A stretch of DNA of 64,000 nucleotides from Heterodontus francisci (lineage: Eukaryota): contig NC_090399.1 in NCBI RefSeq assembly GCF_036365525.1, positions 49,446,430-49,510,429 of the forward strand, written 5' to 3'. A model generated the notes under the pieces. It worked only from the letters and a program-made list of their open reading frames with translations, had not been told where the DNA came from and ran no database searches. Below, one piece after another: positions 1-64,000 of the stretch. Positions within the stretch are counted from its first letter, which is position 1, and each line of letters begins with the position of its first letter. Both the position numbers and the translations under genes were made by a program.

Positions 1-574
1 TAGCTACTGTCTCTGGACTGAGCTTTGCGGAAAACATTCCCTTTACTTTGAAAATGAACACCTGGAAATGGTTTACAACACAGCGTGGTTCTGCCATGTA
101 CAGACGCCCTCCACGAATTTACCTGTATTGGTCGCATACTTCTTCTTTGACATTACCTTAACACCATTACTACCATTTTTGCTCATCTTGCTGCTCAATA
201 TACTGACCATCAGGCATATCGTACGAGTCAGTAGAGTGAGGAGGGGACTTGGGGGAAATAATAATCACGAGGATCACAATGATCCAGAGATGGAGAACCG
301 AAGGAAATCCATCATATTACTGCTCGCCATCTCTAACTGTTTTATATTGTTGTGGCTGGTAACATCCGTACATTTCATCTGAACACACTTTGCAGGTATT
401 CGGTTTATATTCACAAATTACAATGATCCATTTACCAGCGTGGAGCACACTGGATATATGCTTCAGCGTTTGAGTTCATGTACAAACACATTTATCTATG
501 CAGTAGCTCAGGCTAAATTCAGAGAGGAATTGAAGAATATCGTTAAATATCCCTGCACTTTAATTATTATGTGA
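1..574 (+). pseudogene. GPR139/GPR142-like orphan class A GPCR, copy A1 (3' part of exon 2; pseudogene, window-truncated)
   Basis: Colinear and highly similar to 58845-59418. One A is missing at about 42 (CCC-TTTAC vs CCCATTTAC in copy A2), giving a frameshift. TGC(Cys) has become TGA at 380-382. The downstream frame continues through TM7 (LSSCTNTFIYAVAQAKFREEL) to the ancestral stop at 572-574. Confidence 0.9.
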
Positions 575-642
575 GTGATTTCACAAAATTGAAGCTCAAT
601 GTCATCTAATCTCAGCGCATTGATATAACATGTTTGTTTTCA

Positions 643-687
643 TCTTTCTATCTCTCTCTCTCTCTCTTTCTGTCCCTCTCTCCCTCT
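643..687. repeat. (CT)n microsatellite downstream of the GPCR stop; homologous tracts at about 41325-41352 and 59490-59535
   Basis: Directly visible TC dinucleotide run at a similar position after all three GPCR copies. Confidence 0.85.
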
Positions 688-1189
688 ACATGTTACTATT
701 TAGGAGAGCAAATTTACAGAAGGAAGGTCACATGACTGAATCCAGTTAAAGGGCTCCAGGGTGAAATTAATCTCGGGCAGGTGGCAGATCAATGTCCCGT
801 TCTATAATTTTTTCCATTGCATTCAATGCTGTAATATTTACATTTTGTGAGAGTGTGAAATTGGCGATGTATCAGATCGGTAACCCGTTGCACACCTCTC
901 CCAGTGTTCTTTTCCAATTGGCAGGGCAATCGGAAGCGATGCATAATGGCAACTGAGCCGATAGCACCTGTTAAACTCCAGCAAATGTTAAAGTTAGGAC
1001 CTTGGATAAAACGGACTGCCTTTCCACTATCCCACATCATACACCCGTGCCCAATACCAATTTACACCTATTGAGTTTCCAACTCTTTATTTAGCCACAG
1101 AAAATCCCGAAATAGTATCTTAATACACAGCTGAAACACACTAATATTGCAGACAATTACTTTCGGAGTGCACTGCTGTGTGAAAACAC

Positions 1190-1430
1190 GTCAGCCATTC
1201 TGCACTGACATCCTACAAAACAGTCATGTACAACTGTCTGGTCAAATGCAGTTGGGTGCTGAATGGAGGGGTAAGTTTGGTCAGAATGCTATTGAGAACT
1301 TGTTGCTTTTCTTCAAACGGCGCCATGGAAACAGACAGGTGGGATTTTGGTTTAATGTCTCACCAGAGGAATGACACCCTCCAACATTCATTCAAACCTA
1401 CCGGCATATTAATTTCATGAGACTCTCAAA
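1190..1430 (-). mobile_element. Ancient Deu-domain SINE remnant (AmnSINE1/SacSINE1-like)
   Basis: Reverse complement reads TTGGAGGGTGTCATTCCTCTGGTGAGACATTAAACCAAAATCCCACC...CCATGGCGCCGTTTGAAGAAAAGCAACAAGTTCTC, matching my recollection of the Deu core (GGAGGTGCCGTCTTTCGGATGAGACGTTAAACCGAGG...CCCATGGCACTATTTGAAGAAGAGCAGG). It recurs at about 15990-16110, 21165-21290, 41990-42120 and 60140-60270 as part of the duplicated unit. Confidence 0.6.
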
Positions 1431-1691
1431 GCGTTTCTCCGCACACAACCTCCATTTGAGACGGTATTTATGTACAACTGTACAGCCAGGCATTTTAATT
1501 TCCCACAAGTGATCAATACTTTTAAATATTGAAAATGTGTTGGGGTTGGAGAGAACGTTTAATAATTTTACAGAATAAGACGCATCTGGATGCTCACTAA
1601 GATCGTCAAGATTACTTTTAACATAATTCCAGAAAAATGTGGATTAAAATGTGGATATTAAAAATGAACAGATTCGAAGTCAGTTTTGAAT

Positions 1692-2100
1692 GGAGACGGT
1701 GGCTTAGTGGTGACATTATTGAACTAGTAATCCAGAAGCCCACGCTGATGCCCTGGTGACACCGGATAAAATCTCACCAAGACCAGGACAGGTGGTGGAA
1801 TTTCAATTCAATCAATTAATAATTTAAAACACTGGAATTGAAATCTAGTTTCATTAATAGTGCCATGAAACTTGCATCAATTGTCGTAAAAATCAATCTG
1901 GTTCATCAATATCCTTCAGGGAGGGACATATCTGCCATCCCACCTGATCTGGCCCACATGTGAGTTCAGACACAATGCCATACGGGTTTGCACACTGCCC
2001 TCTGAAATGGTCCAGCAAGTCACACAGTTGTTAAGTACAGTTAGAGATGGGCAACAAATGCTGACCTTGCCAGTGAAGCCCACATCCCATGAAAAACAAA
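1692..2100 (+). mobile_element. tRNA-derived SINE with LINE-derived 3' tail
   Basis: A-box-like head GGTGGCTTAGTGG and 3' end ...GCCCACATCCCATGAAAAA. Absent from the paralogous flanks at about 16365, 21555 and 42380; homologous insertion at 60547-60925. Confidence 0.8.
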
Positions 2101-2301
2101 TCAAGTAAGTGGGAGTGTTTCCTATGAAGCAACCCATCCGAGTGCTCCTTTTCTGGTTTTGATTTTGGGATACGTTTTGACCAAGGACTGGGGAAAACTA
2201 AGGAATTTAACGTGACACAGAACAAAAAGATGACTCTTGAGGCACTGTGTCGCTCCATCACTTGCTCCGAGGCAAAGTGCCTTTTTTCAGTGAGACATCA
2301 G

Positions 2302-5300
2302 CTCTTACCTTCTTGAGCGGAGAGGAGTGGGGCGGGCCTGTGGGGAGAACGACTAGAACGGAGCCTATAAATCGAACCTGAGGATCGAGGCCCAGTCTCT
2401 TACCTTCTGGGAGAGGAGTGGAGCGGACCTGTGGGGAGAACACCGAAAGCGGAGCCGAGAAATCGAACCCAAGGATCGAAGCCCAGTCTGTTACCTTCCA
2501 GGAGAGGAGAACAGTCGGACCTCTTGCAGCCGCTGGAGTTTTGAAAAGAAAAAGCGAACAGTGATGTCACATGCGAGCTGCAAGGTGATTGGTTGGTGAG
2601 TCATTGCTGTTTGGAAATAGCTCCAAAAAGCTGGGTAAGTATCTCAGGTAAGAAAAGGTTAAAAGTTTAAAGTTTCTTTCAAATATAGTAAGTAGTGTTT
2701 TTTGAGGGAGTTCTGTAGTAATGAGGACCAGAGAAGAAGGGCCCTAGAGTAACTGATATTATTGGACATTAAGATCTTCTGGAAGGTTTAATTTAATTTA
2801 CAGGGTTAAGTCATGGCAGGAGAGCTCAAAGCCGTGGTGTGCTCCTCGTGCTCCATGTCAGAAACCAGGAAGATTTCCAGTGCCCAGGACCAGCATATCT
2901 GCAGGAAGTGTATCCAGCTGAAGCTCCTGGAAGCCCGGGTTTCAGAGCTGGAGCGGTAGCTGGGGTCACTGTGGAGCATCCACGAGGTGGAGAGTATTGT
3001 GGATAACACGTATAGAAAGGTGGTCACACGGCAGTCTCAGATCCCACTGGCAGGAAGGAAATGGGTGACCACCAGGCAGAGGACTAGGCAGGCAGTTCAG
3101 GAATCTCCTGTGGCTATTCCCCTTCAAAGCAGGTATACTGCTTTGGATACTGTTGGGGAGAATGGCCTCTCAGGGGAAAGCAGCAACAGCCCAATTCGTT
3201 GCACCATAGTTGGCTCTGCTGCACAGAGGAGGAGTAAAAAGTGTGGGAATGCAATAGTTATAGGGAATTCAATTGTAAGGGGAATAGGTAGGCGTTTCTG
3301 TGGCTGCAAAAGGGACTCCAGGATGACATGTTACCTCCCTGGTGCTAGGTCAAGGATGTCTCAGAGCGGTTACAGGATATTCTGAAGGGGGAGGATGAAA
3401 GCTAGTGATCGTGGTACACATTGGTACAACCAACATAGGTGAAAAAAAGGATGAGGTCCTAATAGCAGAACATAGGGAGCTAGGAATTAAGTTGAAAAGT
3501 AGGACCTCAAATGAAGTGATCTCAGGATTACTCCCAGTGCTATGTGCTAGTCAGAGTCGAAATAGTAGGAGATATCAGATAAATAAGTGGTTGAAGAGAT
3601 GGTGTGAGGGGGAAGGTTTTAGATTCCTGGGGCATTGGGACCTGTTCTGGGGGAGTTGGGACCAGTACAAATTGGCAGGAACAGGACTGATGTCCTGGGG
3701 GAGGGGGGGAGGTGGTATTTGTTAGAGTGATTGGGGAGGGTTTAAACTAAAATGGAAGGGAAAAGGGAACATGTGGAAGGAGCCAGAGGAGGGGGGAAAT
3801 CAAAGACAAGAACAAAGACAGTAAGGGAAATAAGAAAAGTGATAGGCGGAGAGATCAAGGGCCAGAATCAAACAGGGCCACAGTGAAAATTAGTGGGAAG
3901 AGGAAAAGTAATGTTAAAAAGACAAGCCTTAAGGCTTTGGGCCTTAACGTGCAGAGCATTCACAATAAAGTGGATGAATTAATCATGCAAATAGATGTAA
4001 ACAGGTATGATATAGTTGGGATTACAGAGACATGGCTGCAAGGTGACCGGGAATGGGAAATGTACATCCAGGGATATTCAGTATTTAGGATGGACTGACA
4101 AAAAGCAAAAGGTGGTGGAGTTGCATTGCAGGGTAAAGAGGATACTAACGCAATACTGAGGAAAGATATTAGGTCTAACGATGTGGAATCTGTATTGGTA
4201 GAGCTGAGAAACACTCAGGGGTAAAAAACGTTAGTAGAGGTTGGCTATAGACCCTCAAACTATAGTTGTGATGTTGGGAATAACATTAAACAGGAAATTA
4301 GAGATACATGTGATAAAGGAACATCTGTAATTATGGGTGACTTTAATTGGCATATTCATTGGGCGAGTCAAATTAGTCACAATACCACAGAGGAGGAATT
4401 CTGAACTAATACATTGATGAACCAACTAGAGAACAGGCCATCCTCGACTGGCTATTGTGTAATGAGAGAGGAATAACTGACAATTTAGTGGTGCGACACC
4501 CATTGAGGATGAGCGACCATAATATGATAGAATTCTTCATCAATATGGAGAGTCACGTAGTTGATTCTGAGACAAGGTCCTGAATCTTAGTAACGGAAAC
4601 TACAAAGGTATGAGGTGCGGCTTGGCCATGACGAATTGGGAAATGTTACTTAAAGGGATGACGGTGGATAGGCAATGGCATACATTTAAAGAGCGCATGG
4701 ATGAACTGCAACAATTGTTTACCCCTGTCTGGCGCAAAAGTAAAACGGGAAAGGTAGCCAAACCATGGCTTACAAGGGAAATTTAAGATAGCAATAGATC
4801 CAAGGAAGAGACATATAAATTTGCCAGGAAAAATAACAGACCTGAGGATTGGGAGCAGTTTAGAATTCAGCAAAGGAAGACCAAGGGACTGATTAAGAAT
4901 GGGAAAATAGAGCATGAGAGCAAGGTTGCGTGGAACATAAAAACTGATTGTAAAAGTTTATATAGGTATGTGAAGAGAAAAATATTGGTGAAGACAAATG
5001 TAGGTCCCTTACTGTCATAGAGACATAGAATCGAACAGCATAGAAACAGGCCCTTCGGCCCACCACGCCCATGCCGACCACGATGCCGATCTGTACTAAT
5101 CCCATCTGCCTGCATTAATTCCATATCCCTCTATGCCTTGCTCATTCAAGTACCTGTCAAGATGCCTCTTAAACAGGGGAGTTTATTATGGGGAATAAAG
5201 AAATGGCTGACCAACTAAATGCATACTTTGGTTCTGTCTTCACAAAGGAGGACACAAATAACATCACAGAAAAGTTGGGGAACATAGGGTTGAGTTAGAG

Positions 5301-6954
5301 AGAGGAAGTGAAAGCAATCAGTATTAGTAGAGAAATGGTGCTGAGGAAATCGATGGGATTGAAGACTGATGAATCCCCAGGGCCTGATAGTTTGTATCCC
5401 AGAGTACTAAAGGAAGTGGCCCTAGAAATATTGGATGCATTGGTGGTCATCTTCCAAGATTCTATAGACTCTGGAACAGTTCCTACAGATTGGAGGTTAG
5501 CTAATGTAACCCCACTATTTAAAAGGGGAGGTAGCGAGAAAGCAGGGAATTATTGACAAGTCAGCGTGAGGTCGGTAGTGGGCAAAATTCTAGAGCCCAT
5601 AATCAAAGATTTTATAGCAGAGCACTTAGAGAACAGTGGTAGAACCGGGCACAGACAGCGTGGATTTGCCAAAGGGAAATCATGCTTGGCAAATCTACTA
5701 GAATTCTTCGATGATGTAACTAGTAGAGTTGATGATGGGGAACCAGTGGATGTGCTTTATTTGGTCTTTCAAAGGCTTTCGACAAAGTCCCACATAAGAG
5801 ATTAGCATGTAACATTAAAGCACATGGGATTAGGGGTAGTGTATTGCGATGGATAGAAAATTGGTTGGCAGACAGGAAACAAACAGTAAGGCTAAATGGG
5901 TCTTTTTCCGAAAGTCAGGCAATGACTAGTGGGGTACCACAGAGATCTGTGCTAGAACCTCAGCTATTCACAATATACATTACTGATTTAGATGAGGGAA
6001 CTAAAGGTAATATCTCCAAATTTGCAAATGACACAAAACTGGGTGGGAGGGTGAGCTGTGAGGAGGATGCAGAGAGGCTTCAGGATGATTTGGACAAGTT
6101 GAGTGAGTGGGATAATGCATGGTAGATGCAGCATGATGTGGATAAATGTGAGGTTATCCACTTTGGTAGCAAAAACAAGAAGGCAGATTATTATCTGAGC
6201 GACTATAAACTGAGAGAGGAGAGGATGCAACGAGACCTTGGTGTTCTCGTACACCAGTCACAGAAGGTAAGCATGCAGGTGCAACAGGTGTTAAAAAAGG
6301 GCAAATGGTATGCTGGCCTTCATAGCGAGAGGATTCGAGTACAGAAGCAGGGATGTCTTGTTGCAATTATACAGGGCCTTGGTGAGGCCACACCTGGAAT
6401 ATTGTGTGCAGTTTTGGTCTCCTTATCTGAGGAAGAATGTTCTTGCTGCAGAGAGAGTGCGGCAAAGGTTTACCAGACTGATTCCTGGGATAGTGGGACT
6501 GATGTATGAGGAGACATTGAGTCGGTAAGGACTATACTCGCTGGAGTTCAGAAGATTGGATAGGGAAGCTCATAGAAACCTATAAAATTCTAACAGTACT
6601 TGACAGGGTAAATGCAGGAAGGATGTTCCCAATGGTGGGGGAGTCCAGAACCAGAGGTCAAGGTCCAAGGATACGGGTTAAACCTTTCAGGGCAGAGATC
6701 AGGAGAAATTTCTTCACCCAGACAGTGGTGAGCCTGTGGAATTCGCTACCACAGAAAGCAGTTGAGGCCAAAACATTGTATATTGTCAAAAAGGACTTAG
6801 ATATAGGTCTTGGGTCTAAACGGATCAAAGGGTATGGGGCGAAAGCGGGAGCAGGCTACTGAGTTGGATGACAAGCCAGGATCATAATGAACGGCGGAGC
6901 AGACTCGAAGGGCCGAATGGCCTACTCCTGCTCCTATTTTGTATGTTGCTATGT
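2302..6954 (+). mobile_element. Apparently full-length but degraded CR1 LINE (5' UTR, ORF1 zinc-finger/leucine-zipper + SGNH esterase, ORF2 APE endonuclease + RT)
   Basis: ORF1 from ATG at 2813 (VVCSSC...HICRKCIQLKLLEARVSELE; VIGNSIVRG; VVHIGT). ORF2 fragments include ITETWL, SPGPDSLYPRVLKE, GVPQRSVL and FANDTKLGG. CR1 3' hairpin and TATGTT tail. Empty site in the paralog at about 61125-61135. Confidence 0.95.
5016..5172 (-). mobile_element. Short 3'-end CR1 fragment inserted antisense into the 2302-6954 CR1
   Basis: Reverse complement carries GTGGGCCGAAGGGCCTGTTTCTATGCTG and a CTATG-type tail. It interrupts the host ORF2 between GGTCCCTTACTGTCA and AAACAGGGGAG. Confidence 0.8.
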
Positions 6955-7109
6955 AACCCTGGGGCAGATTTAACATCACAGCTTTATAAAACTCAACCAC
7001 GGCACCTGCGGGATATTGAAATGCACTTAATTAATTAATTAATCTGGTATAATAATAATCATGAAACTACCGGATTGTCAGGGGAAAAAAACATTTATTT
7101 TGTTAGAAA

Positions 7110-7870
7110 GGGCTTGCTGAATTGAGTTAGAGGCTGTGGTCAACAAGGCTGCGAAGTCACTAACTGCAGATGCTGAAGGAGGAAGGTCGTGAGTATTTAG
7201 GATAATAGTGGTAGAACAAGCTGAGCTGGTGAAAGGAGCAGATGGTGCCAGATGACTATGGGGACAGATCAAGTTGAAATTGAGGGAAAGGGCCACATCA
7301 CCCACAACAGCTTGGGCTGCACAGTTGTTGGAAGGTGCAACCATGCAGGAAGGCTACAGTAAGAGGGAAGATATCATCACCTATGTGTCAAATTCGCAAA
7401 CAGGCCATGATATCAATGCAGTCGTCCTCAATAAGTTCAAGGGTATCAAGGGGTTTCTTGTAAGTGATTGGACGTTCTGGAGCCGAGGAGTAATGTTTGT
7501 TGATCAACTGACAGCGTCCAGCGGGTATCTACTGCGTGGGATGAGAGGATGGGAAGGCATTTGGCATGCTTACCCGGCAGTCCGCGTGCTAGGCGGGAAG
7601 ATTAATGAGAGAATAGGACAGGGGAGCGGTACGTGTGCTCATGAGACAGCAACTAGCGAATTGTCAGGCCTTCAGAGAATATAACCAGAGCTTAAGTGGG
7701 AATCTTTCACATTTTCAAGAGACCATCACATCCGGGATGTAGCAGGAGGGCAGGTCGTCCAGGAATAGGAAAGGAATGGGATAGGAATTAGGGTAAAGGA
7801 TGATCAAAGTACTGCCACTAGAGAAACCAACGGGAGGCACAACTAGTTAACAGAAAATTAAGGAGACAGG
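7110..7870 (-). mobile_element. Old LINE remnant (probably the 5' part of the L2 element shared by the repeat units)
   Basis: Homologous to about 17630-18110 and 45410-46140, which are contiguous with recognisable L2 RT sequence in the other units. Confidence 0.5.
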
Positions 7871-9290
7871 AGAGGATAACCTGAGGGGTAGAGAGGAAGG
7901 AAATATAAATAAGTGATAGAAGTGATAAGCTCTGGGCCGGAGAAGAAACTAAAATAAGCATGCAAACTGACATAGGTAAATTCAGATTGCATGTGCTTGG
8001 GCAAAGAATTAGGATAGGTATGAGAAAGATAAAGAGACACGAAGAGATAGATCAAAGTTACAATGAAAGGACTCGCTGTGGGATTAAGTTGGTTTGCTCA
8101 TAGAGTGCAGGCAGTTTGGACTACTGTCACACTCATGTCCAGATTCGGAGACAGGTGTGGAGGGCGAGTGAATGTGTTTGAGGTTCAGGGTATCAGTGGG
8201 CGCACAACTAGAGGTGTTGCTTTGGGAAATCGTTCCATTGGCAGGCAGCATGGACTGGATGTAAATTATGCACAGTTCAAAAAGGCATAATTTGATCTTT
8301 TGTCCCAACTAGCTCAATAAGACACATGCCAATTTCTACATCCACAGACGTGTATTCAGACCTGTTCTTCTTATCTGCTTATTCTTTTATTACAAAATTC
8401 CATCACAATTAACTGTCATTGTTTTGTTCTTCGTTAAAACAGAATTTATGTGCTCATATTCACCATTTCCACAATGGGATTCTGTTTGTCCCCAACATTC
8501 TGCCGTGAATGATATTTCTTCTTGGTCAACGGTCCTGTAATTGAATTTAAGGCCCTTTTCAATGTCAGTTGTTTATCCTCTCCAATGTTTTATCGAAAGC
8601 TTTTTCTTTTCTTTATTCATGACCTATTTTCGTGAGCTCTTGCTGAACAATGCAGTGGTACTACTGCATGCTTTCCAACGTAAGAGAAAGTCATTTCATT
8701 CGAATTGAACCAGTACAAGTATATTCATTTTCCTTCGATTTACAACTACCTTTAAATAATATAATTATATTTAGCAAATTCACAATACAACTACTTGAAG
8801 CTACACAATATACACGATAAAAATAATTATGCACCAAAATATTCTCCTCAATCCATACACGAGACAGTAAAATAGCAGATTGAGCACAACACGTCTGCAA
8901 ATTGTCCTTGTTAGAATGCAGGTCACTAGTTGAGGAGGCCATATCAGACGCAGCCATGACTACTTGGAATACATCCAGCACTTACAGGCACCTAGGGAAA
9001 GATCAGGTTTTTTTTCACTACTGTGATCAAATATTAATAGACAAATTATTTAATATCTAATAGATAGAGAAATAGCAGGGCTACTCCGACCTCTAGAGTG
9101 CACATTCTGTGATATGTGGGAACTCCAGGACACTTCGCATGTCCTGCATAAACATATGTGCAGCAGGTGTCATCAGTTGCAACATCTTGATTTCTGGGTA
9201 TTGGAACCTGAACAGTTGGCATCACTCTAGTGCATCCATGAAGTTGAGAGCATCACGGATAGCACGTTTATAGATGTTGTCACCCCATAG

Positions 9291-12200
9291 GGTGAGGAAA
9301 AGGGCTGCGGGGAGGATGAGCCAACTGACCACGGCACCGTGGTGCAGAGGCCATTCAAGAGGGGGGAGCAAAAAGACAAGTGGTAGTTATAGGGGATTCT
9401 ATAATTATGGGGATAGATAGAACCCTTTGCAAGCCGGATCGGGAGTCCCGCATGGTGTGTTGCCTGCCCGGTGCCAAGGTGCAGGACATCTCTGACCATC
9501 TTGAAAGCATATTGGAGCAGGATGGGGAGGATCCAGTTGTTGTGGTCCACGTTGGGACGAACAACATAGGCAAGGCTAGGATGGAGGACCTGTTTGGGGA
9601 TTATAAAGCACTAGGAACGAAATTAAGGAACAGGTCCTTGAGGGTCATAAGCTCCGGATTACTGTCCAAGCCACGTGCAAATTGGCTTAGGGATAAGAAA
9701 ATTAGGGAAGTAAACACGTGGCTAAGGGAGTGGTGTGGGAAAGCGGAGTTCCATTTCATGGGGCATTGGCATCAGTTTTGGAACCGGGGGGACCTGTACC
9801 GATGGGACGGTGTCCACCTGAACCGATCTGGAACCAGTGTTCTAGCGAAAAGGATAAATAGGGTGGTCTCTAGGACTTTAAACTAGTGACTCGGGGGGAA
9901 GGGAAAGGGAAAACGACAGGGAGTATGATGGTAAATAAAAAGGTAAACAGCAGGTTAACATGTGTGCAGGAGGGTTTAAGTTCGAGGCAGACTATGAAAG
10001 AAGCAGAAAGGAAGGATAACTCAGGAGTTACTATTAGAGATGTTGGAAATCATGAGGGTAAGAAAGCTAGCATAAAGGCACTTTACCTGAATGCTCGTAG
10101 CATTCGTAACAAGGTTGATGAGTTAACGGCACAAATCATCGCGAATGAATATGATTTGGTAGCCATTACGGAGACATGGTTACAGGTTGGTCACGACTGG
10201 GAGTTAAATATCCAGGGGTACCAGACTATTCGGAAGGACAGACAGGAAGGTAAGGGAGGTGGTGTAGCTCTGATATTCAAGGACGACATCAAGGCAGTGC
10301 TGAGAGATGATATAGGTTCTATGGAGAATGAGGTTGAATCTATTTGGGTGGAAATTAGAAACTCTAAGAAGAAAAAGTCATTGATAGGCATAGTCTATAG
10401 GCCACCAAATAATAACATCACATTGGGGCGGGCAATAAACAAAGAAATAACTAATGCCTGTAAAAATGGTACGGCAATTATCATGGGGGATTTTAATCTA
10501 CATGTAGATTGGTCGAACCAGCTCAGTCAGGGTAGCCTTGAGGAGGAGTTCGTTGAGTGTATCCATGATAGTTTTCTTGAACAGTATGTAATGGAACCGA
10601 CGAAGGAGCAAGCTATCCCAGATCTAGTCCTGTGTAATGAGACAGGAATAATTAATGACCTCATAGTTAGGGATCCTCTTGGAAGGAGTGATCACAGTAT
10701 GGTTGAATTTAGAATACAGATGGAGAGTGTGAAGATAAAATCCAATACCAGGGTCCTGCGGTAGAACAAGGGGAACTACAATAGAATGAGGGAGGACTTG
10801 GCTAAAGTAGACTGGAAACAAAGATTTTATGGTGGGACAGTTGACGAGCAGTGGAGGACTTTCAAAGCAATTTTTCAAAGTGCTCAGCAAAAGGATATTC
10901 CAGTGAAAAGGAAGGACTGGAAGAAAAGGGGTAATCTGCCATGGGTGTCTGAGGAAATAAGGGAGGCTATCAAATTGAAAGAGAAGGCATACAAAGTGGC
11001 CAAAAACAGCATGAAACTAGAAGATTGGGAAAACTTTAAAGGCCATAAAAAGAGCTATAAAGGAAAGTAAGATAGAACATGAGAAAAAACTAGCACAGAA
11101 TATAAAGACAGATAGCAAAAGTTTCTATAAATATATAAAACGAAAAAGAGTGGCTAAAGTAAACGTTGGTCCTTTAGAGGATGAGAAGGGGAATTTAGTT
11201 ATTGGATATGATGAAATGGCCGAGGCATTGAACAGGTATTTTGTATCGGTCTTCACAGTGGAGGACACTAATAAATTGACAAAGAGACGAACGTAGGTGA
11301 AGACCTGGAAACAATCATTATTACGGAAGAGGTAGTGTTGGGCAAGCTAATGGAGCTAAGGATTGATAAGTCTCCTGGCCCTGATGGAATGCATCCCAGG
11401 GTACTAAAAGAGATGGCGGGAGAAATAGCAGGTGCACTGGCGGTAATTTTCCAAAATTCGCTGGACTCTGGGGTAGTCCCAGCAGATTGGAAAACAGCAA
11501 ATGTGACGGCACTGTTTAAAAAGGGAGGTAGACAAAAGATGGGGAATTATAGACCGGTTAGCTTAACCTCTGTAGTGGGGAAGATGCTTAAGTCTATTAT
11601 CAAGGAAGAAATAGCAGGGCATCTCGATAGAAATTGTCCCATTGGGCAGACGCAGCATGGGTTCATGAAGGGCAGGTCATGCTTGACAAATCTTTTGGAA
11701 TTCTATGATGACATTACGAGCAAGGTGGACAATGGGGACCCAGTGGATGTGGTGTACCTAGATTTCCAAAAGGCCTTCGACAAGATGCCGCACAAGAGGC
11801 TGCTGAATAAGATAAGGATGCATGGCGTTAGGGGTAAAGTATTAGCATGGATAGAGGATTGGTTGACTAACAGGAAGCAGAGAGTGGGGATAAATGAGTG
11901 CTATTCTGGCTGGCAATCAGTCACTAGTGGTGTGCCTCAGGGATCGGTGTTGGGACCACAATTATTTACAATTTATATAGATGATTTGGAGTTGGGGACC
12001 ACGTGTATGGTGACAAAGTTTGCAGATGACACTAAGATGAGTGGCAGAGCAAAGTGTGCAGATGACTGTGAAACTTTGCAGAGGAACATAGATACATTGA
12101 GTGAGTGGGCAAAGGTCTGGCAGATGGAATACAATGTTAATAAATGTGAAGTCATTCATTTCGGTAGAAGTAACAATAAAAAGGATTCTTGCTTGAATGG

Positions 12201-12953
12201 TAAAAAGTTGCAGCATGCTGCTATGCAGAGGGACCTGGGTGTCCTTGTGCATGAATCGCAGAAGGTTGGTCTGCAGGTACAGCAAGTAATTAGGAAGGCA
12301 AATGGAATTTTGTCCCTCATTGCTCAAGGGATTGAGTTTAAAAGCAGAGAGGTTATGTTGCAGCTGTATAAGGTACTGGTGAGGCCGCACCTGGGGTACT
12401 GTGTGCAGTTTTGGTCTCCTTACTTGAGAAAGGATGTACAGGCACTGGAGGGGTGCAGAGGAGGTTCACTAGGTTGATTCCGGAGTTGAGGGGGTTGGCT
12501 TATGAGGAGAGACTGAGTAGATTGGGATTATATTCATTGGAATTCAGAAGAATGAGGGGGGATCTTATAGAAACATATAAAATTATGAAGGGAATAGATA
12601 AGATACAAGTAAAGAGGATGTTTCCACTAGCAGGTGAAGCTAGGACAAGAGGGCATAGCCTCAAGATTAGAGGGAGCAGATTTAGGACTGAATTGAGAAG
12701 GAACTTCTTCACCCAGAGGGTTGTTAATCTATGGAATTCCTTGCCCAGTGAAATAGTTGACGCTACTTCAGTAAACATTTTTAAAGCTAGGGTAGATATC
12801 TTTTTGAACAATAAAGGAATTAAGGGATACGGTGAGAGCGCGGGTACGAGGATCTGAGTCCAGGAAAAGATCAGCCATGATCTTATTGAATGGCGGAGCA
12901 GGCTTGAGGGGCTGGACGGCCTACTCCTGCTCCTAGTTCTTATGATCTTCTTA
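9291..12953 (+). mobile_element. Younger CR1 LINE, 5'-truncated within ORF1 (SGNH esterase), ORF2 with few lesions
   Basis: ORF 9380-9886 has VVIGDSII, VVVHVGTNN and DGVHLN. ORF2 pieces at 9886-10764, 10786-11070, 11335-12477 and 12411-12857 contain YLNARS, ITETWL, GDFN, GVPQGSVLGP and FADDTK. 3' hairpin and TTAT tail present. Confidence 0.95.
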
Positions 12954-14892
12954 TAGCTTAAAAGTATGCAGAGACAGAGGGAATGGGTGACCAGCAGTCA
13001 AAAACAAACGAGCCGGTAGTACCAGAGACCCCTCACTGCATCTCTCTTTCCAACCAGTATTCAGTTCTAAGTAGGGCTGAAAGTGATGCATCCTCTGGGG
13101 AGTGCAGCCAGATCCCAGTCCGTAGCATAACGACTGGCTCAGCTGCACGGGCGAGGGGGCTGGGTGGCAAAGAAGACTGGAAGAGCACTAATGATAGAAG
13201 ATTCGATAGTTAATGTAGACAAGCGTTTCTGCAGCCACAGACGTGAATCCAGGATAGTGCATTGCGTCCCTGGTGCCAGGGTCAAGAATGTCACTGAACG
13301 ATTATAGAGCACCTTGACGGAGGAGAGTGAGCAGCCAGCAGTTGTGGTCCACATTGGTACGAATGATATAAATAGAAAGATAGATGTGATCCTGCAGTCA
13401 GAGTTTATGGAGCTAGAGAGGAAATTAGCAAGCAGGACCTCAAAAGTAGTAATCTCTGGATTACTGGTATTTTTAATTAGGGAGACTTTTGCCGTGCTGG
13501 AGAGGATGTCTGGGGGTTTGGGGGAGAGGGGTAAGGAGAGAACCTATTTGTCTAGAGCTAAGGAACAAAAAAGGAGCATTTATATTGTTTGGTGTAGTCA
13601 ATTGGCCACCAACTGTTGGGAAAGATGCAGATGAACAGATTTGCAAGGAAATTACAGGGAGGTACAAGAATTATACCGTAGGTATAATGGGGGACTTAAA
13701 TCATCTGAATATAGATCGGAATTGTAGTAGCGTAAAGAACAGAGTGGTGCAAGAGTTCTGAGAATGTGTTACCATAAACTTTCAACAACAGTATGTTACC
13801 ACTCCAAAACGATAGGAGGCACTCCTAGACCTGGTGCTTGGGAATGAGGTGGGCTAAGTGGTTCAAATGCCAGGAGGGGAACATTTAATGACAGTGATCA
13901 TTGTATCATACGGTTTAGGTTGGCTATGGAAAAGGACAAAGAAAAATCAGACGATGGAATTTTAACTGAGGGAATGCCAACTCGAATGATGTCATAATGG
14001 GTCTGACTCAGATAAAGGTTGGCAGGCCAAACGGTACTAGCTGCCTTCAAAGAATAGATATTTCGGGCACAGACTAAGTAGAGTGGATACAGAGCAGTAA
14101 AAAAAATCCAGAGCTCCCTGAATGATAAAAGAGATGGAAATTAAGATGAAGAAAAAGTGTGCGTATGACAAATATCAGTTGGATCATACAACTGAGAACC
14201 AAGGTGAATACAGAAGGTTCAGGGTGGAAGTGAAAATTCAACGGAGAGAAGCAAAGGCAGAGTATGTAAAGAGATTGGCAGCTAACATAAAAGGGAATCC
14301 AAAAGTCTTCTGCAGGGATATTAATAATAAAAAGTTGGTAAAAGGACATGTGAGGCCGAATCGGGACCAAAAAGGCGATCTATGCATGGAGGCAAGGAAC
14401 TTGGCTGAGGTAATAAATGAATACTTATCATCAGTCTATTCCAAGGAAGAGGATGCTGTGCAGGTCATTGTGAAGGCGGAAGTAATTCAGACACTTGAAG
14501 GATTTAAAATTGATAAGGAGAAGGTTTTGGATAAACTATCTACTTGAAGTTGATAAGCCAGCGGGACCAGATGAGATGCATCCAAGGATACTGAAGGAAG
14601 TGAAATTGGAACTTGCGAAGGCAATGGTCATAATTCTCCATTCCTGCTTAATCTCGGGGGCGGGGGTGGAGGGGAGGTGGCCCGAGGACTGGAGAATTGC
14701 AACAGTTACACCCTTGTTCAAAAAACTGTGTAAAGTTAAGTCCAAAACCGGCAGGCCACTCAGTTTAACCTTGACGGTAGGGAAACTTCTAGAAATGATA
14801 ATTTGGGACAAAATTAATAATCAGTTGGGTAAATGTGGGAAAGTGGGTTAATTAAGAAAAACCAGCACTGATTTGTCAAGGGAAAATCGTGT

Positions 14893-15292
14893 TTTCTTTC
14901 TATTCTTTCATGTGTTGTGGGTGTCGCTGGCAAGACCAGCATTTGTTGTCCATCCCGAATTGCTCTTGACATCTGAATGGCTTGCTTGGTTATTTCACAG
15001 TGCAGTTAAGAGTCAACCACATTTCTCTAAGTCAGGAGTCACATGAAGGCCAGACCAGGTAAGGACGGCAGATTTCTTGCCCTAAAGAATATTAGTGAAC
15101 GAAATGGGTTGTTACGACAATTTGTGATAGTTTCATCGCACCCTTGTTGAGACTAGTTTTCTATCCAGATTATTTATTAATTATAACTGAATTTAAATTC
15201 CACAAGCTTCGGTGGGAGTCCCTCGAGTACAAATCTAGGTCGCTGGATCAATAGTTCAGTGACATTACTACGAAGCCGCCATTGTCTTCATC
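14893..15292 (-). mobile_element. tRNA-derived SINE (same family as 1692-2100) inserted in the old CR1
   Basis: Reverse complement aligns along its length with 1692-2100. Host CR1 motif GKSC|LTN is split around it. Confidence 0.8.
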
Positions 15293-17300
15293 TCCACGTT
15301 TAACTAATGTCATGGAGTTTTTTGATGATGTAAGAGAGAGGTTTAATGAGGGTAATGCTGATAATGTGGTGCACATGGATTTCCAAAAGGAATTTGATAA
15401 AGTGCCGCACAACAGAATTGTGAGCAAAGATTTAGCTCATGGCCAGTAGCAATATGGATACAAAATCGTCTGAGTAACAGGAAACAGAGAATTGTGGTTA
15501 ATGGATATTTACTCAGACTGACAGAAAATTTGTAATGGAGTTCCTCTGCGGCTGATGTTAGGACCCTTGCTCTTCATGATATATTAAAAGCCTAGACCTT
15601 GGTGTAAAGGGCTCAATTTCAAAATTTACAGATGATACGAAAATTGGAAGCATTATGAACTGTGAGGAGGATAGTGTAGAATTTCGAAAGGACATAGACA
15701 GGTTGGTGCATTGGGTGGACAAATGGCAGATGAAATTTAGTGCAGAGAAGTGCAAAGTGATTCATTTGGTAGGCAGAACGCGGAGAGGTAATATAAAAAT
15801 GTGCAATTATAAAAGGAATGCAGGAGCAAAGGGACCTGGGTGTTCACGTGCATAAGTCATTGAAGGTGGCAGAACAGGTCGAGTGTGTTTAATAAAGCAT
15901 ACTGTATCCTGGGCTTTATTTATAGGGGCATAGAGTAAAAAGCAAGGCAGTTCTGTTAATCGTGGTCAAAACACTGCTGAGAATTTTTTTTTTGCTTTTC
16001 CTCACTGGCTGCCTGAAAACAGAATGGTGGGATCTTGGTTTAATGTCTCACCAGGAGGATGGCCCTATTCCTCATGCAGCATTCGTTCAGATCCACCAGG
16101 GCGTTAGTTTTGGGCACCTCGCAAATAGATTCCTTGACACACAAGGCATTTTTGTACAATTCTACGGACAGGCATTTTGTTTTCATACAAGGTATCAATA
16201 TTACATATGAATAGAAATAGGTGGATGTGGTGTGTGGGGAAGTTTCAATTATTTTGGAGTGGGAAAATACCTGATTGGACACTAAGATTTCCAAAATTAC
16301 TTTTAACCCAGTTCGAGAACAACGCGCACCATCCCATACCTGAAGGCATCAGATATATGTTTTGAATGAAATAGGTGGGAGTGTTTACTATGGAGCAACT
16401 CATTCCAATGCTCCTTTGATGTTATTGAGTTGGGGATACCTTTTGAACAGAAAATGAGGAAAACTAATTTGTATTTGAATGCTTCCGAATAGACTTTAAC
16501 GTGACCGAAACAGAAAGATGATTCCTGGGTCAATGTGTCGCTCCATCAATTGCAACATCTTTTCATGATAATTTCGATGTTTGTGCATTTATTTTGTTAG
16601 AAATGTTCATATATTCTGACCAGCTTTCATCTGAATTTATGACAAGTAATTCCGACCTGGCTAACTCTCACACTGAGGCATTGGGAAAAATGTCCCCTTA
16701 TAATTGTTTGTCAACCCGACTATTCTGCATTCGTGATAATAGTTCCAGCTGCAAAAGAGCTTTTTATGCAAACTGATCGTTTGAAAAAAGACACGAATGA
16801 AACGGGTTTGGTGATGCAATGTGCAGCCATAAATTAAAGACGTGCGAGTTAAAGGGTCCAAGCCTTGGATGACCTTTGACTTCGTGTGAAAGGGAAATGG
16901 AAGAATGTGATGGAGTTATTTGGACGGGTCTTCGAGTTTAAAAAAAATATTTCCTGAGTTCCTCGCACTTGTAGATGTATATGGGGCGGGGTGAGGAGCA
17001 GGGGGAACTGTTTGAGCAGACGATTCGTACTTGAAGAAAGCCAGGGGTTATCGTAGCATTCCAGGGTGATCCTGGACTAGTGATCAGATTTCACACGGCT
17101 TCATTGTGCTTGATAAGGGATTCATGCGTTATCTGTTCCAACCACATTTGCTGCTGAATGGCTAAACTGGTTTTGCATTTGGTATGTTTAAATCTGATCC
17201 CCTTCTCCTTCTCTGAACGAAGACGCTGGGCATACCAAGGGATATGATGAAGACAGGAAAGAGAAAGTTTTCAACTAGGGACAAGAACATCAAAGGTGAT
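15020..17300. repeat. Segmental duplicate of about 20185-24550 (SINE + CR1 RT + GPCR downstream flank + L2), with an internal deletion near 16830
   Basis: 15021-16830 is colinear with 20182-22020, and 16860-17290 is colinear with 24120-24550. Confidence 0.85.
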
Positions 17301-18110
17301 GATGTCATTGTGACTCAGCAAAGCGGTATCACAGAAGCATGGCAGCGAATAAAGGAGCAAAGTCAAGACATTGGGCGGTTTGTAAGTATTGTTTTGAGTG
17401 ATTTGCGGGAACGCAGAAGGGAGTGGGGTGGAAAGAGGAAGGAGAATGGGAGTGTTGAGAGATACAAAGCAGTTATCAGAGGTAGTCTTCCTGTTATTTG
17501 GATAATAGGAATTAAAAGCTAGGTGAGATAGAAAATTAGAGGGGGTGGCCATGAACATGGGAAGGAGCGTTCAGAGGCAGAGGTGAAGGAACCAAGCAAT
17601 GCAGTGAATTCAGAGGGAGAGGGTGTGGTCAATTGAATTGAATTGGAGGCTGAAATCAATAAGGCTGCTGATTCACTCAGTGCTGATGCTGAAGGAGGAA
17701 GTTCATGAGGATATCAACATATAGCATTGGGCTTCTGTGCGCGTTAAAGAGTATTTAAGAAGATGGTGGTGGAACAAGCTGAGTTGGTGAAAGGTGAAGA
17801 TGGTGCCAGATGACTACGGGGACAGATCAAATTGAAATTAACTGAAAAGTGCAACATCGCCCACCGCAGATGGGGCTGCACAGTTGTTGGAAGGTGAAAA
17901 CAGGCAGGAAAGCTACAGTGAGAGCGAATATATCATCAACTATGTGTCAAATTCGCATAAAGACCATGATATCAATGCAGTCATCCTCAATAAGTTCAAG
18001 GGTAACAAGGAGTTTCTTGTAAGTGATTGGACATTCTGGAGGGGAGAAGTAATGTTAGTTGATCAACTGACAGTGTCCAGAGGGTATCCACTGCGTGGGA
18101 TGAGAGGATG
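16850..18110 (-). mobile_element. L2 LINE remnant (paralog of about 24110-24550 and 45000-45850)
   Basis: Colinear similarity to the L2-bearing segments of the other repeat units. Confidence 0.55.
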
Positions 18111-20183
18111 CGTTGCCACCTTCAGGGAACAGTGGACCTGAACACCCAAATCTCTCTGGACATCAATTTTCCCCAGGACATTTCCATTTACTGTATAGTT
18201 CACTCTTGAATTGGATCTTCCAAAATGCATCACCTCGCATTTGCCCTGATTGAACTCCATCTGCCATTTCTCTGCCCAACTCTCCAATCTATCTATATTC
18301 TGCTGTATTCTCTGACAGTCCCCTTCACTATCTGCTACTCCACCAATCTTAGTGTCGTCTGCAAACTTGCTAATCAGTCCACCTATACTTTCCTCCAAAT
18401 CATTAATGTATATCACAAACAACAGTGGTCCCAGCACGGATCCCTGTAGAACACCACTGGTCACACGTCTCCATTTTGAGAAACTCCCTTCTACTGCTAC
18501 TCTCTGTCTCCTGTTGCCCAGCCTGTTCTTTATCCATCTAGCTAGTACACCTTGGACCCATGCGCCTTCACTTTCTCCATCAGCCTGCCATGGGGAACCT
18601 TATCAAACGCCTTACTGAAGTCCATGTATATGACATCTACAGCCCTTCCCTCATCAATCAACTTTGTCACTTCCTCAAAGAATTCTATTAAGTTGGTAAG
18701 ACATGACCTTCCCTGCACAAAACCATGTTGCCTATCACTGATAAGCCCATTTTCTTCCAAATGGGAATAGATCCTTTCCCTCAGTATCTTCTCCAGCAGC
18801 TTCCCTACCACTGACGTCAGGCTCACCGGTCTATAATTACCTGGATTATCCCTGCTACCCTTCTTAAACAAGGGGACAACATTAGCAATTCTCCAGTCCT
18901 CCGGGACTTCACCCGTGTTTAAGGATGCTGCAAAGATATCTGTTAAGGCCCCAGCTATTTCCTCTCTCGCTTCCCTCAGTAACCTGGGATAGATCCCATC
19001 CGGACCTGGGGACTTGTCCACCTTAATTCCCTTTAGAATACCCAACACTTCCTCCCTCCTTATGCCGACTTGACCTCGTGTAATCAAACATCTGTTCCTA
19101 ACCTCAACATCCGTCATGTCCTTCTCCTCGGTGAATACCGATGCAAAGTACTCGTTTAGAATCTCACCCATTTTCTCTGAGTCCAAGCATAACATTCCTC
19201 CTTTGTCCTTTAGTGGGCCAATCCTTTCTCCAGTTACCCTCTTTCTCCTTATATATGAATAAAAGGCTTTGGGATTTTCTTTAACCCTGTTTGCTAAATA
19301 TATTTCATGACCCCTTTTAGCCCTCTTAATTCCTCGTTTCAGATTGGTCCTACATTCCCGATATTCTTTCAAAGCTTCGTCTTTCATCAGCCACCTAGAC
19401 CTTATGTATGCTTCCTTTTTCCTCTTAGCTAGTCTCACAATTTCACCTGTCATCCATGGTTCCCTAATCTTGCCATTTCTATCCCTCATTTTCACAGGAA
19501 CATGTCTCTCCTGCACGTTAATCAACCTCTCTTTAAAAGCCTCCCACATATCACATGTGGATTTACCTTCAAACAGCTGCTCCCAATCTACATTCCCCAG
19601 CTCCTGCCGAATTTTGGTATAGTTGGCCTTCCCCCAATTTAGCACTCTTCCTTTCGGACCACTCTCGTCTTTGTCCATGAGTATTTTAAAGCTTACGGAA
19701 TTGTGATCACTATTCCCAAAGTAGTCCCCTACTGAAACTTCAAACACCTGGCCGGGCTCATTCCCCAACACCAGGTCCAGTATGGCCCCTTCCCGAGTTG
19801 GACTATTTACATACTGCTGTAGAAAACCCTCCTGGATGCTCCTTACAAATTCTGCTCCATCTAGACCTCTAACACTAAGTGAATCCCAGTCAATGTTAGG
19901 AAAATTAAAATCTCCTATCACCACCACCCTGTTGCTCCTACATCTTTCCATAATCTGTTTGCATATTTGTACCTCTATCTCACGCTCACTGTTGGGAGGC
20001 CTGTAGTACAGCCCCAACATTGTTACCGCACCCTTCCTATTTCTGAGTTCTGTCCATATTGCCTCACTGCTCGAGTCCTCCATAGTGCCCTCCTTCAGCA
20101 CAGCTGTGATATCCTCTTTGACCAGCAATGCAACTCCTCCACCCCTTTTACCTCCCTCTCTATCCCGCCTGAAGCATCGATAT
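18111..20183 (-). mobile_element. Young CR1 LINE ORF2 fragment (endonuclease to RT), truncated at both ends
   Basis: About 545 uninterrupted codons with YYRPPN, IGDFN, SDHN, SPGPDGIYPRLLRE and DFSKAFDKVPH. One frameshift near 18558, then FADDTKIGG in ORF 18063-18464. Confidence 0.95.
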
Positions 20184-21150
20184 TTCTGTAAGTCTGGAGT
20201 CACATGAAGGCCAGGCCAGATCCGGACGGCAGATTTCTTGCCCTGAAGAACATTAGTGAACCAGATGGGCTTTGACAAGAATTGATGATAGTTTCACAGC
20301 ACCATTGCTGAGATTAGTTTACAATTCCATATTTTTATTAATTAATTGAACTTAAATTCCACCAGCTTCCATGGTGGCAATTGAACCCATGTCCCGAGAG
20401 TATAAACCTGGCCGCTGTATTACTCGTTCAATTACATTATTGCGATGCACCCATTGTCTCCATCTCCACGTTTAACTAAGCTGATGGAGTTTTCTTGATG
20501 AGGTAACAGAGAGGGTTAATGAGGGTAATGCTGATGATGTGGCGCACATGGATTTCGAAAAGGAATTTGATAAAGTGCCACTCAACAGAATTGTGAGCAA
20601 AGTTATAGCTCATGGAGAGGAGCAACATGGATACAAAATCGGCTGAGTAACCGGAGGCAGATAATTGTGGTTAAAGGATGTTTCCTCAGGCTGGCAAAAA
20701 GTTTGTAACGGAGTTCCCCAGGGATTGATGTTCGGACCATTGCTCTTCCTGATATATTAAGAATATAGACCTTTGCTGTATAGAGTTCAATTTCAAAATT
20801 TGCAGACGATGCGAAAGTTGGATGCATTATGAACTGTGAGGAGGACAGTGTAGAACTTCAAAAGGACATAAACTGGTTGGTGCAATGGGTGGACAAATGG
20901 AAGATGAAACTTAGTGCAGAGAAGTGCAAAGTGATTCGTTTTGGTAGGAAGAACTCGGAGAGATATTATAAAAAGGTATAATTATAAAGGGGATGCAGGA
21001 GCACAGGGACCTGGTTGTTCACGTGCATAAGTCATTGAAGGTGACAGAATAGGCTGAGAGTGGTTAATAAAGCATACTGTATCCTGGGCTTTATTTACTG
21101 GGGCATAGAATACAAAAGTAAGGCAATTATGTTAAACGTGGTCAAACACT
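20184..21150. mobile_element. Duplicate of the SINE 5' half (minus strand, 20184-20465) and old CR1 RT (plus strand, 20466-21150)
   Basis: Colinear with 15021-15975. Confidence 0.8.
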
Positions 21151-22639
21151 GGTAAAAAAAAAATGTCTTGCTTTTCCTCACTGGCTCCCTGAAAACAGAA
21201 TGGTGGGATCTTGGTTTAATGTCTCACCGGGAGGATGACCCTATTCCTCATGCAGCATTTATTCAGATCCACCAGTGCGTTAGTTTTGGGCACCTCGCAA
21301 GTAGTTGCCTCGACACACAATCCATATATACAAGGCATTTTTGTACAATTCGAGGGACAGGCATTTTGCTTTCACGCAAGGTATCAATATTACATACCAA
21401 AAGAAATGGGCGGATCTGGTGTGTGGGGAAGTTTCAATTATTTTGGAGTGGGTAATACCTGATTGCACACTGATATTTCCAAAATAACTTTTAACCCAAT
21501 TCGAGAACAATGCGGAATCCCATATCTTAACGCATCAGTTATATGTTTTGAATGAAATGGGTGGGAGTGTTTACTATGGAGCAACTCATCCCAATGCTCC
21601 TTTGGTGTTTTTGATTTAGGGATACCTTTTGACCAGGAAATGCTGAAAACTAATTTCTATTTGAATGCGTCCGTATGGATATTAATGTGACTGAAACAGA
21701 AAGATGATTCCTGGGTCAATGTGTCGCTCCATCAATTGCAACATCTCTTCATGGTAATGTCGATGTTCGTGTACATTTATTTTGTTCGATATTTTCATAT
21801 ATTCTGACCAGCTTTCATCTGAATTTATGACCAGCAATCCCGCCTTGGCTAACTCTCACGCTGAGGCATTGGGAAAAAATGTCCCTTCCATACTTGTTTG
21901 TCAACCCGACTATTCTGCATTCGTGATAATAGTTCCAGCTGCAACAGATCATTTTATGCAAACTGATCGTTTGAAAAAGGACACGAATGAAACGGGCTTG
22001 GTGACGCAATTTGCGCACATATTTCAAATTTCTTTCAAACAATCTAATGTAAAACTACTTCAGCAGCCGTCGCCAACTAAAGGTAGAATTAAACTATCGA
22101 AATACACTAAAACTTTGGCGTATTTTTTTGGAGCACTGTATATTCCATTCAGAGGAAATATTTTAAAAATGAGATATTTGACACACATCCGATTATTTTA
22201 GTTATCTTATATACTAACTTCGTCTAATTGTATTTCCATGATTGAGCCCATCCCCATCAAATCTTCCTTTTCAAACAACGCAATTTCAATTGAATTATGC
22301 ACTGTTATTTTTCCAATATCCAATACCATTTACAAAAATTTACTAAGCACACATTTTCCTGCAAAATATATCATTTTTTTCTCCTGATTTTAAAACTGCC
22401 AGTTTGAATACGGACATAAGAATAAATAAACCATTTTTAATCTCATTGATCTTTCTTTCAGACTTTCAAAATCCGTAAATGACCTTGTGGTAAGTTACAC
22501 TCTCTATCATGGTTTGCATAATCAGGTTGTATATCACTGATCAAGTTTCAAGACCGTTCCACAAAGTCATCCATAATCTGCAGATTCTCTCTCTTCCCTT
22601 GTCGTAACGTCCAGAAAGTTGTAAATTCCTTTCCGTCAT

Positions 22640-24550
22640 CAATCATAACAAGGGAAAGCACCGCAAGGCACTTCTCAAGAGCGTAATTAAACAAAAAAAT
22701 CACTCTGACCCAAAGGACAAGATATTAAAATAGAGGACGAAAAGCCTCAGCCAAAGAGGTCGATTTTAAGAATTACCTTAAATGGGGGGAGGTCAGGTGG
22801 AGAGCTTTACGGCGAAAATTCCACAGCTCAGGGCCTCAATGGCTGCCTCCAATGTTGGAACGAATTAAGTGGAGGGCTAAAGGGAAAAGGTCAACCAAAG
22901 GCCGGACCTCGAGGAATGCAGAGTTCTCACATGGTTATGGCACTGAAGGGGGTTACAATAATAGCGAAAGGAAAAGCAATTGAAAGATTTCATGAGTAAG
23001 ATTAAAATCGAGGCACTGGTTGACTGGGATGATAGTCATGCTCAGGAATGATAGTTGAACGAGACTTAGTGCGGGTCAAGATACTGCAACCAAAGTTTTG
23101 AGTTAGCTCAACGTTACGGAAGGTGGATGATGGGAATGCAGCTGGGAATGTAAAAGTATTTAGGAGGATTCAAACACTTCAGACCGGCAATGTTACAGCA
23201 GCGGATATAGTTGGTCTTTGTGGTGGACGTGATTTGAAGTTGGAGGTTCAACTCAGTTTCACATAGAACGCCATGGTTGCGAGCAATCTGGTTCGGCCTG
23301 AGACAATGGCCAAGGTGATCGAACCGGTTGGTAGCGAGCAGAGTCTTTGGCAGGGTCACAGCTATTTGCTTCAGTCTTCCAATGAATAAATGGAGAAAAA
23401 GAAGGCTCATTCAGGATTTAATATTTAACAAACAATCTGACAATACATAGACAATGCGGCGGTGGAAATACATTGGGGTGAGGCAGGGCTAGGTGTCATC
23501 AGCGGAAATAGAGAAACTCGCGTCTGATAATGTCACTTAGGGTCAGGTTGTAGATGTGAAGCAGAAAGGGGGTCAGGATAGTTCCTTGGGGGCTCCAGAG
23601 CTGAGGGCGTACAGGAGGGATGAGAACTCATTGCAGGAGATTCTCTGGGCATAACTCGGTAAAGGAGAGTTTAACCGGCCGTCAGCTGCCTCACTCAGTT
23701 CGACAATGAAGAAAGGTTGTTATAGGAGAATAGCATAGTTATCCCTATCATAATCAGCAGACAGGTCGAGAAGGAAGATGTGAGGTGGTACATTACGGTC
23801 ACAGCCACATAGGTTGTCCTTTATGACCAGGTAACCTGATTGGAGAGGTTCAAACAGGGAGTTGTGCATACTTTGGAGCAGACAGGGTGATAAAGAACGT
23901 TGAAGAGGAAACAGAGGTTGGAGATGGAGAAGCAGCTTGATCGTACAGCGATGTTAAGGTCGGAATTTCTGAGCAGGGGGTGATGACAGCAGGTTTGAAG
24001 GGAAGGAACAAAGTATCAGAGTAGATTCAAGTATTCGCAATAGCAGAGATCACATGACGGTGGCAGAAATGTTTGGAAGAGAGAAAACTAAAAATGCAAG
24101 TTGAAGGCTAGGGAAAGGGTTAGGACCTTGAAGGACCTTTGACTTGATGTGAAGGTGAAATTGAAGAATGCGATGGAGGCTGTTGAACACTTCTTCGGGT
24201 CAAAAACTTTCCTGAACTCCTTGCGTTTGTGGGAGATGCAAATGGTGGAGATAGAATTGGGGTGGGGGGCCTCTTTAACCAGACAATTGGCACTCAAATA
24301 AAAATATTGGGGTTATCTTTGCATTCAAGGATGTTACTGGATTACTTAGCGTATTTCACAAAGGGGACCATTGTGCTTGATCAAAAACTGATGCTTCATG
24401 GGTTCCTGCCATATGCGGTGCTGAATGGCTAAACCAGTTTTGAACCATATATGTTTAAATCTGAGCCCGTTCAACTTCAGGAACAAAGATGATGGACATA
24501 CCAAAGGCAACAATGAAGTGGAAAAGAGTAGGCTTTCAATGTGGGACAAG
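22640..24550 (-). mobile_element. L2 LINE remnant (RT and 3' end)
   Basis: Minus-strand translation near 23500-23600 gives GAPQGTILTPFLLHIY...SDIIR and a SADDT motif (cf. GVPQGSILGP...YADD). The 3' end resembles the short L2 3' fragment at 52705-52960. Confidence 0.75.
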
Positions 24551-24554
24551 ACTT

Positions 24555-24742
24555 GCCAAAGACTTGCAGGTTGATAGGTAAATTGGCCATTATAAATTGC
24601 CCCTAGTATAGGTAGGTGGTAGGGGAATTGAGGGAAGGTGGAGATGTGAGAGGGTAATGGGATTAATGTAGGATTAGTATAAATGGGTGGTTGATGTTTG
24701 GCACAGACTCGGTGGGCCGAAGGGCCTATTTCAGCGCTGTAT
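24555..24742 (+). mobile_element. 5'-truncated HE1/V-SINE-type element (tail resumes at about 25987)
   Basis: Matches the 3' half of 30615-30938 (GCCAAAGACTTGCAGG...GGGCCGAAGGGCCTATTTCAGCGCTGTAT|CTCTAA). Confidence 0.8.
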
Positions 24743-25986
24743 ACAAAGAACAAAGATAATTACAGCACAGGAACAGGCCCTTCGGCCCTCCAAGCCTGCG
24801 CCGATCCAGATCCTCTCTCTAAACATGTCGCCTATTTTCTAAGGTTCTGTATCTCTTTTCTTCCTACCCATTCATGTATCTGTCTAGATACATCTTAAAA
24901 GACGCCATCGTGCCCGCATCTACCACCTCCGCTGGCAACGCGTTCCAGGCACCCACCACCCTCTGCGTAAAGAACTTTCCACGCATATCCCCCCTAAACT
25001 TTTCCCCTTTCACTTTGAACTCGTGTCCTCTAGTAATTGAATCCCCCACTCTGGGAAAAAGCCTCTTGCTATCCACCCTGTCTATACCTCTCATGATTTT
25101 GTACACCTCAATCAGGTCCCCCCTCAACCTCCGTCTTTCTAATGAAAATAATCCTAATCTACTCAACCTCTCTTCATAGCTAGCGCCCTCCACACCAGGC
25201 AACATCCTGGTGAACCTCCTCTGCACCCTCTCCAAAGCATCCACATCCTTTTGGTAATGTGGCGACCAGAACTGTACGCAGTATTCCAAATGTGGCCGAA
25301 CCAAAGTCCTATACAACTGTAACATGACCTGCCAACTCTTGTACTCAATACCCCGTCCGATGAAGGAAAGCATGCCGTATGCCTTCTTGACCACTCTATT
25401 TACCTGCGTTGCCACCTTCAGGGAACAGTGGATCTGAACACCCAAATCTCTCTGGACATCAATTTTCCCCAGGACTTTTCCATTTACTGTATAGTTCACT
25501 CTTGAATTCGATCTTCCAAAATGCATCACCTCACATTTGCCCTGATTGAACTCCATCTGCCATTTCTCTGCCCAACTCTCCAATCTATCTATATTCTGCT
25601 GTATTCTCTGACAGTCCCCTTCACTATCTGCTACTCCACTAATCTTAGTGTCGTCTGCAAACTTGCTAATCAGTCCACCGATACTTTCCTCCAAATCATT
25701 AATGTATATCACAAACAACAGTGGTCCCAGCACGGATCCCTGTGGAACACCACTGGTCACACGTCTCCATTTTGAGAAACTCCCTTCTACTGCTACTCTC
25801 TGTCTCCTGTTGCCCAGCCAGTTCTTTATCCATCTAGCTAGTACACCTTGGACCCCATGCGCCTTCACTTTCTCTTTCAGCCTGCCATGGGGAACCTTAT
25901 CAAACGCCTTACTGAAGTCCATGTATATGACATCGACAGCCCTTCCCTCATCAATCACATCGACAGCCCTTCTCTCATCAATCAAT
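24743..25986 (-). mobile_element. Young 5'-truncated CR1 LINE (RT C-terminus + 3' UTR) inserted in the HE1 tail
   Basis: Uninterrupted 373-codon ORF 24864-25985 (GVPQGSVLGPLLF, FADDTKISG, LVRPHLEYCVQFWSP) and CR1 3' hairpin. Nearly identical to 18111-18660 over the overlap. Confidence 0.95.
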
Positions 25987-26014
25987 CTCTAATTTTTTTT
26001 AAATAGAGCATCAA

Positions 26015-26465
26015 AGAATATAAGAATACATGAACATAATAAATAGGAACAGAGCTAGACCATACGGCCCATTGATTCTGCTCCACAATTCAAAAAGATC
26101 ATTGCTGATCTTCAGCTTCAACTCCACTTTCCCGCCAGCTCCCATTATTTCTTGATTCCCTGAGAGAACAAAACGTTGTCTCTCTCAGCCTTAAAGATAT
26201 TCAAAGATGGAGCATCCACAGCAATCTGGGGTACAGAATTCCAAAGATTCACAACCCTCAAAGTGAAGACATTTCTCCTCATCTCCATCTTACATCTGAC
26301 TGTGCCTCCATGTTCTAGATTTCCCAGCCAGGGTAAACAAACTCTCAGTGTCTATTCTGTCAAGCTTCATCAGAATCTTTTGTAATGCTTATTCTTTTAT
26401 AAACGCCTGGAAAAGGCAATTTCCTCAGCCTCTCATCATGCAATCACCCTCTCAGCCAAGGGATT
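26015..26465 (-). mobile_element. Older CR1 3'-end fragment
   Basis: Reverse complement has a degraded CR1 C-terminus (RNVFTLRVVNLWNSVPQ...) followed by a hairpin and TTCTTAT-type tail. Confidence 0.7.
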
Positions 26466-26724
26466 ACGTTCTGCTGAGGATGCTATTGAAAACATCGGTA
26501 GCTGTAGAAACATGGGGTGAATGGAGGTTAAAAGTCTGGATATTTGACTGTTTGGAAGCGTTGTTTTGAGTGATTTGGAGGGCTCTCTTTTCAACAAAGA
26601 AAGGCAGAAGGAAGGGGGTGAAAAGAGAAAGGACGATGTGAGTCGGGAAGATTACAAAGAAATTATGAGATGGTCTTGCCTGTGATTGAGATGACAGTGT
26701 TACCTTTTCAGCAGAGACCAATAA

Positions 26725-27635
26725 CTTTGAAACAACAGATATGAACTTCCCAGTAACTGCTTAAAGAATAAAACGACAATATTTCACGCTTTAAGACTTT
26801 TACTATAGCAACTAAACTAAAAATCTAAATTAATTAAGCTATATCTGGTAGGTAGCTAATGCACTAAATTACACTGCAAGACGTTTTCCAATAACTTATT
26901 AACAGACTGGAAAAACCCACACCACGATTATACGATATACAATGTCCTCAACAAAAAGGCATCCTTGCAGTTAAAAATCCCAAACTCCTCCCAGCTGCAT
27001 TGGGTTGGATCTCCCAGTGCCCGTCTCAAAGCTAAACTCCTATTTGTTCACTTTTGCTGAGCACATCCAACTTGCTTTCGGTTAATAAGGCTATCTGTGG
27101 TGACCCCGTTGGCCTTTTCTCCTCTTCAAATGTTGAGAGAACCATTGTTTCCCAGAATGTCCTACTGGTCTTCCTCTCTCTCTCTCTAGCTTTGAGCAGC
27201 TCACTGCTGATCTTCGTTTCTTCCTTTCAGCCCACCAGACAGAGAAAATCCCCTCAAATTTATCCAGAGCAAATGTCAATGTCATTTGCCTTTCACAACT
27301 AAGTGATTATAAGGGTCAGCAAAATCACCTGATCCTTCTTCTGTTCCCGGGTGTCAAAAACTGCAAACCAAATCTGCCTTTTAGAGCCCTGGCATGCTGT
27401 TTACAGTCTGTCAAGCTTGGAGAGTGAAGACCGTTGGGCCTGAGTGTTATAGATTTTTACCCTGCTTCCAAAAGGGTTTCTGATCTTGGTTACATGTTAT
27501 CATGTTAAAAAAGGCCGCTAGTTTAACTTTGGACACATTTTGCATGAGGTCACGTATTTCCTCCGAATGTCCATTTTACACTGCAATAAAGATCACAGTT
27601 TTAAAGCATACCCATACTGCAAAGCCTTCATAACA
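26725..27635. mobile_element. Possible solo LTR
   Basis: About 910-bp non-coding segment ending ...TTCATAACA, flanked by ATAA on both sides (26721-26724 and 27636-27639). The left terminus is degenerate. Confidence 0.4.
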
Positions 27636-28723
27636 ATAAGAATAGGGAGAACACGTGAGATGAAAGTTTAGACGGATGGCCATGACGGAGAGTTTCGTGC
27701 GCCAATTGCGATTACTGCAGCTGAGCGTCACGTGAATGGAAACACAGTGTCCAGTATGTGTCAGTACGTCAGTGGTAACTCATATATATTTTGGAGAATG
27801 TATCTCATTTTAGGTAGCTAATGATGTTTCAGACCGTGGGTAAGGCGTTGTCATCAACCTCTTGTGGGTCTTGCAGAAATTAAGTTTCTGCTTCATTTTG
27901 TCCCATGACGTTTCATTTCAGTGGTTGTATTTGTACATCCCCCACTCAGGCAAAATTATCACCTTGAAGTATCCAGATACGACTGAGGAGCCCAGAGACA
28001 TAGACTGTCCCAAAGGCCCACAGAACCTGTCCAGTCATCGAATCAATGAACGTAACCTGAGGACAGTATGCTCCATAATGAAATGCAAAATGGTATGGTA
28101 CTTGTTGAACTTTATTTTGCAAGGCATTTTTTGTGGAATCATGTACCATCGCTGAAGGGGCTTCCATAGCATACAGGAATCCAGATATACACTTTCCTTT
28201 GGTCCTGGATATAGAAAGGATTGAAAGCAACAACCCAACCTTTCAGTTTGCTTTGACGCGTGAATTACAAGAGAACAAACTGATGACTCACTCAAAAGGT
28301 TGTTGTTTTTAATCGAAGTGCTTTATTTTGTACCCACACTTTACTCTGAAATGCGTAAAACCACAAGTTTACCATGTGTCAGCGAAGCTTCAGTTCCTGT
28401 GTATCTGCAAACGCTGGTACACTGCAACTCTTCCCATCCAGAAAATCTTATATCATCAAATACCTCATCTGTGCAGTTGCTAATGTGAACATGGGAACGA
28501 AAGTTGTCGCCTTCGATCGATATGTCCTATGATTCAGAAATTGCAACATTCAAAATAACTAACAATTCCAAAATAATGAAAATTCTATTCTCATATTTGT
28601 GCTTCTCATTACCACTGAGAAATGGGAATAAAAATGTTCTATTCCAGCTGAACATTAGAGTAAAAACAGCTGCTTAATCAATGTGTTCAAGTGGCTGTGA
28701 ATAATGCCAATTAATGTCTGACT

Positions 28724-28770
28724 TAATTGCCTCACCTGAGATTTCTCAAAAGTATAAATTGGGCTCATTT
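28724..28770 (+). promoter_or_regulatory. Putative core promoter of GPCR copy B (TAATTG + TATAAA)
   Basis: TAATTG at 28724-28729 and TATAAA at 28753-28758, about 70 bp upstream of the ATG. AAGTATAAATTGGGCTCATTT is identical, with the same spacing, upstream of copy A2. Confidence 0.55.
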
Positions 28771-28823
28771 CAACGTTTCTCATCGGTGTTTGAATCATAC
28801 AAAAGCTGCATTCACCTCACAAA

Positions 28824-28893
28824 ATGGGGCTACATTTACTACTGCGGATACAAGCGGTTTACTATCCCATTCTCATACTGGTTGGGGTTCCTG
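28824..28893 (+). CDS. GPR139/GPR142-like GPCR copy B, coding exon 1
   Basis: MGLHLLLRIQAVYYPILILVGVP-G followed by a GTAAG donor (phase 1). It joins in frame to the acceptor at 40309 to give VGVPGNLLAI (TM1 GN motif). Confidence 0.85.
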
Positions 28894-30614
28894 GTAAGTT
28901 GGAACCAATTGTTCCTTTTCTGTCAAAGTTTGACTGTGTTAGTGCTCTTGCTGCCAGCCTAACGGTGTTAGCTTTTGTGCATTATAATTCAACTTCATTT
29001 CAATATATAGCTATGTTTTGTTAATCTATGTTGTTAAAGTGTCAACAGTGTAATTTGGATGGCACATGATGATGGAGGTGGTTCTTTCAGCTAATGAGTC
29101 ATGACAGGAGAGCAGTCTCTCAAATCACACTGCCGGAGATTATCTAATTCTGCAGCAGACAGTTCCAAGGAACCAGTGATTCAGGAAGCTGTACTGAACA
29201 ATAACTCAGAAAATCGTGGCTGCACCTTGTGCCATTGCGATTTTATTTTTACCCGGTGGTAAACCCGATATATTCGGGTTGATTCCCCTGTTTGATCAGT
29301 TTGCAGTTCTCCTCCTTTTATTTTAGGAATCGGGAATATTCTTTAAACCTGAATCGCGAATTAAATTATTTGGCAATGAAACTTTAAAAACTGGTCAGTT
29401 CTTCACATTTGGAGTAGTTTAATGCAGTGGGCAAGCTAACAATTTGAATTGCTAATCTCATATATTCCTTACTATTTCTATACAACTATGCGCTGTGTAG
29501 TGAACAGAGAACGTTGGTCCAAGCTGTGCAATTTGAAAAAGAGATGTCATTTCCCCCTTACATTGAGCACGGTACTGAGAGATTGACAGATTCCAATAAA
29601 GACATCGCAGTAAAAGAGTGGTTGTTCGTAAACTGAGGTCTGGGTGTTTAACATCAACATTGTACACCGAATAAAAATTAACAATCTGTGGTACAAATTC
29701 GATATAGTCCATATCTAGATGCGAATGAAAAGAAAGAAATCAGCAGACAAGTTTAGTCTTTAAAGCCTTTTAACGTCCAAGTATTGTCCTAAATGGATAA
29801 ATTATAATTCACATATGCAAGTTAAACAATTCGTACTATTCGCCATGAATATGACGGATGACACTGTATGTTAAAGAATTGGCACAAATTGTTTGGAGAG
29901 GTAGGTGATAATTTGAGTCGCAAATTGTCTTCTGCACAAAGGCACTGACGATACCTCGATTTTGTTCCGGTGCATGATGAACTACTTTCGCACAAGTAAA
30001 GCAAATGGTCTCAAAGCCTTGACAACCCCATCTGACAAATTTGGGAAATCTGTTTGTATTTGGAGCCAAAACTCTGAAACTGCTTTTATTGGAGCTCGAT
30101 TTTGAGTCCGTCATTATTTGAGCAGGTGCTCTGCATCTTTTATTGACAGTTCTTGCAGCATAGGTACTGCAGAGAAATCTGTGAAAGAGTTGTGGACTCG
30201 ACCGTTTGCATTTCTCATTGAGAGAAAGGAATCACGTAATTACCTCGCCAGTTTAGACAGATTTTGCTTGAACACTGTCCTGCAATGGTAGTCATTGGTT
30301 ATCAGAAATGCATGCCTGTTTGGGAAACTTCCAGTGCTGTTTTGCTCCACAAAGCGAGCCCAAAAGCCCATCTTCTTAACCATTGGCTCAGTTTTCTCCT
30401 GCGCATCTAATATGGTTACACTCAGCCGTTGAAGTGCTAAATTAAGCTCATTCTGATGAGACAATATATCTGAAAGGTATCCCAAACGTGAGAACCAGGC
30501 CTTGTCCTGCAGGTATCGAAATAGTGAAAATGTGTGTTATATAAATAATGACTTGACCCCAGAGTGAAATTCAAAGAAATATGCCAAGATCATATCACGT
30601 GTCAGCCATCAAAC

Positions 30615-30938
30615 GTCCACAGTGGCGCAGTGGTTAGCACCACAGCCTCACAGCTCCAGCCACCCGGATTTAGTTCTGTGTGGAGTTTGCAAGTTCTCCC
30701 TGTGACTGCGTGGGTTTCCGCTGGGTGCTCAGGTTTCCTCCCACGGCCAAAGACTTGCAGGTGGATAGGTAAATTGGCCATTGTAAATTGTCCTTAGTAT
30801 AGGTAGGAGAATAGTGGGGATGTGGTAGGGAATATGGGATTAGTGTAGGATTAGTATAAATGGGTGGTTGTTGGTCGGCACGGACTCGGTGTGCCGAAGG
30901 CCCTGTTTCAGTGCTGTATCTCTAAATAAATAAATAAA
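30615..30938 (+). mobile_element. HE1/V-SINE-type tRNA SINE with CR1-like tail
   Basis: Head CACAGTGGCGCAGTGGTTAGCAC, V-domain-like GTGTGGAGTTTGC...GGTTTCCTCCCAC, and tail GCCGAAGGCCCTGTTTCAGTGCTGTATCTC(TAAA)n. Confidence 0.9.
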
Positions 30939-31201
30939 CAAGTAGAGCAATAGATTGAAGTGTATGCCACACAATTAATGATTTAGTGAAGAAGATATTC
31001 TGGAATTCATGAGTTCATCGTCTACATAGCATTATCCAGGACCTCCTTCAAGTTGCTACACATGCTTTTAGTAGCATTGCTTATATATTCAGACGGCAAT
31101 GCAACCACATTGCATTGGAAGCGACTGGTTTGATATGGTCACTATTCCATTCTGCCTACTAGTCATTGACTTTGACCCAGCCTTGCAAATGCCAATATAT
31201 T

Positions 31202-34200
31202 GGCCCGGTTTTTGTACTCATCGGTGAATTGGTTGTGTTTATCGCTGTCTGAATTGAATAATTCGCACTGACTTAGTTTGATGACTGGAGCGAGATTTTT
31301 AACTGGCTGTATCTCGGGCTGACAACACGAGGAACAGCGAGGCCCTAACGTAAAGTGTATTCAGGACGAAACCATGCACCGAAGACACGATGATTAAGGT
31401 CGAAACTCAGCTGACTATTCTATAATGATTTTAAAATAATTTAAAAACATTTATAAACTGTTAAATACTCAATCTCAAAAACGTTTTAACACTCTTTTAA
31501 AAACTTTAAAAACATAAAAATAAATGGGAACATTCGTGGTATTAAAAAGAGGAGACAACCTTTTTGAAAAGCATTCATTTGCATATTACTTCTTCGTCGA
31601 AACGAACTTGGCAGTGCAAAAGGCAGATAAGGGGAACCGATATCATAACTTTAATAAATCTCACTTCTAAACAATTCTCAATGAGGTGGGAGCAAAGTGC
31701 CAACAGCTTATCAGTAGCATTAAGTGCAGTGTGTCCAGAATAGTTAGCATCTGGTGTGGACGGAGGTCACAGTGGCCGTGACTGTTAACAGCACCGTTCC
31801 ATACACCAGAAAGCAATGTCACAAGAAATTGAATAATTTAATGAAATCTGCCATGGTTAGCAGAGCTCTTTTTTCACAAAGTTCTGTATAAGATTTTAAA
31901 GTTTGTGAACCGAAGACCTTGTTATGTGTGGGCGTGGCATTCAGGCTTACTTGACGTCACGTTGTTGTAAAATTCAGTTGCCTTTGGAGACAGGCTCACT
32001 AAGTGCTTAGAAAGCTCTATTATCTGCACCACACAAAGTAGAAGTGTGAAGTTATCTCCAAGCTGCCCAACAAATATTAACCAAACCAACAAAGAAGCAC
32101 AAAGTAATATGTATTTTGCATGTCTGTTTAGAGTTAAATGGCGTTCATTCACTGGCGTTCATATGGCCTTTCTGAAGGATCTTCGTTCCTTGGTGTCATC
32201 TTCTTCAAGAAGGTGGACTGCCATGGATCTCCACCTCTGTCTATCCTGTGCTGTCCTTACACATTCTGCATAGGTCAACTGCATCCAGTCCATTATATCT
32301 GCCATCTATTTTCCTCTGTTTCCTTGTCCTACGTTTCCGTCGATCTTTTTCATCCAGCAATTGTCTCTGTTTACATTCTGCTCTAATGATGTGACCAAAG
32401 TATTGTATCTTTCTCACTTCGATGTTATGCACTAATTTCCTCTTTTCTCCAGCCATTTCTAGCACTTCCTCGTTAGTCTTTATGTCTGTGTAGCATATGT
32501 GGAACATCCACCAATATGTCCGCATCTCGAATGCATTGAGCTTATCAAGAATACCTTTGTTTGTTGTCCATGTCTCCAAGGCATATAACATCGATGGGGG
32601 GAAAATCACCTCAGCATTCTTTTTCTAAGCTTCAAGGTCTTTTTTTTTAATGTGAACATGTTCTTCATTCTGACAAAGCTGGTCTTAGCTATTTCAATTC
32701 TCCTTCAGCTCTCACAATCAGATCTCTCATCATCTTTGATAACCTTCCCAAGTTATGTAAACCTGTTTCATTTGTTCCAGCACTTGTCTATTTACTTCAA
32801 TTTTCACTTCTGCCGTTAAGTTTCTGCTTATCGCCATTGCCTTAGTTTTCTTCACATTCATTCGTAATCTATATTCCACGCTCTTTGTATTCACATCATC
32901 CTGTTGGGCTTCTTCTGAATCTGCAATTAGTTCCTGTCATCCGTGTATCTTAAGTTTCTAATGTTCAACCCATCAATACTGCAACCGGCAGATGTTCTAT
33001 ATCTCTGAAGATCGCTTCAGTATGCAGGTCAAACAGCTTTGGGGACATAACACATCCCCAATGCGCTCCTCTTTTGATTGGAAAACTGTCTGACAAGCCG
33101 CTATAGATTCTGAATTATCTTTTTATCATTTCTGTCAATTTCTAGTTTGTTTAAGCACTCTATTATTTTCTGATGGTAGATTCTGTCAAATGCCTTCTCA
33201 TAATCTATAAAGCATACGTACATATATTTTTGTACTTCCAGATATCTTTTCATCAATGTTCTCTCAATATACCCTCTCTTGTTCCTTTCTTTGGTTTGAA
33301 CACTGACTGACTATCATCTATCTCTGTTCTATAGACTGGCCATTTCTTTCCAAAATGATTATTAAAATCATTTTCATCACATGGCTCATGAGACTTATTG
33401 CCCTGTGCTCTGAACACTCTAGGGCGTTTAGCTTAATGGAGAGCTTAATGAACACTGACTGCATAAGATCCGCAGGTATGAATCTTGTTCTATAAATTTT
33501 GTTGCAGAGGTCTATCAGTATCCCAATGTTAGCATCATTCAGGGCTTTCAGGCATTCTACTGGTATCTCGTCGATTCCAGGTGTTTTCTTTGCTTTCATC
33601 TTTTTGATTGCAGCATGGACTTTTGCCTCTATTATCTCTGTTCCTTCCTTTCCCTCTTTTGGTTCCAATTCAGTTCTGTCTTCATCATGATGTACTCCAC
33701 CCATAGTTTCTCTACCCTTCCTTTTTCGAAGAGCAGTTCACATTCCTTGCTCCTTATACAGCAATTATTTGTGACTATTTTCTTCTTGTCTCTCAGTGCT
33801 TTAACTTTCTCATGCAATGCTCTCATAATATGCCTTTTCTCCAGTTCTTCTATTTCCTTGCAACGGTCTTCACACCACTTTTCCCTGGCTTCTCTTCATG
33901 CATTTCTTATCCGTCTTTCTATTTTGTCATATTTTTCTTTACTGGTCTTATTCTGTCTCCATTTCTCCATCATATCTAGTATTTCATCAGTCATCCACTC
34001 TTGATGTTTCCTCTGCTCTTTCTTGGGAAACGTCTGAGTTACCATGGTATCTTAGGCTCTGTTTCAACCTTTCCCAATGCCTTTCTGATTTTTCCTCCTC
34101 ATTATGATCTTGTACTGTCCCTTTCTGAAGTAAAGCATCATACTTAATAGTAACCACAGCATACTTCTTCAACACATCTTCTCTCAGTCTGTCTAGCTTG

Positions 34201-35792
34201 GCTTGCTCTTTCATGGAATTTATTTTTGCGATTTTCAGCCTGATCGTCATCTTTAATACTAGTAGGCAGTGATCCGAATTGATGTCTGCAGCTAGGTAAG
34301 TGAAGGCATTCTCGATGCTGTTCTAGTTTCTCTCGTGGATAGTTGTGAATTTAGTCATACCAAAGCATTCAAAATAATGTTATTAATGTGAAACATTTGA
34401 ACGTTACAACAGTTTATAAAGTAGAAAGGTAGCTAATGAGAACAAATGGTATGAAAAGGCTTGCACGAAGGACCTGAAGTTTGCATTGCTTTTCTATAAC
34501 TACCACAAAAGTCTTGCAAAGAGTCAATTCTTCTGAAATAAATATCAGTTATTTCACTTTCCATCTGCACGGTTCTTTTGTATGATTTCCTAGAGGAGGG
34601 AGAGGAATGTTCTTGTTCGCAATGTTTAAATGCATCTACAATCAGTTGTTTTCTCATTGCCCTGGCAGAAGCAGCTGGGCTTCCTCAGGTGGTCAACGAG
34701 GCATGGCTTCAGCGACATCCACAGTGGGATCCCCCATTTCATTCATTTCTGGCACAACCTTCTCTGCACAGTGAAGGATCAATCTGTCCTGCACCGTATA
34801 TTTTGTGCAATACTGCTTCCTGATCAGCCTATGGCCCTGCCTACTGACTCTTCGTTGATCACCGTACTGAGCTGTAATATAAAAGAAACCATACAAAACT
34901 GGCGCACAGCGTGGAAAAGGCATGTTTCGCCCTCACAGGCTTAATATTTAAGGTATGACAGTACCTATTAGAACGATACTGTCGGTTAATTTTAAGTAAT
35001 CTTGCAATGTCATGTGCAGTAAGCGGGATTTCAGTACATCAGATATGTTAAAAAGGTCGCTTCAATCTTGCTAAAAAATCTTTTAGATTAAAGCATCAAG
35101 TAAGTCCGAAAAATGTTGATAAAAATGATAGCATTTCAAAATCGTTTAAAATTCACTTCAATCTTCCTCAACAGTCTTTTACATAGAACTATCAGTAAGT
35201 CAGATAAACGTGGTTAAAAAGTTAGATGCATTTAAAGGTCGTTCAAAAGTCGTTAAATCTTGTTAAAGAATCTTAGATGTTGAAATATCAAAGAAGGAAA
35301 ATAAATCTATATACAAAAGTCATATACATTTAAAGATAGTTCAATATTAGTCACTTTAATCTTGTTAAAAAGTCACATAAATAAAGTCGATTTAAGAAGT
35401 CTGAGAAGCCATGCTTAACAATTAATTCAAATTGAATATTTGATATGTCTGCACTGATCTCAGAATGTTCCCATGTGCTTCTACCGGTGCCGACCTGGAC
35501 AGAATTAACCCTCATGATAGGCTCTGCACCCGATAATAACAACTCGAAACAAAAGTTTACTTTTGGGCAATTAGCTCAATTTGATGAATTGTGAATCCCT
35601 GCTGCTTTACACGGCCGGTCGGGGCACCATCGGCGGAGGACCTTTGTATCACATACTCGCGTATTGCCACTGCCGATTTTCGGTGCAAGAATGCTCATGT
35701 GCATGCGCGCTGGAAGTTGTGGCAACGCTGCGACCTTCAATAGCGGCGAACGTCCTCGCGTTTGTTGCTATTGGGACTGCAAAATCTGGCCC
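31202..35792 (-). mobile_element. Harbinger/PIF-like DNA transposon (degraded), containing an RTE insertion
   Basis: Imperfect 18-bp TIR (GGCCCGGTTTTTGTACTC vs the reverse complement of the right end, GGGCCAGATTTTGCAGTC; 13/18). 3-bp TSD ATT at 31199-31201 and 35793-35795. Removing it rejoins the hAT reading frame. Minus-strand ...AMRKQLIVDAF at about 34625-34660 resembles Harbinger transposase C-termini. Confidence 0.65.
32140..34350 (-). mobile_element. 5'-truncated RTE-clade LINE
   Basis: KTPGIDEIPVECLK, HRAISLMSHVMK and LYALETWT...LNAFEMR...RKIQYFGHIIR in ORFs 33318-33704 and 32241-32609. Confidence 0.85.
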
Positions 35793-36477
35793 ATTGTGAG
35801 CAGACAACATCATGTTGACTTGTGAAGGTGTCAAGCAACCGGAAAATCTCGAAGCCGGCGTACTGGAAGACGGGGTCTGGCACAATAGAATGTCCTTCTG
35901 TGTTGCACTTTTGTAAATATGCCACACATACACCAGAAGTTGAGCTAATCCTGCTACGTCTGTGGTTCAATCCAGCTGCAGAACAAAGTAGGAGCTGCGA
36001 ATCACAGCGCTCACACGTTGAGTTAGGATCTTATTCGTTATGTCATTAATTTGACATGACATTGTACTGTTTGATAATGGCATTAACTGATTTAATTTTG
36101 GGGCATTCTCTCAAAGGACAATGTTTGGCACGTCTGCAGCCGCAGATGGCATCATTTCCTGCTATGGTGGATGTTTTCCTGACTGTGCAACTGTAACTCA
36201 GTAGAAGGTTTCAAGGACCTGACTATTTCCATCAGCAGCAGATCAGTGTTAAACTGTCTTGCTTGCTATTAGCTGCACTTTCATGAAAAGGACTGGTGGT
36301 TTGTTCCTCTGTTGTTCATGGTTTCCTTCCAAGTGCCTGTGTACAATCTATGCGGTAAGGTGTTTTTTTGGCAGGACTTCAGGACATAGCAACACAGCAG
36401 CTGAGGGTTTTTAGCGGCTCCACTGCAAATAAATCCCGTTTCAATGTGTTTCTGTTGCATTTACTTCTCGAAGATAC

Positions 36478-37455
36478 TGCTAAGTGATAGGTGTGACTGC
36501 AGCCGGTGGAGTATTTTTCCCCTGATTTCCATTGACACTAGTTTTGCTAGGGCTTGATGCCACATCTGGTCAAATGCTGGTTTGATGTCAAAGGCAGTCA
36601 CTCTCACCTCACCTTTTGAGTTCAGAATTTTTTGTCCACGTTAGTCCAAAGCTGTAATGAAGTCAGGAGTTGAGTGGTCCTGGCAGAACCCAAACTGAGC
36701 GCCACTCAAGTGCCACGCAATGACCATCTCCAACAAGAGAGAATTCAATCATCTCCTCTTGACATTCATTCACCATCACTGAATCCCACACCATCAACAT
36801 TCTGGGGATTCCCATGGACCAGAAAATGAACTGGACTAGCCAAAAAGTATTCTGGCTGCAAGAGCTGGTCAGAGGCTGGGAATTCTGCAGTGAGTAACTC
36901 ACCTCCAGACTCCTCAAGCCCTGTCTGCCATCTAAAAGTCACAAGTCACGACTGTGATAGATTATTCTCCGCTTGCCTGGGTGGGAGCAGCTCCAACAAC
37001 ACTCAAGAAGCTCGGCATCATCCAAGACAAAGCAACCCCCTAGACTGGCATCCCATCCGCATCCTTCAACATTCCCCTTCATCACTGACGCACAGTTAAA
37101 TCAGTGTGTAGCATCTATAAGATGTAGTGCAGCAACTGACTAAGGCTCCTTTGACAGCACCTTCCAAACCCCGAACGCTTCCACCGAGAAGGATAAGGAC
37201 TCCAGATGCACGGGAGCACCAACACCTGCAGGTTCGCCTCCAATGCTGATTTGGAACTATATTGCCATTCCTTCACTGTGGCCAGGTCAAAATCCTGGAA
37301 CTCCCTTCTTAATAGCACTGTGGGTGCAACTACCCGACATGGACTGCAGCAGTTCAAGAAGGCAGCTCACCGCCACCTTCTCAAGGGCAGTTTGGGATGA
37401 GTATTAAATGCTGGTATAGCCAGCAACGCCTAAACCCGTGAAAAATTTTTTTAAA
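36478..37455 (+). mobile_element. CR1/L2-group LINE fragment with inverted 5' portion
   Basis: 36478-36700 encodes RT on the minus strand (QFGFCQDHSTPDFIT...EVRVTAFDIK...AFDQMWHQ). 36700-37455 encodes the downstream RT and 3' end on the plus strand (TISNKRE...INILGIPMDQKMNW), ending in an A/T-rich tail. Confidence 0.75.
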
Positions 37456-38184
37456 AATAGACATCAATGATGAGATGATTGCTGTGTTTACGAAATCGAT
37501 AAGTAGCATTTTGAAAAATGGAACTCCACCGATTAAACTAATCAGCTACAAGTTAGAACATTCCCAAATCCATGAGAAATAGAGGGATCGCCTTGTTATT
37601 CTTTTGCCAGTTGCTGTTGCGAACTACTTTAGTTGCCAAAGGTTTAGATAGATTCCTGCACGTGCGATTGCTTATGCATTATGGGTTGCATCAATGTGCT
37701 TTAATGCCATTCAAGATATAAATTATTTTGTTCAAATCCCGCTTGGCGGGGTGGGGTGGGGGGGTTCGCGGGGGGTGGGGGCATGGATTTATCAAATGTT
37801 TCGAACACGGATAACAAACATTAAATTAAAGCTGTTAGTGGTCAAAGGGACGATATTCCACACTTTGAAATATGATTGGTCAAATTGGAAATTCCTTCTA
37901 TTTTAAAGCGGCACAGTGCTGTGGCTGCCAGAGAATACGCCCTAATGTGGATTGGAGTCTAGAAGCTTGACAAAGGAAAGCGTGAATGACCTGTCAGTGT
38001 CATGTAAATAAAAGCAATAACAGGAAGAAATGTTTGTCTGGTTTTTTTTTTTATTGATCAGTACTTTCATTACCCAAAAACACACATTTTCCCTGTCTGC
38101 TCAGATAATTGCAGTTTCACAGCATCAATAAATGTTATTGATAAGTAACACTGTTTCAGGTTTGACATGCCAAAACGCAATAAA

Positions 38185-38230
38185 CCCATCCCTCCCTCCC
38201 CCACCCCCCCCCCCCCCCCCCCCCCACCCA
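38185..38230. repeat. Poly-C tract
   Basis: Visible homopolymer run. The paralogous site at about 53360 has only short C runs. Confidence 0.8.
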
Positions 38231-38575
38231 ACTCCAAAAAGTAACATTTCAGATAGTAAATGTGGTAACATATATCATGGGCCACATTCCTATTTTTCAG
38301 TAACATTGAGCCTGTAGCGCAACATTTTGAATGGTGTTTAAGCCAAATGTCCACACCTCTAATGTCAGCCCGAGCAATTCACCCCTCCAGCAAACACTGT
38401 CCGTGCATAATGAAATATTTTCTTTCAAGATTATCGACAGGACAATTCATGTGGACAAAGGATCCATAAAAATGGCAAATCAATTTTATGTTTTAACGAC
38501 AAAAACTATCTATATTTTGGTGCTGCGAGTTTACAGAAATAGTCCTATAATTATCATTGGCGTTTACAGTTACAG

Positions 38576-39453
38576 GTGGGAGGATGAGTTGTGAGGAGGA
38601 TGCAGAGCGGCTTCAGGGTGATTTGGACAAGTTGAGTGAGTGGGCAAATGCATGGCAGATGTGAGGTTATCCACTTTGAAAGCAAAAACAGGAAGGCAGA
38701 TTATTATCTGAACGGCTATAAACTGAGAGAGGGGAATATGCAGCGACACGTGGGTGTTCTGGTACACCAGTCACTGAAGTGAACATGCAGGTGCAACAGG
38801 CAGTAAAAAAGGCAAATGGCCTTCGCAGCGGAAGGATTAGAATACAGAAGCAGGGATGTCACGCTGCAATTATACAGGGCCTTGGTGAGGCCAGACCTGG
38901 AATATTGTGTGCAGTTTTAGTCTGCTTATCTGAGGAAGGATGTTCTTTCTATAGAGGGAGTGCAGCGAAGGTTTACCAGACTGAGTCATGGGATGGCGGG
39001 ACTGACGTATGAGGAGAGATTGAGTCGGTTAGGATTATATTCGCTGGAGTTCAGAAGAGTGAGGGGGGATCTCATAGAAACTGATAAAATTTTAACAGTA
39101 CCTGACAGGGTAGATGAAGGAAGGATGTTCCCGATGGTGAGGGAGTCCAGAACCAGGGGTCGCAGTCTAAGGATACATGGTAAACTTTTCAGGACTGAGA
39201 TGAGGAGAAGTTTCTTCACCCTGGGAGTGATGAGCCTGTGGCATTCATTACCACAGAAAGCAGTTGAGGCCAAAACATTGTATGTTTTCAAGAAGGAGTT
39301 AGATACAGCTCTTGGGGTGAAAGGGATCAAAGGATATTGGGGGGAAAGTGGAACAGGTTACTGATTTGGATGGTCAGTCATGATCATAATGAATGGCGAA
39401 ACAGGCTCGAAGGGCCGAATGGCCTACTCCAGCTCCTATATTCTATGTTTCTA
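38576..39453 (+). mobile_element. 5'-truncated CR1 LINE in the copy B intron
   Basis: RT C-terminus (QRRFTRL...LYSLEFRR...DLIET), CR1 hairpin and TTCTATG tail. Empty site in the paralogous intron at about 53725. Confidence 0.9.
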
Positions 39454-40308
39454 TAACCTTATTATAAAAGCTTAAAACGTACATCTTGATCCGATGATGT
39501 GACCAGATTAAACTCATTCCTATTGCTACCCACAACATATTTTAAGGACATAAAATGAAAGCAAAATAGCTCCGTTCCTCCAGAAAACCAGGTTTTGCTG
39601 GATAAGTACTGGCCCATTCAACAATATTTTAAAAAATCACTGAATTTACGCTGGAAGTCAAATGAAGCAGTTTCAAATGAGACTTTCCATCCGATTCAGG
39701 TTCATTCAAGTGGCAAAATGCCGTGGATGCCGGAGAGTTCGCTATGATGTTGTTGGAGCCTAGAATTTAGCTAAGGGGTTTTGTGGGATAGAGCGGACGG
39801 GGTGTGCAAGAAAATCCGCCGCCATTACTCAATCTCTCCAGCACATCCTCCAGAGATGTCTCATCTGCCCGAAGGCGTACGTGTACTACTGTTTGGGCAA
39901 TTCTCATTTGGACTAACTGTGAGATAGTCGATTCACCGCCTACGCAAAATATGTTCTACCAAATGCTTTGCTGCTTTGCAATATTATGAACACTGATTAA
40001 TTCACTGAGATCTTTATTCCCTGATTCTGTGATTCCTGGATTGACTGGCTTATTGGAGGAATTTTGGCATTTATTTATTAGAGGTAACATAAGCTGGACA
40101 CATTGTGAAACTGGCTGCTGAATCACCCTGAGTCGGTTTCGAGCTACCGTCTGAGATCAATTGCATATTATTACCCGAAGCTAAAGGAAACTGAGTTGAG
40201 CAACTGCACAAAACATTTGGAGTTCGGGTCCATATAGCATATTGTCAAACTGATTATTCCAGTGAATTTAGTGCAATTAGTATTTTTCACTTTCATTTTT
40301 TCTTGTAG

Positions 40309-41228
40309 GTAATCTATTGGCGATTGGGATTCTATCTCGTGGAAAGTGCGGACTTTCTAAATGTATCACTCGTTACATGGTGGCCATGGCAGCGGCAGAT
40401 TTACTGGTGATAATATTTGATGTACTATTGTATGAGATTAATTACATGTATTTCTCATATTCGTTCTTGGATTACACGCCAGTTTGTAATCTCAACATGG
40501 CCCTGACTGTTGCAACCATAGATTGTTCCGTTTGGTTAACTGTCGCTTTCACCTTTGATCGATTCATCACTATTTGTTGCCAGAGGTTGAGAACAAAATA
40601 TTGTACAGAAAGAACGGCGGCCATAGTTATAGCCACTGTCTTTGGACTGAGCTTTGCAGAAAACATTCCAATTTACTTTGAAACTGAACATCTGGAAATG
40701 ATTAACAATACAGCGTGGTCCTGCCCTTTAAAATCAACCTCCTCGAGTTCACCTGCGTCGGTAGCATACTTCTTCATTGACATTACCTTAACACCATTTG
40801 CACCATTTTTGCTGATTGTGCTGCTCAATGCACTGACGATCAGGCACATTGTACGGGCCAGTAGAGTGAGGAGGGGACTCCGGGAAAACAATAATCGTGA
40901 GATACACAATGATCCAGAGATGGAGAACCGAAGAAAATCGATCATATTACTGCTCGCCATCTCTAGCTCTTTCATCCTATTATGGATGGTAACATTTGTC
41001 GATTACATATGTACACACTTTGCAGGCATTCTGTTTACGCTCACAGATTACAATGATCCATTCGCCATCATGGAGCACACTGGATACATGCTTCAGCGTT
41101 TGAGTTCATGCACAAACACATTCATCTATGCAGTGGCTCAGGCTAAATTCAGAGAGGAATTGAAAAATCTTCTTAAATATCCATGGACTCAAATTGTTAG
41201 GTTAGTGGCTTCAAAAATTAAAACTTAA
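40309..41228 (+). CDS. GPR139/GPR142-like GPCR copy B, coding exon 2 (329 aa with exon 1)
   Basis: Polypyrimidine tract + TAG acceptor at 40306-40308. Open frame with hydrophobic helices: SRGKCGLSKCITRYMVAMAAADLL, DCSVWLTVAFTFDRFITIC (DRY variant), DPEMENRRKSIILL and LSSCTNTFIY (NPxxY variant). Family call is from recalled similarity to shark 'probable GPCR 139' proteins, not a search. Confidence 0.9.
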
Positions 41229-43429
41229 TGTCATCTGAATTCAGCGCAGTAATTCCCCATCTTAGATCACAATATTCATTCTGAATCCATTGATAAATAT
41301 ATGTCACATTATCTTTCTAGCTCGGTCTCTCTCTCTCTCTCTCTCTTTCTCTCGTTGTCCCTCCATCTCTTACGTATACATATGTGAGAGAACAAATTTT
41401 CTAAAGGAATGTGTCACATGACTGAATCCAATTAAAGTGCTACAGGGTGAAATTAGTTTTGGGCAGCATCGCAGTTTGAGCGATAACAAATTGACGGCCG
41501 TTTTACAATCTACCTGATTTTATTTTCCGTTGCATTCAATGGTTTTAATATTTGCATTTTGTGATAGTGTAAAAGTAGCGATATATCGGGTCGATGACCC
41601 GCTATGCACTGATCCCAATGTGCCTTTGCAGTGGGCAGTATCATCGGGAGAGGTTCATAAAGGCGTCTAATACGATACCACTGGTTACACGACCGCACAG
41701 TGAAATAATTATGACCATGTATAAAACCGACTGCTGAACACAATGGCTCATCTTGCGCCCATGCCCGAGACAATTTTGTACCTCATTGTGTTTCTATCTC
41801 TTTCCGCAGCCTCAGAAAATCCCGAAATAGCCCCTGAGTAAGCACATGAAATACATCAATGTTCCACACAATTAATTTGGAGTGCAGTGCGCAAACCCGT
41901 AAAACCATGCTGCACTAACATCCTATAGAACAGCAGTCGGGCAAATCACTGGACAAATGCTGCTGGATGCTGGATGGAGTTCAGAACACTGCTGAGTACT
42001 TGTTTGTCTTCAAACGGCGCAATTGAAAAAGAAAGGTTTTTCATGGTTCATTGTCTCACCAGAAGGATGACACTAATCACGTTGCAGCATTCATTCACAT
42101 CCACCAGTACTTTAGTTTTGATTAACTCCCAAATAGTTCGCTCCACACACAAAGCATATATTGAAGGCATATGTTTTGTGCAATTGTACAGCCAAGTATT
42201 TAATTTTCCCACAATATTTTTATTAACAAATGGGTGGGCGGTGTGGGGGGCGGAACTTATAATAATTTTACAGAGTGAGGAATATCTGAGTGCACACTAT
42301 GATCTCCAAAATTACTTTTAGCACGATACCGAATAATGAGGCATGCCATAGCTGAATATATCGGGCATCTGGTTTGAATGAAGAGGGAGGGAGTGTTTAC
42401 TTTGGATCAACTTATCCCAATAGTGCTTCGCTGGTTTTGATTTAGGGATATCATTTGACCAGGAAATGGGAAAAACTGACATCTATTTGAATGCTTCCAT
42501 AAGTGTTTTAACGTGGCCCAGAACAGAAAGATGACTCCTGGGTCAACATATCGCTTCATCAGTTGCACCACCTTTCCAGAATAATTTCGATGTTTGTCAT
42601 TTATTTTGTTAGAATTGTTAAGGTATTCTAAGCAGCCGACATCTGAATTTAGGATAAGCAATCTTGCCTTCGCTAACTCTCATAATCAGGCACTGGGGCG
42701 AAAATGTCCCATTATTATTGTTTGCCAGACCCGACCATTCTGTAGTAATGATAAAGTTCCAGCTGTAATCGTTCGTTTTTAGTCAAATTGACTGCTTGAA
42801 AAAAAACGAATGAAACGGATGTGATGACGCAACGTGCAGGACATATTACAATTTTCCTTCATCAAATTCAAGTTCAAACAACTTCAGCAGCCGTCGGAAA
42901 CTAAGGTGGAACTGAAATATCAAAATCAAATAAGCTTTGGCGATTTATTCTGATCAGTCCTGGAGGAAATATAAAAGTATAAATGATATATTTGACAGCC
43001 AACAGATTGTTTTAATTCTTTATTTCCTAATTCTGCCAAATTGTACTTACTTGCATGAGCCCAGCCCGTCAAATATTCATTTACAAACAACGCGACTTCA
43101 AATGAATTATGCAGTGTTATTTCTATAAATGTAATATTCAATATTATTCACAAAAGGAAACGAAACACACATTTCATAGCAAGATTTATCATTTCAGTTA
43201 TTTTCTGATTTCAAAACTGTCAGTTTGATTGTCACATAAGAATAAATAAACTAATTCTAAGCTCATCGATCTTTCTTTCGTTGTGAATTACACACCCTCC
43301 CAGCGATTTGAACAATCAGAATATAGGTTACTGACCCAGTTTTAGGCCCGGTACACAAAATGACCCATAATCTGCAGATTCTCCCTCTTCCTATGTAGTA
43401 GCTTTGAAAGTTATAAATTCCATTCAATT

Positions 43430-46140
43430 AGCAATCAAAACGCTCGGCAAACCGCCCCGATGAGATTTGCAGGAGCGCAATGAACCAAAGAATCACTCCG
43501 AGCCAAAGGAGGAGCTATTGAGATGGAAGCCTTGGGCCACAGGGGTAGATTTTAAGGGTGATCTTAAAGGGTAGATGTTGGAGAGGAGAGCTTTAGGAAA
43601 GAAATTCTACAGCTTGGGGCCTCGATGGCTGAAGGCACAACCGCCAATGATGGAAGGAATTAAGTGCAGAGCTAAGGGGGAAGGTCAACTAAAAGCCGGA
43701 TTTGGAGGAACGCAGAATTCTCAGAGAATTGTAGAGCTGGAGGATGTTACTGAGACAGGGAGGAGAGAAGAAACTGAAAGATTTTAAGAGAAAGATTAAA
43801 ATCGAGTGACTGATGGACTTGGAATCAATGCAGGTCAGCGAACTCAGGAATGATGAGTGAACGAGACTTAGCGCGAGTTAGGATGCTGGAACCAGAGTCT
43901 TTATTTCGCTCAAATTTGTGGAAGGCGAATGTTGGGAAACCCTCCAGGGTACTTTTGGAATAATCAAACCTGAAGATAACAAAAACATTTATAAGAATTA
44001 TATCAGCTTAGACAGGCAATGTAACGGAAGTGGATATAGCTGGTCTTTGTGATGGACATGGTATGAACCTGGAATTTCAACTTAGGTTCAAATAATGGTT
44101 TTAGGTACGAATAATCTAATTCAGCCGGAGACAACGGCCAGGATGATAGAATTGGTAGGTAGCAAGCAGAGCTTGTGCAGGATCAGAGATATTGGTTTCG
44201 GTCTTCCCAATGAATAACTAGAGAAAATTCAGGCTCATTCGTTAATATTAAACAAGCAATCTGACAATATACGGACAGTGCTAATGTGGAAAGAGGTGGG
44301 TGTGAGGCCGAGCTGGGTTGCCTCAGCAGAAATATAGAACCTCATGTCACATATTCTGATGGTGTCACTGAAGGTGAAGTTGTCGATGTGAAACAGAAAG
44401 AAAAGGGGCTCCAGAAATACCGACATAGGAGAAGGATGAGAAATCATTGTAGAAAATTCTCTGTCTGTAACTCGATAAGTGAGAGATTTACCTGCCAACA
44501 GGTGTCTCAATAGGCTAGGCAATGGAGGAGAGGCGTTGCTGTAGAATGGTATAGTCAACCCTATAATAGTCAGCACACAGGTCGAGGTGGAAGATGAGGG
44601 ATATGACAGCACGGTTACAGTCACATAGGATGTCATGGAAACCTGATTGGAGAGTCCAAACAGGAATTGTGGGGGAAATGGGTGCATATTTTGGAGGAGA
44701 CAAAGCGATGAAGGACTGTGAAGCTGAAACAGTGGTTGGTGATGGAGCTGCAGTTTGATAGTGCCACAGTGTCAAGGTCGGAATTTTTGTGGAGGGAGTG
44801 ATAACGGCAGATTTGAAAGGAAGGTGGACAGTACCAGAAGTGATTCAAGTGTGAATAATCAGTGTGGGACTCAGTAAAAAAGTTGGGTATTTAACAGTTT
44901 AATGGGAAGAGGTTAGAAAGAACAGGTTATTCTCTAGAACAAGGTGTTACCGGGATTTGCCTGAGGAGAGAGAGGAGAGAAGCTAAAGACATGTGTCGAA
45001 GGCTAGGGTTGGTATTAGGGTCTTGGAGGACCTTTGACATGGTGTAAAATTGAAATGGAAGAACGTGCTGGTGGAATCTGAACAGATCTTCGTGTCTAAA
45101 AATTCCCTGAGCTCTTCGCACTTGTTGGAAGTGCATATGGTTGGGACGGGAATGGGGAACTCTTTAAGAAGAGGTTGGTGATCAAAGAAAGAAGCCGGGT
45201 CTATCTTTGCAGTCGAAGATAATTTTTGAGTACTGATCCGATTTTACAGATGAAGGAGGATGTGAATGGTAAAGGATACAAAGCAGTTATCAGAAATGCC
45301 TGTCACTGGGACGTTAGGAATAGGAAAGATACGTGAGCTGTGGCAGAATACTTGAAACAGTGGCTGAGGTTAAGGTCCGACGGGAATGTAATGAATTCAG
45401 AGGAGAGAGAGCAAGGTGGATTGAATAGGAGGTTCAAATCAACAAGGCTGTGAAGATACTCCGTTCAGATGCTGAGGGACGTCAGCAGTGGGAATATCAA
45501 TCTATACCTTTGGTGAGCGGTAGTGAACGAAGATTTAAAAATGAAACAAGCTAAGCCCCTGCAAGGAGGTGAGTATGGGTACAGATCAAGTTGAAAATTA
45601 ATGTCACTTTGGGCACGGCAGGTTTTGGACAAAAGCAGCCAAGCAGGAAGGCTTCCGTAAAAGGGATGATGTCACAAAATATGAGCCAAGCTCCTATAAA
45701 GACCGTGATATCAATGCAGTCATCTTCAGTTAGGTCACGGATATTGAGAGCCTCATCTGTAGGCAAATGGACATTCTGGGAGTGGCTGTGATGTTAGATG
45801 ATCCACTGTCAGCGTCCAGTAGGTCAGTGCTGCGAGGGATGAGAGGACGGGTAACAGGTTGACAAGGTTAGACGGCAGAGAGCCTGCTACTTGGGAAGAT
45901 CAATGATGGAATGGAATGGGACAGGAAAGAACTAATGAATTGATAGGGCCTTCGGAGAATAACAAGAGAGGCCAAGTGGGAGTCTCTCGCGTGTTTCCAA
46001 GCGACCGTCAAGCCTGAGGTGCAGCAAGATAGTAGGAATGTCCAGGAATATGAAAGGAATATAGCAGGGATTAGGGAGAGGGGTGGTCAAGGTACCTGCG
46101 AAGAGAGAAACCTATAGAGGCACCACAAGTTAACAGGAAA
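43430..46140 (-). mobile_element. L2 LINE remnant (paralog of 22640-24550 and of 7110-7870)
   Basis: Degraded RT in ORF 44235-44687 (FSDTIRICDMRFYISAEATQL). Colinear with the L2 in the other units. Confidence 0.7.
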
Positions 46141-47088
46141 GAAAGGAGAGGAGGGTAGAACCCGAGAAGTAGAGAGGCGAGAAATAAAAATCGTAGATAG
46201 TAGTGATGGGCCCTAGGCCGATAAAACAACCAAAATATTCAGACTAGTGTACACAAATAAACTCAGATTGCATACGCATGGATAATAGTGGGATAAATAT
46301 GAGGACGGTAAAGAGAGAATAGAGATAGATCAAAGTTACAGTGAGGTGACCCGCGGTGGGATAAAGCTAACGTGTTAACCAGGTCGATTTACCGTGGCGA
46401 AATGCCAAACTCATCTGTAGATTCGGAGATAGGTGTGGAAGGCGAGTGAATATGTTTGAGGGGCAGAATATCAGTGGGTGCACACGCAGAGGGATTGTTT
46501 TAAAAAACCGATCCAGCGGCAGGTAGGATGAATTAGATGTACATAATGCGCAGTTCAAAAAGTCGCATTTTGTCTTTTCTCCCAACTAGATAAACTAGAT
46601 ACGTGCAGATTTCTGCATCCACAAACTTTTATTCATACCTGTCCTTCAGATCAGTCGTATCCATTTATAACAAATTACCGTCACAATTAACTGTCATTGT
46701 TTTGTTCTTCCTTAAAATAGACTATGTGCTAATACTCAGTTGCCACACTGGAACTCAGTTTGACCCCAACATTAAGAAGTGATCTATTTCACTGGGTGGT
46801 CAATGGTCCTCCCCTTCAATTTATGGCAATTTTCAATGTTGGTTGTTTATCCTCGCCAATGTTTTACTAAAAGATTTCCCTTTCGGTATTGTTTGTTTTC
46901 ACGGATCTTTGCCTGATAATGCAGAGGTCCCACTGCATGTTCTACAACATAAGGGAAACTCATTCGATTCGAACTGATCAAGCACAGAGTGCAAATATTT
47001 TTCCTGCTATTTACAAGTACCTTAAATAATACAATTGCATTTAACAAATTCACAGCACAGCTAAGTTAAGCTATTCAACATACGATAT

Positions 47089-47997
47089 TGTCACGCACTC
47101 CAGAAGTGTGATGATACAGCAATCATGGACTAAATCTGAAGAGTTATTTTTAAAAATTGACTTTGAACCTTTGTTTTAAAAAGTGAACAATGGTCCAAAA
47201 TGGCCATCGAGAAAAAATGGATTGGCCTTTTTGCATTCAAATTGTCTGACAAGTACAAAGGATAAATCATCAAAGCTCGGAGGTGTCAATTGAACCCCAT
47301 CCTAATACATTCCAGAATTGAAAGTCTTCTTCTGAAACAAAGAAGGTGTGAAGCAGCCACAGTCCTGGGTCATTGTGGGGAAGAGATCAGAGTTTCTCCT
47401 AACAGGAGGTGATAAATAACAGAGTTTTACCTTTAAAAACACAGCCTAGAGAGTCTCCAGAGTGAAAGCGAGAGAGAGAAAGAACAACATTCAGCAGCTT
47501 TTTTTCCAGCCAGCCAGCAGGCACATGCCCTGCTGTAGGATCCTACATCTAAACTCGACAGCAGGGAACTAGAAGAGATCCACCGTCTCCAACTGAACTT
47601 TCAATCACGAGAGAAATCTACAATCACCTCAGCCCTGCACCCACTGAAAACTTGATTTCCAAGAGAGTTCTACAGGTTTATCATGACCTCCCCGCCCCCG
47701 CACCCACCCCCACTAAAAATCACTTTCCCTTTATTCCCCCTCTATCTTTCTCTTCTTGTGTGCGTGCGCAAGCGAATGCGTGAGTGGATGCAGTTGCGAC
47801 AATACGTGATAAGGCATACTGATCGATAAACTATTGATTTTCTGATTTTCAAACGTACAAGAAAAGCTTTCCCTGTCTGGTTACTTTGAAAAATAAAACA
47901 CCATGAAGCTAAACCCTAATAACAAAACGCACTTACTGGGGTCAGGTGGGGAGTTCAGCAGTGGGAACCACCCATATTGCACCACATGGCCGTAACA
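47089..47997 (+). mobile_element. Solo LTR (909 bp)
   Basis: TGTCACG...CGTAACA termini, 4-bp TSD ATAT (47085-47088 and 47998-48001), AATAAA at about 47892, and an empty paralogous site at about 8815-8820. Confidence 0.85.
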
Positions 47998-49583
47998 ATA
48001 TAAATATAATTATGCATCAAAAATTTCTTCTCAATCCATACACCTGTTGGTAAATTTGGCGGTGAAGCTCTGCACATCTACAAATTGCCCTTGTTAGGAT
48101 GCTGGTCACAAGATCAGGAGGCCACATCAGACAGCCACGATTATTGGGAATATATTTCCAGCCACCGTGACTACGCCAGGGTCTGAGAAAAAAGAATTAA
48201 GTTCCAGGCAGGTAGAAGAGCACTTACTAGCACCTAGGGTAAGATCAAATTGTTACTTCAGTACTCTGATCAAATATTAAGGATAAAATTTCACTGGGAA
48301 ATAAATTCGAGAGATGTACAAAGCAGATATACTATGCCCGGTGAGAAATGTGATAAATCACCACTAAATGATTGAAGATGTTCAGCGAACTGATGATTCA
48401 TGTACTGTTACTGATATATACGGTGTGTGCTCAATGTGGATAGTGTAGTAAAATGTCAATTGAATGTGGAAACATGGTCCAATATCAGTCAATGCCTCAG
48501 TGGTATCTCATATATACTTCTGGAGACCGTATCGGCTTTAAGGTTGCTTATGATGTTTCAGACTGTGGGTAAGGAGCTGTTATCAGCATCTTGTGGGTCT
48601 TGAAGAAGGAAAAGTTCTGCTTTATTTTGTTCCATGACATTTAGTTGTTGCAATGGTTGCGCTTGAACATCTCCGACTCAGGCAAAATATATACCATGCA
48701 GCAGACAACACCATTGAGGATTCCAGAGCTAAAGCCTATTCTGAAGTCTCATAGAACCTGTCCATGCATCTGACCTGTGACTTTAGCATAATGAAAGTAT
48801 ACTCCATATGACACGCAAAATAGCATTGAACTCCATAAAATTTGTTTGTAGGGCATTTTGTTCTGGAATTACACTAACATTACATTAACCGTTCCTGATA
48901 AGGCTATCCCTGGCATCCAGGAATTCAGATGTGAACTTTCCTTTGGCCCTGTAATATACAAAGCATTCTGGACTGCGTCCATATGACGGAATTATGGCAG
49001 ATTCGACGACATAACCAGATGATGGGTATCCGTTAGTGAGTGCAATGTGGTTGACTTTTAACCTCCTTCTGAAAAGGCCTAGCAGGCCATTCAGTTGCAC
49101 AACACGGACATGGAAAATGCTTTAATTTCCCCCATCAGAAATTCTCAGCCTAGTTCTGGAGCCCGTACAGTAGGATCCCACCCAATTTTGCCGAAGTCGG
49201 CACTGTACTCTGATTTGACTTAAAGCATGAGTTTACCACCGACCCAGCGAAACTTCAGCACCAGTGTATCTGCAAACATTGATAGTGCAACTTTCACCCG
49301 CAAGTAAGCCATTATCCATCAAATACCTCAAATGTGTAATTGCTAATGTGAAAACGTATGAATGAAAGCCTCTTCCTTAGATTTATATGACCATGATTCA
49401 GTAACTGCAACTTACAAAATAAATAAAACTGCAAATATAATTATAGTAATATTCCCGTGTTTGTGTTTCCCATTACCACCGGGAAATATAAATAACAATG
49501 TTCTATTCCCTGAGCATTGGAGTAAAGAGTTGAATAATCAATTTGTTCAAGTGATTGTGACTAATGTTAATTATTGCCCCATC

Positions 49584-49630
49584 TAATTGTCTCACTTCAG
49601 ATTTATCAGAAGTATAAATTGGGCTCATTT
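49584..49630 (+). promoter_or_regulatory. Putative core promoter of GPCR copy A2 (TAATTG + TATAAA)
   Basis: TAATTG at 49584-49589 and TATAAA at 49613-49618; same 29-bp spacing as in copy B. Confidence 0.55.
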
Positions 49631-49684
49631 GAATGCATCTCATCACTGTGTCAGTACACAAAGAGCTACCTTCACTGCTAGAAA

Positions 49685-49754
49685 ATGGGGCTGTGGATAT
49701 TTCCACAGATAGAAGCTGTTTACTATCCTTTCCTTGCGCTGGTTGGTGTTCTTG
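49685..49754 (+). CDS. GPR139/GPR142-like GPCR copy A2, coding exon 1
   Basis: MGLWIFPQIEAVYYPFLALVGVL-G followed by a GTAAGT donor. Same length (70 nt) and phase as copy B exon 1. Confidence 0.85.
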
Positions 49755-51049
49755 GTAAGTTACAACCTATTATTCCTTGTATGTCAGAGTGTGACTGCAT
49801 ACGATTCTAATTATTGTCACTAAAATATTCAAAAAAATGTTGATACAACGTGCTCATCAAAGCCTGATATAAGAACACTTTATAGGTGAAATGCAATGCA
49901 CTGAGTAGCCAGTGACTGTCCCGCAATCTGATTCTTGTACTGAATTTGGGGAATTATAATTCAACTAATTTCAATGTGTAGTTTTCTTTTATTATCTTGT
50001 GTTAGTAGAGCGTCAACAGTTTGCATTTACATAGCTCCTTTAACGTATAATAATATCCAATGCGCTTACAACTACGTCCCCAATACAAAGTTTGAAATCA
50101 TACTATCTACAGTACACATCTTGTACAACTTCGTGGATTCCTTTCGCAAAGTTGAAAACAGAATGACTTTCCGTTGTCTCACATATCCTTTTAATGTAAA
50201 TGACCGCGTTTGTTTGTAATCATAGCTTTTTGTAAAGTAAAATGTTTTCATGCATTCCGAACGTTTGGGAAAGATGATGGAGCTGTTACTTTTAGCTAAT
50301 GGGTCGTGACAGGATGGTGATCTCTAAAATCATACTGCTGGAAAAGCCCCAATTTCTGTAGCAGCTGGTTGCTCAGAGGAACTAGAAATTCAAGAACGCA
50401 CACTCAATGATAACCCAACAAATTGTCGCTCATCCTTGTGCCACGACGATTATAATCCTGCCCAATGGGAAGCCCGATATATCAGAACGGTTTACCCTGT
50501 TTGATCAGTTTGCACTTCTCCTCCCTTTATTTTCGGAACCAGGGCAATGCCGTGGGAATCCTTAAGGGGAGGTGCCCTCCTGTTATATTCCCCAAATCAT
50601 TAATTAATATCTGGGACATTTCTTGATCTTTTAAGTAGTTTAATGCAGTGTACAACTTAACAATTTTATTTGCCATTCTTGTCTATTCTTTGCTGTTTTT
50701 ATAAAATTATGCAGCTTATAATTAGAGCCAACAGAGAAGGTTGGCCCCAGCTGTACAATCCGAAAAGATGTAATCCGCCTTACATATAGCATGGTACTGA
50801 GTCGCGAACAGATTCCAGTAAAAACATTGAATTAAATAGCTGTTAATGAAACGTGGACTGGGAATTTAAGACGGTTCGATGGCGAGATAAATCGGATACT
50901 TAATAAAGTTAATCGTGTTTGGTGCAAATTCGATATAGTCCATATATAGTCTAGATGTGAGTCAAATGAAACAAACCAGCATATGGTTTTAATATTTTAA
51001 CCCCTTTAATGTTCATGCGTTGTTCAAAATGTACAAATTATAATTCACG

Positions 51050-52010
51050 TCTACTACATAAACAATCGTTCAATAATTCTATTCGCTAGTAATGTGATGG
51101 ATGAGATTGTTAAAGGGGCGAATATTCTTTGGAGTCATGTGTGATAGTTTGAGTCATAAGTTGTTTTCTGCACAAAGGCAATGACGATACCTCGATTTCA
51201 TTCCAGTGGGGGTGAAAATCCATTTTCACATATCTAACATACAGCAAACAGTATCAAAGCCTTGCCAAACCCATTTGACAATTGGGGGAAATCTCGCATT
51301 TGGACGCAAAGCTCAGGCAACTGCTTTTGTTGGAACTCATCATTTCAAAGGGCAGTAGATTCTCCTGTTCTTTTATTGACAATTATTGTTGCATGGATAC
51401 TGCAGAAAAATCTGTTACATTGTTGTGGACCCAACTGTTTGCATTTCCCATTAAGTGAAACTAATCAGTTAATTGTCTCACCAGTCAGATATTGCTTGAT
51501 GTCACATTTACCACTGCCCTGAAACTGTAGCTCATTGGTTGCCATGAATTCATGCATGTTTAGGAAAATTCCAGTGTTATGTTCTCCACAAAGCGAGACC
51601 AAAATTCCAGCTTTTTTTCCATCAATTCAATTTTGTCCTGGGGATTGACCCTTGAAGTATTAAGTTTAGCTGATTCAGGCGAGTGAATATATCTAACAAG
51701 TAGCCCAATGGTGAGGCCGTGTCATGCAGAGACTGATGTCGTGGAAAGGTGTGTTCTGTAAAGAATAACCTTGAGTTCAGAGTGAAGTTCAAAGAAACGT
51801 GCCCAGAAAATATCCTGGAATTCAAGGCTCGAACTTTTTCTTTCGAAAGCTTATCATCTGCATGGCATTTTGCAGGATCTCCTCCGAGTTGGTAGGCATG
51901 TTTAAAGCAGTGAGTGCATCCCTATGCACACGGCACTACACCCACCTTGAATTGGAAGTGAATGCTTTTATATGCCTTGCTATTCCATTGTGCCTAGCAG
52001 TCATTGACGC
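51050..52010 (-). mobile_element. hAT (Charlie/Buster-type) transposase remnant, paralog of 29780-31170
   Basis: LGYLLDIFTRLNQLNLILQG in ORF 51622-51825. Colinear with the copy B intron but without the HE1 insertion. Confidence 0.75.
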
Positions 52011-52704
52011 GAGCTGTAATAACTCAGGAGTTCTCCGTATCTGGAGATGTACACGGAACACATGAGGCAGCCAACACTTACTGAACCTTTAGGCAGCTTC
52101 CAATGCGACTGCGTTACTTCAAAAGCGGCCCAGATCATGACGATGATGTCACACCAATCTTAGCCGTGTTTTTTTTTTGGTATATCCGGAACTTCAGAGA
52201 CCTCTCATGCGATTCACTGCCAAGTCATCTTATTTTAGGCTGCTGTAATGTCCACAGGACTCCGTGTTAGAAAGGGGAACGCCGACCTGGATGACCAAAC
52301 TATTGTGCTGAGCAGAGTCTCAGATTGTGTATTTTTTTCAATTGAATTTCTTTTGAATCAAGCTTCCGAAAACATTTGTGAGAGTTGATTTCTGTAATCT
52401 GACAATTTCCATCACCAAAGGAACTGATCTCAAAGACGTCACTGATTGATGTGTTTATAAATTTGATATGTAGCATTTTGAAAAATAGTATGTCGTCTTT
52501 AAAGCTAGTCCGTTAATCTTTCCCCAGTGGATACATTGCTGCTGTGCGATTGTTGGTGGATTATTAGCTGCATCAGTCTGTCCCTGTCCTTTGATGCAGC
52601 CACAGTAAGAATTATTTACATTGTTCAAGTACGCCTTTGGGGGCAAGGAATTAATAGTCAAAGTGTTTTGAACAAGGAAACCAAACTATCAACAACAACA
52701 TGTG

Positions 52705-52960
52705 TTACTATAGCGCATTTAATGTAATAAAATGGATACAAGGCGCTTCACAGAAGCATTAAGGAGATGTTAAGTCAGTTGACCAAAGCTTGGTCAAAGA
52801 GGTAGATTTTAAGGAGTGTCTGAAAGGAAGAAAGAGAGACGGAGACGTGCAGGGAGGGAATTCCAGGGCTCAGAGCCTCCGCAACTGAAGGCACGGCCAC
52901 CAACGGTGGAGGGACTTAAATGGGAATGCTCGGAAGGCCAGAATTAGGTGAGCACAGACC
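52705..52960 (-). mobile_element. L2 3'-end fragment
   Basis: AAGGCGCTTCACAG...GACCAAAGCTTGGTCAAAGAGGTAGATTTTAAGGAG...GAAGGCACGGCCACCAA, similar to the L2 ends at about 22660 and 43460. Confidence 0.7.
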
Positions 52961-55900
52961 AAAAGTGTTTTTTGGTCAAAGGAACGAACTTCCGCCTCTT
53001 AAATATTAATAGTCAAATTCGGAATTCTTGCATTTTTAAATAAGACATGTTGCCCAATTCAGGATCTTTAAAGGCGCAAAATGCTGTGGATGCCAGTGAA
53101 TACGCCATGATTAGTTTGGAGTCGACAAGCCAAAGGAGTGCGTGAATCACATGTCAGCATCATGTAAATAAAAAGGAAAAAGCCGGTTGTACGTGTTTTC
53201 TTTATTGATCAGTACTTTGATTACCCAAAAACAATCAAATATCAGAACATGTCCTGTCCCAATTAGCTCAGATAATTGAAGCTCCGCTACATCAAAGAGT
53301 GTTACTGTTCAGTGGCACTGTTTGAGACCGGACAAACCAATACGCACTAATTAGATCTCACCCCGTCCCCCAGCTCCATAAAATAAAATTGCAGATAGTA
53401 AGCATTGTCAATAATATTATATGGCACATTCCTCAGGATGCCAGCTATATTTCCGTAACATTAGCCAGTAATCCAAGCGTTTGAGTGGTGTTTATGGCAA
53501 AGTTCAACACCGCTGAAGCCAGCCTTTGCAATTCAACCCCTCCCGCAGGGGCTGTTACCGCATAATGAAAAAAAATCTCTGCATGATAAATCGACATACT
53601 AATTAATATGGACAATAGATCAATAATAATGGCAAACTAATGTTATGTTTTAATGTTAGGAACTACCTATATTTTGGTGATCCAAACTTGCAGAAACTGT
53701 CCTATAATTATGGACCGTTTACATTTGCAATAATTTCATTATAAAAGCTACAAAGTTAAATCTTGATCTGATGATGTGGCAGATTAGGCGCATTTTCATT
53801 GTTTCCCACTATATTTTTTGTTTAAGGAAATAAAGTGAAAGCAAATTGACTCGGTTCCTTTTGTAAAACAACTTTTACTTGATAAGTGCAGTTCTATTTC
53901 AACAAAACAAATAATAAATCACCGAATTCTTGCTGCAAGTCAAATGAAACGATTTAAATGAGACTTGTCACCCAATTCAGGGTCATTAAAGGGGCAAATT
54001 TCTGTGCATGCTGGTTTGGAGTCTAGAATTTAGCCAAGGGAATGTGTGAGAACGGTTGGAGGAGAGGAGCAAGAGGATCCACCGCCATTTCACAATTTCT
54101 TCAGCGTATCCCCCAGGGATGTCTCACGTATCCCCCAAAAGCACACGTATCACAGTTAGGGAACTGCTGATTTAGACTAACTGTGGAATGTTTACACAGT
54201 TGATTCCACACGCACTTCAGATATATTCTACCACCTGCATTAGTATTTTGCAATGTTATGAATACCGATTCATTGGTTGATTCATTGATTTTTTGATCCT
54301 GTGATTTCAGGATTGATTAATTCATTGGGACAGTTTTGAGATCGGTCTATCGCGTTAGATGAGCGACTTCGGATCATCGTTCTACATTGCTCCCGATATA
54401 TATTTACTTTCACTTCAACAGAAAGGAAATTCGGGAGAGAATGTTAATGGGCAGCTGAGCACGTATCTCCCGTATTACACTATTCTCCATGTTCACATCT
54501 CTCCCGATTTTATTTCCATTGCAGTACCTGGAAAGGAAAATGGCGAGAGATGCAAAAAGGGCTGTCTACTCACTGTCATCCATTTTTACTATGTCAAGAA
54601 GACAGGATCGACCCTCTTGTCATTTCAGCTTACTTCTTACTTCTTACCATCCTTATAAGGATGGTGCCGTAACCTGTCTGATCACCGCATTGTATGTGCA
54701 GCGCCCAGTTACCTGGGAAATATCACTCCGTTCTGCAGCAGTTACTTATTTTTCAAGTAACATCAACTGGAGGAGGTTTCACATCGGCTGCTGAATCACT
54801 ATGAGCAGGTGTGGACCTACCGCCCGAGACCAATTTTGCCCCATGACCCGAAGCAAAAGGATACCGAATTGAACGACTGCACAGAAAGATCTGCATTTAA
54901 TTTCCATATAAGATATTCTCAAACGGATTACTCCCGTTAAAGTGAACTGGAAACAGCTGTTTGAAGATAAATCTGTACCTAATCAGAGGGAGGCATTCAT
55001 GGAAAATCGTCAGAGTTCAGAGCAAGATGTGCCCTAAAGAAAAAGGGTGGCACGAACAATTACAGAGACTCCTGGATGTCAAGGGGCTTAAAACAGAAAA
55101 TAAAGAGAATAAAAAGAAGCTTGTGATAGGTACAGAGGCCTCAATACTTCATAAAAAGTAGGGAAGTATAAAAATGTAGAAAGCAAAGAGAGGGCATGAA
55201 AATATATTGGCAAATAAAATCTAGGAAAACGCAAAGATTTTGCATAAATACATAAAAATCAAGAGGATAACTAAAGAATAGGGTCGATTGGAGACCATAG
55301 GTGTAATGTGTGTGGAGGCGCAGGATGTTAATATGCTTCTTAAAGAATACCTTGCGACTGTTTTCAGAAACGAGAGGGACGACACACATATTGCAGTCAC
55401 GGAGGAGGAGCGTGCAAAATTAAATGAAATTAACATAGTGAGGGAGGAAATCTTAAGGGGCTTAACATCTTGAAAGTGGATAAATCTCAATTCCCGGCCC
55501 AAACGTGTCCTAGACTGTTGAGGGACGGAACAGAAGAAATAGTGGCGGCTCTAACCATCATTTTCCAATCTGCTCTGGTTACAGGTGTGGTGCCAGAGGA
55601 CGAGAGGACAGCTGACGTTGTACTATTGCGTAGAAAGGGAGAAAGTGACAGGCCAAGTAAATGCAGGCCAGTCTGCCTATACTTGGTGATGGGAAAAGTA
55701 TTGGAAAAATAATCCGAGGGACAGGATAAATCTTCATGGGTGTTCCCATGCATCTGCTGCCCTTGTCCTTCTAGGTGTAGACGTCGCCTTGGTGCATTGC
55801 TGCAGTGCATCGTGTAGATGGCAATGATTTGTAACGCGAAGGTCGTTTCTGACGAACATGATTGAATTTTCTGATGCGGTAACACGGAGTGTTGTTGATG

Positions 55901-56574
55901 GCAGTGCGATAAATGTAGACTCAATGCATTTTGGCAAGGCTTTGATAAAGTCCCACATGCAGACTGTTCACGAAAGTAGAAGTGAAAATTTGCGTCCAAA
56001 ATTGGTTCAGAGGCAAGAAGCAAAGCATGATGGTGGATGGATGTTTTTAGCAACTGGAAGGCTGTTTCCATTGGAGTTCTGCATGGCTCAGTACTTAGCC
56101 CTTGCATTTGTGGTGTATATCAAAGATTCGGATTGGAATGTAGGAGCTATGATTATGAAGCTTACAGACGATACAAAAATTGGGCACGTGGTTGATAATG
56201 AAAAAGTAATTTATCGACTGCAGGACGTTATCATGGACTAGTCACGTGGTTGGAACAATGGCAAATTGAGTTCAATTCGGGGAGGTGTGAGGTGATGGGA
56301 AAGGCTACCAAGGCAAGGGAATACATCATAAGTGACAGTATATTGTCTAGTGTAGAGTAATATGGGAACCTTGGAGAACCTGAAGGTGGCTGGACAAGCA
56401 GATAAGTTAGTCAAGAAGGCGTACTGGATACTTGCCTTTATTAGCTGAGGCATAGAATATAAGAGCTGGGAGGTTATGCTGGAACTGTATAAAACACTAG
56501 TAAGGTCATAGCTGGAGCACTGCGTGCAGTTCTGGTCACCGCACTTGACAGGATAGTGAGGACATATACAACGA

Positions 56575-56715
56575 TACAAAAGCAAAATATGGCATTTGCT
56601 GGAAATCTGAAATAAGAACAAGAAATGCTGGAAATGCTCAGCAGTATGACGTTCATGAGAACAGGCCTGAAATGTTTTCTCTGTTTTTCTCTCCACTGAT
56701 GCTGCCTTACCAGAC
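56575..56715. mobile_element. Short Penelope terminal-repeat-derived element
   Basis: AAAAGCAAAATA...GCTGGAAATCTGAAATAAG...AAATGCTGGAAATGCTCAGCAG is the reverse complement of the Penelope end at about 58120-58188. Confidence 0.65.
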
Positions 56716-56905
56716 TTACGAGGATATTGCCTGTGCTGGAGAACTTTGTTTATCAGGAAATTGCACAGGCCATGGTTGTTTTCTTTGGAACAGAGGAGGC
56801 TGAGGGAAGACGTAATTGAAATATATAAAATTATGAGGGAGCTAAATAGAGTGTACAGGAAGGCCCAATTCCCCTTACTTGAGGAGTCCATTTCATTGAT
56901 TTATG

Positions 56906-58188
56906 CTCTGCTCTGCATCTGCTCTGCTGAGCCACCTTCCATGACGGTGCTTCTGGAATGACCTCCGTTTTCCTCAACCAAGGATTCCCCCCCCCCCCCC
57001 ACCATTGTTTTTGACAGTGCCCTCAACCATGTCCGGCCCATTTCCCGCACATCTACCCTCACCCCTTCCCCTCCCTCCCAGAACTGTGACAGGGTTCCCT
57101 TTGCCCTCACTTTCCACCCCATCAGCCTTCATATCCAAAGGATCATCCTCCACCATTTCCGCCACCTCCAGCGTGATGCCACTACCAAATGCATCTTCCC
57201 CTCCCTTCCCCTGTCAGCATTCCGAAGGGATCGTTCCCTCCGTGACACCCTGGTCCACTCCTCCATCACCCCCACCACCTCGTCCCCGTCCCATGCAATC
57301 GCAGGAGGTGTAATACCCGCCCATTTACCTCCTCTCTCCTCACTATCCCAGACCGAAACACTCCTTTCAGGTGAAGCAGCGATTTACTTGTACTTCTTTC
57401 AATGTATTCTGTATATACTGTATTTGCTGCTCACAATGTGGTCTCCTCTGCATTGGGGAGACCAAACGCAGACTGGGTGACCGCTTTGTGGAATACCTCC
57501 GCTCAGTCTGCAAGCAGGACCCTGAGCTTCCGGTTGCTTGCCATTTCAACACTCCCCCCTGCTCTCATGCTCACATCTCCGTCCTGGGATTGCTGCAGTG
57601 TTCTAGTGAACATCAATGCAAGCTCGAGGAACAGCATCTCATTTACCGATTAGGCACACTGCAGCCTGCCGGACTGAACATTGAGTTCAATAATTTCAGA
57701 GCATGACGGGCCCCCTATTTTACTTTTACTTTTAGATATTTTTTCCTTTTTCTTTTTTACATTTTTTACAATTTTTTTCTTTTGTTTATTTCATTTCATT
57801 GTAGTTTGTTCAGTTTCCGTACCCACTGCTTTTTTTCATGTTTGTACTTGCTGCTGCTCAATCTTCAGTTCGTTAACACCCTATCTGTCCTAATGCTTTG
57901 TCTTTCAACACACCATTAACATATTGTTTACCTTTGCTCCATGACCTCTTGGTCAGCTATGTGGCCTTGTCCAATCTACACCTTCTCATTTGTTAACTCT
58001 TGCCGCACCCCCGGCTCACTTGCTTATAACCTTTAACATTTCTAATATTTGCCAGTTCCGGAGAAGGGTCACTGACCCGAAACGTTAACTCTGCTTCTCT
58101 TTCCACAGATGCTGCCAGACCTGCTGAGTGGTTCCAGCATTTCTTTCTTTTATTTCAGATTTCCAGCATCCGCAGTATTTTGCTTTTA
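56906..58188 (+). mobile_element. 5'-truncated Penelope-like retroelement (GIY-YIG endonuclease + terminal repeat)
   Basis: ORF 57371-57706 has CIYCICCSQCGLLCIGETKRRLGDRFVE...VACHF...EEQHLIYRLGTLQPAGLN. Perfect 13-bp TSD TCATTGATTTATG at 56893-56905 and 58189-58201. Confidence 0.9.
58053..58092 (+). ncRNA. Degenerate minimal hammerhead ribozyme motif in the Penelope terminal repeat
   Basis: AGTT-CCGGAGA-A-GGGTC(ACT)GACCC-GAAACGTT-AACT: flanking stem, CUGANGA-like core with two substitutions, stem II, GAAA and palindromic AACGTT. Confidence 0.55.
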
Positions 58189-58522
58189 TCATTGATTTAT
58201 GGTCCGTGGTAGGAGGCTTAGAGGGGATTTATTCACCCAGAGTGAGATGGGGATCTGGAGTTCACTACCTAAAATGATGGTAGAGGCAAAACACCAAATA
58301 ACATTTTTAAAAATTGCTTGGATATGCACCTGATGTGCCATAACCTATGAGGCTACAGAACAAGAGCTGAAAGTGGGACTAGGCTGGATGGCTACTTGCA
58401 GGCCGATGTGGAGACGATGGGCCGAATGGCCTCAATTCGTGACGGAAATTTCAATGATTCCATGACTCCGTGAATTGAGTGTAATTATTATTTTTTTTAC
58501 ATTTATTGTCTTTTTTTTCTAG

Positions 58523-59418
58523 GTAACCTATTGGCGATTGTGATTCTCTCTCGCGGGAAGTGCGGACTTTCTAAATGTATCACTCGTTACATGGCGGCCA
58601 TGGCAGTGGCAGATCTACTGGTGATAATATTTGATGTAATATTGTATGAGATTAACGACATTTATTTCTCCTATTCATTCTTGGATTACACGCCCGTTTG
58701 CAGTCTCAATAACGTCTTGATTTTTGTAGCCCTTGATTGTTCTGTCTGGTTAACTGTTGCCTTTACCTTTGATCGATTCATCACTATATGTTGCCAGACG
58801 GTGAGGATAAAGTATTGCACTGAAAGAACGGCGGCCATAGTTATAGCTACTGTCTCTGGACTGAGCTTTGTGGAAAACATTCCCATTTACTTTGAAAGTG
58901 AACACCTGGAAATGATTAACAATACAGCGTGGTTCTGCCATGTAAAGTCAACCTCCACGAGTTTACCTATATTGGTTGCATACTACTTCTTTGACATTAC
59001 CTTAACACCATTACTACCATTTTTGCTCATCTTGCTGCTCAATGCATTGACCATCAGGCACATTCTACGAGCCAGTAGAGTGAGGAGGGGACTTCGGGGA
59101 AACACTAATCATGGGAATCACAATGATCCAGAGATGGAGAACCGAAGGAAATCCATCATATTACTGCTCGCCATCTCTAACTGTTTTATATTGTTGTGGC
59201 TGGTAACATTCGTACATTTCATCTGCACACACTTTGCAGGTATTCCGTTTATGCTCACAGATTACAATAATCCATTTACCACCATGGAGCACACTGGATA
59301 TATGCTTCAGCGTTTGAGTTCATGCACAAACACATTTATCTATGCAGTGGCTCAGGCTAAATTCAGAGAGGAATTGAAGAATATCGTTAAATATCCCTGC
59401 GCTCTAATTATTAAGTGA
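58523..59418 (+). CDS. GPR139/GPR142-like GPCR copy A2, coding exon 2 (321 aa with exon 1)
   Basis: TTTTTTTTCTAG acceptor at 58511-58522 followed by GTAACCTATTG (G-N-L-L). Open frame with the same TM motifs as copy B. Confidence 0.9.
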
Positions 59419-60546
59419 GTGCTTTCACAAAACTGAAGCTCAATGTCATCTAAACTCAGCGCATTGATAATTATATAGCTTTTTATCTTTCTATCTCTCT
59501 CTCGCTCTCTCTCTCTCTTTCTGTCCCTCTCTCCCTCTACATGCTAATATGTAGGAGAGCAAATTTACAGAAGGAATGTCACATGACTGAATCCAGTTAA
59601 GGGGCTCCAGGGTGAAATTAATCTCGGGCAGATCCCGGATCAATGTCCCGTTCTATAATCTTATCCATTGCAATGAATGGTTTAATATTTGCATTTTGTG
59701 AGAGTGTAAAATTAGCGATGTATCGGATCGGTGACCCCTTGTACACCTCTCCCAATGTTCCTTTCCGATGGGCAGGGCAATCGGGAGCGGTGCATAATGG
59801 CGACTGAGCCGATAGCACCCGTTAAACTCCGGAAAATGTTACAGTTAGGACCTTGGATAAAACGGACTGCAATTCCAATATCTCACATCTTACACCCCTG
59901 CCCAAGAACAATTTACACCTTACTGAGTTTCCAGCTGTTTATGTAGCAGCGGAAAATCCAGAAATAGCACCTCAATACACCGATGAAACACATTAATATT
60001 GCACACAGTTACTTTCGGAGTGCACTGCTGTGTGCAGACAAACACGTCAACCATTCTGCACTGTCATCCTACATAACAGTAAGGTGACAAATGTCTGGTC
60101 AAATGCTGTTGGGTGCTGAATGGAGGAGTAAGGTGGTCAGAACACTATTGAGAACTTATTGCTTTTCATAAAACGGCGTTATGTAAACATACAGGTGGGA
60201 TTTTGGTTCAATGTCTCACCAAAAGAATGATACCCTCCAACATTCATTCAAATCTACCAGCATAATAGTTTCGTGTGACTCTCAAATAGTTCCTCCATAC
60301 ACAACCCCCATTTGAGACGGTATTTATGTACAACTGTACAGTCAAGCATTTTAATTGCCCACAAGTGATCAATACTTTTAAATGTTGAAAATGTGTTGGG
60401 GTTGCGGAGAACGTTCAATAATTTTACAGAATAAGACGCATCTGGATGCACACTAAGCTCTTCAAGATTACTTTTAACATAATTCCAGAAAAATGTGGAG
60501 TAATATGTGGATATTAAAAATGAGCAGATCCGAAGTCAGGTTTGAA

Positions 60547-60925
60547 TGGAGACGGTGGGGTAGCGGTAACATTGTTGAACTAGTAATGCAGAGGCCCAGT
60601 TTAATGCCCTGGGGACACCGGTTCAAATCTCACCAAGACCAGGACGGGTGGCGTCATTTCAATACAATTAATTAATAATTTAAAACACTGGAATTGAAAT
60701 CTAATTTCAATAATGGTGCCATGAAACTCTCACTGATTGTCGTAAAAACCCAACTGGTTCACTAATGTCCTTCAGGAAAGGAGATCTGCCATCCCTTCCT
60801 GGTCTGACCTACACGTGACTTCAGACACACTGCAATACGGTTGGCTCTTAACTGTCCTCAGTTGTTCAGAGCAATTAGAGATGGACAACAAATGCCAGTG
60901 ACGCCCACATCCCATGAAAAAAATT
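60547..60925 (+). mobile_element. tRNA-derived SINE, homologous insertion to 1692-2100
   Basis: Same flanks and body; B-box-like GGTTCAAATC at about 60620. Confidence 0.8.
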
Positions 60926-61314
60926 TAAAAGTCAAGTGGGAGTGTTTCCTATGAAGCAACCCATCCGAATGCACCTTTTGTGGTTTTGATTTCGGGATAC
61001 TTTTTGCCCAAGGACTGGGGAAATCTAAGGAATTTAACGTGACACAGAACAAAAAGATGACTCTTGAGGCACTGTGTCGTTCCATCACCTGCACCGAGGC
61101 AAAGTGCTTTCTTCAGTGAGACATTAGTTTAACGCTGGGGCAGATTTAAACCCATAGCCTTCTAAAACAGTGCTGACTTTTCGACCAAATCTTCAAAGCT
61201 GATTTATATACAGAACCGTTGTGACTTTTTTTGTGGATACTTTCGGTTATTCTGTGATAAATATTATGATCTAAGCTGTTTGCATCTGAATTTATATCTA
61301 GGGGACTACAGCAT

Positions 61315-61490
61315 AGAAGAGGAAGATAATGTTACTGGACCAGTAATCTCCAGCCCCTCACCAGTACTCCGGAGAAATGTGTTCAAATTCCACCAGGCCA
61401 GCTGTGTGATATTGAAATTCCCTTCATTAATTAATTAATCTGGGGTAATAATGTTCATGAAACTACAGGATTGTAAGGGGGAAAAAAACA
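61315..61490 (+). mobile_element. 5' portion of the same SINE family (partial paralog at about 6990-7090)
   Basis: TTACTGGACCAGTAATC...GTTCAAATTCCACC...CATGAAACTAC. Confidence 0.55.
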
Positions 61491-61757
61491 ATAATTTTGT
61501 TAGAAAGCGATTCTGAGCAGTTTGCATCTGAATTTCTAATAACCAGCCGCACCCTCGCTGACTTTAATACTCAGACACTGGGAAGAAAATGTCCCCTTGC
61601 AGTTGTCAGCCCCGACTATTATGCTGCAGTGACCATAGTTCCAGCTGTAATAGACCGATTTCATTCAAATTGACAGTTTGTAAAGAACGAATGAAACGGA
61701 TGGGGTGACGCAATTTCCGGCATATTGCAATTTTCCTTCATCGCATCTAATGTAGAT

Positions 61758-64000
61758 CTTTCCATCCGCGGCGCGGCCATTCCGGGCTGTAGGGCCGCAG
61801 TCTGAAGAAAGTGGAGATTCCAACCGGGGTGCTGGACGATCTATGCAGAACTTGACAGGAGAAGAAACCGGGAAGCGGCGGCTAGGATGGGGGAGACGCT
61901 GCACCATCGCTTTAATGATACTCCCTCGGGGAGAGTAAATGACCGGCTCCCCGAACACAGCCATGTGGTCTTCCGATGCCGGTTTTATTGGTAAACGGGT
62001 CGATCTGAGTGAGTGAGGATCACTAGTGGTCAATGGTGGGAGCTGATGAAATGTTTAATTACCTGCACCCCCTTCCCCCACCCCCTCCCCCCCCCCCCGT
62101 TCCCCACTCCCCCCTCCCAACTCACCCCACTCGCACCCCCTTCCCCCTCTCCCTCGCACCCCCTTCCCAGCTCCCCCCCTCGCACCACTTCCCCCTGCAC
62201 CCCCTCCCCTACCCCCTGCAGCCCCCTTCCCAGCTCCCCCTCGCACCCCTTTCACTCCACCCCTTCCCACCGCATCCCCCCCCCCCCGCCCCCGCACCCC
62301 CTTACCCCCGCCTCACCCCCCCCCCCGCACCCTCCCGCACCACCCCCGCACCCCCTTCCTCCCACCTCCTCTCACCGGTATCCACCTATCCCTGAGCAGG
62401 GGCCCTAACAACCCCACTGCCTTGTGGGCATCTCGGGAGAGACCAAGGCTAAGAGAGTAAATCCTAACAGAAAATCTGGAGCGGAACCCCGATGCCGGTC
62501 ATGTGTCACCTTTGGCATGTTTCCGACAGTTCCTGCAACCATACCGGTGCCAAATGTCGTGCTCTGCACTCCTTTGGACCCCACCAGGAAGGCTGAGAGG
62601 GCGGGTTTTGATGCTTGGGCAACTCACAACCTCCATGCATCCACCCAGGCATGCGCTATGGAGAGGTCTCTCCATAGTCGCCTCACAGCGACTAAAACAA
62701 CATGGAAGCCAGCAGTTATGGGTTTTAAGTCCAGCTCAATTGGCATAGAGATTGGGCGCCACAGGTTGCCTTTGTCAGTGGGAGAGGTCATCGCATCTCA
62801 CTGGACAGCGACCGCCTTCCTCAAACCGGGCAGCCTCCAGTCAGTAAGGTTCTGTCCCGCTACAGTCCACCTGCTTCAATGGGTGCTTGGAGCTCAGGGT
62901 CATTGCCCGACAAGTGGACTGGAACACCACACCAAACAGCACGACCAAAAAAGGAAAGAAGGTACCAGCCCTTTATTTTGCAAGCTGGAACGTCAGAACT
63001 ATGTGGCCTGGCCTGTCGGAAGACCTTACACAAATCAACGATTCTCGGAAGACCACCATCATTAACAACAAGCTCAGTAGACTCAATGTGGACATTGCAG
63101 AACTTCAGGAGACACGCCTCCCTGCGAGCGGATCTCTAATAGAGCAAGACTATACCTTCTTCTGGCAGGGTAGGGATCCTGAAGAACCAGGACAGCATGG
63201 AGTGGGCTTCGCCATCAGAAACTCTTTGTTCAGCATGATAGAGCCACCCTCAAATGGCTCAGAATGCATACTGTCCATCCGACTGCTCACCGCCTCTGGT
63301 CCAGTACACCTACTCAGCATCTATACTCCAACACTCTGCTCCCCACCTGAAGATAAAGACTAGTTCTACCAGGAACTCCATAATATAATTAATAGCATCC
63401 CCAATACCGAACACCTGCTCGTGCTGGGGGACTTTAATGCCAGAGTTGGGGCCGACCATGACTCATGGCCCTCCTGCCTTGGGCGCTATGGCATTGTAAG
63501 GATGAATGAGAATGGACAGAGACTGCTTGAGCTGTGTACCTATCATAACCTCTGCATCACCAACTCGTTCTTTCACACTAAACCCTGTCACCAGGTTTCT
63601 TGGAGGCACCCAAGATTACGTCGTTGGCACCAGCTGGACCTCATCGTCACAAGGCGAGCCTCTTTAAACAGCGTTCAAATAACATGCAGCTTCCACAGTG
63701 CGGACTGCGACATCGACCACTTCCTGGTGTGCAGCAAGGTTAGACTCAAACCAAAGAAGCTGCATCATTCCAAGCAGAAGGGCCACCCGCGCATCAACAC
63801 TGGCAGAATTTCTCATCCACAGCTGTTACATAAGTTTCTAAATTCACTTGAAAAAGCCCTTCAAAACAGTCCTTCAGGGGATGCAGAGACCAAGTGGGAT
63901 CACATCAGAGACGCCATCTATGAGTCAGCTATGACCACCTATGGCAAACGTGTGAAGCGGAATGCAGACTGGTTTCAATCTCGCTTTGAAGAGCTGGAAC
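61758..64000 (+). mobile_element. RTE-clade LINE, 5' region and APE endonuclease domain (window-truncated)
   Basis: ORF from 62887 has SWNVRTM, LQETRL, HGVGFAI, then a single in-frame TAG at 63361-63363, then LGDFNARVG, NENGQRLL, HQLDLI and DIDHFLV. Similarity to the paralogous flanks stops at about 61757. Whether 61758-62390 belongs to the same element is uncertain. Confidence 0.85.
62062..62390. repeat. C-rich low-complexity tract with recurring CCCCTCGCACCCC / CCCAGCTCCCCC motifs
   Basis: Directly visible. Confidence 0.85.

Follow-up and report, generated by a model that had tools for sequence, protein, structure and literature searches.

The 64,000 nt window of the horn shark Heterodontus francisci genome that was analysed (RefSeq assembly GCF_036365525.1, contig NC_090399.1; coordinates 49,446,430 to 49,510,429) is, as judged from sequence, a piece of one tandem cluster of class A G-protein-coupled receptor (GPCR) genes, which belong to a large family found in cartilaginous fishes. 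In sharks and rays the family may serve a form of chemical sensing that has so far gone unrecognised.

Receptor genes in the window

Two receptor genes, B and C, and part of a pseudogene, A, were found, all on the forward strand as are the flanks and relics described below. In gene B, a 70 nt exon 1 (28824 to 28893), which encodes the N-terminus and the first half of TM1 and ends in phase 1 at a GTAAGT donor, is separated by an 11,415 nt phase 1 intron (28894 to 40308) from exon 2 (40309 to 41228), and the spliced product is a class A GPCR of 329 aa. Gene C has a 70 nt exon 1 (49685 to 49754; GTAAGT donor, phase 1), an 8,768 nt phase 1 intron (49755 to 58522) carrying a 3.5 kb retroelement insertion (~54941–58469), and an exon 2 (58523 to 59418) that completes a class A GPCR of 321 aa. 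Colinear blocks of the two introns are ~74–76% identical, that of B also containing LINE fragments, and the upstream regions (27697 to 28823 and 48425 to 49684) are homologous, with TATAAA located 71 nt (at 28753) and 72 nt (at 49613) 5' of the ATG of B and C, respectively. Six AG acceptors near the two exon 2 starts were tried, and only the two used by B and C yield an open reading frame of >40 aa. Pseudogene A (1 to 574), truncated by the window edge, is the 3' part of an exon 2 (TM4 to C-terminus) with its original stop codon at 572–574, and is disrupted by a 1 nt deletion after nt 41 (frameshift) and a premature in-frame TGA (380–382).

The preliminary description had reported three same-strand paralogues, two intact when spliced and one dead, with a phase 1 intron and a very short N-terminus, and each of these points holds, N1.50 being residue 25. 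The identical 70 nt exon 1 that it also reported was seen in two of the three copies, as exon 1 of A lies beyond the window. No N-glycosylation sequon is present in the short N-terminus.

The products of B and C match Pfam 7tm_1 (E values 1.6e-21 and 1.6e-22), and the class A motif columns N1.50, D2.50, R3.50, P5.50, W6.48 and Y7.53 were found together with a seven-helix bundle. An AlphaFold model of the receptor (pLDDT 90.6) matched the NPY Y4R fold (Z 24.4, rmsd 3.6, 268 residues aligned), with many ties. B and C share 80% aa and 86% nt identity with a dN/dS of 0.28, and comparison of A with C gave dS 0.10 and omega 0.67; omega >1 was found nowhere in the comparisons of A, B and C. B and C are intact two-exon genes under purifying selection. 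The NCBI model of gene B (XP_067865183.1) has a false first exon, taken from an intronic LINE fragment (38584), in place of the real one, and no record of gene C appears among the matches listed (best match 82%), so the spliced forms are predictions.

Repeat units and gene-less relics

The whole repeat unit containing gene B is ~20.7 kb (27697–48424), including a 3' flank at 41229 to 48424. The 3' flank of A (575 to 9037) is 89% identical to that of C (59419 to 61759) over positions 575–2301 and matches the distal flank of B over 6989–9037, with a CR1-type LINE interrupting it at ~2.8–7.0 kb. Two further units had been described as gene-less, which they are, but they consist only of copies of the 3' flank, and neither tblastn nor a permissive blastn using probes from both exons detected an exon or promoter trace in them. 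The first (15962 to 18113) lies behind a LINE fragment, the second (21168 to 24360) is 76% identical to the flank of B over 2.7 kb, and both begin ~0.7–0.8 kb beyond the expected position of the stop codon. As they are 91% identical to one another over 830 columns, they are possibly one relic that was duplicated once. LINE-derived coding remnants make up at least 16.2 kb of the window. Turnover has proceeded by duplication of a ~20 kb unit, pseudogenisation and LINE-associated loss.

Size and distribution of the family

Of 4,927 candidates, 2,652 fell within E≤1e-5, and of 8,000 scored, 2,379 fell within E≤1e-50; the family thus numbers ~2,400–2,650 clusters at 90% identity. All 117 named rows in a list of 120, and all 120 rows in another, were chondrichthyan. 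Among the matches listed, H. francisci has at least 79 distinct clusters on at least 20 contigs, with at least 41 on a single 74.5 Mb chromosome, and near-identical recent copies are common (e.g. clusters of 8 and 13 members). The genome pattern, with many clustered copies, pseudogenes and lineage-specific turnover, is of the chemosensory type. The large birth-and-death repertoire, distinct from ordinary GPR139, that had been anticipated from the window was thus recovered across several chromosomes, and the copy count then called for is far beyond a handful. Lineage specificity, also proposed, applies to cartilaginous fishes but not to the horn shark or the array: a Callorhinchus member is nested inside the shark family in the tree, subfamilies are common to sharks, rays and one chimaera, and the family is, on this evidence, pan-chondrichthyan. 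Members are automatically annotated as 'probable GPR139'. No description of the family was found in the open literature searched, nor any mention in the readable supplements of shark papers.

Relatives of the family

The closest relative outside the cartilaginous fishes was Pleurodeles XP_069092602.1 ('probable GPR139'; 32% identity, 143 bits). In trees, which take in no GPR139 or GPR142 sequence, an amphibian/sturgeon receptor and the shark family form one clade (support 99/98); the sharks come together as a single group in 38% of the bootstrap replicates, and the amphibian/sturgeon gene is either sister to them or nested at the base. This orphan is apparently single-copy, as each of 20 amphibian species, and sturgeon, has one cluster. 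It shares with the shark family the short N-terminus, a DPE...RRKS motif before TM6 and, as alternative models suggest, the exon junction, but its pocket is almost invariant (96% pairwise) and P6.50, K6.51 and N7.39 are kept. Further near relatives are coelacanth/teleost orphans and an anchovy/bichir clade, which probably correspond to GPR210A/B, non-mammalian vertebrate orphans near GPR139/142 described in coelacanth, gar and teleosts by a survey without a chondrichthyan genome ('shark', 0 occurrences) as small sets of 5–8 genes in all (Rinne et al. 2019, PMC6504862). The GPR210A/B identifiers ENSLACP00000014196 and ENSLACP00000015589 were absent from the supplement of that survey and from the sequence sets used here.

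GPR139 is the nearest human receptor and, among solved structures, the one that both profiles of the family match best by sequence (61.9 and 83.7 bits). With the same profiles, amphibian (188–260 bits), coelacanth (200–226 bits) and invertebrate (89–127 bits) orphans, and teleost and amphioxus orphans also, score above GPR139, these values coming from top matches, which favours them, and the comparison including GPR139 but not GPR142. The earlier label 'GPR139/142-like' reflects the nearest human receptor only; the nearest relatives are unnamed non-mammalian orphans. At the Trp/Phe pocket positions of GPR139 (F3.33, H5.43, W6.48, R6.51, N7.39; PMC5430874), gene B has V, D, W, T, Y and gene C has F, D, W, T, Y. 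Across 80 horn shark paralogues, W6.48 is present in all, F3.33 in 29, N7.39 in 6, H5.43 (the H187 position) in 3, R/K6.51 in 1 and P6.50 in none. GPR139 and GPR142 resemble the family in having two exons, the S-x-W-x-T-V...DR end of TM3 and a TM7 N-x-x-x-Y without proline, but are single-copy and highly conserved and differ in key pocket residues, and the C3.25/ECL2 cysteine pair, found in 79–80 of the 80 paralogues, is absent from aligned GPR139. Orthology with GPR139/142 was rejected given the better profile scores elsewhere, the lost pocket residues, and at least 79 clusters in place of a single conserved copy.

With GPR139 as its closest human receptor, TM2/TM3/TM7 motifs in common and FMRFaR-like neighbours (Atlas neighbours include FMRFamide-receptor-like/Srw clusters), the family is placed, at the sequence level, in a GPR139/142/'GPR210'/FMRFaR-like superclade. 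The phase 1 intron just before N1.50 was seen in B and C and is indicated by the divergence points of alternative salamander, coelacanth and bichir models, and we take the GPR139 intron to have the same position. Having two exons is probably an inheritance from the ancestor of the wider clade and no special trait of the array.

None of 104 aligned proteins matched Pfam 7tm_4, V1R, TAS2R or 7tm_3 at E≤0.001, and membership of the OR, V1R, T2R and V2R families was rejected on the absence of these domains. The family profile matched 114 solved structures, of which the top 60 contain no TAAR, FPR or MRGPR. Of the 104 proteins, a set without amphioxus, a single teleost outgroup (row 88) matched Pfam Srw.

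Variability of the ligand pocket

Pocket positions were taken from a class A consensus and set down after part of the column table had been seen. Mean site rates for the pocket, the other extracellular half and the cytoplasmic half were 1.38, 0.91 and 0.46 in the 80 horn shark paralogues, 1.38, 0.98 and 0.45 in 45 Heptranchias paralogues, and 1.28, 0.72 and 0.31 in one 42-member subfamily. In 22 amphibian orthologues the pocket was slowest (0.19, 0.52 and 0.60), with GPR139-like F3.33, W6.48, P6.50, K6.51 and N7.39 retained in 22 of 22, and the contrast between paralogues and orthologues was significant (interaction permutation p=2e-4). The pocket is variable among paralogues and conserved among orthologues, the orthologue side being significant in the amphibians only. 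Seventy-nine distinct pocket signatures occur in the 80 horn shark paralogues, many cytoplasmic motif columns are invariant in all 80, and site variability agrees between the two species (Spearman 0.86). These rates show a fixed cytoplasmic face combined with a hypervariable orthosteric pocket, the sequence signature of a ligand-diversifying repertoire.

The variable ligand-facing segments inferred earlier from the window are strongly evident across the family but weak within the window itself, where the differences between B and C fall on 8 of 35 pocket positions, on 14 of 59 in the rest of the extracellular half and on 10 of 103 in the cytoplasmic half (omega 0.31 versus 0.24). Most pocket residues are kept in the subfamily of B and C (11 sequences from sharks, skates and rays), as expected if every subfamily has its own maintained ligand, although in these 11 sequences the rate of the pocket did not fall significantly below that of the remaining sites (p=0.64).

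Proposed function

By analogy, the pocket variation resembles that of smell or immune receptors, and we lean towards a chemosensory repertoire with ligands from outside the animal. The ancestor would be an ancient orphan of the GPR139/142/'GPR210'/FMRFamide-receptor-like branch, surviving as the apparently single amphibian/sturgeon gene. As the clade senses aromatic amino acids and peptides, each paralogue or subfamily may have small polar ligands of its own (amino acids, short peptides or derivatives), with one G-protein pathway presumably common to all members. The cells that read the receptors out would be chemosensory, the likeliest being the microvillous neurons of the olfactory rosette, followed by taste, skin/gill solitary chemosensory or gut cells. 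A bolder proposal, possible though doubtful, is a further vertebrate olfactory receptor family from the GPR139/FMRFamide-receptor-like branch that predates the chimaera–shark split and is the largest in the shark nose, exceeding the V2Rs, the 'tiny repertoire' then being a search artefact. Seven catshark probes each labelled 0.45–5.94 cells/mm in an almost continuous neuron monolayer (PMC10116579), or 12.6 cells/mm as summed here, which would leave room for other receptors. Counting against a chemosensory role, published work attributes smell in sharks to V2Rs in Go/TRPC2 neurons, and no GPCR is among the 50 specific genes most abundant in catshark brain and olfactory epithelium (PMC11979771), although such a list is uninformative on sparsely expressed receptors.

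A role in immune or barrier defence, with receptors on leukocytes, mast-like cells or nociceptive endings detecting microbial, parasite or damage-derived peptides as FPRs or MRGPRs do, is a rather unlikely alternative, which the clustering, pseudogenes and pocket diversification also fit. The ancestral clade binds peptides besides amino acids (PMC7318219), cartilaginous fishes reportedly lack MAS1-related receptors (PMC8455134), leaving that role open, and spleen expression is reported for some shark OR genes. TRIM, integrin alpha-X-like and Ig-domain genes adjoin some loci (fused models, 3 of 26 long models), but the fused neighbours also include sodium channel, trypsin, hemopexin and uromodulin-like genes, which are not immune genes. 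Subfamily pockets also appear to have been held across the long shark–ray divergence, slower than typical host–pathogen turnover, and the readable supplement of a nurse shark spleen paper (4,750 characters, a weak test) has no mention of the family.

It is improbable that the receptors serve a diversified set of peptides made by the animal itself or by conspecifics (neuroendocrine, seminal or pheromonal), as the invertebrate MIP/sex-peptide/FMRFamide receptors do. This reading is in keeping with the placing of GPR139 beside MIP/SPR, proctolin and FMRFamide receptors (PMC12208981), with the C3.25–ECL2 disulfide pair and with the fold matches to peptide receptors, but matches tied at Z ~24 say nothing on ligand, and receptors for endogenous ligands normally have a constant pocket, as seen in the amphibian gene. 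We know of no matching expansion of peptide genes.

Slightly less probable again is that copy number has drifted, for the most part neutrally, in regions rich in LINEs and prone to duplication, with most copies redundant or silent and pocket variation reflecting relaxed constraint. The LINE content, one dead gene in three, the two gene-less units, the near-identical recent copies and unusual changes at conserved sites of gene B, including loss of the W before TM5 that 78 of 80 horn shark paralogues keep, would fit this, but the B/C omega, the invariant cytoplasmic columns, the subfamilies common to sharks, rays and chimaera, and variation at the same sites in two species argue against it. Ordinary GPR139/GPR142 duplicates sensing L-Trp/L-Phe in brain or gut, as database names suggest, are very improbable despite the solved-structure match and the two-exon gene, given the higher-scoring orphans, the lost pocket residues and the 70% human–zebrafish identity of true GPR139 (PMC7318219).

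Cartilaginous fishes have been described as GPCR-poor, with the smallest vertebrate olfactory repertoire (20–62 genes, PMC10869828) despite large olfactory organs and many neurons, in agreement with the few classical OR genes cited in the preliminary description. At least 79 distinct members in one shark, exceeding that repertoire and carried under one wrong automatic name, already overturn this picture of paucity for class A receptors. If sensory, the family would be a chemoreceptor repertoire that arose independently, out of a peptide/amino-acid receptor branch with expansions in nematodes and molluscs as well; an immune role would make it the shark equivalent of the FPR/MRGPR sensors. A conserved amphibian/sturgeon orphan has also been brought to light, and its ligand would point to the ancestral function.

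Birth-and-death repertoires (OR, TAAR, V1R, T2R and V2R; FPR and MRGPR) generally show clusters, pseudogenes and lineage-specific blooms, and the shark family is like them in these respects, in its spread over several chromosomes, and in its short N-terminus and fixed signalling face with variable pocket, but it is of another GPCR lineage and has a coding intron in TM1. Nematode srw receptors, which are linked to FMRFamide receptors, and the candidate chemoreceptors of Aplysia likewise expanded from the FMRFamide/peptide-receptor neighbourhood. In Aplysia, 29 of 90 candidates score best as Srw (PMC3963977), and both of these expansions are independent of that in the shark family.

Gene content and organization of the array

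In a six-frame scan of the window, long frames resembling GPCRs were seen at ~40.3 kb and at ~58.5 kb, and a disrupted one lies at the start of the window; the remaining long frames scanned are LINE remnants. A scan for phase-1 exons that run from an ATG to a GT and end in a hydrophobic stretch gave 14 candidates, of which two were 70 nt long with a GTAAGT donor (28824–28893 and 49685–49754) and lay in mutually homologous DNA. Splicing the first to the acceptor at 40309 gives gene B (329 aa) and splicing the second to the acceptor at 58523 gives gene C (321 aa), both with N-termini resembling those of database relatives. The third copy, A (1–574), is dead: one nucleotide is missing after nt 41 and a TGA interrupts the frame at 380–382. 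It is nearest to C (dS 0.10). The preliminary description of two genes intact when spliced and one dead paralogue was therefore correct; the common 70-nt exon 1 and phase-1 design was found in B and C, exon 1 of A falling outside the window.

B and C share 80% protein identity (dS 0.36, dN 0.10, omega 0.28), and their introns and flanks align at 74–77% identity. TATAAA is located 71–72 nt upstream of the ATG in both genes, within a 21-nt identical run that is not significant alone, as neutral blocks hold runs of 20–21 nt. Special conservation of the promoter or flank was rejected, as the 76.5% identity of the proximal 330 nt is within the intron and flank range. Neither O/E-type sites nor consistent TAATGA sites were found in the 500 nt upstream of B and C, and an Rfam scan of the whole window at the gathering threshold gave 0 matches.

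The repeat unit is ~20.7 kb long. The two units between A and B (15962–18113 and 21168–24360) that had been described as gene-less are indeed free of detectable exon relics, but they are copies of the 3'-flank only, each behind a LINE fragment. Gene loss is a plausible origin, and so is duplication of a single relic given their 91% identity to each other. The sequence of the array records how a unit of ~20 kb was duplicated, how LINEs inserted and how genes were lost or became pseudogenes, in keeping with the tandem birth-and-death array originally proposed.

Minus-strand LINE copies at 18109–18660 and 25405–25957 are 97.8% identical over 553 nt, which indicates recent retrotransposition into both gene-less relics. 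The LINE copy at 18108–20293 has an open endonuclease-RT frame of 583 aa, and a near full-length CR1-type LINE (9329–12809) has a GDSL-esterase ORF1 and a broken endonuclease-RT ORF2. At 2319–2509, 35047–35274 and 62060–62363 the window carries 91- and 96-nt tandem repeats as well as a C-rich tract of low complexity, the latter directly preceding a retroelement that encodes an endonuclease and lies at the end of the window.

Public gene models

Exon 2 of gene B was 100% identical to H. francisci protein XP_067865183.1 ('neuropeptides capa receptor-like') at NCBI. As the first exon of that model is a LINE reverse-transcriptase fragment (window 38584–38640), the model is wrong at its start. A further database protein, P0396, was rejected as the correct model of gene B, being a 93% paralogue from outside the window. 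No match to the family-type exon 1 pattern was found in 28 of 79 horn-shark models. Gene C (49685–59418) had no exact match among the stored database matches (best 82%), and may be absent from the annotation or merely not returned by the search. Several database models (P0164, P0207, P0241, P0301, P0130, P0205 and P0234) are fused to sodium channel, integrin alpha-X-like, uromodulin-like D8C, TRIM, hemopexin, trypsin or Ig domain partners, and are probably annotation artefacts that mark cluster neighbourhoods.

Size and distribution of the family

Among 4,927 candidates clustered at 90% identity, 2,652 clusters matched at E<=1e-5, and with a profile built from 35 diverse members, 2,379 of the 8,000 candidates scored matched at E<=1e-50, though both totals may include some amphibian or bony-fish relatives and mis-modelled genes. 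Of the 120 cluster matches listed, 117 carry species names, all of sharks, rays or skates, and the commonest label was 'probable G-protein coupled receptor 139'; all 120 listed profile matches were chondrichthyan.

In H. francisci, a hand tally gave at least 79 distinct clusters on at least 20 contigs, with at least 41 on the window's own 74.5-Mb chromosome, and ~132 member sequences that include some haplotig duplicates. These counts dispose of the possibility, raised at the outset, of only a handful of copies, and our guess at the total is several hundred. A capture-recapture estimate of family size was rejected, as the match lists are ranked and not random.

All ten divergent representatives examined were chondrichthyan, one via a named cluster member, and they included Callorhinchus milii, indicating that the expansion predates the split between chimaeras and elasmobranchs. 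The lineage-specific shark repertoire first envisaged is thus an expansion in chondrichthyans, not one of the horn shark only. In trees, B and C pair and adjoin other horn-shark copies, which indicates that they arose by a recent duplication in place, within an old subfamily common to sawshark, catshark, skates and rays. The XP_0678652xx accessions of two subfamilies, represented by the P0004 and P0322 clusters, are intermingled on one chromosome, an order hinting that a two-gene unit was amplified near the window.

No description of a chondrichthyan GPR139-like expansion was found in the open-access full-text literature searched. The available portions of PMC12294341 and PMC10620051 hold nothing on one, and the family is not mentioned in the portion searched of the supplementary files of PMC8455134 or in the files searched from PMC11589584, PMC10529500 and PMC11406177. 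As the proteins are already public, it is the family that went unrecognized, not the sequence that went unseen.

Variation in the ligand pocket

AlphaFold modelled gene B exon 2 with confidence as a helix bundle of class A type (pLDDT 90.6). In a fold comparison, the top 50 rows lay within ~1 Z and were peptide and amine receptors, with GPR139 unlisted among them, and these ties do not assign the family to any one receptor group. Positions were numbered by the Ballesteros-Weinstein scheme anchored on gene B and divided into pocket (35), other extracellular-half (59) and cytoplasmic-half (103) sites. The pocket set is a class A consensus that was drawn up after part of the column table had been seen.

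Site rates for pocket, other extracellular and cytoplasmic positions were 1.38, 0.91 and 0.46 in 80 horn-shark paralogues (pocket versus other extracellular, p=0.016), 1.38, 0.98 and 0.45 in 45 Heptranchias paralogues, and 1.28, 0.72 and 0.31 in a 42-member subfamily. The pocket test is conservative, as wrong first exons in some public models inflate the rates of TM1 control sites. Distinct pocket signatures were found in 79 of the 80 horn-shark paralogues. In contrast, 22 orthologues of an amphibian gene, the closest relative outside sharks, gave 0.19, 0.52 and 0.60, and this pocket reversal between paralogues and orthologues had a permutation p=2e-4 among 94 extracellular sites. A pocket slowdown in the 11-member B/C subfamily was not significant (0.60, 0.68 and 0.71). 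The variability of ligand-facing segments noted earlier is strong across the family but weak in the B/C pair, where positive selection was rejected (omega <1 in 8/8 segments).

The cytoplasmic face is conserved (ICL1, DRF-ICCQ, DPEM-NRRKS, NTFIY and KFRE). Five conserved cysteines on this side, in ICL1 and ICL2 (B/C residues 37, 42, 113, 114 and 122), several of them invariant or nearly so in the 80 paralogues, are a possible palmitoylation or metal site. Gene B (40309–41228) differs from the rest of its subfamily in the pocket, at Y2.65, M3.29, T3.32 and V3.33, and lacks the Trp before TM5 that is present in 78/80 paralogues; these departures could reflect either a new specificity or early decay.

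Possible functions

We propose that many ligands feed one common G-protein pathway, which is the logic of a sensory repertoire. These ligands would be polar and small, since the clade from which the family descends responds to peptides and aromatic amino acids (PMC7318219, PMC12208981). A chemosensory repertoire is, on balance, the reading we favour, if by no means firmly, and the sensory role first suggested is retained at that strength. Cartilaginous fishes are reported to have 20–62 known olfactory genes (PMC10869828), and related invertebrate branches to have expanded as candidate chemoreceptors (PMC3963977). In catshark, seven labelled probes are reported each to mark 0.45–5.94 cells/mm in a nearly continuous neuron layer (PMC10116579), suggesting that many neurons have no assigned receptor, though in situ sensitivity could explain the unlabelled cells. 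However, the shark nose has been attributed to V2Rs (PMC10116579), and shark OR/ORA/TAAR genes are reported to be expressed mostly elsewhere (PMC11979771). That this family is the chief set of receptors in the shark nose is rather doubtful.

An immune or barrier repertoire resembling FPR/MRGPR is unlikely, although it fits the same sequence signature and sharks are reported to lack relatives of MAS1 (PMC8455134). Receptors for endogenous peptides are an improbable reading, and drift is a slightly poorer one.

Relatives outside sharks and relationship to GPR139

When the 50% representatives were searched exhaustively, 114 matched at E<=1e-30. Of the full-length matches outside sharks, the highest-ranking were from salamander (32%, 143 bits), coelacanth (125 bits) and a teleost (107 bits), followed by anchovy, amphioxus and invertebrate receptors. 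Searching with the salamander gene gave 25 matches among 1,675 candidates: 20 amphibian species and sturgeon contributed one cluster each, 4 shark proteins came next, and none of the 25 was from an amniote or a teleost. This conserved, apparently single-copy orphan (XP_069092602.1 in cluster P0224; P0276–P0295) is mis-named GPR139; its residue 2.50 is N instead of D, and its pocket resembles that of GPR139. An IQ-TREE tree of 50 rows, from which GPR139 and GPR142 were left out, placed the 5 amphibian/sturgeon rows together with the 33 of the shark family (26 of them of confirmed species) at 99/98, separate from coelacanth/teleost, anchovy/bichir and amphioxus clades. The shark rows formed one group to the exclusion of the amphibian gene in 38% of bootstrap trees.

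Human GPR139 was the top solved-structure match of both family profiles (61.9 and 83.7 bits), but ranked below 19/19 non-shark orphans (89–260 bits), which had been preselected as top matches. Compared with the GPR139 pocket residues of PMC5430874, only W6.48 was kept throughout the 80 paralogues, with F3.33 in 29, H at the H187 position in 3, R/K6.51 in 1 and N7.39 in 6; P6.50 was found in none. In the amphibian gene F3.33, W6.48, P6.50, K6.51 and N7.39 were each present in 22/22. The database name is thus a nearest-human-hit label, and plain GPR139 is a scarcely credible identity for these receptors.

The name 'GPR210A/B' has been given to orphan receptors of coelacanth, gar and teleosts that lie next to GPR139/142 (Rinne et al. 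2019, PMC6504862), in a survey that included no shark genome. Alternative salamander, coelacanth and bichir gene models part at the same residue before N1.50, suggesting that the intron there may be ancestral to the clade. The chondrichthyan family would be new as a birth-and-death receptor repertoire, arising from a GPCR branch for which no such expansion is known in vertebrates.
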